A stretch of 64,000 nt of DNA, from the IMG/VR virus record IMGVR_UViG_3300031088_000645; one strand, written 5' to 3'. Positions within the stretch are counted from its first letter, which is position 1, and every line of letters begins with the position of its first letter. Origin of the DNA: an uncultured virus (IMG/VR IMGVR_UViG_3300031088_000645). Taxonomy: Duplodnaviria; Heunggongvirae; Uroviricota; Caudoviricetes. Positions 1 to 64,000 of the stretch are shown here, piece by piece. Under the pieces are notes generated by a model. It was given only the letters and a program-made list of their open reading frames with translations. It did no database searches and had not been told where the DNA came from. A program made the position numbers and the translations under genes.

Positions 1-30
1 GACCCGGGGTGGTTCGTACCGGGCTACGGC

Positions 31-597
31 TTAGAGGACACGCTGAGCGTCAGCGACGACCTTGGAAGCCTTGTGACCGTTGGCGGGGTTACCCACAGCG
101 GTGAACTTCCAGCCAGCGCCGTCACGCTCGAACTTGGCGATGACCGAAGCGGTGTAGTCGCCGTTGTCGCCAGCGAGGTTGTAGCGAACGAGTTCGCTGT
201 CACCACCTGCGGAAGCATCCACGACGCGAGCGTAGACGTTCTTGACCTGAGCGAACTTCTGCTTGGTGTAGCTCGTGATGACGACGACACCAGCGGTGAT
301 GCGGGAGTCGATGCTGTCGAGGTCAACGCGAATCTGCTCGTCGTCACCGTCGCCAGCGCCGGTCAGGTTGTCACCGGAGTGAAGGACAGCGCGGTCCTTG
401 CTCTTGGTGGAGCCGTACCAGACGGTATCGACGTTCTTGCCAGCGGCATCGAACAGGATGACGGAGGCATCGAGGTCGATCTCACGACCACCGAATGCTG
501 GGTCCCAGCCGAGTCCGACGATGATGTTCTTCAGAGCGGAGCCGTCCGACTTGGTGAGCGAAAGGCTCTGACCCTTGCTGAGTGATAGTCCTACCAT
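31..597 (-). CDS. terD: TerD family stress protein
   Basis: LSLSKGQSLSL, VGLGWD, IDLDAS, HSGDNLTGAGDGDDEQI, WKFTAVG motifs. Confidence 0.92.
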   Translation of the reverse strand: MVGLSLSKGQSLSLTKSDGSALKNIIVGLGWDPAFGGREIDLDASVILFDAAGKNVDTVWYGSTKSKDRAVLHSGDNLTGAGDGDDEQIRVDLDSIDSRITAGVVVITSYTKQKFAQVKNVYARVVDASAGGDSELVRYNLAGDNGDYTASVIAKFERDGAGWKFTAVGNPANGHKASKVVADAQRVL

Positions 598-829
598 GTT
601 GTTCTCTCAATCTTTTCGTTGTTGTGAGTTGGTGTGTTGCTGGGTTGCAGTGGTGTTACTGATGTTGCGGTTACTGCATGTTTCGTTTTGTGTCCGTAGA
701 GGCTAGGTGGTGGGCGGGTAGATGTCAAGCCGATTTCTGACTGTTTTCACTTACCCGCCCACAACGCATTTTGCCTTACTTGGTTGCTATCAAACGTATC
801 GCTTTGGCAGCGGATGATAGCTGGATTCG

Positions 830-1966
830 TTACTTGATGGGGGTATTCACAGGAAGCTGTGAGCCGTCATCGATTGCCTTGTTTCGCTTGTTGTACGCCA
901 GGGAGGACACGAACGCTGCGATGACCAGACCGATACCGATGAGACCGGTGACGACCTCGGGGACGTGAATGGCAATCGAGGTGATGAGCAGTGCTGCAAG
1001 AGCACCAATCGCCCAGTGTGCACCGTGGTCAAGGTAGACGTAATCGTTCAGCGTTCCCTTGTTCACGAGGTAGATGGTGATGGAACGGACGAACAGCGCA
1101 CCGGCACCCAGACCCAGCATGATGACGATGGGGTCAGTGGTCAGCGCCAGGGCACCGATAACACCATCGAACGAGAAGCTTGCGTCCAGAACCTCAAGGT
1201 AGAGGAATGCGACGAATCCAGCCTTACCAACGAGCATAGTAGCTCCGGCGACACCAGTGTGGTTCTCCTCATCAGAGTCCAGCTTTGCCTCGAAGAGGTT
1301 TCCGATGGAGTTGATGATGAGGTAGACGAGCATACCCGTGAGACCCGAGACCAGGACGGTGACGGCGTGGTGAGGGGCGATGGCAGCGATGACGAGAAGA
1401 GCGCTGATGCCGACGACGACAGAAGCAACGTCGAGCTTGCCGATCTTGGCGAGCGGCACTTCGAGCCACTTCAGCCACTTGATGTCACGGTCCTCGAAGA
1501 TGAAGTCGAGGAAGAGCATGAGCAGGAACATACCACCGAAGGAGGCGATCTGCGGGTGAGCTTCGTTCAGGATGAAGCCGTAGGTGCCGGGAGTCTCGGG
1601 GTCACCCTTCTCCATTGCGAGTCCGAATGCCTCCACGGGACCGAGACCGGTCGTGATTGCGACGATGACGATAGGGAAGAGAAGTCGCATGGCGACCACG
1701 GCGACCAGGATGCCCACCGTAAGGAAGATCTTCTGCCAGAAGGGCGACATCTTCTCGACGATTCTTGCATTAACAATAGCATTATCCATGCTAAGACTAA
1801 TTTCAAATACTACCAGAAGTCCGACGAGGAGTGCAACCTGCAATCCAGCCGAGGTTCCTGCTCCACCAGCGCTACCGTAGAAGTAGCCGACGATGATACA
1901 GATGATCGCGATTGCGATTGAGATGCCAAAGATGCGCAGCGGGTGCTTAGGCGCGTGGTAAGACAT
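830..1966 (-). CDS. DUF475 family (TerC-related) membrane protein
   Basis: EISLSMDNAIVNA, FLYLEVLDASFSFDGVIGA, YLDHGAHWAIGAL; many TM helices; next to terD. Confidence 0.88.
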   Translation of the reverse strand: MSYHAPKHPLRIFGISIAIAIICIIVGYFYGSAGGAGTSAGLQVALLVGLLVVFEISLSMDNAIVNARIVEKMSPFWQKIFLTVGILVAVVAMRLLFPIVIVAITTGLGPVEAFGLAMEKGDPETPGTYGFILNEAHPQIASFGGMFLLMLFLDFIFEDRDIKWLKWLEVPLAKIGKLDVASVVVGISALLVIAAIAPHHAVTVLVSGLTGMLVYLIINSIGNLFEAKLDSDEENHTGVAGATMLVGKAGFVAFLYLEVLDASFSFDGVIGALALTTDPIVIMLGLGAGALFVRSITIYLVNKGTLNDYVYLDHGAHWAIGALAALLITSIAIHVPEVVTGLIGIGLVIAAFVSSLAYNKRNKAIDDGSQLPVNTPIK

Positions 1967-2073
1967 AGGACTCTTTCTGTTGTGATTTAGTGTTGCTTCT
2001 GCGTGGTACGTAGTTGACTGTAACAGGCTATAAGGTAAAGGTCAAATCCTCAAGCTATCTTCGTTAGCTTGAT

Positions 2074-3339
2074 TCAGAGACTACCCAGCCACGCATAGAT
2101 CTGCTCGCGCACTGCGCTTGTATCGTTACCATTCTTGATGTAGTCAAACTCGACCTGCAAGAGATTTTCGTGCTGGATGTCGAGGAATGGGAGCTTTGCG
2201 TCATACCGTCGCTCTCTCACGCGGATGAGCAGAATACCCGCGTTGAGCATTGCTTGGGACTTACGAATATCCCTGTCTCTTGGTATTGACGGATCTTCCT
2301 TGCTACCAGAGCCAGAATGCCACCACCATGAGTCATATTCAACAACGACTTGTCTATGCAGGTACTCACCATAGATGTCTACCGCGATTCGCTTTATCTT
2401 GCCGTTATTGATGTCGAGATAGGTGTTGTACTCGGTGGCAACATTGCTCAACACTCCATCCTCGCGCAAGGCATCTCGCAGTGCAAGTTCAATCTTGGAG
2501 GTGCGGGGTGTCTTAGAACATTCAGGGCAACCATTGAGCTTCGTGCCAGTGCGTGCGTTTGGTGATGTGAACCATGAATGGCTGTTTGCGCACTTCCACC
2601 AATAGTTGACGTGAGTACCCGAGGTCACTTCAGCAGCCGAGAGTTCATTCTTGATTGCATCGAACTCTGCCGCTACATCAGGATATAGTGCTTCGAGGCT
2701 GTTGGTTGCTGAGACCTTTTTGCCGTCACAGTATGGGCAACCACTCTGCTTTGTGCCATTCCTGCTTGATACCGCGATAGACCACGAGTGCCCCTCCTTA
2801 CACAGCCACCACACCTTCTTGCTCGACTGAGGTGTGAAGTCAGCCGCCGTCAAGGGGGCGTTCTTAGTTGCGTCGAATTCAGCCGCCAGCGCAGCATTGT
2901 CCACCGCTAGGTTGTTCTCCGGCGTAGCGTACCGACCGCTGCACTTCGGACAGCCATCACCCTGACGCACCTTGTTGAGCGGCATGGCAATGTAGTCGTG
3001 CCCTTCGTCGCAGAACCACCAAACCTTCTTATGGCTCTGCGCGATGACACTCTCGACCGGTGCCGCGTTCTTTGTCGAATGGTAGTACTTCGCGATGTCA
3101 GGATGGAGCGACATCAGAGAGTTCTTCGGGGTGGCTACCTTGCCACTACAGCTAGGGCATCCTCGCCCACCGTTACGGGACGCGATGACCGCTTCCCACT
3201 CGTAGTCATCCACCAGGCAGTGCCAGAGAGCCTTCTTGCCTGAATTGGCATAGACCGTCTCCAAAGGCACAGCGTTCTTGTCGCTGTACTGCGCCGCCAA
3301 CACAGGGTTGACGGTCATGAGGAGTCTACTGGTATCCAT
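2074..3339 (-). CDS. Tandem zinc-ribbon (DUF4379-like) repeat protein with C-terminal Vsr/DUF559-like endonuclease; putative homing endonuclease
   Basis: Four repeats resembling KKVWWxCxxGHxW...GCPxC; C-terminal VDIY...VEYDSWWWH...RDIRK...LIRVRE. Confidence 0.75.
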   Translation of the reverse strand: MDTSRLLMTVNPVLAAQYSDKNAVPLETVYANSGKKALWHCLVDDYEWEAVIASRNGGRGCPSCSGKVATPKNSLMSLHPDIAKYYHSTKNAAPVESVIAQSHKKVWWFCDEGHDYIAMPLNKVRQGDGCPKCSGRYATPENNLAVDNAALAAEFDATKNAPLTAADFTPQSSKKVWWLCKEGHSWSIAVSSRNGTKQSGCPYCDGKKVSATNSLEALYPDVAAEFDAIKNELSAAEVTSGTHVNYWWKCANSHSWFTSPNARTGTKLNGCPECSKTPRTSKIELALRDALREDGVLSNVATEYNTYLDINNGKIKRIAVDIYGEYLHRQVVVEYDSWWWHSGSGSKEDPSIPRDRDIRKSQAMLNAGILLIRVRERRYDAKLPFLDIQHENLLQVEFDYIKNGNDTSAVREQIYAWLGSL

Positions 3340-3408
3340 ACATAACCGATACTAGCAAATAATTCAATAGTTGTCAATCTGCACCATACCGCGTGTCATC
3401 ATGTAGAT

Positions 3409-4455
3409 ATGACCATGCCGCCCTCAACCCTATCGCGTAGAAAGCGCCGCAAAGCCCTCAAACGACGCAAGAAAGACCGATGGCTGCACCGAAACCTTGA
3501 CCACAATCTCACCGAAGATGGCGACCGTAAGAACAGCTACAGCTTCTTCCAGCCACTCATCTCTTTCGGTATCATCATCCCGATATCACTCATTGTGATG
3601 TTCATTATGCACCTCAATGGCATTGGCACAGAGAACCTTGGGGTGGAGCGGTCGTTGATATTCGCGGTCGTCCCATTCGTCGTGTTTAGCGTCACTCTGG
3701 TCATCGTAGTTGGTGTCTTGGTAATGGGCATCTCCAACCGAGAACTCATGGGTACCGACAAGATCGATATCCATAGCTCTCTTTGGGTCAAGATATTCGT
3801 TCTCTACTTGTGCTCTTTCCTCATAGGCGGGGTGTTGACCTTCGGTGCAGGCGATAGATGGACTGAGTTATGGGAAGCGTACAAAGCAGAACACCCGTTT
3901 GCTGGTGCGATTCAGTCGTTCTTTGAGACTAACGAGTTCTTAATTTCTGCACTATCCATCATCACGTTTATGATCATCTATGCATTCCTCGATAGGTTCA
4001 TTACCATCATGATCCGAATCAAATGGAACATGGAGAACCACGCCCGCAAAGCCCGCCACGCCGCCCGCTTACTCAACCACCCATCCAACCCCATTCCCGA
4101 CTCTGCTCTCACCGTAGGCGCTGTCCTGTGGCTCACTCCGCACGTCTCTTCATCTCGTGGTGTGTACGCGGTGGTGCAGTCCGATCAGTCTCTTCTCCTG
4201 CCTTCTGGTGCCATTCGTCCGGCTGATGAACTTTCCCTCTACTTCACCCTAGCCCGCCTGCTTTCGCCTGAGTCTTACCCGTCTACTGAACCAGGCACTC
4301 TGGGACTACCGAAGTACGGGAACTCAACTGTCCCTCTACTCTTGTCATCCTCGGGTTGGAGTAAGCCGGGTTCACCTGAACTGGTCACTCCTGCTGCCGG
4401 TTCTCTGCGTTACTTCATGCCTCCATCTGGGCACTCCTTGATGCAAACTGTCTGA
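3409..4455 (+). CDS. Hypothetical multi-pass membrane protein
   Basis: 348-aa ORF, basic N-terminus, about four hydrophobic segments. Confidence 0.6.
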   Translation: MTMPPSTLSRRKRRKALKRRKKDRWLHRNLDHNLTEDGDRKNSYSFFQPLISFGIIIPISLIVMFIMHLNGIGTENLGVERSLIFAVVPFVVFSVTLVIVVGVLVMGISNRELMGTDKIDIHSSLWVKIFVLYLCSFLIGGVLTFGAGDRWTELWEAYKAEHPFAGAIQSFFETNEFLISALSIITFMIIYAFLDRFITIMIRIKWNMENHARKARHAARLLNHPSNPIPDSALTVGAVLWLTPHVSSSRGVYAVVQSDQSLLLPSGAIRPADELSLYFTLARLLSPESYPSTEPGTLGLPKYGNSTVPLLLSSSGWSKPGSPELVTPAAGSLRYFMPPSGHSLMQTV

Positions 4456-4499
4456 TGCCGTATAATCGATACCTTCACCTCTTCTAGGAGTATCCTCGC

Positions 4500-4778
4500 A
4501 TGATGCGCAAGCCTCGTACATCTTCGTTCTGGTCTGGCGTATTCGCCGGTCGTGTCAGGGATACCGACAACTACTGCCACGGTTCTCTCATTGAGCATTC
4601 CGGTCCTGAGGATGACTTCGATGATGACGATGTAGTTCCCAACCCCACTCCGACCGTGCACTACGGCAAGGATGAGCGCGGTGAGGTTCGTACGCCGGAG
4701 AGCATCGCTGCCAGGTTGTCCGAGACTGCCTCCGCGTGGGCAGAGAAAAGCGCTACCGGCGAGTATCGCAACCGGTAG
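4500..4778 (+). CDS. Hypothetical protein
   Basis: ORF with AGGAG RBS. Confidence 0.55.
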   Translation: MMRKPRTSSFWSGVFAGRVRDTDNYCHGSLIEHSGPEDDFDDDDVVPNPTPTVHYGKDERGEVRTPESIAARLSETASAWAEKSATGEYRNR

Positions 4779-4804
4779 CGCTTAGCGTGTTCCCTGCTAG
4801 GTGA

Positions 4805-5278
4805 TTACTCCTTGGCGGGTTCCGTGTTCTCGATCTCTACCTCGACCGGGGTGGGTGTGCCAGTCTCTTCGTCAAGGTCGATGGGTACTTCGAAGACGAC
4901 GCTGTAGACGTTGAAGGTGCTGGTGTCCACGGTGGCGACGTACTGGTCTTTGGTAAGGGTGGCGGTGTATGGTGCTGCGCCTTCGCTCTCTTCCTTGATG
5001 GCGAATCCTGCTGCCTGTAGGTCAGCGGTCCACTTACGTGCTGCCTCTTCGTCCACCTTGGTACTGGTGAGGACTACGGTGTAGGGATCTCCTGCTGAGT
5101 ATCCTTCGTCAAGGTCGGTCTCATCGGGGGCGGGGATCTCCCAAGCGTCGAGTTTCTCGCTGTAGCTGGCGTTCTTCTCTACTGCGGGGAGGGTGGTGTT
5201 GTCGCTGTCGTTGGTGCATCCGGTCACTAGGAATGTGACGGCGATGACTGCTGCGAGGGCTGTTACTAGCTTCTTCAT
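4805..5278 (-). CDS. Putative lipoprotein
   Basis: Signal peptide with LVTGC lipobox; AGGAG RBS. Confidence 0.7.
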   Translation of the reverse strand: MKKLVTALAAVIAVTFLVTGCTNDSDNTTLPAVEKNASYSEKLDAWEIPAPDETDLDEGYSAGDPYTVVLTSTKVDEEAARKWTADLQAAGFAIKEESEGAAPYTATLTKDQYVATVDTSTFNVYSVVFEVPIDLDEETGTPTPVEVEIENTEPAKE

Positions 5279-5433
5279 TATCTGCTCCTGACGGCGGTCG
5301 CCGCGTGTTCTGGGTTCTCAGGGTAACACCTTGATGGCGGCTGGTGGGTGGGTCTGCGTAGTTGTCATTGAAAACGTTGTGTGATAGGGTAAGAAGATTC
5401 CTTTTGTCCGTCCATCGTATCGAGAGATAGAGT

Positions 5434-5964
5434 ATGTCCAGCAAGCGTCGTGTCCGCCGCAATGAGTGTGGCGACAAGCAGAAGTTCAGTACCCAGAGTG
5501 CTGCTGAGGACACCGCCTACGGTATCCAGCGGCGTACTGGTGGAGACCTGATGAAGCCCTATGTCTGCACGTGGTGCCAGAGCATTCATATTGGTCACCC
5601 TCTTCAGACGGCTGATTCGGTTGCTCGTACGAAGAAGCGTCGTGAGGACCATGAGGCTATTCGCGGCGAGGTTGCGACCAAGCGCCGTGAGGGTACTCTT
5701 GCTGCTTCGAACAAGGCTCTGATGCCCGCTCCGGTTGCTCAGAAGACGACGAGCAAGAAGGCGAAAAGGAAGAAGGCTCAGGCACTTCGGGGTAATGATG
5801 CCTACTTCATTCCGAAGGCTCGTGCTGATGTTGACTGGGAGTTGATGTCGGAGAGCGAGCGGGATGAGTACCGTAAGACTCAGCACAAGAACGTCATCGG
5901 TGGGTACACTGATCACTCGGCAGCGCTGGATGCTCAGCTTGCCGCGATTCTCGGAAACCGATAG
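5434..5964 (+). CDS. Basic protein with putative Cys/His zinc finger (paralog of 5974..6456)
   Basis: MSSKRRVRRNECGDKQKF...YVCTWCQSIHIGH. Confidence 0.65.
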   Translation: MSSKRRVRRNECGDKQKFSTQSAAEDTAYGIQRRTGGDLMKPYVCTWCQSIHIGHPLQTADSVARTKKRREDHEAIRGEVATKRREGTLAASNKALMPAPVAQKTTSKKAKRKKAQALRGNDAYFIPKARADVDWELMSESERDEYRKTQHKNVIGGYTDHSAALDAQLAAILGNR

Positions 5965-5973
5965 GTAGGGGTT

Positions 5974-6456
5974 ATGTCTAGCAAGCGTCGTATTCGCCGC
6001 AATCACTGTGGTGACAAGCAGCAGTTCGCGACCCGTGATGAGGCGCGTGATGCCGCTCGTGCTGTGCACTTCCGTAAGGGCAGCGAGGGTAAGATGATGA
6101 ACGTCTACCTCTGCCTGTGGGCTACCCACTACCACTACGGTCACAAGCCGAAGACCGACATCAAGAAGAAGGTGAAGGTCCAGAAGCACCGCGCTCAGCG
6201 TGAGAAGACCCAGAAGGTAAAGGCTCGGAAGAGGGCGGGCATTGTCGAAGAGAAGAAGGTAGCTCCCGTACCTGAAGTTGTCGGTGACATCGTAATTCCT
6301 GAGTACCGCGAGGATATGACCAAGCAGGAGAAGGACACTCGCTCGCAGCTTATCTACCTCAAGAAGAAGCAGGAGTTTGAGCAGCGAAGCCTTGATATCG
6401 ATGCCAAACTACAGGAACTGATTCGTCGTGACCCGAGCGTTTTGAATTACCAGTAG
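5974..6456 (+). CDS. Basic protein with putative zinc finger (paralog of 5434..5964)
   Basis: MSSKRRIRRNHCGDKQQF...YLCLWATHYHYGH. Confidence 0.65.
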   Translation: MSSKRRIRRNHCGDKQQFATRDEARDAARAVHFRKGSEGKMMNVYLCLWATHYHYGHKPKTDIKKKVKVQKHRAQREKTQKVKARKRAGIVEEKKVAPVPEVVGDIVIPEYREDMTKQEKDTRSQLIYLKKKQEFEQRSLDIDAKLQELIRRDPSVLNYQ

Positions 6457-6500
6457 TCCCGCCTCTTGTTTGAGTTGAGCCGTGACGCTATGCTGCCCTC

Positions 6501-6923
6501 ATGAAGAAGACCCCGAAGAAGCAACTGAAGATCAACTGGCTTGTTTTGGGTATCACCATTTTGGGTACTGGTGTGTTTGTCGGTCTGCCGTTTGCTGCTT
6601 ATGCGGTGACTGATGGTGCGAAATACAGAGTCGATAAGGTCAACGAGGTAAGAAGAGATGCCGATAGGCAAGTGGATCTCATCTTGGGCGTTGCTTCTGA
6701 TATCAAGGAGTGCACGGGTTTCCAGAGCATGAATACTGGTCCTGCTTCCATCGCTTTGGATAGCAAGATTCAGACGAGTCGTGGTCTGGTTGTGAACGAT
6801 GACGATACCGTCACTGCCGCTACTGCGACGTTTTCCAAGGAGGATGCCACCCTCACCATCGAGGGCGGAGGGGTGACCTACTGTGTCATTCCGATTGACC
6901 CGAGGATCGTAGAGCGCAACTAG
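6501..6923 (+). CDS. Single-pass membrane/secreted protein (paralog of 7084..7557)
   Basis: N-terminal TM; shared DLI...C...NxDD...SKED..T...TYC pattern; TATGCT-N6-ATG start. Confidence 0.6.
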   Translation: MKKTPKKQLKINWLVLGITILGTGVFVGLPFAAYAVTDGAKYRVDKVNEVRRDADRQVDLILGVASDIKECTGFQSMNTGPASIALDSKIQTSRGLVVNDDDTVTAATATFSKEDATLTIEGGGVTYCVIPIDPRIVERN

Positions 6924-7083
6924 CTCAGGCAGGCTCACCTCAAAAAGCCAACAGCCTGTTGACCATTTGAGGATGGGGCGCTGTGGCGGTCTATCTGAGG
7001 TGTTCTTGTCTCATGGCAGTATCGATGACAAGCGAGCTACAAAGCCCTTGACGCGCCATTAACGAAAGGCTATGGTGTGCGCT

Positions 7084-7557
7084 ATGAACGATACTAAGAA
7101 AGAACCGATTTCGAGACGCAAGAAGATCACCGTTGGATTGATCAGTGGTGTTTCGTTGGCTGCGTTTGCCGTCTTCATTGCGTCTGGTATCAATGACTAT
7201 CGCGCATTCAACGAAGCGATGGATTTTGACGCGGCTAATCAGAAGAAGATGGACCTTATCGCCACCGATGTGAATGGTCAGCTTGATGACTGCCTGAGTA
7301 CAGAAGATGTTGTCTCTCAGCCCGTCCACGTCAGTTTCGAGAGCGTGATTGGTGCCTACATCAATATCGATGATGTCTTGGTAGCTCAACCTGATGATTC
7401 ACTGTCTCGTGTATCCAGTGCATATTCAAAGGAAGACAGGACCATCACGCTTTCTGATTCTGAGAAGACGTACTGCATGGTAGAAGTCCCTGCGGAGTTT
7501 GCTGATGCTACCGAGAACTACCAGTCGGCGTACTCGAAGTACAGGCAAGACAAGTAA
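7084..7557 (+). CDS. Single-pass membrane/secreted protein (paralog of 6501..6923)
   Basis: N-terminal TM and the same pattern; start moved to MNDTKK. Confidence 0.6.
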   Translation: MNDTKKEPISRRKKITVGLISGVSLAAFAVFIASGINDYRAFNEAMDFDAANQKKMDLIATDVNGQLDDCLSTEDVVSQPVHVSFESVIGAYINIDDVLVAQPDDSLSRVSSAYSKEDRTITLSDSEKTYCMVEVPAEFADATENYQSAYSKYRQDK

Positions 7558-7667
7558 CAGGCGTTCATGTAGTCAGCAGCATGTTGACCGATTGGTCTTG
7601 TCATTTTGTGCTACCAAATGATAGGATTTAGTTAGGTCAACTGAACCAACGTCTTACGGAGAGCATC

Positions 7668-7991
7668 ATGGACCAGCCTTACTACCCCGACATCCTTGCC
7701 GTCGATCCCGATGGCTGTGGCTGCACGGAATGCCTCATCGGTGAGTACGTTCCCCAGAACCAGTGGGTCCAGAACGCTAATCTACTCGATGTGGTTCGTC
7801 TTCTTCGCGGTGATGTCCGCAACAACACCTACAACGAAGACTCCTACGACTTGGTGATGAACGGTCTGTACAGCATCCCTGGTATAGCTGAGCTTCACGC
7901 TGTCCTCTCTCGCGAGGTGGGCGCGGCTATTGCTACGGGTAGCCCTGTGGACATGAGCTACATCGATGGCTATGTGCGGAACTACTGCTAA
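7668..7991 (+). CDS. Hypothetical protein with CGCTEC motif
   Basis: GGAG RBS; upstream TTGTCA...TAGGAT promoter-like sequence. Confidence 0.6.
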   Translation: MDQPYYPDILAVDPDGCGCTECLIGEYVPQNQWVQNANLLDVVRLLRGDVRNNTYNEDSYDLVMNGLYSIPGIAELHAVLSREVGAAIATGSPVDMSYIDGYVRNYC

Positions 7992-8003
7992 CTGACGCAT
8001 AGC

Positions 8004-8038
8004 AAAAGCCCCGGAGGTATGAGCCTTCCGGGGCTTTT
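8004..8038. terminator. Bidirectional intrinsic terminator
   Basis: aaaagccccgga...tccggggctttt between convergent genes. Confidence 0.75.
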
Positions 8039-8053
8039 GTCATGAAGGCTTTG

Positions 8054-9199
8054 TTAGCCCTTCAGGTAGTAGTCGTATCCTCCTACTGAGAGCACGATCT
8101 GCTTCTTAGCTAGAAGCCTGTCAAACTCCGTCTGAGAGAGCGTTGCGTCTTGGTATGCAACAGTAGTGAGTGTGAAGTTGGCGATCTTAGTGCCATTGGG
8201 GTAGACAATCTCATTGTAACTAATGTGCTTTGTCCAGTCAGCCTTGATTAGGGTACCGTCATCGGCAACGAGGCTGAAATTAGCAACCTTATTGTTGACT
8301 CCGGTTCTGTCATAAGCTGCATTTTGATACACCCATGTCGTAGTAGTAGGTGCAGCAGGAGAATCAGGACCAACTACCTTAGTTGGAGCGGTTGAGCGGA
8401 ATCCTTCTAGTTGACTAATAATTGCCGTATCAGAAGACGAGATAGTAATTGAAGCTTGCTTCATACCATAAACCTTAATGGTGGTGGGGTAATAGTTCCA
8501 CGTTTTGAGAGGAACTGTTACCTTTACCTGACCGACATTAGTTGCTGGTCCCGATGGCGCTGGCGGCGTGCTCATATCAACAGTGATTGGCTTACCGAAT
8601 CCTGGCTCCTTGGCTTCACCGAAGAAGTAGGGCTTGTTCTCGACCGACGCGGTGTACATGTTCTTGGCAACCGAGAGGGATAGACCATCAGGAATGGTCA
8701 CTGACTTTCCTTCGCCACCTTCGATCTTGATCTTCTCGCCAGCAATCGGTGCAGCAAGAGACTTGAAGTCATCAGCGTCTACCTGAATAGTCTCGGCAGA
8801 TTCGGATGTCCTGACGAACACCTTGCCGGACGATGAATAGCTCGTACCCATCCACTTCTGTCCATCATCACTGACATCGACGATGAGTCGGGGAGAGCTA
8901 CTAACGGTAAGGTTGACTGCTCCTTCAACGCCTGGTTTCTCAAGCTTGCGATACTCGCTGTCCTTGTAGTTGTCGTATGCCCAGTAGCGTCCTTCTGCCG
9001 CGAGCATAGATTCTTCGGCGTAGGCAGAGTTTGCCAGGTCGCCTCGTGAGTTGTTGTCGCGCGCGTTGTTAATCAACCCTGGTGCAGTAACAAGACCGGA
9101 TGCAATCAAGATAGCCGAGACGGCGATAGTGATGGTCTGCATGATCGAGTTTTCAGCAGCGTCAGAACATACAGCACGTCTAAAAGCGGAGCTTTCCAT
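8054..9199 (-). CDS. Atypical pilin-like membrane-anchored protein (copy 1 of 4)
   Basis: AENSIMQTITIAVSAILIASGLVTAPGLINNARDNNSRGDLAN...EGRY N-terminus; AAGGA RBS before MESSAF. Confidence 0.6.
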   Translation of the reverse strand: MESSAFRRAVCSDAAENSIMQTITIAVSAILIASGLVTAPGLINNARDNNSRGDLANSAYAEESMLAAEGRYWAYDNYKDSEYRKLEKPGVEGAVNLTVSSSPRLIVDVSDDGQKWMGTSYSSSGKVFVRTSESAETIQVDADDFKSLAAPIAGEKIKIEGGEGKSVTIPDGLSLSVAKNMYTASVENKPYFFGEAKEPGFGKPITVDMSTPPAPSGPATNVGQVKVTVPLKTWNYYPTTIKVYGMKQASITISSSDTAIISQLEGFRSTAPTKVVGPDSPAAPTTTTWVYQNAAYDRTGVNNKVANFSLVADDGTLIKADWTKHISYNEIVYPNGTKIANFTLTTVAYQDATLSQTEFDRLLAKKQIVLSVGGYDYYLKG

Positions 9200-9425
9200 A
9201 ACGTCGTTCCTTCGTATAAATAAACGACATATGTCGTTATGATCTATGGTACCAAGGACGATAGACACCGAATCGAGAACTACTCATAACAAGTGTTATT
9301 ACCCCACAAGAAGGGGCATAGATTGGTATTTGAAATATGTTTTACAGTTCGTATTGATGGTTGAGATGTCGAGCTTCTGCATATGGACAGTTGCGCAGCG
9401 TTAGTGATAGGAGTAGGCTACGAAT

Positions 9426-9800
9426 ATGACCGATATCGCTGAGACCGCAGAGACCCCTCCTGATCCCGACAAGATCTTCTACATCGCAAGTCAGAACGCT
9501 GACTCGACCGAGGGTCGGGGAGCGAATGTTCCCATCGGCTTCTTCACGAACGTCGAGGATGCCGTCAAGGCAGTCAAGGGTCGAGGTGTCATGGGTGTCG
9601 GTGATGGTGACGTGTACTACGCCGTCCTCGATGCGCCATACGTCAACATGTTCACCCGCTCGCGGCTCGTCTACAACGGTGGACTCCGCGTAGGAGGTGA
9701 GGTCACAGGTGGCTACACCAAGATGTTCAGTGAGGCGACTGGCATCGACCCCGAGTACTTCAAGTACCTCGAACTCAAGAAGAAGTTCGAGGGTCGGTAA
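9426..9800 (+). CDS. Hypothetical protein
   Basis: ORF with TAGGCT-N6-ATG start, followed by a terminator. Confidence 0.65.
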   Translation: MTDIAETAETPPDPDKIFYIASQNADSTEGRGANVPIGFFTNVEDAVKAVKGRGVMGVGDGDVYYAVLDAPYVNMFTRSRLVYNGGLRVGGEVTGGYTKMFSEATGIDPEYFKYLELKKKFEGR

Positions 9801-9820
9801 CCCGTAACCGAATCACTTCG

Positions 9821-9857
9821 CAAAGCACCTACGACCATTTCAATCGTAGGTGCTTTG
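9821..9857 (+). terminator. Intrinsic terminator-like hairpin
   Basis: caaagcacctacga...tcgtaggtgctttg. Confidence 0.65.
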
Positions 9858-9878
9858 TCGTTCTGGTAGCATCAGCGC

Positions 9879-10229
9879 ATGGCTTCCAAAAAGCGTCTAT
9901 TCCCCAATGTCTATCCGTTGCATATTCGCGAGTACGACAACTCTCTTGCGAGTCGAATGACAGCCGGTGAGACAGAGACGTATGCAGTCGAGTACAGCAG
10001 TCAAAGCAAGGTGAATAGGAAAGATTTCAACCCTCCCTTCGCAAGGTTCCTCACGCTGTTCAGTCATGGTCTTGTGTCACGCACCATTGAAGATTTGCGT
10101 CGTTTTGCAAGGAACAATAACCGTGACGATGCCCAAGACATGTACATCTGGAAGCGCAAGGTGACGTACGGTGAGTGGGAGCTTGTCGAGAAGGTTTCTG
10201 GTTCTGAGACGAATCCTGGTAGATGGTGA
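9879..10229 (+). CDS. Hypothetical protein
   Basis: ORF with TAGCAT-N6-ATG start. Confidence 0.55.
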   Translation: MASKKRLFPNVYPLHIREYDNSLASRMTAGETETYAVEYSSQSKVNRKDFNPPFARFLTLFSHGLVSRTIEDLRRFARNNNRDDAQDMYIWKRKVTYGEWELVEKVSGSETNPGRW

Positions 10230-10576
10230 ACCCTAGCCTTCTCGAACCCGTCTACTACGAGCTACAGTGCTATGGCTGCGGCGTGATCTTCTACTGGACG
10301 CAGCATGACGCTTCGGAAGAGCCGCCCTCGTTCCACAACACGAATTGCAAGAAGCGAAAGAACCGACGCATTGCTGACGCTCCCAACGTCAACTGCCCAC
10401 GTCCTGACAAGGAGACCTTCGCAACGTCCGAGGATGCCAACACACGAGCAAGAAGCCTCTCGCGTCCTGGTGAGTTCGTGCGCGCTTATCGATGCTCCTG
10501 CGGTGAGCTTCATGTGGGTCACATCTGGTACGAGATGGTTGCTAGCATTCCTGTCGGTAGCTTGACTGTAAACTAG
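10223..10576 (+). CDS. Putative zinc-finger protein related to 5434/5974
   Basis: CYGC...H...C plus CPRPDKETFAT...AYRCSCGELHVGH. Confidence 0.6.
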   Translation: MVNPSLLEPVYYELQCYGCGVIFYWTQHDASEEPPSFHNTNCKKRKNRRIADAPNVNCPRPDKETFATSEDANTRARSLSRPGEFVRAYRCSCGELHVGHIWYEMVASIPVGSLTVN

Positions 10577-10594
10577 GTACATGCAGGAGGTATC

Positions 10595-11512
10595 GTGAAT
10601 CACCTTACCCCGACCCAGATTGTCGATAAGAACGGCAAGCGCACCACTGTTCACAAGAGCCTGGTGCCGTCTCAGCGACCACCTCGCACTGTCTCAGAGC
10701 CTCGTGGCGCTGCTGCGGGTACTCGCCAGGAATGGGAGTTCTATGGCTTCCAAGAGCCTTCTGAGGCTCGCGTGTATACCGACTTCTTGGAGCAGGCTCA
10801 GGAACGTAGTCGCAGTGAAGTTGAGGGACTGAGTGATGTGCAGAGGAATGCACTCTCGTTCTTCACCTCGATGCATCACAAGAGCATCAACAACGCGCTC
10901 TATGGCACGGAGACGCTACCTGCCGAACAAGATGTCGATGACGCATCGCAAGGGTTTCCCACCCTTGATTCAGTCAACTCGTTTGAGCTACAGAAAGCAT
11001 CGAAGAACTACTCATTGAAGGTGCATGATCGTTTGTTCAACGATGTCGTTACCAACATGGATTCGGCATTCGAGTCCGCCAATCACGCCCCGCGTATTGT
11101 CTACCGAGGGGTAGACACTTATGGTGAGTATCTTGCTGATGATGGCAGGACAGCAGAGTGGGTGGATGAGAACTATGCGTTGGGTTCAGAGGTGGTCATC
11201 GACGGCTATCAGTCCGCATCCAATGACCCTGGTGTTGGATTGAAGTATGCGAACAAGAGCGGCGTTCTCTTGGAGATGAAGACTGGTTCTGGTATCAGCA
11301 TCACTGATGTCTCTTACTACAAACTCGAAGATGAAGTGGTGCTCCCTCGCGCTCGTCGTTGGAGGGTTGTCGGGGTACACCATGACCAAGAGTTCACGGT
11401 CCAGATGGCGCGTGGTTCCAAGTCAGAACGGGTCACTCTGGTTCAGATGGTCGAAGTAGACGAAGATGGCGATGAGGTCAAGGGGTACATCTCGCCTCCC
11501 AGTATTGCTTAG
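10595..11512 (+). CDS. VIP2-like (R-S-ExE) ADP-ribosyltransferase with DKNGK leader
   Basis: INNALY, IVYRGV, YQSASND, LEDEVVLPR; leader PTQIVDKNGKRTTVHK. Confidence 0.82.
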   Translation: MNHLTPTQIVDKNGKRTTVHKSLVPSQRPPRTVSEPRGAAAGTRQEWEFYGFQEPSEARVYTDFLEQAQERSRSEVEGLSDVQRNALSFFTSMHHKSINNALYGTETLPAEQDVDDASQGFPTLDSVNSFELQKASKNYSLKVHDRLFNDVVTNMDSAFESANHAPRIVYRGVDTYGEYLADDGRTAEWVDENYALGSEVVIDGYQSASNDPGVGLKYANKSGVLLEMKTGSGISITDVSYYKLEDEVVLPRARRWRVVGVHHDQEFTVQMARGSKSERVTLVQMVEVDEDGDEVKGYISPPSIA

Positions 11513-12459
11513 TCGAGGACTATCCATTCGGCTGTACCGAGGTCGAAGTTACGCCCAAGAGCTATCTCGCCTTCGGCATCGTCTGAGGTGTTGTGACACT
11601 TCGTGCCTGCGGGGAGAGTTATCTTCGCCACGAGTCCGCCGCGTCCTAATCCGCCAGCGAATCCTTGTGCTGTCGAAAGGTTCACTGAGGTAGAGAGGTA
11701 AGACTTCTCGACAAATCCCTTCTGTAGTTCAGCGCGCTTGTCGGCATCTTTCACACGGATACCTCGATACACCGTTACCGGCTCGGTGAGAGTGTCGGAC
11801 TCCATGATTCCATCCAAGGTCTCGATGAGCTTAGGATTGAGTTCGGAGTCGTTGCGCAGTGCTTCGTTGATATCTGAGAATGCTTCTCCGAAGTACATGA
11901 ACTTAGCGGCATCAACTGATGCGTTCCAGTCACTCTCGCCTTCTTCAAGAAGCTCCACCATCTCAAAGAGGTTGTCAGCCACCATCTCGCTCTCCCAACC
12001 TGAACGGTGATAGGTCTCATCTCGTAGCTCTGCAAAACCCCTTTTGATGTAGGGCTGTGCAGAGGTCAACGGTGTGTACTCATCGTTCAGAAAATCATCG
12101 GCTTGTTCATAGCTTTTCCATACCGCGACAGTCTGCTGCCCTTTGCTTGACTTCTGAATATGAGCCTCATAGATCGTTCCATCAATCGATGTCATCTCAA
12201 CAGTCATGTACGAAATACCGCGTACGTTCGTTCTGGTGGAACCCGGCTTGAACAGCATGTCTCCGCCATTGTTCAGGTCGTCAATACCCTGAGCGATTTT
12301 GTCTATATCAAGAGATGAGATGGCAACATCCGCAGTCGAACTAGAGCCAGGCTTAGGTGTTGTCGGTCGTGACTTCGCAGCAGGTTTACCGTCGATACTG
12401 GCATGAACGGTCGTGTGCTTACCGTTCTTGTCCACTATCTGCTTGGGTGCGGTTGCCAT
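11509..12459 (-). CDS. VIP2-like (R-STS-ExE) ADP-ribosyltransferase with DKNGK leader
   Basis: INEALR, TVYRGI, YLSTSVN, ITLPAGTK, AEGEIAL; leader PKQIVDKNGKHTTVH. Confidence 0.85.
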   Translation of the reverse strand: MATAPKQIVDKNGKHTTVHASIDGKPAAKSRPTTPKPGSSSTADVAISSLDIDKIAQGIDDLNNGGDMLFKPGSTRTNVRGISYMTVEMTSIDGTIYEAHIQKSSKGQQTVAVWKSYEQADDFLNDEYTPLTSAQPYIKRGFAELRDETYHRSGWESEMVADNLFEMVELLEEGESDWNASVDAAKFMYFGEAFSDINEALRNDSELNPKLIETLDGIMESDTLTEPVTVYRGIRVKDADKRAELQKGFVEKSYLSTSVNLSTAQGFAGGLGRGGLVAKITLPAGTKCHNTSDDAEGEIALGRNFDLGTAEWIVLD

Positions 12460-13241
12460 CAGTCATTCAGTCCTGCGAACAGACCGTCTTTACCTCGTGA
12501 GAATGACTCTACGACAGTGAGCTTGTTGGGGTTCACTGTGAGGCTGACGGAGCCTTCATTCTCGTATCGATTGACGTATCTGGTTGCGCCGTTTCCTTCG
12601 TACCAGTCGTCTTCTCGTGCAAGGTAGACCGACTTGGGTTCGGCATTGTCATCCTCGATTACCGTGGCGTGAATGGGGATCTTAGGGTCAAGCTGAATCT
12701 TGTGGATGACCCATTCTTGGTCTTTGCCTTCGGTCTGGAATTCTGAGACGAACTTGATCCTGTCTAGTGCTGCTTGAAGGGTTCCGAGGTGCACCATAGC
12801 GCTGAGACCTGGGTCTTTTCGACCGTCTTCATTGATTCCGGTGATGACCTGGCTGTGCCAATCGTCGATGACAGTTGCGTGATACCACGCCTCTTCACGC
12901 ACCACGTTATCGTCAAAGAAGCGTAGACCATCCGGGGTGACACCGATGTTGGCGTTCTCGGGTGTGAATGCTTCCTTACACTCAAAGCACTTCATGGACT
13001 TCGATGCCTGTTGTGCGTCACGCTGTTCTTCGGTGTAGAAGACCCCGCAGAATGGGCAGCCGTAGCCGGTAACACCCTCTGGTGCTACTTCCCAGCCGTC
13101 TACGATGAGTTCGCGCTCTACAGCGGCAGATGAGACCGTTCCGTTCTTGTGTCTGATGGTCTTGCGTTGAACTTCGTCGCTGACGTAGACGGTTGTCCGC
13201 TTGCCGTTCTTGTCGATGATCTGTCTTGGTACTGTAGTCAT
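12459..13241 (-). CDS. DKNGK leader + Zn-ribbon + putative ART-fold domain
   Basis: CPFC..CFEC; WYHAT, VHLGT..AA, RYVNRYENEGSVSL. Confidence 0.65.
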   Translation of the reverse strand: MTTVPRQIIDKNGKRTTVYVSDEVQRKTIRHKNGTVSSAAVERELIVDGWEVAPEGVTGYGCPFCGVFYTEEQRDAQQASKSMKCFECKEAFTPENANIGVTPDGLRFFDDNVVREEAWYHATVIDDWHSQVITGINEDGRKDPGLSAMVHLGTLQAALDRIKFVSEFQTEGKDQEWVIHKIQLDPKIPIHATVIEDDNAEPKSVYLAREDDWYEGNGATRYVNRYENEGSVSLTVNPNKLTVVESFSRGKDGLFAGLND

Positions 13242-13243
13242 GG

Positions 13244-14089
13244 TTAGTATCCCATCGGCTTGGTAAGTGGTTTGTGGTTGCGCTTGATTACTGCTTCTTC
13301 GAGACCATCGAAGCTGCCATCTGATTTCATGGTGAAGCTTTCGGTGACGGTGATGCGGTTGGGATTGACAGCTAGGCTGATCGCACCTTCGTGCTCGAAT
13401 CTGTTGACGTATCTCGTCACGCCTTCTGAGTTGTAGTCTGGGTTCTTGGAGGCTTGGTAGATGTTCTCAGGCTCGAATGAGTCATCGTCGATTACTGCTG
13501 CATGGATAGGAATGTCAGGGTTCAGTTTGACCTTGTGGATGGTCCATTCGAGCGTAGAGTCCTTGCCGCCGACCTCTTCGTTTACGAAGAAGATTCTGTC
13601 CATTGCTGCTTCCAGCGAACCTAGATGAACCAGAACGCTGTAACGCTCGTCTTCCTGGTCTGGCTTGGGGTTCTTACCTCGCTTTGCGCCATCTAACCAG
13701 TTGCCCTTGATGGTGGCGTGATACCACTCGGTCTCTCGTACTACGTCGTCATCGAAGAACTTGAGCGATTCCTGGGTGACTCCGATGTTGGCGGTTTCTG
13801 AGTCGAACGTCTCACCGCATTCATAGCACGGCTGGTAGTTGTCATGCTGTTGCCAGTTGCGTTGCTCGACGGTGTAGAAGACACCGCAGAATGGGCAGCC
13901 GTATCCGGTCTCGCCTTCGCCTGCGATATCCCAGCCGTCAACAACTGGTTCGCGTTCTTCAATGAAGGTCTGTATGTTGCCGTTGAAACCGTATTCGGCA
14001 GTGTTGAGACCAGGCTTGACGTAGGTGATTGTGTGTTTGCCGTTCTTGTCAACGATGGGTCTGGGGATGAGTCCGTTCTTAGTCATCAT
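13244..14089 (-). CDS. DKNGK leader + Zn-ribbon + putative ART-fold domain
   Basis: CPFC..CYEC; WYHAT, VHLGS..AA, RYVNRFEHEGAISL. Confidence 0.65.
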   Translation of the reverse strand: MMTKNGLIPRPIVDKNGKHTITYVKPGLNTAEYGFNGNIQTFIEEREPVVDGWDIAGEGETGYGCPFCGVFYTVEQRNWQQHDNYQPCYECGETFDSETANIGVTQESLKFFDDDVVRETEWYHATIKGNWLDGAKRGKNPKPDQEDERYSVLVHLGSLEAAMDRIFFVNEEVGGKDSTLEWTIHKVKLNPDIPIHAAVIDDDSFEPENIYQASKNPDYNSEGVTRYVNRFEHEGAISLAVNPNRITVTESFTMKSDGSFDGLEEAVIKRNHKPLTKPMGY

Positions 14090-14864
14090 CCCTCTCAGGC
14101 TGGTAGTCCTTGGTGATTCCGAAGCTGTCGATTACGGTGAGCTTGGAGGCGTTGATTGCCAGGCTGATGGAACCTACTTCTTCATACCTGTTGACGTACC
14201 TTGTGGCACCTTCTGCTTCGTACCTGGGGTTGGTTCGAGCTACTGCTACGTTGCGCGGCTCGTAGTCGTCATCTGAGATCACTTCGTCTGCGATGGGTAG
14301 GTCAGGGTCTAGCACGACTTCATGAATGGTCCACGTCAGGTTCTCGCTTGGCATCTCGAACTCAGTCATCCACTTAGCCCTAGCGAGGGCGGCATCAAGG
14401 GTACCGAGGTGCACGATGGCGGGTGTGTCGTTATCGTTGCCATCCTCTCGACCCTCTTTGACTCTTTCGTGCCAGTCGTTTGATGCGGTGGCGTGGTACC
14501 ACTTCTCTTGCCTCACGGTGTCCTTGTCGAAGAACTTGATTGCAGACGGAATGACTGCTACGTCAGAGTCGGTGTTCATGAAGAAGGTTCCGCAGGAGTA
14601 GCACTCTCCGTCATTCTCGCGACTCTCGTGATAAATGCGTTCCTCTTCCGAGAAGAAGACCCCACACTCAGGACAGCCGTATCCGGTCTTGCCCTCAGGA
14701 GCAATCTGCCACATAGTGTACTTACCCCACTTCTCACTCTCATGCATAGCTGCGATGGGAGCAGGGAAGGAGCGAGGCGAGGCGGGATTATCTTTGTCGG
14801 GGTTGATGTGAACGGTCGTCAGTTTGCCGTTCTTGTCCACTATCTGACGGGGAATGCGCGTCAT
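14079..14864 (-). CDS. DKNGK leader + Zn-ribbon + putative ART-fold domain
   Basis: CPEC..CYSC; WYHAT, VHLGT..AA, RYVNRYEEVGSISL; start at MTRIP after GAAAGAGG. Confidence 0.65.
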   Translation of the reverse strand: MTRIPRQIVDKNGKLTTVHINPDKDNPASPRSFPAPIAAMHESEKWGKYTMWQIAPEGKTGYGCPECGVFFSEEERIYHESRENDGECYSCGTFFMNTDSDVAVIPSAIKFFDKDTVRQEKWYHATASNDWHERVKEGREDGNDNDTPAIVHLGTLDAALARAKWMTEFEMPSENLTWTIHEVVLDPDLPIADEVISDDDYEPRNVAVARTNPRYEAEGATRYVNRYEEVGSISLAINASKLTVIDSFGITKDYQPERDDD

Positions 14865-14914
14865 GATGCCTCTTTCACTCATGCCTATTCTAGTGCAGGC
14901 ATATGACAGGCAGG

Positions 14915-15313
14915 CTAGTACGCAGCGAGGATGACCTCTTCGTTTCCCAGGATGACACCACTGCCATCTGCCAGTTTGGCAAATACCCTATCTTCGGTGT
15001 TCTCTATGCTAGTGATGTTCGTGAACACGTAAGGGCTATCGAACTTGCTACCGAGGACGATAGTGACCTCCTTGCCAGCCTCTGTTGCCTGTGCGATAAA
15101 GGTATCGAGTGCCTTGGCATGTAGCCAAGTGTGGTGGTTGGCGTTTCTTGTAACGTGTCGATATGTCATGGCAGTTTCAAGCGCTCGCTCGGTGTGTGGG
15201 TTGTCAAGCAACTGGTCGATGAGATCGTAAGGGTAGGTGATTTCGTTCTTACCTGCGATGCTCAGCCCACCTGTGGTGGTGCTGACAAAGGGCTTGTCGT
15301 TGACTGTTTCCAT
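14915..15313 (-). CDS. Hypothetical protein
   Basis: AGGAG RBS before METVNDK. Confidence 0.55.
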   Translation of the reverse strand: METVNDKPFVSTTTGGLSIAGKNEITYPYDLIDQLLDNPHTERALETAMTYRHVTRNANHHTWLHAKALDTFIAQATEAGKEVTIVLGSKFDSPYVFTNITSIENTEDRVFAKLADGSGVILGNEEVILAAY

Positions 15314-15465
15314 GATGTCTCCTATCGGCGCTGGTGAAGCACCTTGATATCTATAGGCGCATCTTAGGCAGATAGATAGACAGGTTGTTCGTTCTTGAGC
15401 GATTGTAGGCAAAGGCTCAGCTATGTCGTTGGAGAGCGATAAAGTAGAACCGGATTGGACAAAAG

Positions 15466-16374
15466 ATGCCCCAGGCGAATCAGAAGACGGCGAAGAAGAT
15501 CGTGGATAAGAACGGTAAGCACACGACCGTTTACGTCAATGACGATAGTGCTGCTTCATCGCCAAGAGTCATCCCCAATGTCATCATTCCGACAGCACCA
15601 TCTAAGGTAGAGACTGCGTTCACGATACCGGAGAACCCGTCAGCCAGAGCGAAACGAGCCATACAAGAAGACACGGGCAAGATGGACTGGGATGGTAAGC
15701 CGATTGACTACACAATCTTCAAGGCAGGCGATAATTCCTGGGTCTGGAGGGTCGCGCCTGTTGGGTATTCTGGTGTCACCTGCCCCAGTTGTCACTCATT
15801 CTTCACGGACAAAGAGCTTGGATTAGAAACCCCAAGAGTCAATTGCGTCATATGCGAAACACCGACCTATATCGGTGGATATGTCACGGCTGTTCGATAC
15901 GACGACTTACCGCTCTTTGATAAGCAAGAAGTGTATGACCGCGATTGGTACCACATCACGCTCAAATCGGACTGGTCGGAAGCAATCACTGAGTCACATC
16001 CCAGAGATCAACCATATGTCCACCTTGGATCTCTGGCATCAGCCAAGCACCGGATGCAGATCCTTATCAGTCAGAGTAAAGGAAAGCTCTCCGAGGATGA
16101 CTTCTATTGCTATGAGGTCTTCATCAAGCCCGACGCTGCTATCGCTGACCGGGTGGTTGGTGATGATGATTCTGAGGCTCCCAAGAGCGCCGGTAACCGC
16201 CATTATCAGCTAACGGAGGGCTTGGGAGACCAGACGCATTTCTACGAAGAGTTCGGCGTGACGCGGTACGTGAACAGCTACGAAAGTCAGGGCGCTATTT
16301 CCCTCAGTACCCATCCATCCTCTATCGTAATCTCTGACCGCAGTAGGGGCTTCGAGATCAAGAGCATGGAATAG
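15466..16374 (+). CDS. DKNGK leader + Zn-ribbon + putative ART-fold domain
   Basis: CPSC..CVIC; WYHIT, VHLGS..SA, RYVNSYESQGAISL. Confidence 0.65.
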   Translation: MPQANQKTAKKIVDKNGKHTTVYVNDDSAASSPRVIPNVIIPTAPSKVETAFTIPENPSARAKRAIQEDTGKMDWDGKPIDYTIFKAGDNSWVWRVAPVGYSGVTCPSCHSFFTDKELGLETPRVNCVICETPTYIGGYVTAVRYDDLPLFDKQEVYDRDWYHITLKSDWSEAITESHPRDQPYVHLGSLASAKHRMQILISQSKGKLSEDDFYCYEVFIKPDAAIADRVVGDDDSEAPKSAGNRHYQLTEGLGDQTHFYEEFGVTRYVNSYESQGAISLSTHPSSIVISDRSRGFEIKSME

Positions 16375-16376
16375 CG

Positions 16377-16811
16377 TTACTTCACTCCGCGCAAAACCTC
16401 GTTCATCAGGGTCGTCGCAACAATGCTCTTGAACTCCGACACGATATCATCGCCATCAGCGTGCTCAGTGACGTTGTTGAGCAGCCGCTGGTAGTCGATG
16501 GTCCACGTGTTCTGATCGAGAACCTTGACTCCATCGATGAACTCGACATCAACAAGGTCGGGAAGAGAACCACGCAAGTTCTTGACGAGGGATGCCAGCC
16601 GAGTGTCGATGGTCTGTCCATCGCGGGTGACCTTCGACCTGTCAAACGGCTTAGGGTGCATCTCGACACCTCGGAAGGTCTGCGTCTCGTAGACGCGCAC
16701 ACCACCGTGCTTGTCTCCCAGGGCGCGCTCGACCGTAAGACCGGCCAGTCGTGCTTCTTCTGCCGTGTCGAAGAAGTTTGTGGTGTTGATGTTCAGTGCG
16801 AACTTAGGCAT
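16377..16811 (-). CDS. Hypothetical protein
   Basis: ORF with upstream TTGACG...TAGGAT promoter-like sequence and RBS. Confidence 0.6.
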   Translation of the reverse strand: MPKFALNINTTNFFDTAEEARLAGLTVERALGDKHGGVRVYETQTFRGVEMHPKPFDRSKVTRDGQTIDTRLASLVKNLRGSLPDLVDVEFIDGVKVLDQNTWTIDYQRLLNNVTEHADGDDIVSEFKSIVATTLMNEVLRGVK

Positions 16812-16886
16812 GATGCTCTTCCTGCATAGACGATAGTTACTTACTCATCCTATCAAGGTAAAGCTTTGTCGTCAATCTGAGTGTTG

Positions 16887-17939
16887 CTACTCTGCGAAAT
16901 GCACTTCGGTGATGGTGTCGAGCGAGATGTACGCCTTATCGAGTACAGGCAGGGTCTCCGCAATCTCTTCGCCCAGAGCTAGCTTGATGGCTTCCCACAT
17001 GAAGTTAGTGCCGGTGAGCATCGTGGCATAGAGACCACCAGATGCGCGAGTGTTTATCTCCAAGAGTACTGGCTGACCCTTCCACCAACGGAACTGTGTG
17101 TTGGTGAGGTAACGAAGGTCGAAGTGCTCGTGCATCTTTTCAAGCTGCTCGATAGCTTCCGGGAAACGGTTGGAGATTCGAGTGAACCTATCGCCATCCT
17201 TGGTGCGAGGGATGTACTTGATGAGGTTGCCCTTGTCGTCTGACAAGGAGTCAATACTAATCTCCGGAGCGTCTAGCCACGGTAGGAGCATGATTTCGGG
17301 AGCTTCCTCCCCGCGTTCTTCTGCCTGACGGTAAGCACGCAAAACATCACTCACTGCAACGTCATCATTCTCTACAAGAAGGTCGTCGATGGTGAAAGGC
17401 TTATGAGTGAGAACGCGGAAGCCCTGAGCGCCAACACCAACGGTAGGCTTGGTGACGATTCGAGTATTCTGACCTACCTCTTCGGATAGCGATTCGAGAG
17501 CATCTCGAATGGACTGCTCTGTGTCAGCAATTCGCCACGGAGGTACGCTAACGCCAATCTCTTGTGCTCGCTTGTACGTCAGGTTCTTATCACCTAGGAG
17601 CCTGATCGACTCATGAGATGAAGCGAGCACCTTGATACCTGCTGCGGCGAATATGTCGATGTTCTCGGCAATGAGGTCGATGTTGTTGCGTGGAATGAAG
17701 ACATCGATAGCGTTCTTGGCGCAGTAGTCGATGCACCACTTGATGTAGTCGTCGCCGTCTAGTGTGGACTCTTCGCCTGCATGGTCAGCCGCCTGCAATA
17801 CAGGGCTGCTAGGATCGACATGAGTAGCGAAGATGGCAACGGACCTGCCGTCTGCATTCTCTCGAATCATCTTGATGAGCCAGTAACTTGTGGCGAACGA
17901 TCGGTTGAACCAGATATGCAGAGGCTTGTTATTTTCCAT
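16887..17939 (-). CDS. ATP-grasp domain protein (type associated with ter loci)
   Basis: IWFNRSFAT, DKNLTY, KPTVGVGAQGFR, EISIDSL, LLEINTRASGG. Confidence 0.8.
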   Translation of the reverse strand: MENNKPLHIWFNRSFATSYWLIKMIRENADGRSVAIFATHVDPSSPVLQAADHAGEESTLDGDDYIKWCIDYCAKNAIDVFIPRNNIDLIAENIDIFAAAGIKVLASSHESIRLLGDKNLTYKRAQEIGVSVPPWRIADTEQSIRDALESLSEEVGQNTRIVTKPTVGVGAQGFRVLTHKPFTIDDLLVENDDVAVSDVLRAYRQAEERGEEAPEIMLLPWLDAPEISIDSLSDDKGNLIKYIPRTKDGDRFTRISNRFPEAIEQLEKMHEHFDLRYLTNTQFRWWKGQPVLLEINTRASGGLYATMLTGTNFMWEAIKLALGEEIAETLPVLDKAYISLDTITEVHFAE

Positions 17940-17989
17940 GTCGCCGCAAAGCTACCATCACTAGCTTTCCAAGTCGAGCGAATTGGCGT

Positions 17990-18019
17990 TTGACACTGTT
18001 CCAGTTTTACTGTTAGGAT
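17990..18019 (+). promoter_or_regulatory. Housekeeping sigma-type promoter
   Basis: TTGACA-N18-TAGGAT upstream of the RBS of 18048. Confidence 0.6.
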
Positions 18020-18047
18020 GTAAATGTCTCCCAGAAAGGACACCACA

Positions 18048-18650
18048 ATGACCTCCACCGCTCAGAACACCGTGCTCAGCTACATCGAGAAGACCCGCCC
18101 CTACGCTGCTCCGGTGTCGGATGAGATCATCCGTACCGCCACCCTGCGTTTCCTGCTCAGTGACCTCATCCCCAACGCCATCGGTCGCTACACGCACCTC
18201 GCTTTCGGTGTCTTCGACCACCCCGCCAACGACCCGGCTGTGTACCGCGAGGATGTCGAGGATGCACTCAAGGAGTTCAGCGTCCTCGTGAACGCCAACC
18301 TGAGTGAGAAGCACACCGCCTACATCAAGCAGCGTAAGGTCATGTCGCAGGCGTTCAGCCGTGTCTACGCGCTTCAGGCTTCCAAGAACCCGAACGAGAA
18401 GGCTATCGACGCTGCCTTCGAGGTCGCGAGCGGCGAGCAGTCCAAGCTCAACGGCACCTTCCTGGCGGACCTGCTGGATGCTCAGCGCATCGAGTCCTAC
18501 TTCCGAGGTGTCATCACCGCCTACCACTCGCAGAGTACCGAGGATGCAACGTGGTGCCTCCTGACGTTCCTCCGCGTTGGTCAGTGGAGTCCTCGCACCA
18601 ACGACCGCGCCAAGGTGGAGAGCTTCTACAGCGACCTGCTGGGTCGCTAG
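18048..18650 (+). CDS. Hypothetical protein
   Basis: AAAGGA RBS before MTSTAQ; C/G-ending codon bias. Confidence 0.65.
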   Translation: MTSTAQNTVLSYIEKTRPYAAPVSDEIIRTATLRFLLSDLIPNAIGRYTHLAFGVFDHPANDPAVYREDVEDALKEFSVLVNANLSEKHTAYIKQRKVMSQAFSRVYALQASKNPNEKAIDAAFEVASGEQSKLNGTFLADLLDAQRIESYFRGVITAYHSQSTEDATWCLLTFLRVGQWSPRTNDRAKVESFYSDLLGR

Positions 18651-19141
18651 TTGTTCGCGATATACTGAAGACGTAGCTCTGCCGTCTCTCGCAGTTGCTC
18701 ATCAGGGTTCATCGACAAGATTGTCTTGTAGAAAATCACGCTTGTCTCGTCAGGGGTCGAACCTTCTGGGGTGTTAGCTTGGCTGATTGCGCGAGCTTTG
18801 TGCCAAACGATTAGACCTTCGGGCGTAATTCCATTGACGGAAACCGTCTTTGCTGCTTCCTCCGCCTTGGCAAGAGCCACCGGAAGAGAGAACTGTGAAT
18901 GAGCAACCTTTCTAGATCTATCCCTAGGTATCCAGAATCCATCCTTGTTGAGAAGGTCGCTCCAATGCTCATTGTGTCGAGAGACTACCCACTTACCCTC
19001 ACTGGGTAGTACGTAGATCTGCCATAGGTCGGAGTCGCTATCCTTCTTCATCTCATCTGATAGTGCGCTGACGACGAACCCCGTCGAGCTACCGATGATG
19101 GCGATGAGTTCTTCTTTGCTGAAGTCTGAGAGCTTAGGCAT
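18647..19141 (-). CDS. Hypothetical protein
   Basis: TACTAT-N6-ATG start at MPKLSDF. Confidence 0.55.
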   Translation of the reverse strand: MPKLSDFSKEELIAIIGSSTGFVVSALSDEMKKDSDSDLWQIYVLPSEGKWVVSRHNEHWSDLLNKDGFWIPRDRSRKVAHSQFSLPVALAKAEEAAKTVSVNGITPEGLIVWHKARAISQANTPEGSTPDETSVIFYKTILSMNPDEQLRETAELRLQYIANN

Positions 19142-19232
19142 GGCGCGATAGTAACACAGCCTTTCTGGGCTAAACAGAGCAACGCCCCTACCGGACCAGG
19201 ATGGTAGGGGCGTTGCGGTTTGTGGAGAGCGA

Positions 19233-19772
19233 TTAGCTCTGGAGGACAGCCTGAACATCGACGGAGATCTTGACATCCTCGGATACGAGGACACCACCGG
19301 TCTCCAAGGTGCTGTTCCAAGTCAGTCCGAACTCGGTGCGATTGATGGTCGTGGTGAGTTCACCGGCTACCTTGGTCTGACCATATCCGTCTACAGCTAC
19401 CCCGCCGAAGTCCGCAGCAAAGGTGATGGGCTTGGTGATGTCTCGGATGGTGAGGTCGCCGTGGATAAGGAACTCGTCTGAGCGCTTGCCAGACTCTACC
19501 GAGGTTGACACGAAGCTGATTTCTGGGTACTTCTCGGTGTCGAAGAACTCAGGAGAACGAAGGTGTCCATCTCGACCCTCTTCGTTGGTGGTGATGGTGG
19601 AGACATCGATCTTGGCGGTGAGCTTGCTATCGGTGATCTCTGTACCAGAAACTAGCTCTCCGGAGAATGCGCCGAATGAGCCACGGACCTTAGAGATCAT
19701 GAGGTGGCGTACGACGAAGGAAACATCAGAGTGAGTGGGATCGATAACCCATGTACCTGCTGGAATTGACAT
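19233..19772 (-). CDS. YceI family protein
   Basis: GTWVIDPTHSDVSFVVRHLMISKVRGSF, RDGHLRSPEFFD, INRTEFGLTWN. Confidence 0.92.
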   Translation of the reverse strand: MSIPAGTWVIDPTHSDVSFVVRHLMISKVRGSFGAFSGELVSGTEITDSKLTAKIDVSTITTNEEGRDGHLRSPEFFDTEKYPEISFVSTSVESGKRSDEFLIHGDLTIRDITKPITFAADFGGVAVDGYGQTKVAGELTTTINRTEFGLTWNSTLETGGVLVSEDVKISVDVQAVLQS

Positions 19773-19981
19773 AGTTAACTGCTTTCTGTTGATGAGGTGT
19801 ACCACAGCATAACCACCGGATTCCAAAGTCTATTCCTTTGCATAGACTTTTCTTTCGACTCTCAGGAAATCCAAATGATTCGTCAAGGTGAACACTTTGG
19901 TTCGCTATGCTGTACCCGAGATGGAGAAAGCATGAATCAGTCAACAACAAAGCATCAGCACCTAGTGTTCGGAGTGAGTGC

Positions 19982-20374
19982 ATGATCGCGGACTGGCAGA
20001 TCAGAGAGATGGCTCACCGCATCGTTCGTGAGTCTGATGTCGTCCACAGTGAAAGCACTGCGGTGGCTACTGAGCAGGTGTTTGCCGAACTCAAACGTAA
20101 GCAGTGGTATCACGCCATCAACACAACGCGCAAGAGCCTTCTAGGGACGAACGAGGACAACCCCATTTCATTGCGTTCGCTCATCTTCTCGGTAGCAAAC
20201 GAGATTGACGAAGGTCCATCTGTAATCAAGGGCGCGATGGATTACCTACAAGGTGAAGAAGAGGCTGTCTACAAGTTCGGAAGGGGTGTTTGGGCTACAT
20301 CTCGCCTACAAGACGTAGAGCCTGACACGGCGTATTACGTCCCTCCCAAGGGAAGCAATTACTCTGCAAAATAG
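19982..20374 (+). CDS. Hypothetical protein
   Basis: ORF; start uncertain. Confidence 0.45.
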   Translation: MIADWQIREMAHRIVRESDVVHSESTAVATEQVFAELKRKQWYHAINTTRKSLLGTNEDNPISLRSLIFSVANEIDEGPSVIKGAMDYLQGEEEAVYKFGRGVWATSRLQDVEPDTAYYVPPKGSNYSAK

Positions 20375-20484
20375 TCCTCAGAACGGTTGACTATGTGGGC
20401 TGGTGACGTACAATAAGCACACCAGAAATGGTACCGACTTGGCGGAAACCCAAGACCAGCAAACAACCGAAAAGGAAACCAATC

Positions 20485-21345
20485 ATGGCTAGAAAGTCAG
20501 TAAGCAACAAGTATATCGAACTGGAAGATGTTCGTCTTTCACTCAGTCCCAAGGACGACCGCGTTCGTCTCACTTCGTCAGATCCAGACCTAGACGGCGA
20601 GTTCATCGTCACTCTCAGTCAGGGCACTCCGACAGAAGAAAGCGCCCGTGAGCTATTGAAGAAGCTCGGGGTGACTACGAAGCATGTAGATGTCCGACCT
20701 AGCATCGACATGATCCCCATTCTCATGGGAAACATCACGCAGGGTGGCGACACCTACCTTGTGAATGGCGCTAAGCGATCCGGTCGCAACACCTTCATCA
20801 AGTCCGTCCTTCAGACAGCACAGAACGTCGGATTTACGACCTTTGAGCTTACTGGCTCTGGCGTTCGTATCAACGGTGATGAGGTCGAGCGTTTTAGCTC
20901 GCTGGACAGCGCGGAGGATTACAATGCTGCCATTGACTACATCATCGAGGCAAACGACTACGAGAATGTCAACGCGCTCTCGGACTACCCTGTGATCTCA
21001 GTGAGTCAGAAGTTCATCGATGGACTCATCTACGAAGCTGATACCGCCAGAGATGGCGATATCAGCTTCAAGGAGGCACTGGATCATCTTCTTGATCTGA
21101 ACGAGGTCGATGGAGTAATGCTCTTCATCAACGTCGAGAAGGAAGAGGCTCGATTCCGCGAGTTGTTCTCTGTCGAGGACTACTACAACGAGATTCTCTT
21201 TGATGCCGGTCCTGTGGTGCGGTATGAACCCTGGGTCTACGACATCCTCCGAAGCAAGCCGAAGTACTCCTACCTTGCTTCCAATCCATTCCCCATGAAC
21301 GAGCAGCCTGCTCGGGTTGTCGGTTTTAGCGAGCCGAGGGTGTAA
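20485..21345 (+). CDS. Hypothetical protein with degenerate P-loop-like motif
   Basis: AAAGGA RBS; YLVNGAKRSGRNTF resembles Walker A with GKT replaced by GRN. Confidence 0.55.
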   Translation: MARKSVSNKYIELEDVRLSLSPKDDRVRLTSSDPDLDGEFIVTLSQGTPTEESARELLKKLGVTTKHVDVRPSIDMIPILMGNITQGGDTYLVNGAKRSGRNTFIKSVLQTAQNVGFTTFELTGSGVRINGDEVERFSSLDSAEDYNAAIDYIIEANDYENVNALSDYPVISVSQKFIDGLIYEADTARDGDISFKEALDHLLDLNEVDGVMLFINVEKEEARFRELFSVEDYYNEILFDAGPVVRYEPWVYDILRSKPKYSYLASNPFPMNEQPARVVGFSEPRV

Positions 21346-21475
21346 CCGATGTGACGTGTTTGTCTGGGTTGCGGTATTCGTTGCTGTAACCTGAGCCAAA
21401 CGATTTCGCTCGATGTGACGGGAGTGGGCATTCGTACCCACTCCCGTTCTTCGTGGCATAAACGGAAAGGTTTTC

Positions 21476-21895
21476 ATGTCTAATAGCTATAACCCCACAG
21501 CCAAGATGATTCGCTCTCTGTTCGAGTCGCATGGTTTCTCGGAGTACAAGAGCGTCAAAGAGCTAGCTATCGGAGGGCTGGTCTTCTTCCGCGAGCATAG
21601 TGACGGTCGCTTGCAGATGACTTATGTGTTCAGTTGGAGCAACTTCCGTATCGCTGAGAAGAAGGGCACATCACCCTGCATTCTCTGGGTCCGCTCCACG
21701 GTTGATGCCGGTACTTCACGAGAAGACGTGTGGCGTTCCGCACCGAATGGGATTGCAGTCAGTATTCCATTCAAGCCAGATGAGTGGGACTCTGTGAAGG
21801 AGAGAATCGATGACATCATCATTCCGGCTTTTGACGCTAGCACTGATGAAGGCAACCGTATGCTTGAAGAAGCAGCGGCACAGAACTCGTTCTAA
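21476..21895 (+). CDS. Hypothetical protein
   Basis: GAAAGG RBS; hairpin-containing 5' region. Confidence 0.55.
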   Translation: MSNSYNPTAKMIRSLFESHGFSEYKSVKELAIGGLVFFREHSDGRLQMTYVFSWSNFRIAEKKGTSPCILWVRSTVDAGTSREDVWRSAPNGIAVSIPFKPDEWDSVKERIDDIIIPAFDASTDEGNRMLEEAAAQNSF

Positions 21896-22485
21896 GCCAC
21901 TGGACCAACGTCGCGGATGTAGCAGTTGCCGCATAGCGATTCGTACTGGACATCGCCGTCAATGGCTACCTGGCTACCTTCGCTGATGAACTTGCCGTCC
22001 ACCTTGCGTCCATTGAAGAGAGCCTTGCGACCGCATCGGCAGATAGTCTTCATCTCTTCGAGAGAGTGAGCAATCTCCATCAGTCTCAGGCTGCCAGGGA
22101 ACGACTTCGTTTGGAAGTCAGTTCGGATGCCGTACGCAATGACCGGTACACCGATGACCACGGCGATATTGAAGAGGTCGTTGACCTGCTCCGTGCTAAG
22201 GAACTGAGCTTCATCGACAATGAGGCAGTCAATCTCCGCTCCCGCAGAACGGTGACGTGCAAGATGATCGTTGAAGTCATCATAGATGGATGACTCGGGG
22301 TGAACGGCAATGTCCACCTGTCGGTCAAGACCCAGACGCGAAAGCACATTCGCGTCTTTGGTGTCGATGGATGGCTTGGCAATAAGAACAAGCTGACCCC
22401 GCTCTTCATAGTTGAAGGCAACCTGGAGCAGAGCCGTGCTTTTACCTGAGTTCATAGCGCCGTAGCGGAAGTAGAGTTTCGACAT
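21892..22485 (-). CDS. tdk: Thymidine kinase
   Basis: MSKLYFRYGAMNSGKST, VDEAQFL, YGIRTDF, KTICRCGRKA, YESLCGNC. Confidence 0.95.
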   Translation of the reverse strand: MSKLYFRYGAMNSGKSTALLQVAFNYEERGQLVLIAKPSIDTKDANVLSRLGLDRQVDIAVHPESSIYDDFNDHLARHRSAGAEIDCLIVDEAQFLSTEQVNDLFNIAVVIGVPVIAYGIRTDFQTKSFPGSLRLMEIAHSLEEMKTICRCGRKALFNGRKVDGKFISEGSQVAIDGDVQYESLCGNCYIRDVGPVA

Positions 22486-22532
22486 GTCGTGAAGCAATGT
22501 ACTACGCGCGGTAAGCGTTCTGGCACAAATAC

Positions 22533-22571
22533 GAGAAAAGCCCTACGTCTTTTCGGCGTAGGGCTTTTCTC
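22533..22571 (-). terminator. Intrinsic terminator
   Basis: gagaaaagccctacg...cgtagggcttttctc. Confidence 0.7.
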
Positions 22572-22584
22572 TGTTCAGGTGGTG

Positions 22585-22998
22585 CTATCGGATGTTCACG
22601 ACATCCTCCTGCTGCGGAACGAGCGCGGCGTAGTTGTCGAATGCGTCACGAACTCGGTCGAACGTAGGATCTTCCGAAAGAACATCGTTTCCTGTCTTGT
22701 CAAAGATTTCCGTAACGGTCATGCGGTAACCGTAATCGTCGATAACAGGACCGACGACGACCCGCTGGATGTTCTCATTGAGTTCGCTGACGGACTTACC
22801 GAAGCTCTCCAGAGCGGCGTTGCCGACGATGACGGCGAAGGAGTTGGCGAGGGTGTGAAGTCGAACGTGTCCGATGAGAGCCGTGTCTTCGGTGGAGAGC
22901 TTGAGCATCGACTCAGTGATGCTGAGCATGTCTGCCGTAGCGAAGTACGTGTCGTCTTCGACAGTGTGAATCTCGGCGGTGAAGATGTCCTTGCTCAT
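22585..22998 (-). CDS. Hypothetical protein
   Basis: ORF with upstream TTGACA promoter-like sequence and downstream terminator. Confidence 0.6.
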   Translation of the reverse strand: MSKDIFTAEIHTVEDDTYFATADMLSITESMLKLSTEDTALIGHVRLHTLANSFAVIVGNAALESFGKSVSELNENIQRVVVGPVIDDYGYRMTVTEIFDKTGNDVLSEDPTFDRVRDAFDNYAALVPQQEDVVNIR

Positions 22999-23142
22999 TG
23001 TTGTTCTTTTCTCTCAGTGGTTTCGGTCGTAGTTACACACTAGCACTATCAAGCAAGATTTGTCAATCACATAGTTGTTCTAGATGTCTTGTTGACAGCA
23101 GTTGTTGTCTAGGCTAACCTCTGCGCAACAACAAGGAGAAGC

Positions 23143-23724
23143 ATGAAGTACAAAATTGGTGCGTGGGTCTTTGCCTACTTCGCTCTAGTCACACTCAGTC
23201 TCATCGTAGCGTGGCTCTTTGGGAAGTCCGAGTACATCTTTGGAACGGCTTTGGTCGCGACCGGAACCGTCCTCACCATTGCCGCCGCCGTAGTCTCATT
23301 GAGCAGCCTTGTCGCGTCTTGCAGTGCTGCAACCACGACATTCAAAAGCGAGTCCTACGGTTCTCGCGAAGAACGCGCACAGAGCATCGTCAATGCTAAG
23401 GACGCTGCTCGTGGAAGATTCAGCGCCGCGCTTGTTTACCCTCTTGCCATTTTGTCCTTCGCCGTAGCAGCCTACATCTGTTACTGGAATAATGGTCAAT
23501 ACGAATTCCCCCTGAGTGGCGACTCGCTCAACATTTACGGACTCATCTTCCTACCTGCGGTAGGAGTTTTGCTTCTTTCTATTGCTGACACCATTGCTCG
23601 TATCATTGTTCGTGGTCAGCGTGATGAATATGACGAGGCTGTCGAGATTCTCAATGCGGACAAGAAGAGCACATCTTCTGTCACAAAGGTCAAGAAGTCC
23701 AAGGGTTTCAAGATTCTCGGTTGA
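23143..23724 (+). CDS. Four-TM membrane protein (related to 31501 and 32173)
   Basis: AAGGAG RBS; four hydrophobic helices. Confidence 0.65.
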   Translation: MKYKIGAWVFAYFALVTLSLIVAWLFGKSEYIFGTALVATGTVLTIAAAVVSLSSLVASCSAATTTFKSESYGSREERAQSIVNAKDAARGRFSAALVYPLAILSFAVAAYICYWNNGQYEFPLSGDSLNIYGLIFLPAVGVLLLSIADTIARIIVRGQRDEYDEAVEILNADKKSTSSVTKVKKSKGFKILG

Positions 23725-23736
23725 GCAAATACTAGT

Positions 23737-23774
23737 CAAAGCGCCGCTAGCTCAAGATGACTAGCGGCGCTTTG
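23737..23774 (+). terminator. Intrinsic terminator
   Basis: caaagcgccgctag...ctagcggcgctttg. Confidence 0.7.
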
Positions 23775-23821
23775 TTGTATGGTCAGAGCCGTCGAGTACA
23801 CTTTACTCAAAGGAGTTTCAC

Positions 23822-24640
23822 TTGAAGAGCAACCTGCAACCCACTTCCATCGTGGACAAGAACGGCAAACACACGACAGTCCATAAGAAGTTAGCGGTTG
23901 TTCCAGATAGAGCTAGTGACATCACCGTCACGCCTCTAGCAACTACCACTCAGGATAACTTTGAGAACACCCAGTCACATCGTGTAGGGAAGTGGCGTGT
24001 CGCACCCGAAGGTATGGCTGGTGCTATCTGCCAGCACTGCGGTGAATTCGTCACCCGTTCATTCGTCAAAGCGGTGACATTAAAGGCGCGCCGATGCGAA
24101 AACTGCGATGAACACTGCGACCTGTTTTCTCTTGATCCAGCAATCCGAGCGGAAGATGCTGAGTTGGTAGATCCGCAAAAGGTGTATGAACGAGACTGGT
24201 ATCACTACACCACGAACAAAAACTGGTACGAAGATGTCACGAGGCTGAATGAAGAAAAGGGTGCTGGGGGTATTCTTGTGCACCTTGGAAGCGTTGATGC
24301 TGCACTGGAAAGATCAGAGGCTTTTACTCAGACCAACAATCCAACCGTCATCTACGGTTACAAGATTCGAGTCAAGGTCGGCGCGCCTATTTCAGACACC
24401 ATCAATGACGATCACAACGACAACGCTCCGATATCTCCCCGTGAATGTAAGGACGATTTTTGGAACAGCATTGGGTACGATGACAACGACGAAGAGATTA
24501 TGGCAGCGCCAGAGGACATGCAACGCTATGAGCCGTATGGTGCTACCCGATACGTCAACAACTTCGAGGCTATCGGCTCGGTCAGCCTGCTTGCCAACCC
24601 ACTAGCTCTTGAACTGGTGGATACATTTGTCGTCAAGTAA
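23822..24640 (+). CDS. DKNGK leader + Zn-ribbon + putative ART-fold domain
   Basis: CQHC..CENC; WYHYT, VHLGS..AA, RYVNNFEAIGSVSL; AAGGAG RBS before TTG. Confidence 0.65.
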   Translation: MKSNLQPTSIVDKNGKHTTVHKKLAVVPDRASDITVTPLATTTQDNFENTQSHRVGKWRVAPEGMAGAICQHCGEFVTRSFVKAVTLKARRCENCDEHCDLFSLDPAIRAEDAELVDPQKVYERDWYHYTTNKNWYEDVTRLNEEKGAGGILVHLGSVDAALERSEAFTQTNNPTVIYGYKIRVKVGAPISDTINDDHNDNAPISPRECKDDFWNSIGYDDNDEEIMAAPEDMQRYEPYGATRYVNNFEAIGSVSLLANPLALELVDTFVVK

Positions 24641-24822
24641 CTAGTTGTATCTTCGTAGCGCTTGTTGTATGCTCTCGGTAGTGGCTGCAACACCAGCCCG
24701 CCTCAAGATGGTAACTCCTACGCAGTAACTGTCGCTGAGAGCAAGGTTCCGAGAGCCGTGTCACTTCAACTTCCATTAGATTATGGCGGTTGGGCGTAGG
24801 ACTACCGCCAGAGAGAAATCTA

Positions 24823-25539
24823 ATGCCGAAAGACAACTTCAAGAAGACCGCAATCCGTCAGCGTATGGCTATCACGGATGAGTCGTACTCCGTAGCACGT
24901 CGAGCCATCGAAGCCTCTGACTGGTTCTCTGACTTCATGTTGATGACAGGTGGAATGAAGCCAGGACTTCACGTTGTGGCAGCAGAGCCGAAGTCTGGTA
25001 AGACTACGTTCCTGATTGGGGTGATGAAGAGGTTCGCTAACAACGCGAATGCACTGTATGTCAATGCCGAACTCAGTTCCGATGAGATTTCGACTCGCAT
25101 GGTGGACCTAGGAGTGGGCAATGATGTACGAGTGTTGAGTGGCGGCATCTCGCTAGGTGACATTGCTGATACTCTTCGCTTCATCAGAGATACCGGGAAC
25201 AAGACCGATGTGGTGATCGTTGATTACATCAACCTGTTTATCCCCTCGCCATCTGATGAGCGTTACAGGTTTGCTCTGAGCGTTGATCAGAACGTCAGGA
25301 TATTGAGCGAGCTTGCTGCTGAGTTCGAGGTTCCTATCGTTGTCGCATTGATGGCGAGTAGAGAGAAAGCTCGTGAGTTCAGCACCGGTGCGCTCTCCTA
25401 TTCAGGATCTGTCGAGCAGAGTGGCAGCACGGTGATTCATCTCAGCCGCGAAGAGGGCAAGAGGGCTATCTTGTTCAAGCTCATCAAGTCTCGGTTTGTG
25501 CCTTCCGGCGCTGAGAGCGCAATGCCGACTCGCTGGTAA
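24823..25539 (+). CDS. DnaB-like helicase C-terminal (RecA-fold ATPase) domain protein
   Basis: AAEPKSGKTT, NAELS, VIVDYINL, SGSVEQ, KSRF; no DnaB N-terminal domain. Confidence 0.75.
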   Translation: MPKDNFKKTAIRQRMAITDESYSVARRAIEASDWFSDFMLMTGGMKPGLHVVAAEPKSGKTTFLIGVMKRFANNANALYVNAELSSDEISTRMVDLGVGNDVRVLSGGISLGDIADTLRFIRDTGNKTDVVIVDYINLFIPSPSDERYRFALSVDQNVRILSELAAEFEVPIVVALMASREKAREFSTGALSYSGSVEQSGSTVIHLSREEGKRAILFKLIKSRFVPSGAESAMPTRW

Positions 25540-25542
25540 CGC

Positions 25543-25582
25543 CAAGAAGCCCTTCTCATGAGATGTCGAGAAGGGCTTCTTG
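25543..25582. terminator. Bidirectional terminator
   Basis: caagaagcccttctc...gagaagggcttcttg. Confidence 0.7.
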
Positions 25583-25591
25583 AATGGACTG

Positions 25592-25729
25592 TTAGATATC
25601 GCTTCGCAGCCCCTTACCGGCAGGGTGGCGCTGCATTGCTGCACTGCGCTTGTCCGCCTTGTACTGTTTGTAGCTCACGCCCTTGCTGGAAGCCTTGATG
25701 AAGTCACTGATCGCGTTGATGATGGTCAT
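25592..25729 (-). CDS. Small protein (45 aa), not in ORF track
   Basis: MTIINAISDFIKASSKGVSYKQYKADKRSAAMQRHPAGKGLRSDI; AAGGT RBS; ends at terminator. Confidence 0.5.
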   Translation of the reverse strand: MTIINAISDFIKASSKGVSYKQYKADKRSAAMQRHPAGKGLRSDI

Positions 25730-25825
25730 ATGTCTACCTTACTGGGTATTTGACATCATCTCAAATTGACACGCCGGTATTTTGAACCTATTGCTAGGTC
25801 ATCTGTCCTGAGGTATCATCCGTGC

Positions 25826-26167
25826 ATGACAAAGGTACTGAAAGCTGACATCGAACCAGGAACCATCATCGAACCTGATATCGAAGGCTACGCCATCTCT
25901 GGCGGAATCAAGTCGGCGCGGTTTGAGTTGGTGGATGACATCATCGTGATGACCCTTGACCTTGCCGCAGTGGAGTTTGAAGAAGGCGAAGAGCTATTCC
26001 TCACCGTGGGATGCTTTGCACCGGGTGAAAACAACGGCGAATACTTCAGTGGTCATGAAGTCTCAATGGGTCGCTTTGATATTGGTGGTACGCCACATGA
26101 GGTCGTAGCTGAATACGTAACCGCGAACGATATCGACACTATCCAGATGCGTGATTCCCACCGATAG
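25826..26167 (+). CDS. Hypothetical acidic protein
   Basis: TATCAT-N6-ATG start at MTKVLK. Confidence 0.55.
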   Translation: MTKVLKADIEPGTIIEPDIEGYAISGGIKSARFELVDDIIVMTLDLAAVEFEEGEELFLTVGCFAPGENNGEYFSGHEVSMGRFDIGGTPHEVVAEYVTANDIDTIQMRDSHR

Positions 26168-26225
26168 AGCACTTGTGTTACCGCCCGGATGGTAAAGTAT
26201 AATTATTCCCCTGAAAGGCTTATCA

Positions 26226-27242
26226 ATGTCCGCAACGGTGCCTACGGCTATCGTTGACAAGAATGGTGTTCTCACCACACGACACAAACGCACTGCCACA
26301 CCGGTAAAGTCTCGATTGGTCACTCTTGCTTCAACACCTCCCAAATTTCAAGACGACCCCCGAGACACATTCAGCGAAGTCAACAATCGAATGCATGAAG
26401 CTATCTCCATGCTCACTACATCCATTGCCGAAAGAGTCGAATACAAAGCCGTAGACGACGTAGTTCGGCTCTCTAAGAAGCTCACAGCGCTCTCGGACGC
26501 TATGTCTGTCTGGGAGACGATTACGCGCCATGCTGACTCTATTGAGCAGGCACGAGATGAGTTCAATACAGAGATGAAGGAGCGCATCAGCAATTCATCT
26601 CCGCTGCTGAACGAGCCAGAGATTTCAGGCTATACGTTGGCATTAGGCTACATGAAATCCGCTGACTTCCAAGTCGTCCGAGAGGATGAGGACGTACTAG
26701 CTCTGCGTGCGCACTTCGCGGCTCATATCGGCAAGGATGTCATCGTCACCGATGTTGACGATCAGCAGAGTCGCGGTATCCTCATCGACAACTGGCGACA
26801 TGACATGTACTTCCTAGTTCAAGATGGTGAGCGGTCGGATGAGATAGACATGTTCTCCGTGGCTAGTATCGAAGAAGACGAAAGCGCGCCAAAGGGTTCG
26901 TTTACCCGTCGAGCCATGAGTAACGACGACAAAGAGATGGTTGCCTCGGTTGCTGAAGTAGACAGACTCTCTGAGCAGTGGCTGGGTATCAAAGCCTTGA
27001 CTCAGCCAGGAGAAATCGAGGTCCAGTATGACCGTCTCTATGGACTCACATCCGACATCTTGGACTCGCGAGGACCAGCAACAGGTCAGGTTCCCTCCTA
27101 CGCCATGACCGGTCTGATGAACGAAGTCTTAGGCATCGATGATGCCGAATTCGATGACCTCATCAGTAGCAAAAGAAGTGTATCCATCCCTGTGAGCAAG
27201 ATAAGACAGTACGTAATAGAGGTTGCTGTATCTGAGGACTGA
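26226..27242 (+). CDS. DKNG-leader protein, helical domain shared with 27279
   Basis: PTAIVDKNGVLTTRHK; FxDDPxDT...W.ET...ARDE...EP...GY.LA. Confidence 0.7.
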   Translation: MSATVPTAIVDKNGVLTTRHKRTATPVKSRLVTLASTPPKFQDDPRDTFSEVNNRMHEAISMLTTSIAERVEYKAVDDVVRLSKKLTALSDAMSVWETITRHADSIEQARDEFNTEMKERISNSSPLLNEPEISGYTLALGYMKSADFQVVREDEDVLALRAHFAAHIGKDVIVTDVDDQQSRGILIDNWRHDMYFLVQDGERSDEIDMFSVASIEEDESAPKGSFTRRAMSNDDKEMVASVAEVDRLSEQWLGIKALTQPGEIEVQYDRLYGLTSDILDSRGPATGQVPSYAMTGLMNEVLGIDDAEFDDLISSKRSVSIPVSKIRQYVIEVAVSED

Positions 27243-27278
27243 GGTCACTGTTACCATTGATGTAGGAAGGTGACACAT

Positions 27279-27776
27279 ATGTCCAACAACGTACAGCCAA
27301 CGCCCATCGTCGATAAGAACGGTAAGCAGACAACCGTTCACAAGAAGACCGGTCCAGACATCAAAGATTCGCGAGTGAACAAGCTCACGTCTCAGAAGAA
27401 GGCACCTGAGCGCACTGGTATGCCGTTCCCTGATGACCCTCACGACACTGCCACTGAGAGCATCGAAGAGATGACGAGCGCCATCCGCTCTCTTACTGAG
27501 ATCATGGCATCGACCGAAGATCCAAGTAGGATCATGGACCTTGCTGAGAAGGCATACGCGGTAGCTGATTCTCGCAAGCTTTGGAAGGAGACTATGGGCA
27601 AGCACAAGTACCTCGCAGAAGCTCGTGACGAACTTACGTCCACACTTAATCTTCTCGACAGCGATGCCATCACCTCCATCAGTGAGCCAATGAAGCAGGG
27701 TTACAAGCTTGCTGCTGAGCGCATCAATAGGGTTAGACCAGAAGCTCCAAAGACCACCTTCGGTAACGCCTCGTAG
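27279..27776 (+). CDS. DKNGK-leader protein, helical domain shared with 26226
   Basis: QPTPIVDKNGKQTTVHKK; FPDDPHDT...ARDE...GYKLA. Confidence 0.7.
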   Translation: MSNNVQPTPIVDKNGKQTTVHKKTGPDIKDSRVNKLTSQKKAPERTGMPFPDDPHDTATESIEEMTSAIRSLTEIMASTEDPSRIMDLAEKAYAVADSRKLWKETMGKHKYLAEARDELTSTLNLLDSDAITSISEPMKQGYKLAAERINRVRPEAPKTTFGNAS

Positions 27777-27791
27777 TAACATCAAAATACC

Positions 27792-27828
27792 AAGAAGCGC
27801 CTAGTGAACGTATCGCTAGGCGCTTCTT
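27792..27828 (+). terminator. Intrinsic terminator
   Basis: aagaagcgcctag...ctaggcgcttctt. Confidence 0.65.
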
Positions 27829-27994
27829 CATTCTCACTGTCATCGAAACTGAGTACGCGCTGTGTATTGCCTTGATTTGTGCCCCCATTAATGAGGACAA
27901 AATCGTCTAGGGTGCAGAAAATGCAATTTGGCATCTGTTGACCAATAGCATTGGGTATAACCCGACCCAAAACCCGACTATTTGGACAACCTAA

Positions 27995-29131
27995 ATGAAC
28001 TTGAACATCCACAGCGACAGTGCCGAAAACTCCATCATGCAGACCATCACCATTGCGGTGTCTGCAATTCTCATCGCAGCGGGTCTCGTGACCGCACCAG
28101 GAATGATCAACAACGCCCGAGACGGTAACTCCCGTGGCGATCTTGCCAACATCGCCTTCGTACAGTCAGCAATGGTGACCATCAAGGGTAGCTACTGGGT
28201 GTACGACAGCTATGACTATGACGGCACTGACTACAAGCTCCTGGCTGATTCTGGGATAGAAGGTGCCATCAACTTCACGCCGAGCAACTCACCTCGCTTG
28301 ATTGTTGACATCACCGAAAATGGTGACGGCTGGGTAGCTGTCAGTGAGTCCTCTTCGGGAAAGGTGTTCGTGAGGACATCGAATAGCACCAACACCACCA
28401 CATTGAACGATGCCACGTTCTCGTCTCTTGCTGCTCCGCTAGCCGGAACAGACAACAGTAGTAGCATCAATCTTCCTACTGGCATTCGTCTGAACGTCGT
28501 CAAGAACATGTACACGGCAGCAGTCAATGACGCTCCTTACGCATTCCGTGAAGGACAGCCAGGTGAAGGTAGCAACGCCGAGCTTCCTCCCACTAATCCT
28601 GGCACGGTTCCTACCACGCCCACCAACCCTGAGCCAAGCACTCCTGCCGTTCCGACCACTGAGTTCCGTAGCACCGTGAGCAAGCAGATCAGCCGAACCT
28701 ACAGCGGTAATGGTCACCCTATGCTGGACTTCACCTCTATCAATGAGTCTCAGGACTCCATCTGGAAGATGAACGGTCTCGGTAATGCAGAGGGCAAGAA
28801 TGTCTCTCAGAGCGCCGATAAGGTCACGCAATGGAGGATTGCCAACCCTGACTACAACGACAGCGTTGAACTCAGCAACCCCAACATCACCGTCAGTCTT
28901 CTTGGCACTGACGGTCGTTGGATCAAGGCGAACTACGTCAACAACGTCTCGTACACGAAGTCGGTCTCAGCAAACAACGGATTCACTGTTGAGACTATCA
29001 ACATCGCAGGTGCTGTATTCAAGACACTCACTGACGAGCAGATTGAGAATTACGTTGGAACCCGTCAGTACCTTGTTGAGGCAGACGGATACAAGTACTA
29101 CTTCGACGCAACTGGTGCCATCAAGGGCTAG
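27995..29131 (+). CDS. Atypical pilin-like membrane-anchored protein (copy 2 of 4)
   Basis: AENSIMQTITIAVSAILIAAGLVTAPGMINNARD; Pro/Thr linker; variable C-terminus. Confidence 0.6.
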   Translation: MNLNIHSDSAENSIMQTITIAVSAILIAAGLVTAPGMINNARDGNSRGDLANIAFVQSAMVTIKGSYWVYDSYDYDGTDYKLLADSGIEGAINFTPSNSPRLIVDITENGDGWVAVSESSSGKVFVRTSNSTNTTTLNDATFSSLAAPLAGTDNSSSINLPTGIRLNVVKNMYTAAVNDAPYAFREGQPGEGSNAELPPTNPGTVPTTPTNPEPSTPAVPTTEFRSTVSKQISRTYSGNGHPMLDFTSINESQDSIWKMNGLGNAEGKNVSQSADKVTQWRIANPDYNDSVELSNPNITVSLLGTDGRWIKANYVNNVSYTKSVSANNGFTVETINIAGAVFKTLTDEQIENYVGTRQYLVEADGYKYYFDATGAIKG

Positions 29132-29198
29132 TCTTCACCTGATGCACAAAAGCCTGGGCGGGTCTCAATACGACTCTTCCCAGGCTCTTGCTCTGTGA

Positions 29199-29678
29199 CT
29201 ACAGACTTCTGGCGAAAGCCTTGCGGAACATGCTGAAGTAGAAAGCAGGTCCGTGATGCTCCACCTTGAGAGTCGTCCCGTCGATGGTGATGCACTTCAC
29301 TGGAGTAACGCCATTCTCGGTGATATCGATACTCACCAGGAAACCGTACTTGAGTCCCACCTTCTCGACATCGACAGGGTATAGACCTTCGAGCATACGC
29401 TTGATGTCGGAGAACGAGTCAGAAAGCTCATCGAGTGCGTAACCGCCACGAGCCGCTAGTCCTTCTACAGCCTCGATGTTGTTCTGCTCTGCGGTGGGCA
29501 AGTTGTATAGCTCCGATTCACCTGCAAACATGATGCTTCCACCGTCAATGAGATTGCTCGCGATGCGCACGGTTTCTGCGCTCGGAATGAAGGGCAGGTA
29601 TCCGACTACAGCCTTGCTGTCTTCGATGAACATGTTGATGTTCGGTGTGACAGCCTTGCGAACTACGTTGGAATCCAT
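29199..29678 (-). CDS. Hypothetical protein
   Basis: AGGAG RBS; TTGACC...TATGGT promoter-like sequence. Confidence 0.6.
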   Translation of the reverse strand: MDSNVVRKAVTPNINMFIEDSKAVVGYLPFIPSAETVRIASNLIDGGSIMFAGESELYNLPTAEQNNIEAVEGLAARGGYALDELSDSFSDIKRMLEGLYPVDVEKVGLKYGFLVSIDITENGVTPVKCITIDGTTLKVEHHGPAFYFSMFRKAFARSL

Positions 29679-29891
29679 GTCTCTCCTAGAGTGATCGATA
29701 TCTAGACCATATCAGGAATCGAACAAGCGGGTCAAATGAGGCGCACTTACCCTTAGCGGCTCGTGCATTCCCAACGATCACAATCTGGCTAAAGAATGAA
29801 GGGGTTTATTCCAAATCGTCACTAGGTGTGTATGCGAGCGCTAAACTTACGCATCGCAACATACGCCTTAGTGCGTAGAAATGGACCATTG

Positions 29892-30125
29892 ATGACTCTG
29901 CTTGCCGAGACCCCTGTACTTGATGATTACTACACCGCCAAGCGTGATAGCAAAGGTGGTATTCGTCTGAGTAACGGTACGGGTCTTCTTGTGGCTGATG
30001 CCGATCACACCATTGCTGATGTTCAGGGCTGGCTCAACACTGCAACGAACGAGCGATACAAAGCACAGTATCGCGCAGCACTCAAGCTCATGCTCAACGA
30101 AGCGTTCTCGGCGTTGGCTGCATAA
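29892..30125 (+). CDS. Hypothetical protein
   Basis: ORF coupled by TAATG to the next gene; start uncertain. Confidence 0.5.
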   Translation: MTLLAETPVLDDYYTAKRDSKGGIRLSNGTGLLVADADHTIADVQGWLNTATNERYKAQYRAALKLMLNEAFSALAA

Positions 30126-30394
30126 TGGATCTTCAAGAGCGCTACAAAAAGGGCTATGACTCGATACCTCCATTGCTGTCGGATGGTAAGCCTGTGTTCT
30201 CGAACGTTGCTCATGGTAAGGGTCTCACCGAAGTAGCTACCCATGCGAGGTATAAAGCTCTCCTTGAAGCCGCTATCGACGCTGAGCGTAACGGTGAGTT
30301 CGAGATAGCGCTCTGGTTGACGAATCGCGCGGCACACGAGATTGGTGACAAGTCAGCCTCGTTCCCGTTTGCTGGCAGGTCGGCTTCAAGATAA
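30125..30394 (+). CDS. Hypothetical protein
   Basis: TAATG overlap with the upstream gene. Confidence 0.5.
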   Translation: MDLQERYKKGYDSIPPLLSDGKPVFSNVAHGKGLTEVATHARYKALLEAAIDAERNGEFEIALWLTNRAAHEIGDKSASFPFAGRSASR

Positions 30395-30399
30395 GTGGT

Positions 30400-30557
30400 T
30401 TGTGTGACCTCTACAGTAGCAAGGGTGCTTCTTTGTAGGGTATCTACAACACGACGATTAGCCTTTGTAGGAAACCTACAAAGGATGACGTGATTACTTG
30501 TGGTGTTTCGACAAAGCGTTTGCTCGGTCCTTGATAGCTCTTACCCTATCAAGGACC
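30400..30557. repeat. Four phased TTGT-N9-ACA(A/G) palindromes plus a 12-bp inverted repeat
   Basis: Copies at 30400, 30433, 30465, 30498; ggtccttgatag-N8-ctatcaaggacc at 30526-30557. Confidence 0.75.
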
Positions 30558-30698
30558 ACCGACATTACTGTCAACTATGCTCCCTGTGGACTGAGAGATC
30601 CTCAAAACGGCTTGAATCAAGCATGATGTTGTCTAAGGTTGATGTAGCGAGATGAACTCGTCGTGCATCTCGTATTACCCCTAGAAAGGAATATAGCC

Positions 30699-31034
30699 AT
30701 GAGCGTTGACAGCGTAGATTCATTTGACCGAGGTGCTAGTTCTGCCTTAGATCACCTCGTTGAGGGCATCAAGAAGATCGAGGGGAAGGGTTACGATGTC
30801 ACTACAGAGCCAGTAGTGACATCAGTCAATGATGACGACCTATCGAACTATGCCCAGTTGGCTTTTCACGTCAACATCAAGAAGGTAGAGATTGGTCAGG
30901 TGATTGTTGATGTCTCGGCACTGGGTGCGAGAGCAACTAGCCGGAGCACCGCCAATGAGGTTCTCGAACGCATCGAAGCAATCATCAAGTATCACCAGAA
31001 CTACAATCAGGTGATGAAGTCGATGGGTCTCTGA
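30699..31034 (+). CDS. Hypothetical protein
   Basis: GAAAGGA RBS before MSVDSV. Confidence 0.6.
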   Translation: MSVDSVDSFDRGASSALDHLVEGIKKIEGKGYDVTTEPVVTSVNDDDLSNYAQLAFHVNIKKVEIGQVIVDVSALGARATSRSTANEVLERIEAIIKYHQNYNQVMKSMGL

Positions 31035-31041
31035 CTTATCG

Positions 31042-31076
31042 CAAAAGCCCCGCTGGACTATTCAGCGGGGCTTTTG
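31042..31076. terminator. Bidirectional terminator
   Basis: caaaagccccgctg...cagcggggcttttg. Confidence 0.75.
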
Positions 31077-31086
31077 TCGTACCTAC

Positions 31087-31368
31087 CTAGTCATCTAGGT
31101 TTGGTGTGATTCCTTGGAGTTCACCGATGACTCCCCATTGGTCAATCACCTCAGCAAGTTCAGGGAAGAGCGTTGTGTTGTGAAGCTCGTTGTAGCTAGC
31201 CGCGTACGCCTCGGAGAAGCTCATTGCTGGCTCACCCATCAACTCTTCAAGCTGATCGAGGAACAGTGTTGTTGCTGCGTAACGCTCGTAGTTCTCTTTC
31301 TCGGTGATGAATTCAGGTAGTCCGTCGATTGCTGCATGTAGCTCTTCAATACTTGAAGGCTGGAACAT
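31087..31368 (-). CDS. Hypothetical acidic protein
   Basis: GAAGGG RBS before MFQPSS. Confidence 0.5.
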   Translation of the reverse strand: MFQPSSIEELHAAIDGLPEFITEKENYERYAATTLFLDQLEELMGEPAMSFSEAYAASYNELHNTTLFPELAEVIDQWGVIGELQGITPNLDD

Positions 31369-31500
31369 GATGAACCCTTCTTGATAGTAGGTGCGCACTT
31401 GTAGCCTACATCGAATGAATACCAAAGAGCAATCATGTCCTTGATTGACAACGATGGTCATAGCAGCTAACATTCAAGCTCACAAAGGCAGGGAACAGGT

Positions 31501-32160
31501 ATGGTCAAGCTTCTTTCTTTGTTACTCGGGTACATCATCTCCGCAGTGACAATAGCAGTCTTCACGACGATTCGAGGTGAAGAGTATTCCCATGCTGTGA
31601 ACTATCAGATCGGTTTGGTTTCCGTCATTCTGACAGTTGTGGGTGCTCTTCTTGTCATCAATGCTCTCAGCGGGTACTACGTGGTCAACACGCTCTTGGG
31701 TTGTAATAGTTACTACTCCGACGACGAAGATCGGGTTGCAGGTGCTTACAAAGCGGGCACCGGAAAGCTGCTTGCAGCCTCGCTGTTGGTTCCGCTACTA
31801 GCTCTTGCTGCATCTGCACTAATCGCGGTGAGACACGGAGGTGATTGGGAGTATCCCGTAGACAACTCAGACGGATATGCGTACTGGTTCATCACCAACA
31901 TTGCCATTACATCCATTGCGCTCATTTCCATCATCTGGAGCCGTATCGCTACTAGTGACAAGCTCAATATTGCTTATGCAGTTCTGAGTAAGAACGTCAT
32001 CGGTGACTCACATGACGATGATGAGCGCGACATTGAGGTTCTCCGATATCGCCTCAGGGAGCTTCAGAGAAAGAAGCTTGACGAAGAACGCAAGTTGCAG
32101 AAAGTCCAGCAGAAGACCACTACAGAAAGCCCAAAGCGCCGTTGGCTCTTTGGCAAGTAA
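31501..32160 (+). CDS. Four-TM membrane protein with C-terminal coiled coil
   Basis: Hydrophobic helices; similarity to 23143 (GxxEyP). Confidence 0.6.
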   Translation: MVKLLSLLLGYIISAVTIAVFTTIRGEEYSHAVNYQIGLVSVILTVVGALLVINALSGYYVVNTLLGCNSYYSDDEDRVAGAYKAGTGKLLAASLLVPLLALAASALIAVRHGGDWEYPVDNSDGYAYWFITNIAITSIALISIIWSRIATSDKLNIAYAVLSKNVIGDSHDDDERDIEVLRYRLRELQRKKLDEERKLQKVQQKTTTESPKRRWLFGK

Positions 32161-32172
32161 CGGAGGATAGTC

Positions 32173-32814
32173 ATGAAGAAAATTTTCTCAGGTGTAGTAC
32201 TCACCTATGCAGTAGTACTTGGCGCTATCTTGCTCTGCGGTCTTCTTTTCGGCAGCGACAATCTGTGGATGACCATACTCGTATACACGGTCATTGCCGC
32301 CTATATCACGAGCGGTGTGTTCGCCGGAGTAGTGGCAATGGCGGAGTACCAGCGTTCCGGTGATATCTATTCCATAGGTGATAGAAGCATTGGGGAGAAG
32401 GTTGCCTACTACTACCAGCACAACTGGAAGTCAAGAATGCTAACTCTGATGCATCCGGTGGTATGGATGATTGCATCGACGGGCGGTCTCATTGCTCTCG
32501 CCAAGCATGAGTCGATGACGTTTAGAGCGGTTGTTGAGGACCGTTGGTGGGTAGCTGAAGGTCTCCCAAGCCCAACCTTCCCTATGTACACCGAAAACTA
32601 CCCCTACATGCTTCTCACGGCTGCAATTATCCTCACTGCCATCATGCTGTTCTTGTCTGGTGTTCTTTTGATCGACCTCAATGACACGCGACTCGTTGCG
32701 CTTGGCTGGAGGAAGAAGTATGCGGAGCATGCCAAGCTTCTCACCGAGATCAATGAATTGACCCTCGATATCGAAGACATCAAAGCGCGGCGGGTAAGTA
32801 AGCACGTCAGTTGA
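32173..32814 (+). CDS. Multi-pass membrane protein
   Basis: GGAGG RBS; about four TM helices. Confidence 0.6.
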   Translation: MKKIFSGVVLTYAVVLGAILLCGLLFGSDNLWMTILVYTVIAAYITSGVFAGVVAMAEYQRSGDIYSIGDRSIGEKVAYYYQHNWKSRMLTLMHPVVWMIASTGGLIALAKHESMTFRAVVEDRWWVAEGLPSPTFPMYTENYPYMLLTAAIILTAIMLFLSGVLLIDLNDTRLVALGWRKKYAEHAKLLTEINELTLDIEDIKARRVSKHVS

Positions 32815-32845
32815 CGGCTACCACAGTCTATAGTAGGATTTGACT

Positions 32846-33787
32846 ATGGCAGTTGAAGGCTTGGTGTTTTCAGACGAACTCATGGATGGTTCGCTCACTC
32901 TTCGTCGTGCCTCGAAGCTGAAGACCAAATCCGTCTTCGACAAGATCTGGCTACGGAACATCTACCTGCCGAACTCTTTCGACATGAACGAGTACCTCGC
33001 AGGTGACGCATACAAAAGTCATCCAGCGGCAGAGATTCAAAGGATCGTCAATTGGGTGGATGTACACAAGCTCAACAATCGACACTCTGTAGAGTTCAAG
33101 CGCCGCGACTACTTCACTTTTTCTCCCAGTGAGACGACTGAGTTCCTGCTTCGGCAGAGTGATAATGGCATGTTTGATTTCATCAACGGGTTTATGTCTG
33201 CCCGGATTATGCTTGGCAAAGGAACATTCGAGTACAAAATCTTCAGCCCCTCTATTCACAGTACCAAGACCAATGTGGTGAATGGGTTCATGCTTTCAGA
33301 CTGGGTAAGCAAGCTGGGGTTTAGCTCGGTCGTTGCCGACCTACTGACTATCGATCATATCAAAACAGCCTTTCCCATTTTCAGCCCTAACAACGTTGAA
33401 CACCGTTCCAAGTTCAGGGAGGTATGGAAAGATGGTCAGTTTGAAGACCTGTGGGGTCGGCTCGACGGTGCATCACCTGAGCAAGAGAAGTGTTTTTGGA
33501 TGGTCGCAGCTAGCTGGGGTTCAGACCCCTATGAGCGCAAGTACCGCATTGCGTCAGCTATCGCTCTCATCAATAGTTACAGTGATGTCGTGCCGTTTGA
33601 TGATGTCCACAAGTTCCTTCACGCTGGCGTTCCCAACCTTGACACGGTTCTCGACTTCGCCAAGGTGGGTGTGACCTTCAATGAAGCGGAGCGTTTCATC
33701 CTCAGTGGTGTTCTCGATCCCCGCACGATCAAGAAAGCCGCCGTAGCGGATGTTGATCCTTCGCTAACGGCGGCTCTCACTCACTGA
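32846..33787 (+). CDS. Hypothetical protein with C-terminal helical region shared with 34440
   Basis: TTGACG-N17-TAGGAT-N6-ATG; FLHAG...DVDPSLTAAL. Confidence 0.6.
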   Translation: MAVEGLVFSDELMDGSLTLRRASKLKTKSVFDKIWLRNIYLPNSFDMNEYLAGDAYKSHPAAEIQRIVNWVDVHKLNNRHSVEFKRRDYFTFSPSETTEFLLRQSDNGMFDFINGFMSARIMLGKGTFEYKIFSPSIHSTKTNVVNGFMLSDWVSKLGFSSVVADLLTIDHIKTAFPIFSPNNVEHRSKFREVWKDGQFEDLWGRLDGASPEQEKCFWMVAASWGSDPYERKYRIASAIALINSYSDVVPFDDVHKFLHAGVPNLDTVLDFAKVGVTFNEAERFILSGVLDPRTIKKAAVADVDPSLTAALTH

Positions 33788-33790
33788 GTG

Positions 33791-34108
33791 TTACGACTGT
33801 TCGTCCTCGTATGGAGGGTTCTCTTCTGCGTAGACCCTCTTGGGACGGCGAGCTAGTGCCGCGCGGATGAGTGGCAGGAAGATAACCACTACCGTGCTGA
33901 GCGCGGTGAATCCGAAGACCACAAAGAACACGCTGAGGACCGCTGAGGTGTCACCTAGATTGCGTCCGAGAATGAGGACTGTCAACGTAGCAATAGCGGG
34001 CGGTGTGAGCGCGTACGTGAGGTAGTTAGTGCGCTCGGTGGGGTTCTGCACAATGGGCAGGGGAGCGGGCTGTTGGACGGTTGCCGGTTTGCGAGTTGTA
34101 GTAGCCAT
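33791..34108 (-). CDS. Two-TM membrane protein
   Basis: Two hydrophobic helices. Confidence 0.55.
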   Translation of the reverse strand: MATTTRKPATVQQPAPLPIVQNPTERTNYLTYALTPPAIATLTVLILGRNLGDTSAVLSVFFVVFGFTALSTVVVIFLPLIRAALARRPKRVYAEENPPYEDEQS

Positions 34109-34209
34109 GAAGAAAAGGTATCAGCGTTTAGTACCCTCGCTTGGTGAAACGAGTAACTTGGTCACACTCGACTAGACATACACTCGGTTTTCGGGTAGAG
34201 TTAGTCCAA

Positions 34210-34389
34210 ATGACAAATTCAGCTATCAACCTAGCCAACTACGACAACAAGTCTGTCGTCGTCAAGCTCGCCTCTGGGCGCGCTATTTCTGGGTTCCTTC
34301 AGAAGGGTTCCACCGGATACACCATCCGTCTCGGCATCCTTGATATCGATATCGTCGCAAGCGATGTCAAGAAGGTAACCGTCCTTTAA
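34210..34389 (+). CDS. Small protein, possible Sm/LSm-like fold
   Basis: LANYDNKSVVVKLASGRAISGFL resembles the Sm1 motif. Confidence 0.4.
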   Translation: MTNSAINLANYDNKSVVVKLASGRAISGFLQKGSTGYTIRLGILDIDIVASDVKKVTVL

Positions 34390-34439
34390 CCACTCTCCGG
34401 CTTCTAGCAAGCCGGACCTATTCTTTCGTCGAGGGATGC

Positions 34440-36053
34440 ATGATGACAAAGCTCATTGATGTTAGCACTGAAGACGTTTTCAATCTCTTTGAGACAACGA
34501 TGTCTACGAGGGTCGGCAACTTCTTGCATGATGATGGTTTGTGGGCTGATTCCCCCTTCGACAAGTACATGGTTGAGCATCGAATCACCACGGAGTTCAA
34601 ACTCATTCCTGAGGATGAGCAGCCCGCTCACATCTATATCGATGATGATGATTGCGTCTTGCAGCGCCCTTATGATCCGGACGCTCTGGGTCTGCCCAAA
34701 AATCTAGTTGGTGGTCATCTCAAAGGCGTGATGTATGACCTTCATAGCCGCCCAATCGTCGCAGACAGCCAGTGGCAGAACCTCGATGATAAGTTCTTGG
34801 GTGAGCTACGGAAGCTACACCCGTTTGCCGAGCGCATCTTTATCATCGATGAGGTGCATGTTGAGAAGAACTTTGAGAAAGCTTTGGACATCGCAGTTCT
34901 GCTCTACCCAATTCTCTACACCTTCCCCAAGTTTGTCGCCTGCGTTGTCAACTCTATCTACGTACCGGATCTCACGGACGGTTCGTACACCACGCACGAG
35001 AACTTCTTCATCATCGACAACATATACGACGAGGGCGGTGTCTTTCTTCCGGCAGCCAAAAAGGGTGAACCTTCGGAATCGACGGTGTTCGGTATTGGTA
35101 GTGACATCCCCATCAGTCAGAAGCTGACAGCAAGACCCTCGCTGCTTCTGGATGAAGCATTTAGCGAGAACGACACCAAGATCGGTCGCGACAAGTTCTG
35201 GAAGATGGGATTCAATGCACCAAGGTTTGCAGAGATAGCAGAGTTTGCTTCATCAAGCGAGGCATCTGAGAAGTATGACGCAGCAACAATTCGAGAGATC
35301 ATGTCGTCCGATTTGATCGCTGCTATTCGTGACAATGACACAACCCCTGCGCCTCCTAGCCTTCGTTCATCTACGAACTTCAATGAGTGCATCTTCACAG
35401 CCGAAGACATTTTCGACATCTCTTGCCATGACTTTGGTGATTTCTACGTTGACACTGATGTGTCTGGTGGGCACGGACTGAGGCTGGAAATTGTCAGCGA
35501 CGACAAGCCCTCTTGTTCTGAAATCGACATGTTTGGACTAAGCGTCGAAGGTGGTTTTTCGTTCCTCACCAAGGACACGAGTAGCTATTGCACCACGATG
35601 GAGGTGGCTCATGCGATTGGGATTGAGAAATTTTCAGCCGGTCCCCGTGGCGGTTATGGTTGGGCGCTTGGAATCAATGGTAGCAAGATGCCTGTCGCCA
35701 TCGAGAAGGTCCGTAGCTTCTGTGCGCCTAACGAGGCACTTGTGTGGCTGCTGCTCATGTCATGGGTTGATCATCGGCGTGACGACAGCGCTAGCGACTA
35801 TTTCTCGGTAGACAAGGCGCTGCTGGGCTTCAATAGCGCCAAGTCACTCTCATACAGCATGAATGCCGGTCGTGTTCTTGAATTCCTTCGGGCGGGAGCG
35901 CACGACATTAATGAGGTCATCGAACTGGTAGACAATAGTGCGGATACCGAAGAGGCTCTCACCATGCTCGGTCGCGGTATGACCATTCGACAAATCATCA
36001 ACGCCATTCACAATGGTATCGATGCCGATCTGATGGGTCAGCTTACAGCCTGA
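34440..36053 (+). CDS. Hypothetical protein with C-terminal region shared with 32846
   Basis: 537-aa ORF; FLRAG...NGIDADLMGQL. Confidence 0.65.
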   Translation: MMTKLIDVSTEDVFNLFETTMSTRVGNFLHDDGLWADSPFDKYMVEHRITTEFKLIPEDEQPAHIYIDDDDCVLQRPYDPDALGLPKNLVGGHLKGVMYDLHSRPIVADSQWQNLDDKFLGELRKLHPFAERIFIIDEVHVEKNFEKALDIAVLLYPILYTFPKFVACVVNSIYVPDLTDGSYTTHENFFIIDNIYDEGGVFLPAAKKGEPSESTVFGIGSDIPISQKLTARPSLLLDEAFSENDTKIGRDKFWKMGFNAPRFAEIAEFASSSEASEKYDAATIREIMSSDLIAAIRDNDTTPAPPSLRSSTNFNECIFTAEDIFDISCHDFGDFYVDTDVSGGHGLRLEIVSDDKPSCSEIDMFGLSVEGGFSFLTKDTSSYCTTMEVAHAIGIEKFSAGPRGGYGWALGINGSKMPVAIEKVRSFCAPNEALVWLLLMSWVDHRRDDSASDYFSVDKALLGFNSAKSLSYSMNAGRVLEFLRAGAHDINEVIELVDNSADTEEALTMLGRGMTIRQIINAIHNGIDADLMGQLTA

Positions 36054-36773
36054 TTACTGGTCGAGAAGTCGTAGTAACCGTCTTAGTGGTCGTGCTGAGG
36101 TGTGACGGTCCTCAGGGTGCCACTGAACGCCGTATAGGCGGTTGTAATCGTCTTCGATAGCCTCGACTACCTCCCCGCTTGTTCCGACGACAGAGAAGCG
36201 CTGAGGGATGTCTTTGATCGACTGATGGTGATTGCAGTGAACTCGAATGCGGCTCTTTCCGAGAGCGTCTCTGATCCGTGATGGCTCTAAGTCGATGACG
36301 GTCTTAGCCATGTGGTTCTCTTCGAACATCTTAGGGTTGACGTGGGTGTTGTCTTCGCCTAGGTCTTGAACGATTCCACCGCCTGCCACAACGTTCAATA
36401 GCTGCATCCCTCGACAGATACCGAGGATGGGAATTCCGGCATCGACAGCAACACGGATAGCATCAATCTGAATCTGATCGGCGCTGGCGAATACCTGTGC
36501 ACGGCGACGGTATTCCTCTTCACCGTTATAGAAGCTCGGGTCGATATCTTCACCTCCACCAATGACCAATGCATCAGCGTGCTCGATGACGGCAAGTACC
36601 TCTTGCGGGTCTCGTTCAAGCACAGGAATGAGAAGCACCTCGAAGTCTTTGCGCGCGACCTTTTCAAGGTTCAGGTAGTTGTGGTGAGAGAAGTTATGCG
36701 CAGCCGTGTTCATGCGCTTCTCGACATCACTCGTCACTTCGAGGATGGCTAAGCGCTTACGGATTCTGGACAT
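36054..36773 (-). CDS. Peptidase C26 / gamma-glutamyl-gamma-aminobutyrate hydrolase family glutamine amidotransferase
   Basis: GGGEDIDPSFY, PILGICRGMQLLNV, HHQSI, GVQWHPE. Confidence 0.9.
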   Translation of the reverse strand: MSRIRKRLAILEVTSDVEKRMNTAAHNFSHHNYLNLEKVARKDFEVLLIPVLERDPQEVLAVIEHADALVIGGGEDIDPSFYNGEEEYRRRAQVFASADQIQIDAIRVAVDAGIPILGICRGMQLLNVVAGGGIVQDLGEDNTHVNPKMFEENHMAKTVIDLEPSRIRDALGKSRIRVHCNHHQSIKDIPQRFSVVGTSGEVVEAIEDDYNRLYGVQWHPEDRHTSARPLRRLLRLLDQ

Positions 36774-36859
36774 GGTGCTGAGTGTAGCAAGTTGAATATC
36801 CAGATACCATCATTGGGCATATCTACGTCATCAGCTAGTAACACATGTACTATGTGCGG

Positions 36860-37105
36860 ATGAACGAAGAAGAGCAGAAAGCGCTATTGGAGCAGGACAT
36901 TTCTGACTTCGTTTCCATTGTCGAGAAGGCAGGTGGATGCATGAACTACCCTTCGTTCTTCAAGCAAGCTATGGCTGTCATTGGTGGTAATGAGGATGAT
37001 GTCAAGCCCGGTCTTCGTGAGGCTTCTGACAGGGGCTTGCTCGTCTTCAACCGCGCATGGCAAATCGTGACACCAGAATACGAATTGCGGCGCGTCCAGT
37101 CCTGA
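36860..37105 (+). CDS. Hypothetical protein
   Basis: TACTAT-N6-ATG start. Confidence 0.5.
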   Translation: MNEEEQKALLEQDISDFVSIVEKAGGCMNYPSFFKQAMAVIGGNEDDVKPGLREASDRGLLVFNRAWQIVTPEYELRRVQS

Positions 37106-37119
37106 GCTATCATCCGGCT

Positions 37120-38040
37120 GTGCTAGATAAAATCAAGGCTTTCGTTGCTCGTGATGCTGTGCAGGTGGTGCTCTTTTGGAGTGCCCGAATCATCGCACTG
37201 ACACTAACCATCTACCTTGCTGCCTCGTTGCTTCCGGCTGTTGTCCAGATGCTGAGTGACAGTAACAACCTCGCACAGGCACTGGTTGTTCTCGTCATGT
37301 TCATTGCCTTCTACGCATTCTTGGTGAGTCCGTTGATTGTGATGACCAAGAACTTCCTGCGTGCCAATCAGAAGCAAGCCGGTGTTACAGATGCGATGCT
37401 ACTCAAAAGCCACAAGTCGGCTTCATACATCCCCAAGGGCGTTCCTGAGGTAGTAAAGCCTCTCATTGTGTGGCGGGCTGAGATGAGTGGCGATACGAGC
37501 GCAGAGGGCATCCAGCGGGCTTCTGCGGCGGTGATGGAGCGCTATTCAGGCGGCATCAGACCTAATGATGTTGCGTACGAGCTTGCTGTACACGAAGCGG
37601 GTCACGCGACCGTAAGCCTCGCCCTTGGTCGGGCTGTCGTTTCCATCGAACGAGGACATCGCGAAGGAGCAACCTACTCCCTTGCACAGACCGCCGCCCC
37701 TCGCGCTAAGGACGTATGGGATGACTTGGTTGTGACTGTTGCTGGGGCGCAGGCAGAGAAACTGTGGTCCAGTTATCAGTTGATGTATGTCACCAACAGT
37801 AAGGATGATCGGGAGGAATGCGTTGGCTACATCAACGCTCTGCTTTTCGCAGGCTGGACTCCCAACGAGGAAACATCATTGAGCTACGATGGAATCCTTT
37901 TCGCGGCTCAGAATGAATCCAGAAGGATTCTTACCGACTACCAGCCCCTGCACGATGAGCTAACCCAGCTAGTGAAAGAGAATGGTGTTGTTGACTCACC
38001 CCTCATCATCGAGGTTGCCAGGAAGCATCTTCGTAGCTGA
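37120..38040 (+). CDS. Membrane-anchored M41(FtsH)-like zinc peptidase domain lacking an AAA module
   Basis: Two TM helices, AVHEAGHA, VAGAQAE, SKDD; TATCAT-N6-GTG start. Confidence 0.65.
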   Translation: MLDKIKAFVARDAVQVVLFWSARIIALTLTIYLAASLLPAVVQMLSDSNNLAQALVVLVMFIAFYAFLVSPLIVMTKNFLRANQKQAGVTDAMLLKSHKSASYIPKGVPEVVKPLIVWRAEMSGDTSAEGIQRASAAVMERYSGGIRPNDVAYELAVHEAGHATVSLALGRAVVSIERGHREGATYSLAQTAAPRAKDVWDDLVVTVAGAQAEKLWSSYQLMYVTNSKDDREECVGYINALLFAGWTPNEETSLSYDGILFAAQNESRRILTDYQPLHDELTQLVKENGVVDSPLIIEVARKHLRS

Positions 38041-38054
38041 GAAAGAATGACTGA

Positions 38055-38453
38055 CTATTCCTTCTCGTTTTCACCGCTGACAACGATGGCATGGTTGGGA
38101 TTACCCGGTTCATAGTGGACGACCACTTCTCCCTGGCTCTCGATTGCCTTCGTGGCAAAAGTGCTCAGTCGGTACTTGGTTTCACCCTGAACGGTGTATC
38201 GCTTACCGTCTACTTCGTACTCGTACTGAATCACGTACTCTGTGTGTCGAGCGTATCGACCTGTCTTCACCCTGACCTCTTCATAGCTACCCGAAGGTGA
38301 GGCGGCGATGGGTGTTCCGTCCTTGATGAGGGCGCGCTCTTCCAACTTGCCGGGAAGTAGCGCCACAAGCAGTACTACTGCCGTAATGAGGATCGTAATT
38401 CCGATGATGATGGCGCTCTTGCGATTCTGCTGAGCCTTGGTCAGGGTAGCCAT
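38055..38453 (-). CDS. DUF3592-like membrane-anchored protein
   Basis: TM then YEYEVDGKRY...VVVHYEPGNPNHA. Confidence 0.6.
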   Translation of the reverse strand: MATLTKAQQNRKSAIIIGITILITAVVLLVALLPGKLEERALIKDGTPIAASPSGSYEEVRVKTGRYARHTEYVIQYEYEVDGKRYTVQGETKYRLSTFATKAIESQGEVVVHYEPGNPNHAIVVSGENEKE

Positions 38454-38552
38454 TTTTCCTTCTTGATAGTTAGGTCAAAACCATACTATACGCAACACGG
38501 TGGGAGTGTCACATCCTGGCGCTAGAATAGAGCTAACCCAAGGGAGAAAAGC

Positions 38553-39140
38553 GTGAGCAACCTACAGCCAACCGTCATCGTTGACAAGAACGGTAAGACC
38601 ACCACCGTTCATAAGAAGATTGATACCGGTGCATCGGCAGCACGAGCTTCAGCAGCACCTGCTACTCCCAGTAGGAGTGACGGACAGGCTCATTACGAAG
38701 GCTTGCCGCTTCCTATCGAAATCTCTGAGGCTGAAATCAAGGCTGCTGTCCAAAGCTTCTTGGAAGTTGCTGTATTCACCAGCACACATTCCGAGTACAA
38801 CGAAGAGACCCAAGAAGAGTCGGAGCCTGTTGAGCTTGACTCACTCGGTAAGGGCGTTTCTGACTTCTCAACCGACAGTAGCTACAAGGCACGCAAGAAG
38901 GTTATCGAGTTCATCGAGAACAACCCCGAGCTAGTCGAAGAAGCCTTGGAGCTTGACGACTATGCTTCTGACGACTTCGGTGGAGACCTCTATTACACCA
39001 TGCATGGTCACGGTACGGGATTCTGGGACAGAGAGCCGCTCAAGGCTAATGGTCTCGGTGACAGGCTCACTGCTGCCGCTGATGAAGCCGGAACGATGGA
39101 AGTGTTCCTAGGCAACAACGGCGAACTGGACTTCATCTAG
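38553..39140 (+). CDS. DKNGK-leader protein with GHGTGFWDR domain
   Basis: QPTVIVDKNGKTTTVHKK; FGGDLYYTMHGHGTGFWDR...GDRLT. Confidence 0.7.
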   Translation: MSNLQPTVIVDKNGKTTTVHKKIDTGASAARASAAPATPSRSDGQAHYEGLPLPIEISEAEIKAAVQSFLEVAVFTSTHSEYNEETQEESEPVELDSLGKGVSDFSTDSSYKARKKVIEFIENNPELVEEALELDDYASDDFGGDLYYTMHGHGTGFWDREPLKANGLGDRLTAAADEAGTMEVFLGNNGELDFI

Positions 39141-39211
39141 CAACATGCAGTCATGACAATCGTGTCACAAGCCTGAGCTAAACTAATATCACCAACACGG
39201 AGAGTGGACCA

Positions 39212-40129
39212 ATGAGTAACACCGTACCTACACCCATCACTGACAAGAACGGTAAGTTGACGACCGTTCATAAGAAGACAGACACCACAAGTGCATCTAG
39301 CGCGCGTCTTGCCGGACTCAATGGTGAGACCAAGCCTACCGAGAAGCGCACTGTGTTCAAGCCTGGTAATGGAGCTACACCCGATTGGGTTCGCTCAGGT
39401 CATAAGGTTGAGCTTGGCGCAAAGCAGGAAGATGGTAGACAGAACATCTATCTGGATGGAAAGGTCATCGGTAACGTTTCCTCTGCGGATGAAATGCAGA
39501 GTGTGAACATCAAGGGAACTCGCCTCCGCCGCGATACTGGCTACAAAAAGACATGGCGCACCACTGGCTCAAACTCCGAAGAGAAGTTGCCACACATGCG
39601 AAGCAACGGCGGCTCGTCGTCACGTACCAACGCAGTCAATACGCATGCCGACCGTATCGTTCGATTCAAAGAGAACATTCGTGAAAGCGAGAGGTTCCTT
39701 GAGAATGAGGGCATCGCATTCGGTAACGATAAAGAGTTCGAGTTCGGCGCTCGTGGTCATAAGATTGACCTGCCCCAAGGGTTCAGACCTATGGTCGCCA
39801 ACTGGTATGACACCATGTCCAATGGAAGGCTCTCTACTAGTGTGGAACTTAGAAGCGAGCGCCGAGAGTACGTCTTCGTAGAGCCAAACGATTTCGATAC
39901 TAACGGCAAGCCACTCGAAAGAGGTAGGCGACTTGTTGTCCAGGTCGCGGGAGACAACGAATTCCAGACCATCGACATTCCGGAAGACGGAATCATCGAC
40001 ATCGAAGACATCGAAATTCCTCCATTGAATACTCGTGCGCAGGATTTCCGTGAAGATGTACGAGCCATTGTCAAGCAGATCATGGACACTCGTGACAAGC
40101 CCAACAAGATGGATGTGGTATTCCGATGA
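39212..40129 (+). CDS. DKNGK-leader protein (paralog of 40126)
   Basis: PTPITDKNGKLTTVHKK; ELGAK, FGARGH, IMDTRDK shared with 40126. Confidence 0.7.
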   Translation: MSNTVPTPITDKNGKLTTVHKKTDTTSASSARLAGLNGETKPTEKRTVFKPGNGATPDWVRSGHKVELGAKQEDGRQNIYLDGKVIGNVSSADEMQSVNIKGTRLRRDTGYKKTWRTTGSNSEEKLPHMRSNGGSSSRTNAVNTHADRIVRFKENIRESERFLENEGIAFGNDKEFEFGARGHKIDLPQGFRPMVANWYDTMSNGRLSTSVELRSERREYVFVEPNDFDTNGKPLERGRRLVVQVAGDNEFQTIDIPEDGIIDIEDIEIPPLNTRAQDFREDVRAIVKQIMDTRDKPNKMDVVFR

Positions 40130-41019
40130 GCAACCTACAGCCCACACCGATTACCGACAAGAACGGTAAGCTCACCACTGTCCATAAGAAGGTTGGTGAG
40201 ACTGACACTAGCTCTGCCCGTGTTGCTGGTCTCAAACCTTCCAGAGCGAGCGCCAAGAGAACTGCTGTCAAGCCGCCTAAGTTCGAAGCTGCTAACTGGT
40301 TCAGAGATGGTCATGCCCTAGAACTAGGTGCCAAGGATAAAGAGGGAGCACAGCTTGTCTATCTTGACGGCAGCCCGATTGGCACTGTCACATCGGCAGA
40401 TGAGTCTCAGTACTCGCCGCTTGCTGGAACTCGACTCATCCAGTTTACAAGCGAGAAGAAGATTTGGCGTGTTTCTTTGGATGGTTCAGAGGGCGAAGTG
40501 CCAGCATATATCAACTCCTACAACGGACACGGCTCTCGTGCAAGCGCTGTGTCAGACCATGCCGACAAGGTGCTTAACATGCGATGGAAGCTGGCGCGGA
40601 GCGAAGAGTTCCTCAAGCAGGATGGTATTGCCTTCGATAGACACAAGGGTTACGACTTTGGTGCAAGAGGTCATGGGATTGAGATTCCTGACGAGTGGAT
40701 GACTGGCTTTAGCGGGACTATTACCTCGGGAGAGCTACACACGACCGCTGAGTTCTTTACCAAGGATGGCAATTCCGCTACTCTCCAGCCGAATGAGTTC
40801 GATTTCCGTGGCATGGAGAAAAAGCCATCCGTCACGGTCCAGCTTGGAAAGGGAAGCGGATATCACGCACTACCCATCTCCGAGGACGGGAGCCTCGATG
40901 TCAGCAGTATCAACCCCAAGAACGATACTGAGCGCAAATTCCTCGGTGATCTACAGGGTGTCGTCAAAGACATCATGGACACACGAGATAAGGAATCAAC
41001 GATGAGGGTTGCCCGATGA
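40126..41019 (+). CDS. DKNGK-leader protein (paralog of 39212)
   Basis: QPTPITDKNGKLTTVHKK; ATGA overlap. Confidence 0.7.
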   Translation: MSNLQPTPITDKNGKLTTVHKKVGETDTSSARVAGLKPSRASAKRTAVKPPKFEAANWFRDGHALELGAKDKEGAQLVYLDGSPIGTVTSADESQYSPLAGTRLIQFTSEKKIWRVSLDGSEGEVPAYINSYNGHGSRASAVSDHADKVLNMRWKLARSEEFLKQDGIAFDRHKGYDFGARGHGIEIPDEWMTGFSGTITSGELHTTAEFFTKDGNSATLQPNEFDFRGMEKKPSVTVQLGKGSGYHALPISEDGSLDVSSINPKNDTERKFLGDLQGVVKDIMDTRDKESTMRVAR

Positions 41020-41747
41020 GTAACCTACAGCCAACCCCTATTGTGGACAAGAACGGCAAGCAGACAACCGTCCACAAGAGAACCGATTCGGTAGAGCCAA
41101 CAAGGTCACTACCAGGCATCTCTACCTCAACGTTTATCCGAGGCGAAGAGACAGCACGAGATGTCAACCTTGCTGACATTGACGACCTTGTTGCCGAGTC
41201 CGTATCAAAGCGAATTCTCATTGAGAGACCAAGCACTCCTGGGATACGCAACTTCGTCAGCGATGCAATCGATTTCGGTCAAATGGGGAATGGAAATCGT
41301 CTTGTAGTGAACCTGAGCCTTACGTACGATGAAACCTTGACAGGTAGGGTGAATGACGAGTTGGAGCCTATCGATGATCATTGGCGCATGAGTATCAAAG
41401 CGAGTGTTCAGGACAACACAGGTCACGGTGTTGGCTACTCCGGTGACATCAAGAACGCCCTCGATGATGTCCGCGTAGATGGTGAAGAGCACCCTCGTGC
41501 CGAGAGCTTCCGAGCTATCTGGGAAGAGTATGAGTTTGATGGTGTCCGACCAGGAACGGTATCTCAGATGAACCACTTGGAAGCACTTGGTTACGACTGG
41601 AAGACCGATAACATCAAGGATGCCATTGACAAGATCCCTGATGACAATGGTCACGCCTTCGGTTCGAAACCGCTCGTTCATGAGATCAGTTCAGGGAATC
41701 TCGCGTATGTCCTTGACACCGTAGAGCTAGCTAAGTCGAAGTGGTAG
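41016..41747 (+). CDS. DKNGK-leader protein, unknown cargo
   Basis: QPTPIVDKNGKQTTVHKR; ATGA overlap. Confidence 0.7.
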   Translation: MSNLQPTPIVDKNGKQTTVHKRTDSVEPTRSLPGISTSTFIRGEETARDVNLADIDDLVAESVSKRILIERPSTPGIRNFVSDAIDFGQMGNGNRLVVNLSLTYDETLTGRVNDELEPIDDHWRMSIKASVQDNTGHGVGYSGDIKNALDDVRVDGEEHPRAESFRAIWEEYEFDGVRPGTVSQMNHLEALGYDWKTDNIKDAIDKIPDDNGHAFGSKPLVHEISSGNLAYVLDTVELAKSKW

Positions 41748-41830
41748 TACCCCATAACTGGGTTGCTGAAATAAGCATTTCATCAGGTGTCGTGTAATAG
41801 TATTCCTTCTAACGCATGTAACCGACATGC

Positions 41831-42157
41831 ATGATGATGCCGAAAGACAGCACCTTGCCTAGCAAAATGAAACGAGCAAAAAGCTCCAGTACCGATTACG
41901 TCACCCTCCGAGATTGGGCAAAGTCTCCTAACCCCTGGTTACGAGCAGCAATCGCCGGAAACACCAACACACAGAACTACGTTCTTGACGAACTGTCGTC
42001 TGACCGTAGCTCTACGGTAAGACTGTCACTTGCCTCCAACCCAAACTTGCCGCAGAAGGCATGGGACAAGCTCAAAGATGACTCATCGGAAAAGGTCAAA
42101 CAGGCACTGTGGCAAGTGCATCCTGAGAGACCAAGCAAGCTCGGTCACCGAGCCTAG
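41831..42157 (+). CDS. Short helical-repeat (LRV/HEAT-like) protein
   Basis: Repeats LRAAIAGNTNT...LSSD..VRLSLASNPNLP...LKDD..VKQAL. Confidence 0.55.
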   Translation: MMMPKDSTLPSKMKRAKSSSTDYVTLRDWAKSPNPWLRAAIAGNTNTQNYVLDELSSDRSSTVRLSLASNPNLPQKAWDKLKDDSSEKVKQALWQVHPERPSKLGHRA

Positions 42158-42262
42158 TAAGAAAGCCAGTATAAGCGTACTGGCTTTCTTCGTATCGGGA
42201 TTCATGACGGTTGCTGAGGGTATTCTTGGTCCTATCCCACCAACTATCGAAGAGGAACTAGT

Positions 42263-43555
42263 TTGTCTGTACCGTCACAATTCAACGCACCACTATCTGA
42301 GGTAGATCCGGAAGTTGCTGCTATTCTCAATGCTGAGCTAGGTCGCCAGCGAGACACTCTGGAAATGATTGCTAGCGAGAACTTCGTCTCTCGTGCAGTC
42401 CTTGAATCACAGGGTTCCGTCCTCACCAACAAGTACGCCGAGGGTTACCCAGGCAAGAGGTACTACGGTGGATGCGAGTTCGTCGATGAGGTGGAGACGC
42501 TCGCGCTCGATAGAGCCAAGAGCTTGTTCGCCGCAGCCTACGCCAACGTACAGCCACACTCAGGTGCATCCGCTAATGCTGCCGTGCTTGCTGCCATCGC
42601 TTCTCCAGGAGACAAGATTCTCGGACTCGAACTGGCTCATGGTGGTCACCTCACCCACGGCATGAAGCTGAACTTCTCAGGTAAGGTCTACGAGCCTCAT
42701 GCCTACGGTGTCAACCCAGAGACCAACCTCGTAGACATGAACATCGTCCGAGACCGGGCATTGGAAGTTCGCCCCAAGGTCATCATTGCAGGTTGGTCAG
42801 CCTATTCACGTCAGATTGACTTCGAAGCGTTCCGTGCTATTGCTGATGAGGTCGGAGCGGCGCTGTGGGTCGATATGGCGCACTTTGCTGGTCTAGTGGC
42901 TACCGGTCTTCACCCGTCGCCTATTCCGTTCGCAGATGTCGTTTCATCAACCGTCCACAAGACGCTGGCGGGTCCACGTTCGGGAATCATCTTGTCGCGT
43001 GACGAAGCACTCGGCAAGAAGCTCAACTCGGCGGTGTTCCCAGGTCAGCAGGGTGGTCCGCTTATGCACGTCATCGCTGCTAAGGCAACAGCATTCAAGT
43101 TGGCTGCTTCAGAAGAGTTCAAGGATCGTCAGGAAAGGACACTCAGCGGCGCGAGGATCGTTTCTGAGCGCCTTACTGCCGCAGATAGTACGAGTGCCGG
43201 TATCAACGTTCTCACGGGCGGCACAGACGTTCATCTCGTTCTAGCTGACCTGAGAGAGGCTGTTATCGATGGTAAGCAGGCGGAGGATGCTCTGCATGAA
43301 GTGGGTATCACCGTGAACCGCAACTCGGTTCCTAACGACCCACGTCCGCCATTGAAGACCTCTGGTATTCGTATCGGAACACCGGCTCTTGCTACACGAG
43401 GATTCGGTGACGATGAGTTCCGCGAGGTTGCGGACATCCTAGCTCTCACTCTGATTGGTGAGACTCCTGTTCGCGAGCTAGCTGATCGGGTCAATGCACT
43501 CACGGCTAGGTTCCCTCTCTACGAAGGTCTTACCTCGCCAGGCACCTGGAGCTAA
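42263..43555 (+). CDS. glyA: Serine hydroxymethyltransferase
   Basis: [56 protein letters not shown]. Confidence 0.97.
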
Positions 43556-43611
43556 GAGACAAATAACAAAGCCAGCCCGATAGATGGGCTGGCTTTGTTG
43601 TTGCTGGTGGG

Positions 43612-43704
43612 TTACTTACCCTTACCAGCTACGATCTCGTCGTAGAGCTTCTGTGCCTCTACGGGGTCGAGAACGTCCTTCTGGGTCGTTTCCTTTTCAG
43701 CCAT
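43612..43704 (-). CDS. Small protein (30 aa), not in ORF track
   Basis: MAEKETTQKDVLDPVEAQKLYDEIVAGKGK; AAGGAG RBS; followed by a terminator hairpin. Confidence 0.45.
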   Translation of the reverse strand: MAEKETTQKDVLDPVEAQKLYDEIVAGKGK

Positions 43705-43708
43705 GCGT

Positions 43709-43942
43709 TTACTCCTTCATCTTCTCGAACGTCTCCTTGCACTCCGGGCAGACCGGGTACTTGGAAGCATCTCTAGTCGGGAGCCATACCTTCCCGCAGA
43801 GCGCAGTTGCTGGCTCACCACTCAGCCATGCCTTCTCAAAGGCTGCCTTTGGGATGTAGTGCGAGAATAGATCGTGATCTCCCGAATCGGTAGTCTCGAT
43901 CTTCTCTTCAACCTTTTCATCAAAGGAAGTTCCGGCACCCAT
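43709..43942 (-). CDS. DUF3039 family protein (actinobacterial)
   Basis: GDHDLFSHY...ALCGKVWLPTRD...PVCPECK. Confidence 0.85.
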   Translation of the reverse strand: MGAGTSFDEKVEEKIETTDSGDHDLFSHYIPKAAFEKAWLSGEPATALCGKVWLPTRDASKYPVCPECKETFEKMKE

Positions 43943-44081
43943 AATTGTCTCCGATGGTCTAGAAATGTTGGTTGTGTAGCTATACCTTACGCCAACATTG
44001 TGGATGAGTCAAATTATCAGGAGTTCCTAGACAACGAATTGATACTGCTCGCCTCAAAATCGTTCAATATTGGCTCGATAC

Positions 44082-44543
44082 TCACAGTGTCGATAGCGGG
44101 ATGGTGGTGTAGACGGAATAGAAGTCGTCCTTAGCGGTTGACTCTCGAAGGTAGATTTCCAGAGCGTTGCCTTCAACATCGATAGTGGTCGGCTCGTACT
44201 CACCCGGTGCGGCATAAGCACCATCGGTAATCTTCTTTAGCTGATCGTCAGTGACGGTGATCTCGTATCGCTCGATAAGAAACGCACGCACCTTGTCTTC
44301 ACGGTCATAGCGAATGCTCGCTAGCGTGTACAGAGTTCCTGCGGTTAGTGCGAGGGCAACAATAGCGGCAACACTCATTCCTGAGACGAATCCAACAAAT
44401 CCCTTGGAACGCCTTGCCTTCTTCCAGAAAGAAGCAGCGAGTATGGGAACAAGAGCAATGAAGATGACCGCTACGACACCGAAGATAAGTGCCTGACCGA
44501 AGGCTCCGTCCGTGGAAAGGTCTACGAAGTTGTCTGCGTCCAT
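44082..44543 (-). CDS. Two-TM membrane protein
   Basis: GAGGA RBS before MDADNF; two hydrophobic helices. Confidence 0.55.
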   Translation of the reverse strand: MDADNFVDLSTDGAFGQALIFGVVAVIFIALVPILAASFWKKARRSKGFVGFVSGMSVAAIVALALTAGTLYTLASIRYDREDKVRAFLIERYEITVTDDQLKKITDGAYAAPGEYEPTTIDVEGNALEIYLRESTAKDDFYSVYTTIPLSTL

Positions 44544-44634
44544 GATGTCCTCACTATGATTCCAAATAAGGTAGCACTTGACTTCTGTATGGTCAAGTAG
44601 CTTGCGTGACACTGCCTTGCTCTATAATCAATTT

Positions 44635-45162
44635 ATGCCTGGTGAACACCTCATCCCAAAGCCTATCGTTGACCGAAACGGTAAGCATACGACCGTGCGC
44701 ACCAAGCCGTCTCTACCCATCTCAAATCGTGAGCTACCTTCTGTGGCAGTAGGCTCAAAGCCGCTACCTTCTCAGAACTTCTCGTTCCCCAAAGAGACAG
44801 TGCAGGCGTTCACCGAAGGTGACTGCTGGGTGCTTGCCGAAGAGGTTCGGAAGATGACCGGCTGGGAAAAGGTTGCAGTGGGATATGACGACACCGAAGA
44901 GGGTCAAAAGCCTGACTTCTACTGGCTACACGTTGCCAACAGACTACCCGATGGACGATTGCTCGACATCACAGGAATCCACTCTGACGAAGAGTTCATC
45001 GATAGGTGGGGCGGACCAGTAAGTGAGTCATATCTCTTCCCTGTCAATGACCCTTCATACTTCGACCATGTTGAGCCGGAGTACAACATCGACGCGCGGC
45101 GTACGGCTGATGTTCTTATCGAGATGCTCCCGCTCTATGGAGTAAGACGTGAAAACATCTAG
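44635..45162 (+). CDS. DRNGK-leader protein with putative Cys-His-Asp catalytic domain
   Basis: AFTEGDCWVLA...WLHVANRLPDGRLLDITG; TATAAT-N6-ATG. Confidence 0.65.
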   Translation: MPGEHLIPKPIVDRNGKHTTVRTKPSLPISNRELPSVAVGSKPLPSQNFSFPKETVQAFTEGDCWVLAEEVRKMTGWEKVAVGYDDTEEGQKPDFYWLHVANRLPDGRLLDITGIHSDEEFIDRWGGPVSESYLFPVNDPSYFDHVEPEYNIDARRTADVLIEMLPLYGVRRENI

Positions 45163-45703
45163 CCGAGTGCGTAAGTCCATCATCGACAAAAACGGTAAGC
45201 GAACGACCGTCTACATCAACCCCCACAAAGGTATCAAGTCATCACTACCAGAACCCCCATCGCCAAGCGCTGCTGCTGAACAAAGGTATCAGCCAATCCA
45301 CTCTTTCAGCTTCTCAGAAGAAGAGGTGGTGGCGTTTACGGAAAGCGACTGCTTCTTACTTGCTGAGCACATCCAAACAGCTACAGGGTGGGAACGAGTT
45401 GCGATAGGAACTGAGTGGGGTGAGGATGGAAAACTTGACCAACCCGCCGACTACGATTGGGTTCACATGGTCAACCGAATGCCTGATGGCAAGCTGGTGG
45501 ATATCACAGGCATCTATGATGAAGACACACTCGTGGACAAGTGGCTTAGTGACTTGCACTACGACAGCAGCCGTTCGCATCCAAGCATACGTCTAGTTGA
45601 CGATGAGGGTTATATGATGAATGCCTGGTCTCGAAACATCGTAGATCCAGTACCTCGCGCCAAAGCAATCGTTGAACTTGTTCGAGGTATCGAGGGCATC
45701 TAG
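45149..45703 (+). CDS. DKNGK-leader protein with putative Cys-His-Asp catalytic domain
   Basis: AFTESDCFLLA...WVHMVNRMPDGKLVDITG. Confidence 0.65.
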   Translation: MKTSSRVRKSIIDKNGKRTTVYINPHKGIKSSLPEPPSPSAAAEQRYQPIHSFSFSEEEVVAFTESDCFLLAEHIQTATGWERVAIGTEWGEDGKLDQPADYDWVHMVNRMPDGKLVDITGIYDEDTLVDKWLSDLHYDSSRSHPSIRLVDDEGYMMNAWSRNIVDPVPRAKAIVELVRGIEGI

Positions 45704-45756
45704 ACAGAACAAAAGCCCCGTAGCGAAGATGCTACGGGGCTTTTGCCTTGTACTAC

Positions 45757-46890
45757 TTAGAGAGCTTCAACTTGGTAGTTGAAGTCATATCCGTCAATGT
45801 TGATGACGAAGCTGTATGCGTTCCACTGCATCGACTCGCGGTCGGCAGCAGAAGCGAACTGCACATCGGTAACCTCAGCGTAGACGAAGGTGTTACCGCC
45901 AACGGTGTACTCGGTGAACTTGAAGTCACCAACGGACGATGCAGTGACGTTCTTGCCATCGAAATCGGTGAGGTTCATCTTGACATTTTCGAATGTCCAA
46001 GTTGTTGCCTTATCGATAGTTCCCTGGTACGAGGTGAAGCTCTTTGTGGTGTCTGTCTTCACTCCAGTCTTGAAGTAGGTCTGTTTGAACCAGTCCTGGT
46101 CGTAGGAAGCATCGTCAAACTTGATGTTCGCACTAGTTGGTCCTTGGAAAGCCATCTCGAAGTTCGATGCGTTGAAGCTCGTTGGTCCGGAAGGTACTGC
46201 TGCTGGTGCAGGAGCGGGGTTGACAGGTGCAGGGTTAGTAGGCGTTGTACTACCAGTCGAGGGGACACCCTCACCAGGAAGGTTAGGACTGCGGGTAGCT
46301 GCGCGGCTGAAGTCATATGGTTCTTCCTCAACGGAAGCCTCATACATGTTACCGACTGTCGCTACTGTGATTCCTTCAGGAATGATAAGACCGCTACTAT
46401 TGGCTGATGCATCAGCAAGAACAATCTCTTCACCAGCGAGTACGGAGCTAAACGAAGAGAAGTTCTCATCGGTTAGCTGGACAGTTTTGGCAGACTCAGA
46501 TGAACGAGCGAAGACCTTGCCCGAGGTGGAGTAGCTGGTGGCGACCCACTTCTTGCCACTGTCTGTGGTCTCAACAATCAGTCGAGACCGAGCACTAGGA
46601 AGGAAATTCACTGCTCCGTCAATGCCAGGCTTTTCCATCTGACGGTACTGACTTTCGTTGAAGTTGTCGTAGACCCAGTACTTGCCATCAGAAGCCAGTA
46701 AGGACTCTTCGGCGTAAGCAGAGTTAGCAAGATCGGTGGTTGCATTGTTGTCGCGAGCGTTGTTGATCAAACCGGGAGCGGTTACGAGTCCAGCAGCAAT
46801 GAGGATTGCAGATACGGCAATCGTGATCGTTTGCATGATGGAGTTTTCAGCAGTGTCGTCGTGAACAACGCGGGTGAATGCGTTAGACAT
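45757..46890 (-). CDS. Atypical pilin-like membrane-anchored protein (copy 3 of 4)
   Basis: MSNAFTRVVHDDTAENSIMQTITIAV...ARDNNATTDLAN. Confidence 0.6.
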   Translation of the reverse strand: MSNAFTRVVHDDTAENSIMQTITIAVSAILIAAGLVTAPGLINNARDNNATTDLANSAYAEESLLASDGKYWVYDNFNESQYRQMEKPGIDGAVNFLPSARSRLIVETTDSGKKWVATSYSTSGKVFARSSESAKTVQLTDENFSSFSSVLAGEEIVLADASANSSGLIIPEGITVATVGNMYEASVEEEPYDFSRAATRSPNLPGEGVPSTGSTTPTNPAPVNPAPAPAAVPSGPTSFNASNFEMAFQGPTSANIKFDDASYDQDWFKQTYFKTGVKTDTTKSFTSYQGTIDKATTWTFENVKMNLTDFDGKNVTASSVGDFKFTEYTVGGNTFVYAEVTDVQFASAADRESMQWNAYSFVINIDGYDFNYQVEAL

Positions 46891-47067
46891 GATGTGTTTC
46901 CTAGGGTAAAGTCGTATCAAAGCGATACGTGTCGTTATGTGAATTTTAGCAAAGAGGGGTGTCTCTCTTTGGCGGAACCTATTAATTGGTTAGTGCACTA
47001 AGCTTTTGGTCTAGACAGAAAGAAGCCCCGTAGCTTTCGCTACGGGGCTTCTTTACCTCTATTCGAT

Positions 47068-48186
47068 TTAGAACTCTTCGATGTTGAAGTTGAAGGAGTG
47101 CTTTCCATCCAACGTCAAGACGTAGCTTGTGAAGTAGAAGTAGGGGTTGTAAGCAGTTCTGTCGAACTGTGGGTTTACAAGGTCAATCTGGGTGTAGACA
47201 TTGCTGTTTCCATTGACCGTGAACTCGGTGTATCTGAACGAGCCAAGAGGTGCGTTGACTTTCTTTCCGGCAGAGTCGGTGAATACGACAGATGCGTTGT
47301 TGATGGTCCACGATGTTGACTTGTTGACGGTTCCATAGTCCTGTCGAATGCTCTTGTCGGCAGTGGTGTCAGTCTGGGTACCAGTCTTGAAGTAAGTCTG
47401 ACTCGTCAATGGCGAGTTGCCATAGTAGTTATCGCTCACCCTGATGTTCGTCTTGGTGTCAAGGTTGTCCGAGAAGTTGAACGTGGTCGGACCCGATGGC
47501 ACTGGTTCAGGAGCGGGTGCAGGTGCAGGGTTGCTTGGCGTGGATGCGCCAAGCGTAGGAATGCCTTCACCAGGAAGGTCAGCAGTACGAGTAGCTGCAC
47601 GAGTGAAGTCGTATGGCTCTTCCTCGACAGAAGCCTCGTACATGTTGCTTACTGTAGCTACGGTGATGCCCTCAGGGATGATCAAGTCGCTGCCCTTAGG
47701 AGATGCGTTAGCAAGAACGATCTTCTCGCCTGCTAGCACAGAGCTAAAGGATGAGAAGTTTGCATCAGAAAGCTGGGTGGTCTTAGCGGACTCAGATGAA
47801 CGAGCAAAGACCTTTCCTGAGGTGGAGTAGCTGGTAGCGACCCACTTCTTTCCATCGTCAGTGGTTTCGATGATGAGTCGCGACTTAGCACTCGGGGTGA
47901 AGTTTACGGAGCCTTCAATAGCAGGCTTCTCCATCTGGCGGTACTGGCTTGCATTGAAGTTGTCGTAGACCCAGTACTTGCCGTCAGCAGCGAGCAAAGA
48001 CTCTTCTGCTAGTGCCGAATTGGCGAGGTCAGTAGTGGCGTTGTTGTCGCGGGCATTGTTGATGAGACCGGGCGCGGTGACAAGTCCAGCAGCAATAAGG
48101 ATTGCGGAGACCGCAATCGTGATCGTTTGCATGATGGAGTTTTCAGCATCGTCATCATGAACAACGCGAGAAAATGCGTTAGACAT
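47068..48186 (-). CDS. Atypical pilin-like membrane-anchored protein (copy 4 of 4)
   Basis: N-terminal ~230 aa highly similar to copy 3; diverged C-terminus. Confidence 0.6.
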   Translation of the reverse strand: MSNAFSRVVHDDDAENSIMQTITIAVSAILIAAGLVTAPGLINNARDNNATTDLANSALAEESLLAADGKYWVYDNFNASQYRQMEKPAIEGSVNFTPSAKSRLIIETTDDGKKWVATSYSTSGKVFARSSESAKTTQLSDANFSSFSSVLAGEKIVLANASPKGSDLIIPEGITVATVSNMYEASVEEEPYDFTRAATRTADLPGEGIPTLGASTPSNPAPAPAPEPVPSGPTTFNFSDNLDTKTNIRVSDNYYGNSPLTSQTYFKTGTQTDTTADKSIRQDYGTVNKSTSWTINNASVVFTDSAGKKVNAPLGSFRYTEFTVNGNSNVYTQIDLVNPQFDRTAYNPYFYFTSYVLTLDGKHSFNFNIEEF

Positions 48187-48313
48187 AGTGGTGTTCCTAA
48201 GGGTAAAGACGTATCCATCCGATACGTGTCGTATAAAGAGGATACCAAAACCCTATGACGCTACTGATAGAAACCTATTATTTGAACGAGCTACTGTCGT
48301 TCTGCGTATAGCC

Positions 48314-48760
48314 TCAATCGCCCAAGTTGGGGTTCTTCTTATTCTCTACCATGAGCACAGTCGCCTCGGTGCTAGTCGCATTAGCATTGTCATTGACGAC
48401 CACCTTGCTGATGGTGATGTTCAACAAGTCAGTCTCACAGTGCACATCCAAACGGTTTGCTGCACTGTCTTTTGTGCCTTCATCTGCTGTCTCTTCTTTG
48501 GGTTCGCAGGTCGCTTCTTCGTGACTGCTCACAGAGTCATAGAGGTAGTCGAATGCCGTCTCGCCGCCATAGATAGTACTTCGTGATGCTGGCTTGTCTG
48601 CTGAGTAGGTGAGATCATCATGAGAGATGACTTGACCTGCTCCATCAGCCTTGATTTCGACTAGAAAGTCATCGATATACTGCGTCTGCGCACAACCTGT
48701 GAGCACCAATGCTGTAGCCGCGACGAGACCAATAGCGGAGGTCTTCGCGATACGTCTCAT
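48314..48760 (-). CDS. Putative lipoprotein
   Basis: Signal peptide with LTGC lipobox. Confidence 0.7.
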   Translation of the reverse strand: MRRIAKTSAIGLVAATALVLTGCAQTQYIDDFLVEIKADGAGQVISHDDLTYSADKPASRSTIYGGETAFDYLYDSVSSHEEATCEPKEETADEGTKDSAANRLDVHCETDLLNITISKVVVNDNANATSTEATVLMVENKKNPNLGD

Positions 48761-48830
48761 AGTCTTCCTGTTCTATACAACAAGCGCGGTGTACCAGTAT
48801 AGGCACACCGCGCTTGTCATGGTGGGTTGT

Positions 48831-49244
48831 TTAGCAGCTAGCCCACAGCGAGTTCTTGACGACCTTAAAGTTGTAAGTTCCGCCCGAGAGCTTCTTCCAC
48901 TTGCCGCCGCCGAACCACGACCCGTGTGCCTGGGTTGCGCAGTATCCGGCAGGAACGAAGACAGCATCCACATCCTTGATGGAAGTGCTCTTCTGACCAG
49001 GCTTCAGAGTGATGACCGTACCGGTGGGCTTTGAGCCGTTCCAGTCTGCACCTACCTTGATGGAGGTTGAAGAGTTCCCTGAGTTGATGACCACGCCGCA
49101 AATCTCCCCAAGCGGAGTCTTGGTACAAGTGGAGGCGTGTGCGGGAGATGCAACGAACAAGGTAGCGATGACGAATGCCAGTGCTACGAGAACAGCGATG
49201 AAGCGCTTCGATGCGGGCTTGGAAATGGTGTTGATGTTGGACAT
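48831..49244 (-). CDS. Putative secreted Cys-containing protein
   Basis: Signal peptide ending ASPAHA; four Cys; GAAAGG RBS. Confidence 0.65.
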   Translation of the reverse strand: MSNINTISKPASKRFIAVLVALAFVIATLFVASPAHASTCTKTPLGEICGVVINSGNSSTSIKVGADWNGSKPTGTVITLKPGQKSTSIKDVDAVFVPAGYCATQAHGSWFGGGKWKKLSGGTYNFKVVKNSLWASC

Positions 49245-49353
49245 AGGTGTGCCTTTCGGGTAAGTAACATCGGGTAGATGACAAACTACCGACTCATGCC
49301 TAGCATTGTCAAGTTGTCATCTCTAGGGTACAGTAAGAGTAGAAGGGACGGAC

Positions 49354-49860
49354 ATGATTGACTCTAAGCAGGTTGCTGCCATGATTTCCCCTGGCGATCT
49401 TGTGCGCAAGATCTTCTTGGGTGCTGGCAGTTCCAAACGCGCCTTCATTCAGTTCCGCAATGACGCAGGCGGGAACAAGGTTCTTGCGAGCGCACTGGCT
49501 CATCCTCTAGAGGTGTGCGCCCTGAACATCGATACGTCTTTCCGGTGGTATGACTACGATGCATCTCAGCGCGCTGACGAGTTCAGTCGGTACATTGTGC
49601 GTTCTCGTTTGCGGGGATTCCACGAGGATATCTACGCCAGTAACCCTCCCGGCAACGGTAGGAACGCGGCTGTCATGGTTGCGCTCAACCTCCCGAGCTT
49701 CTACGACGTTGATGTGCATGAACTGAACGCTGTGGTTGCTGCTTATGGCTGGAAGAACACCATCGAACTCATCAACCGAAGCCAAGGTGGTAAGAGCATC
49801 CACGAACTCTTCATGGCTTCCAGTCACGGTATCGATAGCTCACTGCTTGCGCAACTGTAG
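49354..49860 (+). CDS. Hypothetical protein with GIDSSLLAQL C-terminus
   Basis: GAAGGG RBS; TTGTCA-N17-TACAGT upstream. Confidence 0.55.
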   Translation: MIDSKQVAAMISPGDLVRKIFLGAGSSKRAFIQFRNDAGGNKVLASALAHPLEVCALNIDTSFRWYDYDASQRADEFSRYIVRSRLRGFHEDIYASNPPGNGRNAAVMVALNLPSFYDVDVHELNAVVAAYGWKNTIELINRSQGGKSIHELFMASSHGIDSSLLAQL

Positions 49861-49870
49861 TGCCGTCTGG

Positions 49871-50350
49871 TCACCGCTGGGATGCTGCTAGTCCCACTAC
49901 CCCACCCACTCCGTAGAGGTTGGGTAAGTCGTCTGGCACACCAGGGAATAGAGGACCGTAATACTCGGGGTTCTTCCTGATGAGGTTGCTCTGGTGCGAA
50001 CGATGGAATTCAGGGTCACCTAGCCACAGCGGTTCAGTGTTGGCTAGCGCTAGCTCTTCGGTTGATGCACCATCGAAGAACTCATCCACGAATGCTTGGG
50101 TCTTACCTAGCACCGTATCCTTGTAGCCTCGTACATCGATCCACTCATGGAGAATAGCCTCCTGATACCTCATGAGTGCTAGTTCATGCCCCTTCCATTG
50201 GAGGGTTGCCGAGTGGTGTGAGTAGCCTTCGTGGTTGGTGGTGAGAGCACGCATGATTACCATTGTTTCGTTTCGCTGATTACCAAGATGAGGGCGGCTG
50301 AGAGCAGCAGCGGATTCCGCAAAGTTGGGGAATGGAAGGAACGTCTGCAT
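49871..50350 (-). CDS. MSMEG_6728-like / pyrimidine-dimer glycosylase superfamily protein
   Basis: MQTFLPFPNF...LGNQRNET...WKGHELAL...PLWLGDPEFHRSHQSNLIRKNPEYY. Confidence 0.8.
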   Translation of the reverse strand: MQTFLPFPNFAESAAALSRPHLGNQRNETMVIMRALTTNHEGYSHHSATLQWKGHELALMRYQEAILHEWIDVRGYKDTVLGKTQAFVDEFFDGASTEELALANTEPLWLGDPEFHRSHQSNLIRKNPEYYGPLFPGVPDDLPNLYGVGGVVGLAASQR

Positions 50351-50483
50351 AGCTATCTCCTGAGGTAGGTAGATAGTGTAGCTACTGTGTTTGGGTGGTC
50401 AAGCAGGTTATGCACTATGCGCACGGAACACACAGAAACGCCCTCCAAGTGATGACCTGGAGGGCGTTTCTGGGTAGCTAAGG

Positions 50484-51224
50484 CTAGATGGACGATCCTC
50501 TGTTAGGGGCTGGGAAGGCTCTCCTAATAACGTCAGGGAGGAAGCCCGATGTGACATCTCTGATGAAGTTCACGGCTTCCTGGGTGTTAGCGTGGTGCGG
50601 ATCATCGTAGAGTCCCATCATGTCTTCGGTGCTGTACTCGATAGGTCTATCGACGACATCGTGGGGTTGAGACTTAGTAGGTACCATGATGGAGAATTCA
50701 TTACCGTCTTCGTTCTCCGGGAGAACTACGCCGTCGTACTTTCCGCGAACAAATCCTTCAAGTACAGCGCGTCTTTCCATCTTGGACTCAGCGAAGTTTT
50801 CATCGATGTTGCCAGCAAGGCTATCGAAGTCCACCTTGTAACCGGCGTAGACTTTGAAGACACCTTCGGTATCTCGCTCAGCGAGCTTGAAGTCAGGGGC
50901 GTGGCGAGGATATGAGAAGTTATCCTTGTTGACATCGAAGCGTACCGAATCACCCTTATCGAGAGACACATAAGCTTCAGTGACATTATTGACGTGGCGA
51001 TTGAGGTAGGGGTACTTTTGCTGAACAATCTCGGCAGTGCCTTCGAGTGTGTAACTGGTGCCGTCCCCAAAGGTTCCGGTCGAGTCATCCTGAATGGGTG
51101 CAGACGCGGCACTGATGGCGACACTACCTGCTCTGGCAGCAGAGCGCCCGTCATCGACTCTCTTATGGACAGTAGTCTGTTTGCCGTTCTTATCAACGAT
51201 GGGCGTAGGGGTTAGGTTACTCAT
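50484..51224 (-). CDS. DKNGK-leader protein, unknown cargo
   Basis: PTPIVDKNGKQTTVHKR; TACAAT-N6-ATG. Confidence 0.7.
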   Translation of the reverse strand: MSNLTPTPIVDKNGKQTTVHKRVDDGRSAARAGSVAISAASAPIQDDSTGTFGDGTSYTLEGTAEIVQQKYPYLNRHVNNVTEAYVSLDKGDSVRFDVNKDNFSYPRHAPDFKLAERDTEGVFKVYAGYKVDFDSLAGNIDENFAESKMERRAVLEGFVRGKYDGVVLPENEDGNEFSIMVPTKSQPHDVVDRPIEYSTEDMMGLYDDPHHANTQEAVNFIRDVTSGFLPDVIRRAFPAPNRGSSI

Positions 51225-51274
51225 GGGTCTATTGTAGTGTGCGGTAGTGACATGGTTCGGCTATTATTGTATCG

Positions 51275-51730
51275 ACTTGACTCCCGCACACGCGGGACCG
51301 TTCCGGGCGCTCTGAAGTAGGTAGTGTTGTAGATGGTTTGACTCCCGCATACGCGGGACCGTTGGTTCTGTTGAATCGAGTATTTCACCAGTTTCGGTTT
51401 GACTCCCGCATACGCGGGACCGTTTTGCACTCCGGACAGAACGGATACTTGGTGAAGGTTTGACTCCCGCATACGCGGGATCGTTACCACACGCCGCCAG
51501 ATTGCCTCGTTCACGTGGGTTTGACTCCCGCATACGCGGGATCGCTCGGTTGATTTACTGAGGCTGCATCACGAGGTTGGTTTGACTCCCGCATACGCGA
51601 GACCGTTACTAACCTTGCTTTCGGGCTTCTTGAAACGCTGGGTTTGACTCCCGCATACGCGGGACCGTTACTCGGCTGGCTAGTGCCTTCGCCCTCTCCG
51701 AGGTTTGACTCCCGCATACGCGAGGTCATA
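51275..51730 (-). CRISPR. CRISPR array 2: 8 repeats (several degenerate), 7 spacers
   Basis: Reverse-complement repeat gtttgactcccgcatacgcgggaccgtt at 51275, 51336, 51397, 51458, 51519, 51580, 51642, 51703. Confidence 0.93.
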
Positions 51731-54700
51731 ACCATAAACCATACTTCCCTTCGAAGTCAACAAGCCCTAACCCTTCTTCGTCGCCATAGACAGCGATTGG
51801 ACTCAACGAAGACACATCAATACAAGTGACGTGTTCAGGAACACCTTCCACTTCAACGATCAATCCATCTAGATCTTTGCTGAGCGAGCCAAGGAATTGC
51901 TGGCTAGCAGAAACCATTTTGGAGGCGACAAGTCTCTTGCTTTGGACATCGATATGGGTAGGCACTACCACCCTCTTATCCTCATCAATGAACCTTTCCC
52001 CATGAGCGTCCTGCCATGTCGGTAAGATGCTCACGCTTTCGCTAAAAAGCCGTGTAGGGGCTGCAAGATACGACCGTGATGTGTAGCCTGAAGTAACCCC
52101 ATCAAGCATAAAGCTTCGACTGTTGGGTGGCATGGAGATAGACGAATTTTCACCCTGGTAAGATTCGTTATTCTCGGCAGCGATGAACTCTCTATAACTG
52201 ACATTTAGTCGCTCATCTGCTCTTTCGTTTCTAGCGTCTTCGGAAACCAGGAAGTGATCTAGAAATAGCCGGGAGGTCTCAGCCTTAGGGTTCCACCATG
52301 AAGGCTGCTCGCTGATTTCTTGGGTCTGTAGCACTACTAGCGTCGAGCGCAATTCCCACTCTGAATAAGGGATGACCGAGTTACCAAACCCTTCGGTATC
52401 TGTGTCCTCATGAATCATGCCTGGGTGAACAATAATGTGAACACGAGGGCGCTTGTCATATGCAACCGCTCGTCTACTGCCTTGATTATGACGATAGACT
52501 CTACCCACCCGCTGTAGCAGCGCAGGAAGAGGCGCTAGCGGGCTAATTAGGACATCAAAATCGATATCCATACTCTGCTGAACGATCTGTGTGGAAACAA
52601 CCACCAGGGGCTTTCTGTCATCCGTTCCGCCCTTACTAGTTCTGCTCACAATTTCAGCAACGAGTTCTTGTTTGCGTTCCATTGCCATACGTGAATGTAG
52701 TAGCACAACATCGGAATCCAGATTGAGAGCCTTCAACTCCCGATAGGTGGCGGTAGCCTGATTGATTGTGTGACACACAACGAGCGTGCTTGCGCCGTTC
52801 TCATCATGTTCTTTCACTAGTGGGATGACTGCATCGAGGAAGCCAGATGACACAGACAGGCTTGTCTCGTACGGCTGGTAATCCTCTTTGGGTAGTGCAT
52901 CTTCGTAGTGAGTAGTAACTCCATCGGAAGAGGCAAAGATCCATCCGGGAGAAGAGATTCCTTCTGAGGGGATAGCGTCGATCAGTGATGCGGGCTTGAT
53001 CTGATTGCCGTCTGGGTAGTAAGCCTCAATGAGCTTCTTCTGAGATGCTCCTGAGAGCGTAGCGCTCATCGCGATAACAGGTATGCCATAGGTACCACAC
53101 CAGGAAACAAAGCGCTTGATTAGCTCGAATGTGTAGGGCGAGAAATCGTGAATCTCATCTATGACCACGGTCTTTCCGCTAAGTGTTAGCCAGCGAAGAG
53201 TGTTGTGTTTGAGCTTGGTTGCGCTGTTGATTAGTTGATCAATGGTGGATACCGAGATTGAACTCATACCACCCAGCTTCTTCTCCACCAAGAAGCTGCT
53301 GATGAACGAACCCGACTGCTTGTCTTTCTTGTCTTCGGCATCATCGTCGAACATCGAGATGTTGTCACTGATGGACTCGGTGACGGCGTTGACCCCGATA
53401 CCGTCGATGGCGTTTGAGAAGGCAGCATTGGCGTGCATAAGGGAAACGCTGTATTGACTACCCTCTTCGAAGACACGCCTTCCGACATCTTTTGCGCGGC
53501 TGAACATAAGGTCGGTTGTGCTCTGCGTGGGCAGCGTGATCCAGAAGCCTGACCCGCCTGCACGGCGGCTAATGGTTGATGCCGCGTAAAGTGATGCTTC
53601 GGTCTTGCCCGAACCCATTGGCGCAGAAATGAAAGTGATTCCCTGACCATCATGGCTATCGAAATACTCAGCTAGTGAGGACTGCAAAGGGTTCGGCGGG
53701 AAGTCAGAGAATACACTTTGGATGGTGAACGATTCATCCCATGTAGCCTTTGCTAGCCCATAGTGCTCGACAAAGGATTCAGCCTTGGATTTGGCTGCTA
53801 TGAAGTGAGAATCGTAGTTGTTGTTGTTAACGGGCATTGCGAGGATGAAGTCTTCGCTTGACGCTATCCAATCCGCCAAAGTGACAATCCCCGAGATAAG
53901 CAGTTGCGCTGTCTGCTGTACAGCGGTAATGACGGACAGTTCTTCTACCGCAACACCAAGCACGCGGAGTATCATCGTCTCGATGCTGCGCTGGTCATCA
54001 ACCCACGGCATGTATTTTCTTTCGTATCCTTCTGGTACGTCTTTCTTGACCGCAAAGGTTCCGTGGTGGCTTCTGGTGATGTGCCCGAGTGCATCGAGAA
54101 GCTTCCGATTTACCTCGCCAGTAAGTATTGAACCTCCATGTATGAAGTACGCCCTACCGTTCTCTTCATGCTTGCGGTAATCGTCGCTCGCTTCTTCGGG
54201 AAGACTTCTACCAGACAACGATGGGTGACCAGTCTTCATCTTTATAGTTCCACGCAACCAGTCGGGAGTAGCCTTTCCAATATCGTGCAGCCCAGCACAC
54301 ACGAGTATGAGATTTCGAACAAGCTCGGGCTTATCCTCGACACCTGCTGAGATCAAACGGCACAGCGAAACCTTCTGCTGATCGGTGATTACTTCATCCC
54401 ACAGAACTGCTGCAACGGCGGCAGTGTCAACTAGGTGTAGCGCTACTGGGTAATCGAACGGCAGTGTCTTTCCTAGTAGGAGTTCCCACCGCTCAGGCTC
54501 AATAGATCTCCTGACGCTTACTGTCAACCCATCGATGTCTGTAATGTACGACGATGCTTTGTCGGATTCAGATACCAGGAATCCTTGCTCGTTCTGAGAT
54601 GTGGGAATAATCAGTGTCACTTTGTGTTCTGGGAAGTCATTGACTAGCTCTTCCCACAACTTCTCTCTTACGCGAGTACTGAGACGACCTACAAACGTCA

Positions 54701-54800
54701 AAGGTGCAACCTCAACAAGGTAGGCAGTAAGCACCCTCCGTAGCGCAGGGGACATGTTTGCGCACACGAATGTGCATGTCTGCGAACTCACTCTTGCCAT
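51726..54800 (-). CDS. cas3: Cas2(I-E)-Cas3 fusion protein
   Basis: aa ~7-98 resemble type I-E Cas2 (PALRRVLTAYLVEVAPLTFVGRLSTRVREKLW...NEQGF...DIDGL); HD domain (LHDIGKA, HHG, LADWIAS); SF2 helicase (APMGSGKTE, DEIH, MSATL, QRVGRVYRH). Confidence 0.9.
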   Translation of the reverse strand: MARVSSQTCTFVCANMSPALRRVLTAYLVEVAPLTFVGRLSTRVREKLWEELVNDFPEHKVTLIIPTSQNEQGFLVSESDKASSYITDIDGLTVSVRRSIEPERWELLLGKTLPFDYPVALHLVDTAAVAAVLWDEVITDQQKVSLCRLISAGVEDKPELVRNLILVCAGLHDIGKATPDWLRGTIKMKTGHPSLSGRSLPEEASDDYRKHEENGRAYFIHGGSILTGEVNRKLLDALGHITRSHHGTFAVKKDVPEGYERKYMPWVDDQRSIETMILRVLGVAVEELSVITAVQQTAQLLISGIVTLADWIASSEDFILAMPVNNNNYDSHFIAAKSKAESFVEHYGLAKATWDESFTIQSVFSDFPPNPLQSSLAEYFDSHDGQGITFISAPMGSGKTEASLYAASTISRRAGGSGFWITLPTQSTTDLMFSRAKDVGRRVFEEGSQYSVSLMHANAAFSNAIDGIGVNAVTESISDNISMFDDDAEDKKDKQSGSFISSFLVEKKLGGMSSISVSTIDQLINSATKLKHNTLRWLTLSGKTVVIDEIHDFSPYTFELIKRFVSWCGTYGIPVIAMSATLSGASQKKLIEAYYPDGNQIKPASLIDAIPSEGISSPGWIFASSDGVTTHYEDALPKEDYQPYETSLSVSSGFLDAVIPLVKEHDENGASTLVVCHTINQATATYRELKALNLDSDVVLLHSRMAMERKQELVAEIVSRTSKGGTDDRKPLVVVSTQIVQQSMDIDFDVLISPLAPLPALLQRVGRVYRHNQGSRRAVAYDKRPRVHIIVHPGMIHEDTDTEGFGNSVIPYSEWELRSTLVVLQTQEISEQPSWWNPKAETSRLFLDHFLVSEDARNERADERLNVSYREFIAAENNESYQGENSSISMPPNSRSFMLDGVTSGYTSRSYLAAPTRLFSESVSILPTWQDAHGERFIDEDKRVVVPTHIDVQSKRLVASKMVSASQQFLGSLSKDLDGLIVEVEGVPEHVTCIDVSSLSPIAVYGDEEGLGLVDFEGKYGLWL

Positions 54801-55720
54801 AGGTTGTTTCCTCCGGAATCAACTTGCTCTGAACCGTTCCACAGGAGCGATGGGGAATCTTCCTCTGTGCCAGTCTCGGTAGCTGTGTCGTCGAATGAAA
54901 GTACGTGGTAGATGTCATCGACTATGCGAGGCATCATCCTAACGCCAGTGAGCTTCTCACGCAACCTAGCCCTCATCTCATTAGGTAATACGCCCTGAGA
55001 GGCTAAGTCAAATGCAAGCGGTATGATCACTTCCTCCTTGTACAGGTCGGCTATATCGAACACGAACGCATTGGCGTTACCATGATGAATTACTCCCAAG
55101 CCAGTAGAAAGTCCAATACTGGTAATGACTGCTGCGCAGAGTCCATACATGACGGCGTTTCCGGATGTCAGCATCTGGTTTACAAGGTCGTTGGAATCAA
55201 AATCAACTTGCTGCACTCTTCGCTCAAAGGAAACACCTGTTCTCTTTGATTCTTGGCGATAAAGTGCTTTGACACGACTACCTTCCAGTCGCATCATCTC
55301 TGAAATGGAGAGGTTTTCGGGTATCTCTTCGTTCCATCTAAGTTCGTACATAAGCCGAGCGGACTGTCGTCGTTTTCTTTGACTGGATACTATTTCTGCT
55401 TGCTTACTTAGGAGTCTAGAGTTCCTCGAAGAGGTTGAGAGAAAGGATGAGTGGACACCTAACCCGCCGCCATTGACGAATGACACATTGCATCCCCATC
55501 GGGATATCTCAAGGGCTGCTGGTTGGGAAATAGTGGTTCCAATACCAAGAAGCAAGGCTGAGAGATTTGCGGCGGGTAAGTCAAAATCCATGCCTGATTT
55601 TCTGAAGATGATGGAGTTCTCTTCCCGCAAGACAGCGCCGTATTCAAGATAGAGGAAGCTGACTCTGTTCTTTGTTGAGGTGATTATCTCGAAAGGTGGC
55701 TTGCCGTGTAATAGACTCAT
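54788..55720 (-). CDS. cas1: Type I-E Cas1
   Basis: RVSFLYLE, LLLGIGTTIS, EGSRVK..Y, GLGVIH, FVFDIADLYK. Confidence 0.93.
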   Translation of the reverse strand: MSLLHGKPPFEIITSTKNRVSFLYLEYGAVLREENSIIFRKSGMDFDLPAANLSALLLGIGTTISQPAALEISRWGCNVSFVNGGGLGVHSSFLSTSSRNSRLLSKQAEIVSSQRKRRQSARLMYELRWNEEIPENLSISEMMRLEGSRVKALYRQESKRTGVSFERRVQQVDFDSNDLVNQMLTSGNAVMYGLCAAVITSIGLSTGLGVIHHGNANAFVFDIADLYKEEVIIPLAFDLASQGVLPNEMRARLREKLTGVRMMPRIVDDIYHVLSFDDTATETGTEEDSPSLLWNGSEQVDSGGNNLWQE

Positions 55721-55797
55721 CAAGCAATTCTACTGGAGGGGTAGTTAAACCTTGTAAGTTTTGGTGTCAATCTTAGGAAAAATGCTGTTCAGCTCCT

Positions 55798-58082
55798 AAC
55801 GGTCCCGCGTATGCGGGAGTCAAACTGTAACCTACTAGCTGTCCGATGACTGGTAGCAAACGGTCCCGCGTATGCGGGAGTCAAACTTCGTCGGTGTTCT
55901 TACCGTTGCTATGCTCGATAACGGTCCCGCGTATGCGGGAGTCAAACCTCAGTGGGGATTCTACAATAGATACATCAAGCAACGGTCCCGCGTATGCGGG
56001 AGTCAAACCACCGCTCACACGCCCTTAACATGGTCGGGGTAAACGGTCCCGCGTATGCGGGAGTCAAACTAGCACCCGTGAGGTGGAATACTACTGACTC
56101 CTAACGGTCCCGCGTATGCGGGAGTCAAACCATGCGCTTTGTCGAGACTGCCCCGAAGACCTAAACGGTCCCGCGTATGCGGGAGTCAAACCGAACTGGT
56201 CGGTAAGACTGACGGTCTAATCGAAACGGTCCCGCGTATGCGGGAGTCAAACCTAAATCTATACCTATGGATGCGCGAAACAAGAAACGGTCCCGCGTAT
56301 GCGGGAGTCAAACCAGTGCTCATGGTGTCGTTGTCTGCCGTAGCAAAACGGTCCCGCGTATGCGGGAGTCAAACCGTTAGGACCAAGGCTGATGAGCAGG
56401 TCGATAAAACGGTCCCGCGTATGCGGGAGTCAAACCCATGAGTAACAAAACAATCACCGTGGCAGCTAAACGGTCCCGAGTATGCGGGAGTCAAACCTCG
56501 CGATCCTTGCAGAATGCAGTAGGCTCAGCAACGGTCCCGCGTATGCGGGAGTCAAACCCAGTTTGCTGCAAGACCATTAGCTTCTAGAAGAACGGTCCCG
56601 CGTATGCGGGAGTCAAACCTTAGATGATGCTACTAAGCATGAACAGTTCCTAACGGTCCCGCGTATGCGGGAGTCAAACCCGATGTGATGGAGCGTGGGA
56701 TGGACACCGCTGAACGGTCCCCCGTATGCGGGAGTCAAACCTTTTCTCAATGAAGATTGATTTCACCGACTTCAACGGTCCCGCGTATGCGGGAGTCAAA
56801 CCGGTGGTCAGTGGAGTAACTCTGCGGGTGCGGGAACGGTCCCGCGTATGCGGGAGTCAAACTATCATTAGACAGAACCGGCTGAGATAGCCATTAACGG
56901 TCCCGCGTATGCGGGAGTCAAACCGTGGGTAAGCTCTGGTGTGCGGTCGATAGCGAAACGGTCCCGCGTATGCGGGAGTCAAACTGTACTACCTCCATGC
57001 ACACAGCGAAGCCTTCTAACGGTCCCGCGTATGCGGGAGTCAAACCGGAGTAACATCACAAGGACTAAAATCGGATGCAACGGTCCCGCGTATGCGGGAG
57101 TCAAACCAAAGTAGCATCCTGTCTGCGAAGTTGGTGAAGAACGGTCCCGCGTATGCGGGAGTCAAACTTGTCAATCTCCTTTTGAAGCTTTTCAGCATTG
57201 AACGGTCCCGCGTATGCGGGAGTCAAACCCTCTATGGTGGATTTGGAGACTGGTGAAATCAAACGGTCCCGCGTATGCGGGAGTCAAACCAAGATGACTT
57301 ACGTCTGCGTCCCTTCCAACCAAACGGTCCCGCGTATGCGGGAGTCAAACCAAAACTGAGGTTGCTCTTAAGGGGTGGGCTAAAACGGTCCCGCGTATGC
57401 GGGAGTCAAACCGGTCATACATTTCAATTAGGGCTGTTATTCCCCACTGTCCCGCGTATGCGGGAGTCAAACCCTCTGTGTACTTTCAGTAGCCAGTGCT
57501 CTGTAAACGGTCCCGCGTATGCGGGAGTCAAACTTCGCCAGCCCAGTGAAGGGTTAGCCTGCTGCCAACGGTCCCGCGTATGCGGGAGTCAAACCTACAA
57601 TAGTGATATTGCCACGGAGCTTGATGTAACGGTCCCGCGTATGCGGGAGTCAAACCCTCATTACAAACTCCTATTACAAAGGAGCCAAAACGGTCCCGCG
57701 TATGCGGGAGTCAAACCTGGATGCAGCAGTTCGTTGGTACCGACAAGATAACGGTCCCGCGTATGCGGGAGTCAAACCACATCAAGCTCTACGATTCGAC
57801 GGTTCATCAGAACGGTCCCGCGTATGCGGGAGTCAAACTGTCATCTGGTTCCACCTGTACTCGCTCATCCAAACGGTCCAGCGTATGCGGGAGTCAAACC
57901 GCCGTGGCTACCTCTCGAATCCTGGGGCACGCAACGGTCCCGCGTATGCGGGAGTTGAACTAACGCTCAATTATTTTCTGTTACTCTAAGCAGAATGGTC
58001 CTGCGTGTGCGGGAGTCAAACCATCGCCACCAAAGAGGGTTTCGGTTTCGTAACAACGGTCCCGCGTATGCGGGAGTCAAAC
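55798..58082 (+). CRISPR. CRISPR array 1: 38 repeats, 37 spacers
   Basis: Repeat AACGGTCCCGCGTATGCGGGAGTCAAAC (28 nt, always followed by C or T) at an exact 61-nt period from 55798 to 58055; hairpin TCCCGC-GTAT-GCGGGA. Confidence 0.98.
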
Positions 58083-58206
58083 CTGAGCAAAAGATCCGTA
58101 ATCCTCTGAGAACCAGACTATTTCAAATATAGTAATCCACTCCTTGCGGGCAAACCAATTTGTACGGTTTTTTGCTTTTTAGGCATTTCGCCCCTATACT
58201 CGAAAC

Positions 58207-59952
58207 ATGAGCCTAGCCTTCAGCCCCGCCTTGCGCCATGAAGTAAAGCCTAATTTTGCACTGCATGATCCTCAGATTGGCTGGATTTCAGCTAGCTATC
58301 TGGATGGCACTAGTCGACTGGTAGACCTAAGTACAGTCCTCAAAGAGGCTCATCTAATCAAGCGGGTATCCCTCCGCAATTCCGTTTCCAGTATTTCTCT
58401 ATATCGACTGCTTCTTTCCATTTCCTATGCAGATTTCAAATACAGCAACCCGGATGAATGGCTAGATGACCGAGTAGACAAGGTTGAGCAGAACCTCGGG
58501 TTCAACCCGCAGTTCGTTGACAGCTACTTCGCAAAGCATCATGATCGCTTCTATCTCATCCACCCAGATTTCCCTTTCCTACAGGACGCTTCTGTTTACA
58601 CACAGTACAATGCTAAGGCGTACAACGAGCATGCTGCACAGCCGGACGTTGTAGGCAAGGATCTTGATAATCGTCGTAAGGTCTGGAGTGGCGCTCTATC
58701 GCCCATCTCGGGTATCTATCCCAACGCTATCAACATTACCAAAGAAGGTAACCCCCGCGAAGTGTGGGGTCTTCCGGTTGATGATATCTACGACACAGCG
58801 TCTTCCGAGAGCGATCAAATCTCGATACTCATGACCGCTCTGCTTCACCAGAGGTATTCTCATGCTTCCATCAATAGGGGCGCGCGACCTTTGATTGGGT
58901 TATCTGGTCTTTCTGACACCCATCTTGCTGCACACGCATTTAGGTGTGCAACTGGATACGTTATCGAGACGGGTTCGCTTTACCAAACGCTTCTCACCTC
59001 GATGGAATACTTCTCTCCTGAAGAACTTGACGGTGACATCCCAGAGTGGGAGCGAGAGGTTGATGAGACTACTGGCACTCTTGCTCTCAAGGGGTACAAC
59101 ATTGAGTACACCGATATTGTCAAGTTCATCTCTTCAAGCAAGACTGGTCCTCGCAGTAGCGTCAATATGACCCAGATGGCTGTTCTCCTGGTGCCTGACG
59201 TGAGTAATGACCTCTCTCAGATCAAGCAAATTCGTCGCCCCGCATTCAACTTCAAGCACCACCTAGCACCCGGCTCGACGAAAGATAAGCTTCCCTTCCC
59301 GATTACTTGGAACCCTTTCGTGGCGATCAAAGATGACGGTAGAGCGCTCAAATTGGTGACTGAAGTTTCGGAAGCTACGTCGATGGGTTCTTCAAGTATC
59401 TTCAAGGTGCCATTCCTGAATAACGAAGCAATCACCAAGCCGTACTCAGTGACTTCGGTACAGCGTGATGATGACCTGCGAAATGTTCTTCCTGCAAGCA
59501 AGCGAACTCTTAGGGTATTCGTGTTCGCGGCGGATGCCACGAAGGAAAAGGACTATGCCGACTTCATTTTGGTTCGCCCCGACACCTCAGCGCTAATTCG
59601 CACATCTCAGGATGAGCAACGAATTGCCAACTGGATGGAGTTTGGTGGATACATCAGAGCGCTTGTTAACGGTAATATCTCATCGTTGGCGAAGCGTGAT
59701 GGCACAAGCATCGATGTAGCCGGTGCCAACTATCTCTTCTGGCAGCGTTACCAGTCTCTTTTCTTTGGGTTGAACGCATCTTCTATCGAACCTGTGTCAG
59801 GTCATCTCAAAGAGATTGTGGCGTTAGCTCTTGAGGTCTTCGACAACTACACCAGCAGTTACTTTGTCAGCCGCCCATTGGTTACCTCTGGAAAGCGCGG
59901 GTTGATTCAAGGCTCCATCTACAAGAAGGGCAAGACCTATGGCACCGACTGA
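58207..59952 (+). CDS. cas8e: Type I-E Cascade large subunit Cas8e/Cse1
   Basis: WIS...EAHLIK...LYRLLLSI...DRFYLIHPDFPFLQ; first gene of the operon. Confidence 0.8.
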   Translation: MSLAFSPALRHEVKPNFALHDPQIGWISASYLDGTSRLVDLSTVLKEAHLIKRVSLRNSVSSISLYRLLLSISYADFKYSNPDEWLDDRVDKVEQNLGFNPQFVDSYFAKHHDRFYLIHPDFPFLQDASVYTQYNAKAYNEHAAQPDVVGKDLDNRRKVWSGALSPISGIYPNAINITKEGNPREVWGLPVDDIYDTASSESDQISILMTALLHQRYSHASINRGARPLIGLSGLSDTHLAAHAFRCATGYVIETGSLYQTLLTSMEYFSPEELDGDIPEWEREVDETTGTLALKGYNIEYTDIVKFISSSKTGPRSSVNMTQMAVLLVPDVSNDLSQIKQIRRPAFNFKHHLAPGSTKDKLPFPITWNPFVAIKDDGRALKLVTEVSEATSMGSSSIFKVPFLNNEAITKPYSVTSVQRDDDLRNVLPASKRTLRVFVFAADATKEKDYADFILVRPDTSALIRTSQDEQRIANWMEFGGYIRALVNGNISSLAKRDGTSIDVAGANYLFWQRYQSLFFGLNASSIEPVSGHLKEIVALALEVFDNYTSSYFVSRPLVTSGKRGLIQGSIYKKGKTYGTD

Positions 59953-60460
59953 TGCCTACCGAAGACTAGCTGAGCACATCCTCAATGCCGGTCGATACGA
60001 CTTCATTCGATGGAGCCGCGCTGTCGAGGCATCTCTGGATGGCGAGGCTAAGGCACTACTCAACCGCTTTGGTATTTCTAGCTACCAGAGTAAGCCATTG
60101 GCTAACCTTCTCTCCTGCCTGCATTTTGTCAACAAGCAGTCTGTTCTCTTCCTACCGGAAGAAGGGAAGGGTAGCTACTACGGTGCCAATATCGGGGTAA
60201 TACTCAATAGCCGAGTAAGCGGACTCAGTGACGAAGAAGTCAAGGCACAGAGTTTCATCAAGGTGTGGATGAGCAACAACGCAGAGCAGTTTGCGTCTTC
60301 ATCACTACCCAAGCTGCTTCGCTATAACGGCAGTCGTAGCAACCCCGTCCGCATCCCGCTTGACGCATTGTTGCGCGTCATCCTCAGGTGGGATGAACAC
60401 AAGACCGAAATCATCACCGCGCTCTCTCAAGAGTACTTTACGAAAGGTAACACCAAATGA
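59939..60460 (+). CDS. cse2: Probable Cas11/Cse2 small subunit (divergent)
   Basis: Size and position between cas8e and cas7; helical, ...ILRWD...SQEYF end. Confidence 0.6.
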   Translation: MAPTDAYRRLAEHILNAGRYDFIRWSRAVEASLDGEAKALLNRFGISSYQSKPLANLLSCLHFVNKQSVLFLPEEGKGSYYGANIGVILNSRVSGLSDEEVKAQSFIKVWMSNNAEQFASSSLPKLLRYNGSRSNPVRIPLDALLRVILRWDEHKTEIITALSQEYFTKGNTK

Positions 60461-61650
60461 GTAGCTATATCGATATCGAAATTCTGCACACCCTCCCCTT
60501 CTCCAACTCCAACCGAGATGATGCTGGACTACCCAAGACTGTCACGGTAGGCGGATCTACCCGAGGTAGACTTTCCAGCCAGTCCATCAAGCGAGCGTCT
60601 CGCTACTACGGACTCGACCGCGCTGAGGGCTATGGTCTTTCAGAGAACGGTGGTGCTGGGTACTTCCGTACCAAGTACATTGCCAACGCTGTAGAGGACC
60701 GCATCAAGGAGCTAGATGGCGGCTCTGAGGCTGTAGAGCGCGTCCGCACTCAGCTTTACGGTGACACCGCATTTGGTAAGCTCTCCAAGCCTGACAAGAC
60801 TGCTAAGGATCAGGTCGAGAAGGGTCTCGTACTATCTGTCGTCACAACTGGTGAGGTTGACACCCTGGCGCACAAGTTCATCGAGGGTGATGTAACCCCC
60901 GCAGAGATCCTTGACGTGTTGAAGTCTAGTGCCAAGAAGGATATCGCTCTTTGGGGTCGCTTCTTTGCTTCTGCCAACTCCGCTAGCCTTGATGGTTCGG
61001 CTCAGGTTGCTCACGCCATTACGACACACAGTGTCAACACCGAGGCGGATTTCTTCGTCGGTATGGATGATCTTGCTCCGGTCTACTCAGAGCACGGCGG
61101 CGGAGGTCACCCGGATGACAGTTTCTACCTGACGGGTACGTTCTACAAGTACGCCAACATCAATCTAGACGAGACCATCGCAAACCTCTTGAACCTAGAT
61201 TTTGACGGCAAGAAGGCTACCATCAAGGGTGACCGCGATACTGCTATCGCTGATGCTGCTGAGGTAATTGAGAAGTTCATTCGATCCTTTGCGCTGAGCG
61301 TGCCTCAGGGAAAGATTCGCTCATCTGCTCACCAGACTCTTCCCAGCTACATTCGTGTCTCGTTGAGGAATGATCGACCGGTCAATGCTTCGACCGCTTT
61401 CGACTCCGCCATTCCGCAGTCCGAGAAGAACATCGCGCAGGCTTCTCTAGACCGTCTTGCTACTACACACGCTAGCTTGAACGGACTCATCGGTGAGCCT
61501 GTAGTTGCATTCGTGTGGTCATCTGACGATGCTGCTGAGGTGCTAGGAGACAAGCGCGCTTCTCTCAACGAGTTGGTCTCTTCCATCATCGCTACCTCTG
61601 GTGACGTTGTAGAAAAGGCAGCGGATCGCTTCATCGGTCTAGCTGAGTAA
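60457..61650 (+). CDS. cas7: Type I-E Cas7/Cse4
   Basis: PFSNSNRDDAGLPKT..GG..R.RLSSQSIKRA, DIALWGR, QVAHAITTH, TFYKYA. Confidence 0.93.
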   Translation: MSSYIDIEILHTLPFSNSNRDDAGLPKTVTVGGSTRGRLSSQSIKRASRYYGLDRAEGYGLSENGGAGYFRTKYIANAVEDRIKELDGGSEAVERVRTQLYGDTAFGKLSKPDKTAKDQVEKGLVLSVVTTGEVDTLAHKFIEGDVTPAEILDVLKSSAKKDIALWGRFFASANSASLDGSAQVAHAITTHSVNTEADFFVGMDDLAPVYSEHGGGGHPDDSFYLTGTFYKYANINLDETIANLLNLDFDGKKATIKGDRDTAIADAAEVIEKFIRSFALSVPQGKIRSSAHQTLPSYIRVSLRNDRPVNASTAFDSAIPQSEKNIAQASLDRLATTHASLNGLIGEPVVAFVWSSDDAAEVLGDKRASLNELVSSIIATSGDVVEKAADRFIGLAE

Positions 61651-61653
61651 CCC

Positions 61654-62391
61654 GTGCTGTTTCTAGCTATGGTGTTTCATGCACCTTTGCAAAGCTGGGG
61701 TGCCGTAAACCTTCCTGAGTCCAATTCAGCTTCACCTCGCAAGACACATCTTTTCCCCACTAAGAGTGCAGTTATCGGTCTTCTTAGATCTGCTCTTGGT
61801 GTTGAAAGAGGATACGGTGACGAGCTAGATTTGGACAGCCTTCGTATCCTCTCTAGAGCAGACAGGGTAGGAAGAGTTCAGCGTGACTACCAGATCTCCC
61901 AGCGAACCCATCATGGTTTCAATGCAGGTACGACTAAGGAGATTCCGAAGATGTTCTTGGAAGAGTCTACCTTTGTGGTCTTGGTAGGTCACAAAGACAC
62001 CGCTGTGGTCGAGAAGCTTTCGAATGCCATCCAGAACCCAGAGTGGGCACCTTTCTTCGGTAGGCGCGCCCATGTGCCGTCATTGCCCATCTCATTGGGG
62101 ACGGCTACCAGTGAAGACCCCCGTGCGCTTCTTCAAGAGCTTCCTGTATTCTGGGGAGAAGAAGAACGTTGGTTGGCTGAAAAGACGGTACCGACTTACG
62201 ACTCAGTAGGACAAGGCAGTGACCGCCCCGAGGTGGTCATCGATCAGCCAGTTTCGTTCCACCCTAGGGACAGAAATTACACCGAGCGCACACACTATGT
62301 GTTCAACACAAAGGCTCAAAGAGAGCCGAAGAAGTTATCAATCGTAGAGCAGTACATCGAAATCAGGAAGGCGCTAATCAATGTTCATTAG
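61654..62391 (+). CDS. cas5: Type I-E Cas5
   Basis: APLQSWG, PTKSAVIGLL..ALG, RDYQ, FFGRR. Confidence 0.9.
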   Translation: MLFLAMVFHAPLQSWGAVNLPESNSASPRKTHLFPTKSAVIGLLRSALGVERGYGDELDLDSLRILSRADRVGRVQRDYQISQRTHHGFNAGTTKEIPKMFLEESTFVVLVGHKDTAVVEKLSNAIQNPEWAPFFGRRAHVPSLPISLGTATSEDPRALLQELPVFWGEEERWLAEKTVPTYDSVGQGSDRPEVVIDQPVSFHPRDRNYTERTHYVFNTKAQREPKKLSIVEQYIEIRKALINVH

Positions 62392-62992
62392 CCGTGTCAA
62401 TGTAGGTCCAGATGCTCCGCTCTTTACTCGTGGACGCAATGGTGTCCGTGAGCATCAATTTGTGATGTCTCTTTTCCCAGATGGTTTGGATGACAAATCA
62501 CCTCGCTCTGCCATCAATGCTCTCTGGCGGCTCGATGCGACCAAAATGGGCGAGCTAAAAGTCACCATCAAGTCGGATATCCTTCCTTCCCTCGACAACG
62601 TGAAATCGGACAGGATGCGTAATGCAGTGTCCCTGGAATCAAAGGAGTTCGATGGATTTGCAAGGGCTATTGCTCTTGGAGATGTCTCGTACTCAGTTCG
62701 TCTGAACAGTATCAAGCGCAGCGATAACGGCGAGCGCCCACTACGCAACCTGGATGAAATTGCCGCTTGGTGGAAAGACAAGGCTGCTGGCTGTGGGCTA
62801 TCTATTGATGAAAGCAAGCTTGATATCGCTGTTGAGAGCGCTCTGGAGAGAACTAAAGACTCCCTGCTTGCTAGCACCCAGATTTCAGGTAGAGGAACTG
62901 TGACAGATGCAGAGAAGCTTGATTCGGCAGTTCGAGATGGGGTCGGACGCGGCAAGAATTACGGATTTGGGTTGCTGCTGATTGGTGGGTAA
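62381..62992 (+). CDS. cas6e: Type I-E Cas6e/Cse3
   Basis: HQFVMSLFP, LWR, C-terminal GVGRGKNYGFGLL. Confidence 0.9.
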   Translation: MFISRVNVGPDAPLFTRGRNGVREHQFVMSLFPDGLDDKSPRSAINALWRLDATKMGELKVTIKSDILPSLDNVKSDRMRNAVSLESKEFDGFARAIALGDVSYSVRLNSIKRSDNGERPLRNLDEIAAWWKDKAAGCGLSIDESKLDIAVESALERTKDSLLASTQISGRGTVTDAEKLDSAVRDGVGRGKNYGFGLLLIGG

Positions 62993-63105
62993 GCAGTATC
63001 TTGTTTTGGGATAGACCCTTCCACAAGTTGCATCATGATGATGAGCGCGTGTATGGTTGAACTAACGGCAAGGGAACAGCCCAAGCCCCATTCAGAGGAA
63101 TCATC

Positions 63106-63279
63106 ATGGCTAAGTCGGACAAGGAAGTCGTTCGGGATATTCTTCGTGCACAGGGTATCTCGGCTGAGCCTACCCCTGAGGCTATCAAAGTCTTCGCTAA
63201 TGCTCGTGCCCATAGCTATCTTGAAGGCGTTCGTGACACGAATTCCGACAACGACTTCAGCCCTGAAATTTTTGACTAG
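63106..63279 (+). CDS. Small protein (57 aa), not in ORF track
   Basis: MAKSDKEVVRDILRAQG...FSPEIFD; GAGGA RBS. Confidence 0.5.
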   Translation: MAKSDKEVVRDILRAQGISAEPTPEAIKVFANARAHSYLEGVRDTNSDNDFSPEIFD

Positions 63280-63356
63280 TCTCCGCGTGTAAAGGTCTGA
63301 ACCTCCAGTATCCCATCTGTTACACTGCGTATCCGATGACACCTTTGGAGACTAAG

Positions 63357-63842
63357 ATGACGGATTCTAACCCAAACGCAGCAGACTACAGATGGACGCA
63401 CGTCCGTAGCGATGATGGACTTACTCTCACTTCAACTGTGAGTACCGAAGGTCTTGAATACTCAGTGAGCATGAGGTGGGATGACCGCAAGACCGCTGAC
63501 GCTATGGTGGAGCAGGCGAAGTCTGACGTTGAAGAGCGTGCGTATCTTGTCATCGGAACTGATCCTGCGAAGGAAGCAGACGCAAATACCACAGTCAAGA
63601 ATGTTGGAGAACTTTTCGGCTACAAAATTCGTCTTGGTCGCTCCAGCGGTGGACCTAGCTCTAAGGTTGCCAAGATCGCTCTCGGTGGGCGTGAGGCTTC
63701 ACTGAACCTCAACGAAGAAGGCAAGTGGGACCGCAAGAGCATCAACTTTGCAAAGCGAAATCCTGAGACCTCTAAGACCAGCCTATTCGCAACCTCTGCG
63801 AAGAATAGCCTGTGGCTGAGTGTCAGCAAGAGTGCGGACTAG
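63357..63842 (+). CDS. Hypothetical protein
   Basis: GGAG RBS before MTDSNP. Confidence 0.55.
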   Translation: MTDSNPNAADYRWTHVRSDDGLTLTSTVSTEGLEYSVSMRWDDRKTADAMVEQAKSDVEERAYLVIGTDPAKEADANTTVKNVGELFGYKIRLGRSSGGPSSKVAKIALGGREASLNLNEEGKWDRKSINFAKRNPETSKTSLFATSAKNSLWLSVSKSAD

Positions 63843-64000
63843 GACAAAAGCGATAGAGGTTTCACTTGCGCTCCTTCCTAGGTAGTGCTAAGCTATAAAT
63901 ATCGGAAAAGCTTAGACAAACAACCAAAAGGAAACCTCATGTCGCTCATCAACCTGTGCGCCCTCTGCAAGTCGCACGCTGATCAGGAATACCACTCCAC

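What the first reader, a model, noticed from the sequence alone, without database searches (positions are those of the whole stretch)
10595..51224. Sixteen diverse proteins share an N-terminal 'IVDKNGKxTTVH' leader: candidate tagged-effector delivery system
Seen: the motif P-x-x-I-[VIT]-D-[KR]-N-G-[KV]-x-T-[TI]-[VTR]-[HYR] lies in the first ~25 aa of ORFs starting at 10595+, 12459-, 13241-, 14089-, 14864-, 15466+, 23822+, 26226+, 27279+, 38553+, 39212+, 40126+, 41016+, 44635+, 45149+ and 51224-. It is usually followed by a S/P/A/R-rich linker and then one of about eight unrelated cargo types. Synonymous codons vary (gataagaacggc, gacaagaacggt, gacaaaaacggt, gacaagaatggt), so conservation is at protein level. 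I saw it in none of the metabolic, membrane or Cas proteins. Established: phage T4 uses a short N-terminal capsid-targeting sequence on internal proteins, and it packages and injects the ADP-ribosyltransferase Alt. Inference: the leader, a likely beta-hairpin around the DKNG turn, is a sorting tag that loads host-takeover or anti-defence enzymes into virions or a transfer apparatus. I do not recognise it as a described family.
Basis: partly seen in the sequence, partly recalled or inferred. Interest (0 to 1): 0.92.

Follow-up and report, generated by a model that had tools for sequence, protein, structure and literature searches.

The report
Shared N-terminal tag on effector proteins
A giant mobile genetic element from plant-surface bacteria (a huge phage or a megaplasmid) starts hundreds of otherwise unrelated small proteins, many of them host-attack or anti-defence enzymes, with the same short peptide. 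The peptide looks like an undescribed address label, but where it sends the proteins has not been shown.

Summary
All 16 ORFs carry P-x-x-I-[VIT]-D-[KR]-N-G-[KV]-x-T-[TI] 6-16 residues from their start. A leader HMM finds exactly these 16 in the window (E<=3e-12, next hit E=4.6). The strict DNA pattern occurs 14 times against 0 expected. Conservation is at protein level.

The motif is the core of a module: a basic beta-hairpin (AF2 pLDDT about 80), then a disordered linker with a semi-conserved S-x-R-[VL] about 22 residues on, then a folded acidic cargo.

The leader HMM matches 809 protein clusters in 1.84 billion representatives. It is N-terminal in 149 of the 150 listed. All come from metagenomes, on contigs of up to 805 kb. 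No Pfam, PHROG, NCBIfam or PDB family and no paper I found covers the leader.

Recognisable cargos are those of "polyvalent" injected proteins: ADP-ribosyltransferases (7 of 16 here have an ART family or fold), ArdC-N with a zincin peptidase, ArdA, LPD29, a papain-like toxin domain and GmrSD-N.

Tagged genes share a promoter motif.

A common address tag is well supported. Delivery with the element's DNA is the best reading (about 0.45) but is not shown: no capsid, portal, terminase or coupling protein was recognised in the 267 kb examined.

The parts
10595..11512 (+). Tagged gene 1 (305 aa, GTG start). Leader residues about 5-20. Cargo is an ADP-ribosyltransferase.
   Evidence: Leader. PF03496 at 35.1 bits against a cut-off of 23.4, and PF01129. 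phrog_595 over profile positions 348-499 of 513.
11509..12459 (-). Tagged gene 2 (316 aa). Cargo is an Alt-like ADP-ribosyltransferase. Last gene of a four-gene tagged operon.
   Evidence: PF03496 at 26.9 bits against a cut-off of 23.4. phrog_802, Alt-like ART.
12459..13241 (-). Tagged gene 3 (260 aa). Cargo is a CxxC...CxxC zinc ribbon plus a predicted ART-fold domain.
   Evidence: Member of alignment A4, with invariant Cys pairs and H, Y and E columns.
13244..14089 (-). Tagged gene 4 (281 aa). Same cargo family as gene 3.
14079..14864 (-). Tagged gene 5 (261 aa). First gene of the operon 14864 to 11509. The structure of this protein was modelled.
   Evidence: AF2: hairpin E4-9/E15-20, linker 23-49 with pLDDT under 50, cargo pLDDT about 87. 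The top 50 PDB neighbours are all ART-superfamily: ParT Z 6.9 (rmsd 3.6, 118 aligned), RES, diphtheria toxin, MbcT, Tpt1.
14887..14908 (-). Promoter-like motif TGTCAT-N10-TAGAAT in front of the tagged operon.
15466..16374 (+). Tagged gene 6 (302 aa). Zinc ribbon plus ART-fold family, transcribed divergently from the operon at 14864.
23822..24640 (+). Tagged gene 7 (272 aa, TTG start). Zinc ribbon plus ART-fold family.
26226..27242 (+). Tagged gene 8 (338 aa). Leader variant DKNGV...TTRH. Helical cargo of unknown family.
27279..27776 (+). Tagged gene 9 (165 aa). Same cargo cluster as gene 8.
38507..38528 (+). Promoter-like motif TGTCAC-N10-TAGAAT in front of tagged gene 10.
38553..39140 (+). 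Tagged gene 10 (195 aa, GTG start). The cargo matches a phage family of unknown function.
   Evidence: phrog_1915, E 5.5e-25, over cargo residues 55-189 only. RNA-library pieces lie on it.
39212..40129 (+). Tagged gene 11 (305 aa). The structure was modelled; the cargo fold has no PDB relative.
   Evidence: AF2 with 77 sequences: hairpin E4-10/E16-22 with block pLDDT 77-86, residues 25-41 under 50, cargo about 90. No PDB match at E<=0.001. Partial match to small uncharacterised viral proteins, E 6.6e-4.
40126..41019 (+). Tagged gene 12 (297 aa). Paralogue of gene 11, overlapping it by 4 nt.
41016..41747 (+). Tagged gene 13 (243 aa). Cargo unknown.
44635..45162 (+). Tagged gene 14 (175 aa). Leader variant DRNG. 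Cargo has a conserved D-C...W-x-H pattern and no assigned family.
   Evidence: An hhalign comparison with the PLDMTX-like cargos was not significant.
45149..45703 (+). Tagged gene 15 (184 aa, GTG start). Paralogue of gene 14.
50484..51224 (-). Tagged gene 16 (246 aa). Cargo unknown. It lies directly behind a 7-repeat CRISPR array.
51231..51252 (-). Promoter-like motif TGTCAC-N10-TACAAT. Its -10 element ends 6 nt before the ATG, which suggests a leaderless mRNA.

Best explanation
**What it is.** The peptide is a portable N-terminal address module of about 30 residues, with three parts:
- a free N-terminus 6-11 residues long, typically M-S-N-L-x-P-T-P;
- a basic beta-hairpin, I-V-D-K-N-G-K-x-T-T-V-H-K-K;
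- after about 8 more residues, a semi-conserved S-x-R-[VL]-x-x-[VL] stretch inside a flexible A/S/P-rich linker.

A clade of very large extrachromosomal elements of plant-surface bacteria puts this module in front of hundreds of different small, acidic, mostly single-domain effector proteins. The host is probably actinobacterial. Whether the elements are huge phages or megaplasmids is open.

**How it most likely works (inferred).** The module is recognised by one receptor of the element, so that all tagged proteins share one fate. The most likely fate is loading into the particle or transfer machine, so that they enter the next host cell together with the element's DNA. There the ADP-ribosyltransferases, anti-restriction proteins and peptidases act before the element's genes are expressed. 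On this reading the module does non-covalently what fusion into one giant 'polyvalent' protein, or to a MuF/portal anchor, does in other phages and plasmids.

**Shown:** the tag, its N-terminal position, its spread, the predicted hairpin, the kinds of cargo and the shared promoter motif.

**Inferred:** that a receptor exists, and that the fate is delivery.
For: **Tag-like behaviour**
- Exactly 16 of 815 ORFs in the window carry it.
- 134 unique tagged proteins fall into 65 BLAST cargo clusters.
- The leader HMM finds 809 cluster representatives at E<=0.001 among 1.84 billion. In 149 of the 150 listed, the match starts at residue 1-17.
- In 234 of 249 unique proteins the Met lies 6-11 residues before the Ile.
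- Synonymous codons differ in 46% of same-residue codon pairs.

**Anatomy**
- The hairpin is predicted with block pLDDT 77-86 when 77 sequences are used. The linker is under 50 and the cargo about 90.
- Net charge is +3.3 for the hairpin and -7.8 per 100 aa for the cargo.
- Cargos are more acidic than untagged proteins of the same DNA: -8.1 against -1.5 in the window and -5.3 against -2.0 in G001. Mann-Whitney p=2.6e-7 for 24 tagged against 227 untagged.

**Cargo identity**
- PF03496 ARTs.
- Alt-like phrog_802, and the ART part of 'head and packaging' phrog_595.
- ART-PolyVal, ArdcN (two proteins, one also with a below-cut-off MPTase-PolyVal hit), LPD29 and GmrSD_N.
- LPD29, Tox-PLDMTX and LRV over cut-off, and ArdA just below cut-off.
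- An ART-superfamily fold for the five-member zinc-ribbon family.
- These are the domains Iyer et al. 2017 assign to proteins injected with phage or plasmid DNA (PMC5512222, passages).
- PHROG profiles match only the cargo part, from residue 46 or later. Relatives in other phages therefore lack the leader.

**Precedent for short N-terminal capsid addresses.** The first 30 residues of P1 DarB suffice to send a reporter into capsids, and T4 has a comparable capsid-targeting system (PMC9024508, abstract and passages).

**Co-regulation**
- TGTCNN-N10-13-TANNAT lies within 70 nt upstream of 23 of 85 unique tagged genes, against 0.22 in shuffles.
- In the window it precedes 3 of 16 tagged and 0 of 69 untagged ORFs. 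In G001 it precedes 6 of 8 tagged and 5 of 201 untagged ORFs, and 2 of those 5 are weak leader hits.

**No immunity-type genes.** No untagged gene is interleaved in the tagged operons 14864 to 11509 or 39212 to 41747.
Against: - **No delivery machine was identified.** No capsid, portal, terminase, prohead protease, relaxase or coupling protein was recognised in the window (64 kb) or in G001 (203 kb), using Pfam, PHROGs, NCBIfam or targeted family searches. The complete element, 637 kb or more by the contig lengths, was not available.
- **The tag is very abundant.** There are 16 genes in 64 kb and 13-17 in 203 kb, which may be many for capsid cargo.
- **No protease-site consensus follows the tag.** Nothing like T4's appears.
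- **The cargos are acidic.** T4's DNA-associated internal proteins are basic (recalled, not from a call).
- **The promoter has a sigma-70-like -10 element.** It could as well mark early genes, whose products would act in the producing cell.
- **The hairpin is not always terminal.** One protein (P0143, 770 aa) carries three copies, two of them internal.
Confidence: 0.45

Rival explanations
1. **Localisation or hub-binding tag inside the producing cell.** The hairpin docks all tagged enzymes onto one host or element structure, such as RNA polymerase, the ribosome, the nucleoid, the membrane or a replication compartment. They act there after entry and are never packaged.
For: - The tagged genes have their own promoter class with a sigma-70-like -10 element, and many look like leaderless or Shine-Dalgarno-led ordinary genes.
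- They are very numerous.
- No packaging or transfer genes were seen.
- Internal copies exist in P0143.
Against: - The narrow distance from the start codon (234 of 249 within 6-11 residues) suggests that a free N-terminus matters, which a docking motif would not need.
- Cargos such as ArdC-N, ArdA and Alt-like ARTs are the kinds described as travelling with the DNA.
- No partner is known.
Confidence: 0.2
2. **Basic nucleic-acid-binding hairpin.** The +3 hairpin binds the element's DNA non-specifically, so that acidic effectors ride on the DNA. This would itself give co-packaging or co-transfer.
For: - Hairpin net charge is +3.3, on cargos of -7.8 per 100 aa.
- Cargos are more acidic than untagged proteins.
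Against: - The invariant D, N, G and T positions fit a specific protein-protein epitope or a tight turn better than unspecific charge.
- There is no similarity to known DNA-binding families.
- Nothing was tested.
Confidence: 0.1
3. **Handle for a chaperone or protease.** One chaperone or unfoldase recognises the leader and keeps the many potentially toxic effectors inactive or short-lived in the producing cell.
For: - Many cargos are toxin-like: ARTs, RES/ParT-like folds and a papain-like toxin domain.
- No immunity genes are interleaved.
- The long disordered linker behind the tag would suit engagement by an unfoldase.
Against: - No Clp- or Lon-type gene was seen beside the tagged genes.
- Known degrons are far less conserved (recalled).
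- This would not explain the anti-restriction cargos.
Confidence: 0.1
4. **Self-assembly tag.** The hairpins of different proteins pair into a sheet and bundle the effectors into one non-covalent 'polyvalent' complex.
For: - P0143 has three hairpin copies in one chain.
- The cargo repertoire equals that of covalent polyvalent proteins.
Against: There is no evidence of oligomerisation. The planned test with three leader copies could not be run.
Confidence: 0.05
5. **Not a protein signal.** The shared 5' end reflects cassette recombination or a translation-initiation element at the RNA level.
For: - Assembly graphs of related strains break at the leader-coding stretch (loose ends at 38583, 38617, 40191 and 45198 in run X7), as at a repeat.
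- 19 of 85 genes look leaderless.
Against: - 46% of same-residue codon pairs differ.
- Upstream DNA is not conserved apart from a short promoter motif.
- The amino-acid pattern holds across 809 clusters.
Confidence: 0.02

Closest known systems
Phage T4 capsid targeting sequence (internal proteins IPI-III, Alt) and the P1 DarB N-terminal packaging signal
   Same: Both are short N-terminal peptides on otherwise unrelated proteins, ART and anti-restriction proteins among them. Each directs the proteins to one destination and is portable to other cargos (P1: first 30 residues; PMC9024508).
   Different: - No sequence relation was seen; the DarB sequence was not compared directly.
- No T4-type cleavage motif follows the tag.
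- The tag is a well-conserved predicted beta-hairpin, not a loose peptide.
- It is used on hundreds of cargo families, not on a handful.
- Packaging is not shown, and the head genes were not seen.
Polyvalent proteins of phages and conjugative elements (Iyer et al. 2017, PMC5512222)
   Same: The domain repertoire is the same: ART-PolyVal, ArdC-N with MPTase-PolyVal, LPD29, a papain-like peptidase or toxin domain, and ParB/GmrSD-like domains. They occur on a large mobile element.
   Different: Here each effector is a separate small protein (52-770 aa, median about 238) behind a common leader, not 2-15 domains fused in one chain. The leader is none of the Pfam domains from that work.
N-terminal marker motifs of secreted polymorphic effectors (T6SS MIX/RIX, T3SS N-terminal signals; recalled, not checked here)
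   Same: The architecture is alike: a conserved N-terminal trafficking element followed by a variable C-terminal toxin or effector.
   Different: There is no sequence relation. No T3SS or T6SS genes were seen. The carrier is a giant extrachromosomal element. No neighbouring immunity genes were found.
Encapsulin cargo-loading peptides
   Same: A short peptide, joined to diverse cargo by a flexible linker, binds one shell protein.
   Different: Those peptides are mostly C-terminal and unrelated in sequence (recalled). No encapsulin or HK97-fold shell gene was recognised here.

Membership tests
T4-type capsid targeting sequence | A short peptide at the extreme N-terminus of otherwise unrelated proteins. 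| tested here: met
   16 of 16 in the window. 149 of the 150 listed database hits start at residue 1-17.
T4-type capsid targeting sequence | The tag is removed by the prohead protease at a conserved (L/I)-x-E site just behind it (motif recalled). | tested here: not met
   Column frequencies behind the hairpin show H-K-K-x-[DE] and later S-x-R-[VL], with no L/I-x-E consensus. Cleavage itself cannot be tested here.
T4-type capsid targeting sequence | Head scaffold, prohead protease and major capsid genes in the same genome. | tested here: inconclusive
   None was recognised in the window or in G001. Only 267 kb of elements that reach 637 kb or more were seen.
T4-type capsid targeting sequence | Tagged proteins are found inside capsids. 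| not testable with these tools
   Needs particle proteomics.
Polyvalent proteins (Iyer 2017) | Two or more disparate effector domains in one polypeptide. | tested here: not met
   The two modelled proteins each show one folded cargo region behind the linker. No tagged protein scanned had two unrelated Pfam effector families, except the ArdC-N plus MPTase pair.
Polyvalent proteins (Iyer 2017) | Characteristic domain repertoire (ART-PolyVal, MPTase-PolyVal, ArdC-N, LPD domains). | tested here: met
   ART-PolyVal 68 bits, ArdcN 41 and 44.9 bits, LPD29 72.6 and 53.4 bits, all over their cut-offs. MPTase-PolyVal 23.6 bits is below its cut-off.
Any described family for the leader itself (Pfam, PHROGs, NCBIfam, PDB sequences) | A profile or solved chain that matches the leader residues. 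| tested here: not met
   No Pfam hit on the leader in 242 tagged proteins. PHROG hits start at residue 46 or later. The PDB profile search at E<=10 gives only a chance 13-residue match inside iota-carbonic anhydrase.
ADP-ribosyltransferase superfamily (cargo) | A Pfam ART family over its curated cut-off. | tested here: met
   Gene 10595+: PF03496 at 35.1 against 23.4. Gene 12459-: 26.9 against 23.4.
ADP-ribosyltransferase superfamily (cargo) | ART fold and conserved catalytic-type residues in the zinc-ribbon family (13241-, 14089-, 14864-, 15466+, 23822+). | tested here: inconclusive
   The top 50 entries of the second-look alignment are all ART-superfamily, but Z is only 5.2-6.9 and the best Foldseek E is 0.011. 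Invariant H124, Y223 and E228 columns exist, but they were not mapped onto an active site.
Tailed phage (for the carrier element) | Terminase, portal and major capsid protein. | tested here: inconclusive
   Not found in G001 with PF17289, PF03237 or PF05065 or with PHROGs. Phage-like traits are present: 64 tRNAs plus a tmRNA, many HNH endonucleases, and IMG/VR listing.

The most novel reading that the evidence does not exclude
The IVDKNGKxTTVH hairpin is a new protein-trafficking signal. One receptor of a huge phage or megaplasmid reads it and loads an 'effectorome' into the vehicle that carries the DNA to the next cell. That effectorome comprises dozens of different enzymes per genome and hundreds of families across the clade. 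This would be by far the largest tagged cargo set known for any mobile element. It would also give a ready catalogue of mostly unknown host-takeover and anti-defence proteins, and a portable delivery tag.
Probability: 0.4. Interest if true: 0.85.

Novelty: new variant of a known kind. Interest (0 to 1): 0.74.

Why it matters
If the tag marks proteins that travel with the DNA, it identifies the first-strike arsenal of some of the largest known mobile elements by sequence alone. That arsenal includes hundreds of cargo families, and about 95% of the tagged proteins scanned have no Pfam family over its cut-off. It would make a long-standing question testable: which proteins do huge phages or megaplasmids bring along? 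The ways to test it are a 20-residue search pattern, leader-reporter fusions and particle proteomics. It would also provide a compact portable tag. Even if the destination is different, a module this conserved on so many unrelated proteins implies an unknown receptor worth finding.

Tried and rejected
**Searches for relatives of the window or the leader**
- Near-identical DNA and tblastn searches in the phage and plasmid collections found nothing.
- The alignment-based locus search in IMG/VR confirmed nothing. The plain DNA pattern then found one 203-kb contig, G001.
- The strict DNA pattern in 185,579 species genomes gave 27 hits, none of leader type. All lie inside unrelated proteins such as iota-carbonic-anhydrase-like proteins.
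- An ESM Atlas look-up of the leader gave no usable feature hit, and its structural neighbours of a 40-residue hairpin were meaningless.

**Checks of specific ideas**
- An RNA leader, prompted by earlier findings: upstream DNA does not align apart from the promoter motif.
- A link between the 44635/45149 cargo and the PLDMTX-like cargos: hhalign probability 0.7%, rejected. BLASTP aligns only the leader.
- A variant pattern ending in Trp in IMG/VR gave one uninformative AT-rich contig.
- CRISPR spacers against everything held gave only the same array from another sample and one weak self-match.

**Attempts to identify the carrier element**
- The large unknown G001 proteins gave nothing useful against PDB sequences.
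- Terminase and capsid families were not found in G001.
- A second IMG/VR relative, G002 (42 kb, replication module), has no leader hit.
- The metagenome records behind the loci are not held for whole-record searches, and no whole genome is held for the window.

**Other**
- The fold of the 39212 cargo has no PDB match at E<=0.001.
- Pieces of RNA libraries lie on tagged genes. These are contigs, and DNA carry-over is not excluded, so this is no proof of transcription. Parts without cover say nothing.

Full report
**1. The observation**

A six-frame scan of the window for D[KR]NG returns exactly 16 hits.

- The DNA pattern for D-K-N-G-K-x-T occurs 14 times, against 0.00 expected in 100 dinucleotide-preserving shuffles. 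The other two copies are the variants DRNG and DKNGV.
- A profile built from 87 leaders and run over all 815 stop-to-stop ORFs of the window finds these 16 (E 6e-20 to 3.4e-12) and nothing else below E=4.6. So the Ter, thymidine kinase, SHMT, DnaB-like and Cas proteins of the window do not carry the leader.
- Among the 16 copies, 531 of 1157 codon pairs encoding the same residue differ, and upstream DNA does not align. The constraint is therefore on the peptide.

**2. Anatomy of the module**

I pooled 249 unique tagged proteins from the window, related loci and database hits. The loci were retrieved with a pattern that fixes I-x-D-K-N-G-K-x-T-T-V, so conservation of those columns is partly by construction. 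The flanks are not fixed by the pattern.

- The Met lies 6-11 residues before the Ile in 234 of 249 proteins.
- The N-terminus is typically M-S-N-L-x-P-T-P. The hairpin is followed by H-K-K.
- 176 of 249 proteins have an R followed by V/L/I/A/M/T 16-31 residues after the Ile. In 159 of them it lies at +21 to +24, in the context S-S-[SA]-R-[VL]-[AS]-[GSA]-[VL].
- Net charge is +3.3 for the hairpin part, +0.6 for the next 26 residues (which are A/S/P-rich), and -7.8 per 100 aa for the cargo.
- Cargos are more acidic than untagged proteins from the same DNA: -8.1 against -1.5 in the window and -5.3 against -2.0 in G001. Mann-Whitney p=2.6e-7 for 24 tagged against 227 untagged.

AlphaFold2 gave consistent models for two proteins.

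| Gene | Sequences in alignment | Hairpin | Linker | Cargo |
|---|---|---|---|---|
| 14864- | 15 | E4-9/E15-20, block pLDDT 51-60 | 23-49, under 50 | about 87 |
| 39212+ | 77 (66 of them leader-only rows) | E4-10/E16-22, block pLDDT 77-86 | 25-41, under 50 (includes the S-x-R-L stretch) | about 90 |

The R motif keeps a fixed spacing yet is disordered in the monomer model. This would fit a stretch that folds only on a partner. That is inference.

**3. Spread**

- An alignment search of the 5.8-billion-protein collection gave 54 proteins, all with the motif at residue 10-32. All come from metagenomic sources, on contigs of up to 805,269, 654,127, 637,428 and 494,976 bases.
- The exhaustive profile search of 1.84 billion cluster representatives gave 809 proteins at E<=0.001 and 74 at E<=1e-10. 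Of the 150 listed, 149 match from residue 1-17.
- The exception, P0143 (770 aa), has three copies, at residues about 9, 195 and 431.
Of 143 unique matches:
  - 93 are unambiguously N-terminal;
  - 19, by my reading of the contexts printed there, lie inside unrelated proteins;
  - the remaining 31 are leader-like with an ambiguous upstream frame.
- The same pattern found one IMG/VR contig (G001, 202,737 bp). That contig holds 13 leader matches at E<=6.3e-6 and 17 at E<=0.04.
- The pattern found no leader-type match in 185,579 species genomes.
- Near-identical DNA of the window occurs in runs labelled phyllosphere, plant, leaf-litter, straw and food metagenomes, from 15 studies.

**4. The cargos**

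134 unique tagged proteins fall into 65 BLAST clusters. The window holds 9 of them.

By my tally of three Pfam calls over 242 tagged proteins (some near-duplicates), 11 have a family over its curated cut-off:
- two ADPrib_exo_Tox;
- ART-PolyVal, two ArdcN, LPD29 and GmrSD_N;
- LPD29, Tox-PLDMTX and two LRV.

Below cut-off are MPTase-PolyVal (on one ArdcN protein), ArdA and two more Tox-PLDMTX.

PHROGs calls gene 12459- Alt-like (phrog_802). It places the ART of gene 10595+ in the C-terminal part of a 'head and packaging' family (phrog_595, profile positions 348-499 of 513).

The largest family has five genes in the window. It carries two CxxC pairs and invariant W-Y-H-x-T, V-H-L-G and T-R-Y-V-N-x-x-E stretches. 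The neighbours of its model are all ART-superfamily proteins: ParT Z 6.9 (rmsd 3.6, 118 aligned), RES, diphtheria toxin, MbcT, Tpt1, exotoxin A and tankyrases. The best Foldseek E-value is 0.011. The scores are middling, so I call this an ART fold by inference. If that holds, 7 of the window's 16 tagged genes are NAD-using enzymes.

PHROG profiles match only the cargo part, from residue 46 or later. The same domains therefore exist without the leader in other phages.

This repertoire is the one Iyer et al. describe for 'polyvalent proteins', which they argue are injected with phage or plasmid DNA at the start of infection (PMC5512222, passages read). It is also mentioned for jumbo phages in PMC7824862 (passages).

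**5. Regulation**

A motif TGTC[GA][CT]-N10-13-TAnnAT precedes tagged transcription units.

| DNA examined | Tagged genes with motif | Untagged genes with motif |
|---|---|---|
| Window | 3 of 16 | 0 of 69 |
| G001 | 6 of 8 regex-defined | 5 of 201 (2 of the 5 are weak leader hits) |
| All unique tagged upstream regions | 23 of 85 | not applicable (shuffle expectation 0.22) |

- The tagged genes in the window that lack the motif mostly sit behind another tagged gene, in tightly overlapping operons: 14864 to 11509, 39212 to 41747, and 44635 to 45703.
- In 19 of 85 genes a -10-like hexamer ends 5-9 nt before the start codon, against 5.9 in shuffles. None of these has a Shine-Dalgarno-like sequence, whereas 54 of 85 do. 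This suggests leaderless mRNAs.
- The timing of this promoter class is unknown.

**6. The carrier**

*The window* holds:
- TerD, TerC and a Ter-associated ATP-grasp gene;
- thymidine kinase, SHMT, a pyrimidine-dimer glycosylase and a DnaB-C-like ATPase;
- a type I-E CRISPR-Cas locus with a cas2-cas3 fusion and two arrays.

*G001* holds:
- a DNA polymerase III alpha-like gene, DnaB, clamp and clamp loader, gyrase, NAD-dependent ligase, RNR, ThyA and dUTPase;
- NAMPT, PRPP synthetase, a CCA-adding enzyme and RtcB;
- many HNH endonucleases;
- 64 tRNA genes and a tmRNA within about 17 kb;
- a second type I-E locus, a WhiB-like gene and an AAA_10 ATPase;
- a type IV pilus set: PilB-, PilT- and PilC-like genes and a prepilin-peptidase-like gene.

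No capsid, portal, terminase, relaxase or coupling protein was recognised.

Al-Shayeb et al. report huge phages of 634-735 kb with tRNAs, tmRNAs and CRISPR-Cas. [quoted passage not shown] I therefore leave phage against megaplasmid open.

WhiB, the leaderless starts and the form of the tmRNA tag (the tag comparison is recalled) point to an actinobacterial host. This is inference.

**7. Interpretation**

It is well supported that the peptide is a common address or recognition module. What it addresses is inferred. I favour co-delivery with the DNA (0.45) for three reasons:
- the kinds of cargo;
- the strict N-terminal placement;
- the precedents of T4 and P1, where the first 30 residues of DarB suffice to send a reporter into capsids (PMC9024508, abstract and passages).

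Against this reading:
- no vehicle was seen;
- the tagged genes are very numerous;
- the cargos are acidic;
- the promoter could mark early genes;
- no cleavage consensus follows the tag;
- P0143 has internal copies.

The rivals are an intracellular docking tag (0.2), a DNA-tethering basic hairpin (0.1), a chaperone or protease handle (0.1), a self-assembly tag (0.05) and an RNA- or recombination-level explanation (0.02). The last is largely excluded by the synonymous variation.

**8. Novelty**

The leader residues are covered by none of the following:
- any Pfam-A, PHROGs or NCBIfam profile, or any PDB chain;
- any phage or plasmid record searched;
- any paper. A full-text search for 'DKNGK' found only 6 unrelated papers. 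Searches on polyvalent proteins, capsid targeting sequences and huge phages found no description of such a tag. This covers only the held library, and supplements were not read.

The principle of N-terminal address peptides on effectors is known. This tag, its scale and its carrier are not.

**9. Limits**

- The whole element was not available.
- Only 150 of the 809 profile hits were listed.
- Retrieval by a strict pattern biases the motif statistics.
- The RNA-library evidence is contig-based.

Noticed in passing
window 8054-9268(-), 27995-29131(+), 45757-46920(-), 47068-48186(-); G001 31065-31574, 31728-32288, 81954-83537, 6775-8343, 113359-114231: A second family shares its N-terminus and varies in its C-terminus. 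The shared part is a pilin-like leader and hydrophobic helix (..AENSIMQTITIAVSAILIAAGLVTAPG..). Behind it come different domains of 169-527 aa, one of them with BNR/sortilin repeats. In G001 two copies sit directly behind a prepilin-peptidase-like gene and PilB/PilT/PilC-like genes. The element seems to encode its own type IV pilus with many alternative pilin or tip proteins. No Pfam pilin family matched at E<=1, apart from a ComP_DUS hit at E=0.11.
   Followed up: partly
window 51275-51669(-) and 55798-58082(+); cas genes 51726-55723(-) and 58207-62992(+): A type I-E CRISPR-Cas locus sits on the element, with a cas2-cas3 fusion. It has two arrays of a 28-nt repeat at 61-nt period, with 7 and 38 repeats. 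The 'ORFs' at 51221-51514 and 51511-51735 lie inside the short array and are spurious. Tagged gene 16 and its promoter start directly behind the array's degenerate last repeat. The spacers matched nothing informative in the sequences held.
   Followed up: partly
upstream of tagged genes, e.g. window 14887-14908(-), 38507-38528(+), 51231-51252(-): A promoter class TGTC[GA][CT]-N10-13-TA(G/T/C)AAT is nearly specific to tagged genes. The upstream box lies too close to the -10 element to be a normal -35, so it may be an activator or alternative-sigma site. In 19 of 85 tagged genes the -10 element ends 5-9 nt before the start codon, which suggests leaderless mRNAs.
   Followed up: partly
G001 (L025 4899-19830, L026 90-1841): An array of 64 tRNA genes plus a tmRNA (tag ANASRNDFALAA) lies within about 17 kb of the related 203-kb contig. 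The window itself has no tRNA genes.
   Followed up: no
all tagged proteins (window and related loci): Cargos are markedly acidic (about -8 net charge per 100 aa) compared with untagged proteins of the same DNA (about -1.5 to -2), while the leader is basic (+3.3). The reason is unexplained. DNA mimicry, as in ArdA-type anti-restriction proteins, is one idea.
   Followed up: partly
P0143 (database protein, 770 aa): This single protein has three leader-like hairpins (N-terminal, about residue 195, and residue 431), followed by repeats. It shows that the hairpin can occur internally.
   Followed up: no
L057, L068, L093, L071/L199 (other metagenome or MAG contigs): A related-looking stretch, K-K-x-I-T-D-K-N-G-K-x-T-T-V-W-V, occurs in Lys-rich phage-like proteins of unrelated contigs. 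It is near the N-terminus in three proteins and at residue 105 in one. One protein (L068) has a phrog_7595 C-terminal domain. This may be a wider hairpin family or a convergence.
   Followed up: partly
window 31-1966 and 16887-17939: Tellurite-resistance-type genes (TerD, a TerC/DUF475 protein, and the Ter-associated ATP-grasp gene) lie on the element, together with a four-fold DUF4379 treble-clef zinc-finger/HNH-like protein at 2074-3339.
   Followed up: no
window 38577-38617, 40191, 45198: In one run of a related strain (X7), contigs break or branch exactly at the leader-coding stretches. The conserved 40-50 nt therefore act as an assembly repeat, which may fragment these elements in metagenome assemblies.
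   Followed up: no
window 38636-40347 and 43586-43965: Read-length contigs from two metatranscriptome libraries of two studies match tagged genes 38553, 39212 and 40126, and the small ORFs at 43584-44134, with 0-3 differences. This hints at expression in nature but does not prove it.
   Followed up: partly

Follow-up and report, generated by a model that had tools for sequence, protein, structure and literature searches.

We consider it likely that the window (the whole 64,000-nucleotide stretch of DNA that was analysed) carries a complete CRISPR-Cas locus, probably functional, from a divergent lineage of type I-E whose cas2 now forms the 5' part of the cas3 gene. The resulting cas2-3 gene is a real, rare and apparently undescribed I-E variant; none of the papers searched was found to describe a Cas2-Cas3 fusion in type I-E. 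Fusion of Cas2 to Cas3 has so far been treated as a trademark of type I-F, and it is encountered here in an I-E locus and in a small uncultured family. An intact cas1e and cas2-3 make up a two-gene operon, and an array of 38 repeats is fed by a leader with a conserved motif and followed by cas8e-cas11-cas7-cas5-cas6. The operon and the domains of the fusion are located as follows:

54788..55723, minus strand: cas1 (Cas1e-like), 311 aa, assigned by the Cas1e model and by alignment to solved I-E Cas1
51726..54800, minus strand: cas2-3, 1024 aa, a single ORF with Cas2e domain, linker, Cas3 HD nuclease, SF2 helicase and C-terminal domain
54522..54770, minus strand: Cas2e domain (aa 11-93), with Pfam, NCBIfam and PDB matches
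54480..54521, minus strand: junction and linker (aa 94-107), R97 and R98 invariant in 14/14 aligned fused proteins
53847..54452, minus strand: Cas3 HD nuclease domain (aa 117-318, Cas3_HD), metal-binding His/Asp motifs intact
52431..53663, minus strand: Cas3 SF2 helicase core (aa about 380-790), with Walker A GSGKTE, DEIH and motif VI QRVGRVYRH

An in-frame fusion had been proposed in a preliminary description of this DNA, and the reading frame bears this out: the ORF contains no internal stop over its 1024 aa, and the Cas2e domain precedes an intact HD nuclease and helicase. The N-terminus scored above the cut-offs of both Cas2e profiles (Pfam PF09707, aa 11-93, 53.5 bits with a cut-off of 24.7; NCBIfam TIGR01873, 37.5 bits with a cut-off of 33.15) and matched E. 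coli Cas2 (PDB 4mak) with an E of 4e-6 over the same residues. All PDB matches of the Cas2 part at E up to 1 (9/9) were I-E Cas2, including I-E Cas2-DEDDh. As previously claimed, the window holds no separate cas2: a Pfam scan of 84 of its 85 non-overlapping ORFs of at least 70 aa (the ORF left out sits inside an array) returned no further Cas2 match. The linker, earlier put at roughly 10 aa, is short as stated but measures about 10-15 aa, includes the invariant Arg-Arg and leads into a Cas3 N-terminal motif, LGK(T/S)xPxxYP, conserved in the alignment of fused proteins. The HD motifs (H122, D125, H172-D173, H245-H246, D310) and the helicase motifs (Walker A K399, D548-E549-x-H551, motif VI Q763-R770) are all present and do not vary among 14 fused homologues. 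The helicase portion was matched by the DEAD and Cas3-like_C_2 families, and the Cas3 part aligned to T. fusca Cas3 (PDB 4qqw) with 230 bits over aa 116-790. By these profile and structure-database comparisons, both halves of the fusion are I-E-like, not I-F-like. A transplanted I-F Cas2/3 was ruled out: the Cas3f model gave 41 bits against a cut-off of 566, and the I-F Cas2/3 chains in the PDB aligned only to aa 515-598, with 27-28 bits.

The cas1 gene starts with TTG (an ATG is available at 55720) and shares 13 nt with the start of cas2-3, an overlap noted before and reproduced by the two ORFs. On the Cas1e model its product reached 240.7 bits (cut-off 215.6), on the Cas1f model 114.9 bits (cut-off 150); as for the Cas3f model, there is no sequence membership in type I-F. 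The catalytic Glu, His and Asp positions line up with those of solved I-E Cas1, and the 161.6 bits obtained against the Cas1 of the Cas2-DEDDh complex 8fy9 are on par with any solved Cas1. Compared with 16 ordinary Cas1e (320-381 bits on the Cas1e model, 48.5-100.9 bits on the Cas1f model), the window Cas1 lies 100-140 bits below them on the former model.

The arrays, the leader and the Cascade genes, the latter compared with a related metagenomic locus, L081, are located as follows:

51274..51730, minus strand: CRISPR array 2, 8 repeats and 7 spacers, repeat identical to that of array 1
55724..55797, plus strand: leader of array 1, 74 nt, common to the divergent cas1 start
55798..58083, plus strand: CRISPR array 1, 38 repeats of 29 nt with a 61-nt period and 37 unique 32-nt spacers
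58207..59952, plus strand: cas8e (cse1), 581 aa, PF09481 61.9 bits, 38% identity to the L081 gene
59939..60460, plus strand: probable cas11 (cse2), 173 aa, assigned by position and a same-place L081 homologue
60457..61650, plus strand: cas7e (cse4), 397 aa, TIGR01869 188 bits (cut-off 178)
61654..62391, plus strand: cas5e, 245 aa, TIGR01868 104.5 bits (cut-off 69)
62381..62992, plus strand: cas6e (cse3), 203 aa, PF08798 90.8 bits, TIGR01907 39.3 bits (cut-off 45.2)

The Cascade operon (58207-62992) lies on the plus strand, as does array 1, and is divergent from cas1. Like the canonical I-E systems of E. coli K-12, Thermobifida fusca and Thermus thermophilus, the window combines Cas1e, a Cas2e fold and an I-E Cas3 with Cse1/Cas8e, Cas7e, Cas5e and Cas6e, a 29-nt hairpin repeat, 32-nt spacers and an 8-nt 5' handle; the earlier impression that all other parts and the repeat look I-E is upheld by Cas1e, the four Cascade proteins and the repeat. 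Unlike in these systems, cas2 is joined to the N-terminus of cas3, and cas1-cas2-3 is an operon by itself, which in the window diverges from the array and Cascade and in L081 lies upstream of Cascade. Three proteins also fall under the NCBI curated I-E cut-offs (Cas3, 217.5 vs 569; Cse1, 30.5 vs 70; Cas6e, 39.3 vs 45.2), and Cas11 is unrecognisable by profile: the probable cas11 product is 32% identical to L081:10013-10531 and had no match among the Pfam and NCBIfam family profiles. Promoter-like sites were not enriched (12 vs 10.2 +/- 3.1 in shuffles).

The array 1 repeat reads AACGGTCCCGCGTATGCGGGAGTCAAAC followed by a final base, C in 29 of the 38 copies and T in 9, which occupies the position that is protospacer-derived in E. 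coli I-E. Degenerate repeats are found at the end far from the leader, and there are no duplicates among the 37 spacers. The leader closes with the motif GCTGTTCAGCTCCT (55784-55797), which is kept ahead of both L081 arrays and was absent when sought before array 2. The unduplicated spacers, the variable last base and the leader motif shared with L081 count as signs that the locus is active. A search with the repeat gave eight minus-strand matches in array 2 with 0-3 mismatches (chance expectation 0); degeneracy is seen at the 5' end of the first repeat, which overlaps the cas2-3 stop codon, and at the 3' end of the last. The preliminary description had cas1-cas2/3 transcribed away from the array and the Cascade operon, which is correct for array 1 and Cascade but missed array 2; since the latter, on the minus strand, begins inside the cas2-3 stop codon, cas1-cas2-3 is not simply transcribed away from the arrays. 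Two 'ORFs' across array 2 are translated repeats. Comparison of the spacers with the window, the comparison loci and a phage collection gave no match at E below 0.05.

In its architecture the window resembles the type I-F Cas1-Cas2/3 systems of Pseudomonas aeruginosa and Pectobacterium atrosepticum (PDB 5b7i, 8flj), which likewise have an N-terminal Cas2, a linker and an HD-helicase Cas3, with cas2-3 directly after cas1; the I-F linker is short, about 10 aa according to PMC12661925. Type I-F differs in its Cascade (Csy1-3 and Cas6f, as against Cas8e, Cas11, Cas7e, Cas5e and Cas6e in the window) and in its repeat, that of the window being 29 nt long and of I-E shape. The likeness goes further in L081, a single operon of cas1, cas2-3, cas8e, cas11, cas7, cas5 and cas6 flanked by two arrays; as in I-F, cas1, cas2-3 and the large subunit lead to cas6 with arrays on both sides. 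Judged by its gene assignments, L081 is an I-F gene order made of I-E proteins.

Homologous fusions had been suggested as a check, and a search of aa 1-105 against representatives (200 proteins at E up to 0.001) recovered them: among the 150 matches listed, at least 15, the window's included, are proteins of 900-1074 aa with an N-terminal match. Fourteen fused relatives, 30-40% identical to the window protein, have the same architecture and junction motif in common, and their alignment keeps the junction and every catalytic residue invariant. The main fused clade received 100% SH-aLRT in Cas3 trees. Conservation of the fusion and its junction across at least 14 sequence clusters at 30-40% identity marks it as old and under selection. 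A second, separate Cas2e-Cas3 group (P0244, P0268, P0020/P0021; 882-911 aa) includes NCBI MBQ8626148.1 from an Agathobacter sp. MAG, named only 'CRISPR-associated helicase Cas3''. Its domain order (PF09707, Cas3_HD, helicase) is that of the window, whereas P0020 and P0021 are about 25% identical to the window protein, and the group branches elsewhere in the Cas3 tree with the unfused P0019 (98-99% SH-aLRT, long branches). The I-E Cas2-DEDDh (DnaQ) fusions (PDB 8fy9) also add a C-terminal enzyme to Cas2e in an I-E locus, but the enzyme added there is a prespacer-trimming 3'-5' exonuclease of about 200 aa, in contrast to the 900-aa interference nuclease-helicase of the window, and their cas3 is separate. 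Such a fusion was reportedly found in a Streptococcus thermophilus system (Drabavicius et al. in 2018).

The fusion had been called independent and convergent. A Cas1 tree rooted on three I-F Cas1 placed the window and L081 outside ordinary I-E (58/58 together, 89% SH-aLRT), and a further I-F-rooted Cas1 tree again left both outside, with 38/38 ordinary I-E Cas1 together at 82/68. The Cas3 tree rooted on I-F contained a 98% split between the 14 fused proteins, the unfused P0030/P0047 and I-F on one side and the other 27 on the other side. These trees place the clade basal with modest support, and an AU test did not reject nesting of the clade with actinobacterial I-E Cas1 (p 0.196). The fused clade may be basal in I-E, next to the I-F root, with long-branch attraction possible, as the tree tool flagged a meeting of the long branches of I-F and of the fused clade; the fusion may therefore be convergent or ancestral. 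It is unlikely, in our judgement, that the fusion is homologous to that of I-F. On such a reading the clade would survive as an intermediate from close to the I-E/I-F split; the fusion and the gene order (cas1-cas2/3-Cascade) would predate the remodelling of the I-F Cascade, and ordinary I-E would have re-separated the genes or branched off earlier. The rooted trees favour such a history, as do the Cas1 profile scores of the window and L081 (212.7 bits on the Cas1e model and 104.5 bits on the Cas1f model for the latter), intermediate between Cas1e and Cas1f, and the I-F-like gene order and flanking arrays of L081. Besides the long-branch warning and the AU test, it is opposed by the equally basal sister P0030/P0047, which is unfused, by the Cas2 domain, which matched I-E Cas2 alone and no I-F Cas2/3 chain in the PDB, by a Cascade of I-E type in every subunit, and by the second Cas2e-Cas3 group, whose position elsewhere in the tree indicates that such a fusion can arise repeatedly.

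For the divergent I-E lineage with a fused cas2, a mechanism can be proposed by analogy with the I-F Cas1-Cas2/3 complex, whose structure is solved, and with the non-covalent Cas1-Cas2-Cas3-Cascade complex by which ordinary I-E carries out primed acquisition (the I-F complex and the I-E contact of Cas1-2 with Cas3 are treated in PMC12661925 and PMC7074321). Two Cas2 domains would dimerise and grip two Cas1 dimers; the resulting particle, (Cas1)4(Cas2-3)2, would bear one tethered Cas3 motor on either side. Once charged with crRNA (8-nt GUCAAAC[C/U] handle, 32-nt spacer), Cascade would locate the target and recruit the Cas3 part; the integrase would move along with the nuclease, so that target fragments could directly enter array 1 as spacers at its leader end, and Cas1 would probably also hold the nuclease in check before recruitment. 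The Cas2 domain would serve as a scaffold and not cleave nucleic acid, since the position of E. coli Cas2 Glu9 lacks a conserved acidic residue: its counterpart is Ala14, and the position varies across the aligned fused family. By the same analogy, we infer that the fusion might couple priming to interference. We regard it as rather improbable that the fusion, though real, has no effect on function: the stop codon between neighbouring cas2 and cas3 would have been lost, the change kept because it is costless or only fixes 1:1 expression, and adaptation and interference would proceed as in ordinary I-E with no special coupling. Ordinary I-E already links Cas1-Cas2 to Cas3 non-covalently, as PMC12661925 and PMC7074321 describe; Cas protein fusions are frequent, Cas2-DEDDh (8fy9) being one example, and P0008 and P0010 are Cas3 with extra N-terminal domains. 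Against neutrality stand the invariance of R97, R98 and the junction spacing over the 14 clusters, the need to create first a cas1-cas2-3 order that departs from the canonical cas3 ... cas1-cas2, and the retention of such a fusion by at least two lineages.

That the join of cas2 and cas3 stems from faulty assembly or sequencing, or from a deletion that fused gene remnants, is scarcely credible: the window is a metagenome assembly and none of the listed contigs from independent runs spans the junction (54470-54530), but neither domain is truncated and their motifs are intact, no homopolymer run occurs at the junction, and the same domain order and junction recur in 14 divergent proteins of other assemblies and in L081, so that on sequence grounds the fusion is not an artefact. 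As a further sign of selection, contigs from three other samples were 90-99% identical, and the differences listed are substitutions and one 3-nt deletion, with no frame-breaking indel. Two RNA-library contigs cover 54614-54908 and hint at transcription across the cas1/cas2-3 overlap, though weakly, as they may derive from carried-over DNA. In run X4, one contig connects 54495 with 55589 through 164 other letters; it may represent a relative without most of cas1 and precisely the Cas2 domain, suggesting that some strains may be able to dispense with the adaptation half or may be losing it.

The suggestion that the locus rides on a mobile element found no backing: neither the Pfam scan of the 84 ORFs nor PHROGs, with which 31 of them were also scanned, returned integrase, transposase, conjugation or phage structural families, and SHMT proteins at least 90% identical to that of the window, one of them 98%, are encoded on contigs 637 and 805 kb long.

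The locus comprises the following features:

51274-51730, minus strand: CRISPR array 2, 8 repeats, the first of which overlaps the stop codon of cas2-3
51726-54800, minus strand: cas2-3, 1024 codons in one open frame
54788-55723, minus strand: cas1, overlapping the start of cas2-3 by 13 nt
55798-58083, plus strand: CRISPR array 1, 38 repeats with a period of 61 nt, 74 nt from the start of cas1
58207-62992, plus strand: Cascade operon beyond array 1, in the order cas8e, probable cas11, cas7e, cas5e and cas6e

At the N-terminus of the Cas2-3 protein a Cas2e domain was recognized by two profiles, both above cut-off (Pfam PF09707, aa 11-93, 53.5 bits, cut-off 24.7; NCBIfam TIGR01873, aa 12-93, 37.5 bits, cut-off 33.15), and it is followed by a Cas3 HD domain (aa 117-318) and by the DEAD and C-terminal helicase parts of Cas3, all matched by profiles (Cas3 core TIGR01587, 164 bits). 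The I-F family model TIGR02562 (Cas3f) gave only 41.1 bits at a cut-off of 565.95. The resemblance of the N-terminus to I-E Cas2 noted in the preliminary description is borne out. Comparison of aa 1-105 with solved structures (E ≤1) yielded nine matches, all of them I-E Cas2 or I-E Cas2-DEDDh, and the I-F Cas2/3 structure chains aligned to the helicase stretch aa 515-598 only (27-28 bits). Among the solved structures the Cas3 part was closest to the I-E Cas3 of Thermobifida fusca (aa 116-790, 230 bits); with the I-E Cas3 model PRK09694 the protein scored 217.5 bits, below the cut-off of 569. The residues of the HD, Walker A, DExH and motif VI elements are all intact in the structure and family alignments. 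An Ala aligns with Glu9 of E. coli Cas2, at a position that is variable in the fused family; the Cas2 domain therefore looks like a scaffold rather than a nuclease. The DNA at the junction contains no homopolymer run. Besides the fusion, a profile scan of the non-overlapping ORFs with at least 70 aa (84 of 85 covered) detected no Cas2, in agreement with the earlier statement that the window holds no separate cas2.

Homologous fusions, which the preliminary description had proposed to look for, were found with aa 1-105 of Cas2-3 as query against 1.8 billion cluster representatives (E ≤0.001). Two hundred proteins matched; among the 150 listed, 15 including the one of the window were 900-1074 aa long and matched at their N-terminus, two were spurious giants and the remainder did not exceed 502 aa. 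The giants, P0122 and P0135 (2750 and 3496 aa), matched Cas2 aa 38-95 in 9-20 stretches and are cadherin-like repeat proteins, which makes them repeat-driven false positives of a single-sequence search. Fourteen of the long proteins were aligned end to end (30-40% identity to Cas2-3 of the window). The junction, V-R-R followed by W-E..L-G-K-T/S..P..Y-P, is invariant or nearly so in this alignment, as is every catalytic residue. After removal of the Cas2 part, the 14 fused proteins formed one clade with 100% SH-aLRT in Cas3 trees (first tree: 17 fused and 39 unfused proteins of at least 800 aa, the latter from clusters P0005-P0019 and P0022-P0047; second tree: 17 fused, 22 unfused, four proteobacterial I-E and two I-F proteins). 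With 14 divergent proteins sharing architecture and junction, the Cas2-Cas3 fusion in type I-E is real, conserved and rare. One protein nested in this clade, P0005 (980 aa), has no Cas2 match and begins just where the Cas2 domain ends, reflecting either a mis-called start or a real split gene. A second Cas2e-Cas3 group (P0020, P0244 and P0268; 882-911 aa; Cas2e, HD and helicase domains in Pfam) branches on long branches apart from the main clade, beside an unfused protein. Eighteen of the 19 fused clusters examined come from metagenome assemblies only; the cluster P0244 includes an NCBI protein from an Agathobacter metagenome-assembled genome (MAG) annotated just as Cas3'. A different kind of Cas3 fusion was seen in P0008 and P0010, 1223-aa Cas3 homologues with extra HTH-type domains (PF08279, PF09339 and PF25583 in precomputed Pfam annotation).

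IMG/VR returned no match to either the Cas2-3 protein or the N-terminal alignment, and the matches of seven GenBank phage records are confined to the Cas3 part and begin at aa 299 or beyond. The N-terminal 135 aa matched 126 plasmid records; those listed are stand-alone cas2e, and none of the 126 covers at least 80% of the query. In GTDB species genomes, the best 80 of at least 600 matching stretches had 25-30% identity and belonged to ordinary Cas3; all of these began at aa 66 or later. Sampling of 401 GTDB genomes from the order of genome G001 gave 66 in which Cas3 was matched, always from aa 97 or later; 301 genomes from the family of the best match to SHMT, a gene of the window, gave one match, unfused, and none of 401 genomes from the family of locus L007 matched P0244 at 1e-90. 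A word-based search with aa 1-110 recovered the query itself alone.

Over most of cas2-3, three further samples supplied contigs with 90-99% identity to the window; apart from one 3-nt deletion, the differences are substitutions. None of the contigs listed for the independent sequencing runs X2-X4 and X6 visibly spans 54470-54530, and the low or zero depth at this place carries no weight as a result. In a single contig of X4, a plant-metagenome run, 54495 is followed by 164 other letters and then by 55589 (depth 6.6); with this join, cas1 would end at about codon 46 and exactly the Cas2 domain (aa 1-101) would be lost, and by arithmetic the retained parts of cas1 and cas2-3 would be in frame, provided that the 164 letters hold no stop. 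Two contigs from an RNA library cover 54614-54908.

Most of the remaining Cas proteins were assigned by profile scores. The Cas1 protein of the window lies above the cut-off of the Cas1e model and below that of the Cas1f model, and the positions of its catalytic Glu, His and Asp correspond to those of solved I-E Cas1.

Scores of Cas1 proteins with the Cas1e model (TIGR03638, cut-off 215.6 bits) and the Cas1f model (TIGR03637, cut-off 150 bits)
16 ordinary I-E Cas1: Cas1e 320-381 bits, Cas1f 48.5-100.9 bits
Cas1 of the window: Cas1e 240.7 bits, Cas1f 114.9 bits
Cas1 of L081, a related metagenome locus: Cas1e 212.7 bits, Cas1f 104.5 bits
true Cas1f of two plasmids: Cas1e 112-117 bits, Cas1f 468-483 bits

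Four of the five Cascade ORFs matched I-E families: Cas7e (Cse4/CasC; TIGR01869, 188 bits, cut-off 178.05; PF09344, 251.9 bits), Cas5e (TIGR01868, 104.5 bits, cut-off 68.95), Cas8e (Cse1; PF09481, 61.9 bits, cut-off 24.7, covering aa 26-282 only; TIGR02547, 30.5 bits, under the cut-off of 70.05) and Cas6e (PF08798, 90.8 bits, cut-off 25; TIGR01907, 39.3 bits, under the cut-off of 45.2). The fifth, a 173-aa ORF between cas8e and cas7e, matched no cas family, the Cse2 families of Pfam and NCBIfam included; it stands at the place expected in the operon, has a 32% identical counterpart at the same place in L081 and is probably cas11 (Cse2). In the same type of scan none of the five ORFs matched an I-F effector family (Csy1/Cas8f, Csy2/Cas5f, Csy3/Cas7f or Cas6f). 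Judged by these scores, the locus is I-E and not I-F, but an outlying I-E.

The repeats of array 1 are 29 nt long and contain a 6-bp GC-rich stem (TCCCGC/GCGGGA) with 8 nt after it, GTCAAAC and a final C or T, and the 37 spacers are all different and all 32 nt long; hairpin repeat, spacer length and 8-nt 5' handle fit type I-E. The first 28 bases of the repeat are nearly fixed and the last one (at 55826 and then at 61-nt intervals up to 58083) is C in 29 and T in 9 of the 38 repeats. In the I-E system of E. coli the last repeat base is derived from the protospacer and comes in with the new spacer, and the variation at this position therefore fits I-E-style acquisition. Degenerate repeats are found at the end far from cas1, consistent with a leader adjoining cas1. 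The repeats matched no Rfam family. The spacers had no self-match in the window and no phage match below E 0.06, and comparison with the other loci gave one 16-nt match, which is at chance level.

The 14 nt ahead of the first repeat of array 1 (55784-55797), GCTGTTCAGCTCCT, recur nearly identically before both arrays of L081 (about 4160-4175, minus strand, and 13093-13107, plus strand), with the consensus CTG[G/T]TCAGCTC[C/T]T. This leader-end motif is kept although the proteins of the two loci are merely 28-59% identical (Cas1 59%, Cas7 49%, Cas5 45%, Cas2-3 39%, Cas8e 38%, Cas11 32% and Cas6 28.5%). It is absent before array 2, which may be a leaderless leftover of a rearrangement. Array 2, in which two small 'ORFs' are translated repeats, had been overlooked when cas1-cas2/3 was described as transcribed away from the array; its eight repeats, which begin at the cas2-3 stop codon, qualify that description. 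A contig of run X3 (at window 51700-51730) carries another spacer beside the cas2-3-proximal repeat of array 2, and contigs of X2 and X4 carry the spacers of the window at this end with 0-2 changes, so that the spacer content there varies among related strains. Directly after array 2 and on the same strand lies a 246-aa ORF without family (50484-51224, minus strand), beyond which a GC-rich hairpin occupies about 50440-50470. A scan of the window for promoters and terminators stayed at chance level.

The gene order of L081, the home of cluster P0129, brings the comparison with type I-F into focus. A 24-repeat array pointing away from cas1 is followed by cas1, cas2-3, cas8e, cas11, cas7, cas5 and cas6 on one strand and then by a second array. 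Genes and arrays are arranged as in I-F loci, with I-E proteins as the parts. Some of the I-F arrangement, the order cas1f-cas3f-csy1, was seen in the plasmids L091 and L092. The canonical I-E order in the published classification is cas3-cas8e-cas11-cas7-cas5-cas6-cas1-cas2 with a stand-alone cas3, and neither locus follows it: L081 runs from cas1 and cas2-3 to cas6, and in the window cas3 is fused to cas2, with cas2-3 and cas1 on the minus strand and array 1 and Cascade on the plus strand. The Cascade genes of the window lie beyond array 1, whereas those of L081 come after cas2-3. As in I-F, Cas2 is placed at the N-terminus of Cas3 with cas1 adjoining. On a Pseudomonas paraeruginosa plasmid, the locus L093 (435-6174) encodes a RAMP protein, Cas6f, a DNA helicase and a hypothetical protein ahead of cas1f, and cas3f is absent; the arrangement resembles a helicase-associated (type IV-like) locus that carries an adaptation gene of I-F.

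With three I-F Cas1 as the root, the Cas1 trees place the Cas1 of the window and of L081 on the first branch, separate from every ordinary I-E sequence. This basal split received 89% SH-aLRT with 58 ordinary rows, and 82% bootstrap and 68% SH-aLRT in a careful tree with 38 ordinary rows (four of them proteobacterial); the tool warned that long branches meet in these trees, and nesting of the window/L081 pair with actinobacterial I-E Cas1 was not rejected in an AU test (p 0.196). When the Cas3 tree is rooted on I-F, one split with 98% support separates the main fused clade, P0030 (Cryobacterium sinapicolor), P0047 and I-F from the other 27 rows, with P0030 and P0047 forming the unfused sister of the main fused clade. 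The trees of two genes thus suggest that the fused clade may have a deep position next to I-F. The equally basal unfused sister, together with the second fused group, indicates that the fusion can arise independently. The preliminary description had proposed an independent, convergent fusion in a type I-E system; the I-E nature of the parts stands, and convergence is left unsettled by the basal trees and the outcome of the AU test. A common origin with the I-F fusion, to which the basal positions of Cas1 and Cas3 lend some weight, appears improbable, as the P0030/P0047 sister is just as basal yet unfused and the second Cas2e-Cas3 group stands elsewhere in the tree. We likewise consider it doubtful that the fused clade represents an extant intermediate of I-E and I-F, i.e. 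a deep I-E that retained its I-E Cascade and combined it with the adaptation design of I-F (Cas1 with Cas2-3, the order cas1-cas2/3-Cascade and arrays on both flanks); the fusion would then predate I-F, which would have arisen by remodelling of Cascade in such a system.

By analogy with the I-F Cas1-Cas2/3 structures and with the contact between Cas1-Cas2 and Cas3 in ordinary I-E, as treated in sections of PMC12661925 and PMC7074321, the Cas2 domains would dimerize and bind two Cas1 dimers, giving an integrase particle with two tethered Cas3 motors. Cascade would bring the Cas3 part to the target, and the integrase would ride along and catch fragments for insertion at the leader of array 1; Cas1 may restrain the nuclease until recruitment by Cascade. 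The field treats the Cas2-Cas3 fusion as a hallmark of I-F: in the relevant sections, Cas2 is called 'uniquely fused' to Cas3 in I-F by a 2025 structural paper (PMC12661925), a review on Cas3 names the fusion for Yersinia and Pseudomonas only (PMC7074321), and two further papers treat it for I-F alone (PMC3513311, PMC5965380). The I-E variants identified in the 2025 classification, I-E4 apart, are an HNH-Cas5, a PD-(D/E)xK-Cas11 and a transposon-linked one (PMC12669027), and term searches of its main text and supplementary text found no I-E Cas2-Cas3 variant. A full-text literature search found no description of a natural I-E Cas2-Cas3 fusion. The fusion, made of known parts on a principle known from I-F, is thus apparently undescribed. 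Such a conserved family provides a natural replicate of the I-F fusion design in the best-understood type I system, with Cascade, Cas3 and Cas1-Cas2 of ordinary I-E as direct comparators, and permits testing whether the covalent link aids primed adaptation or nuclease control. The basal tree position, if true, would bear on the origin of I-F, and the compact two-gene module of adaptation and nuclease for an I-E Cascade could serve recording or long-range deletion tools. Cas fusions are common, cooperation of Cas1-2 with Cas3 is known in I-E and the domain architecture was already present, unremarked, in public protein sets, as in the MAG protein named Cas3'; the family is therefore an instructive variant and not a new principle.

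About four fifths of the ORFs in 1-50000 have no Pfam family. Those with a recognizable product include, besides an HNH/zinc-finger protein:

31-597: TerD
830-1966: TerC-like DUF475 membrane protein
10595-11512, plus strand, and 11509-12459, minus strand: convergent, overlapping ORFs with weak similarity to ADP-ribosyltransferase PF03496 (E 1e-8 and 4e-6)
16887-17939: Ter-type ATP-grasp protein
21892-22497: thymidine kinase
24790-25539: DnaB_C-like ATPase
36054-36773: peptidase C26 class-I amidotransferase
42263-43555: SHMT
49871-50350: MSMEG_6728-family glycosylase

This gene mix could suit a large phage, and one of the two ADP-ribosyltransferase-like ORFs resembles phage Alt-like enzymes in PHROGs. 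The TerC-like protein is 43-51% identical to proteins of assorted phages, which does not pinpoint the carrier. No relative was found in IMG/VR or among GenBank phages, and the large ORFan at 34440-36053 had no match among phages; an atlas search with an ORFan gave scores of 0.75 with TM below 0.3, values that carry no information. The mobile-element carrier assumed in the preliminary description finds no support, since the ORFs scanned yielded no match to a structural family or to one for integrases, transposases or conjugation, and relatives of SHMT lie on long contigs (a 98% identical one on 805 kb, and cluster members at least 90% identical on up to 637 kb); no tRNA was found. Among the fused homologues, P0130 comes from a contig of 688 kb. 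The SHMT of the window is 77-81% identical to enzymes of Microbacteriaceae, GC content is even across the window (49-57%) and the runs containing the stretch are labelled as phyllosphere, plant and leaf-litter metagenomes. On the simplest reading, the carrier would be a variable chromosomal island in an uncultured bacterium associated with plants, possibly an actinobacterium.
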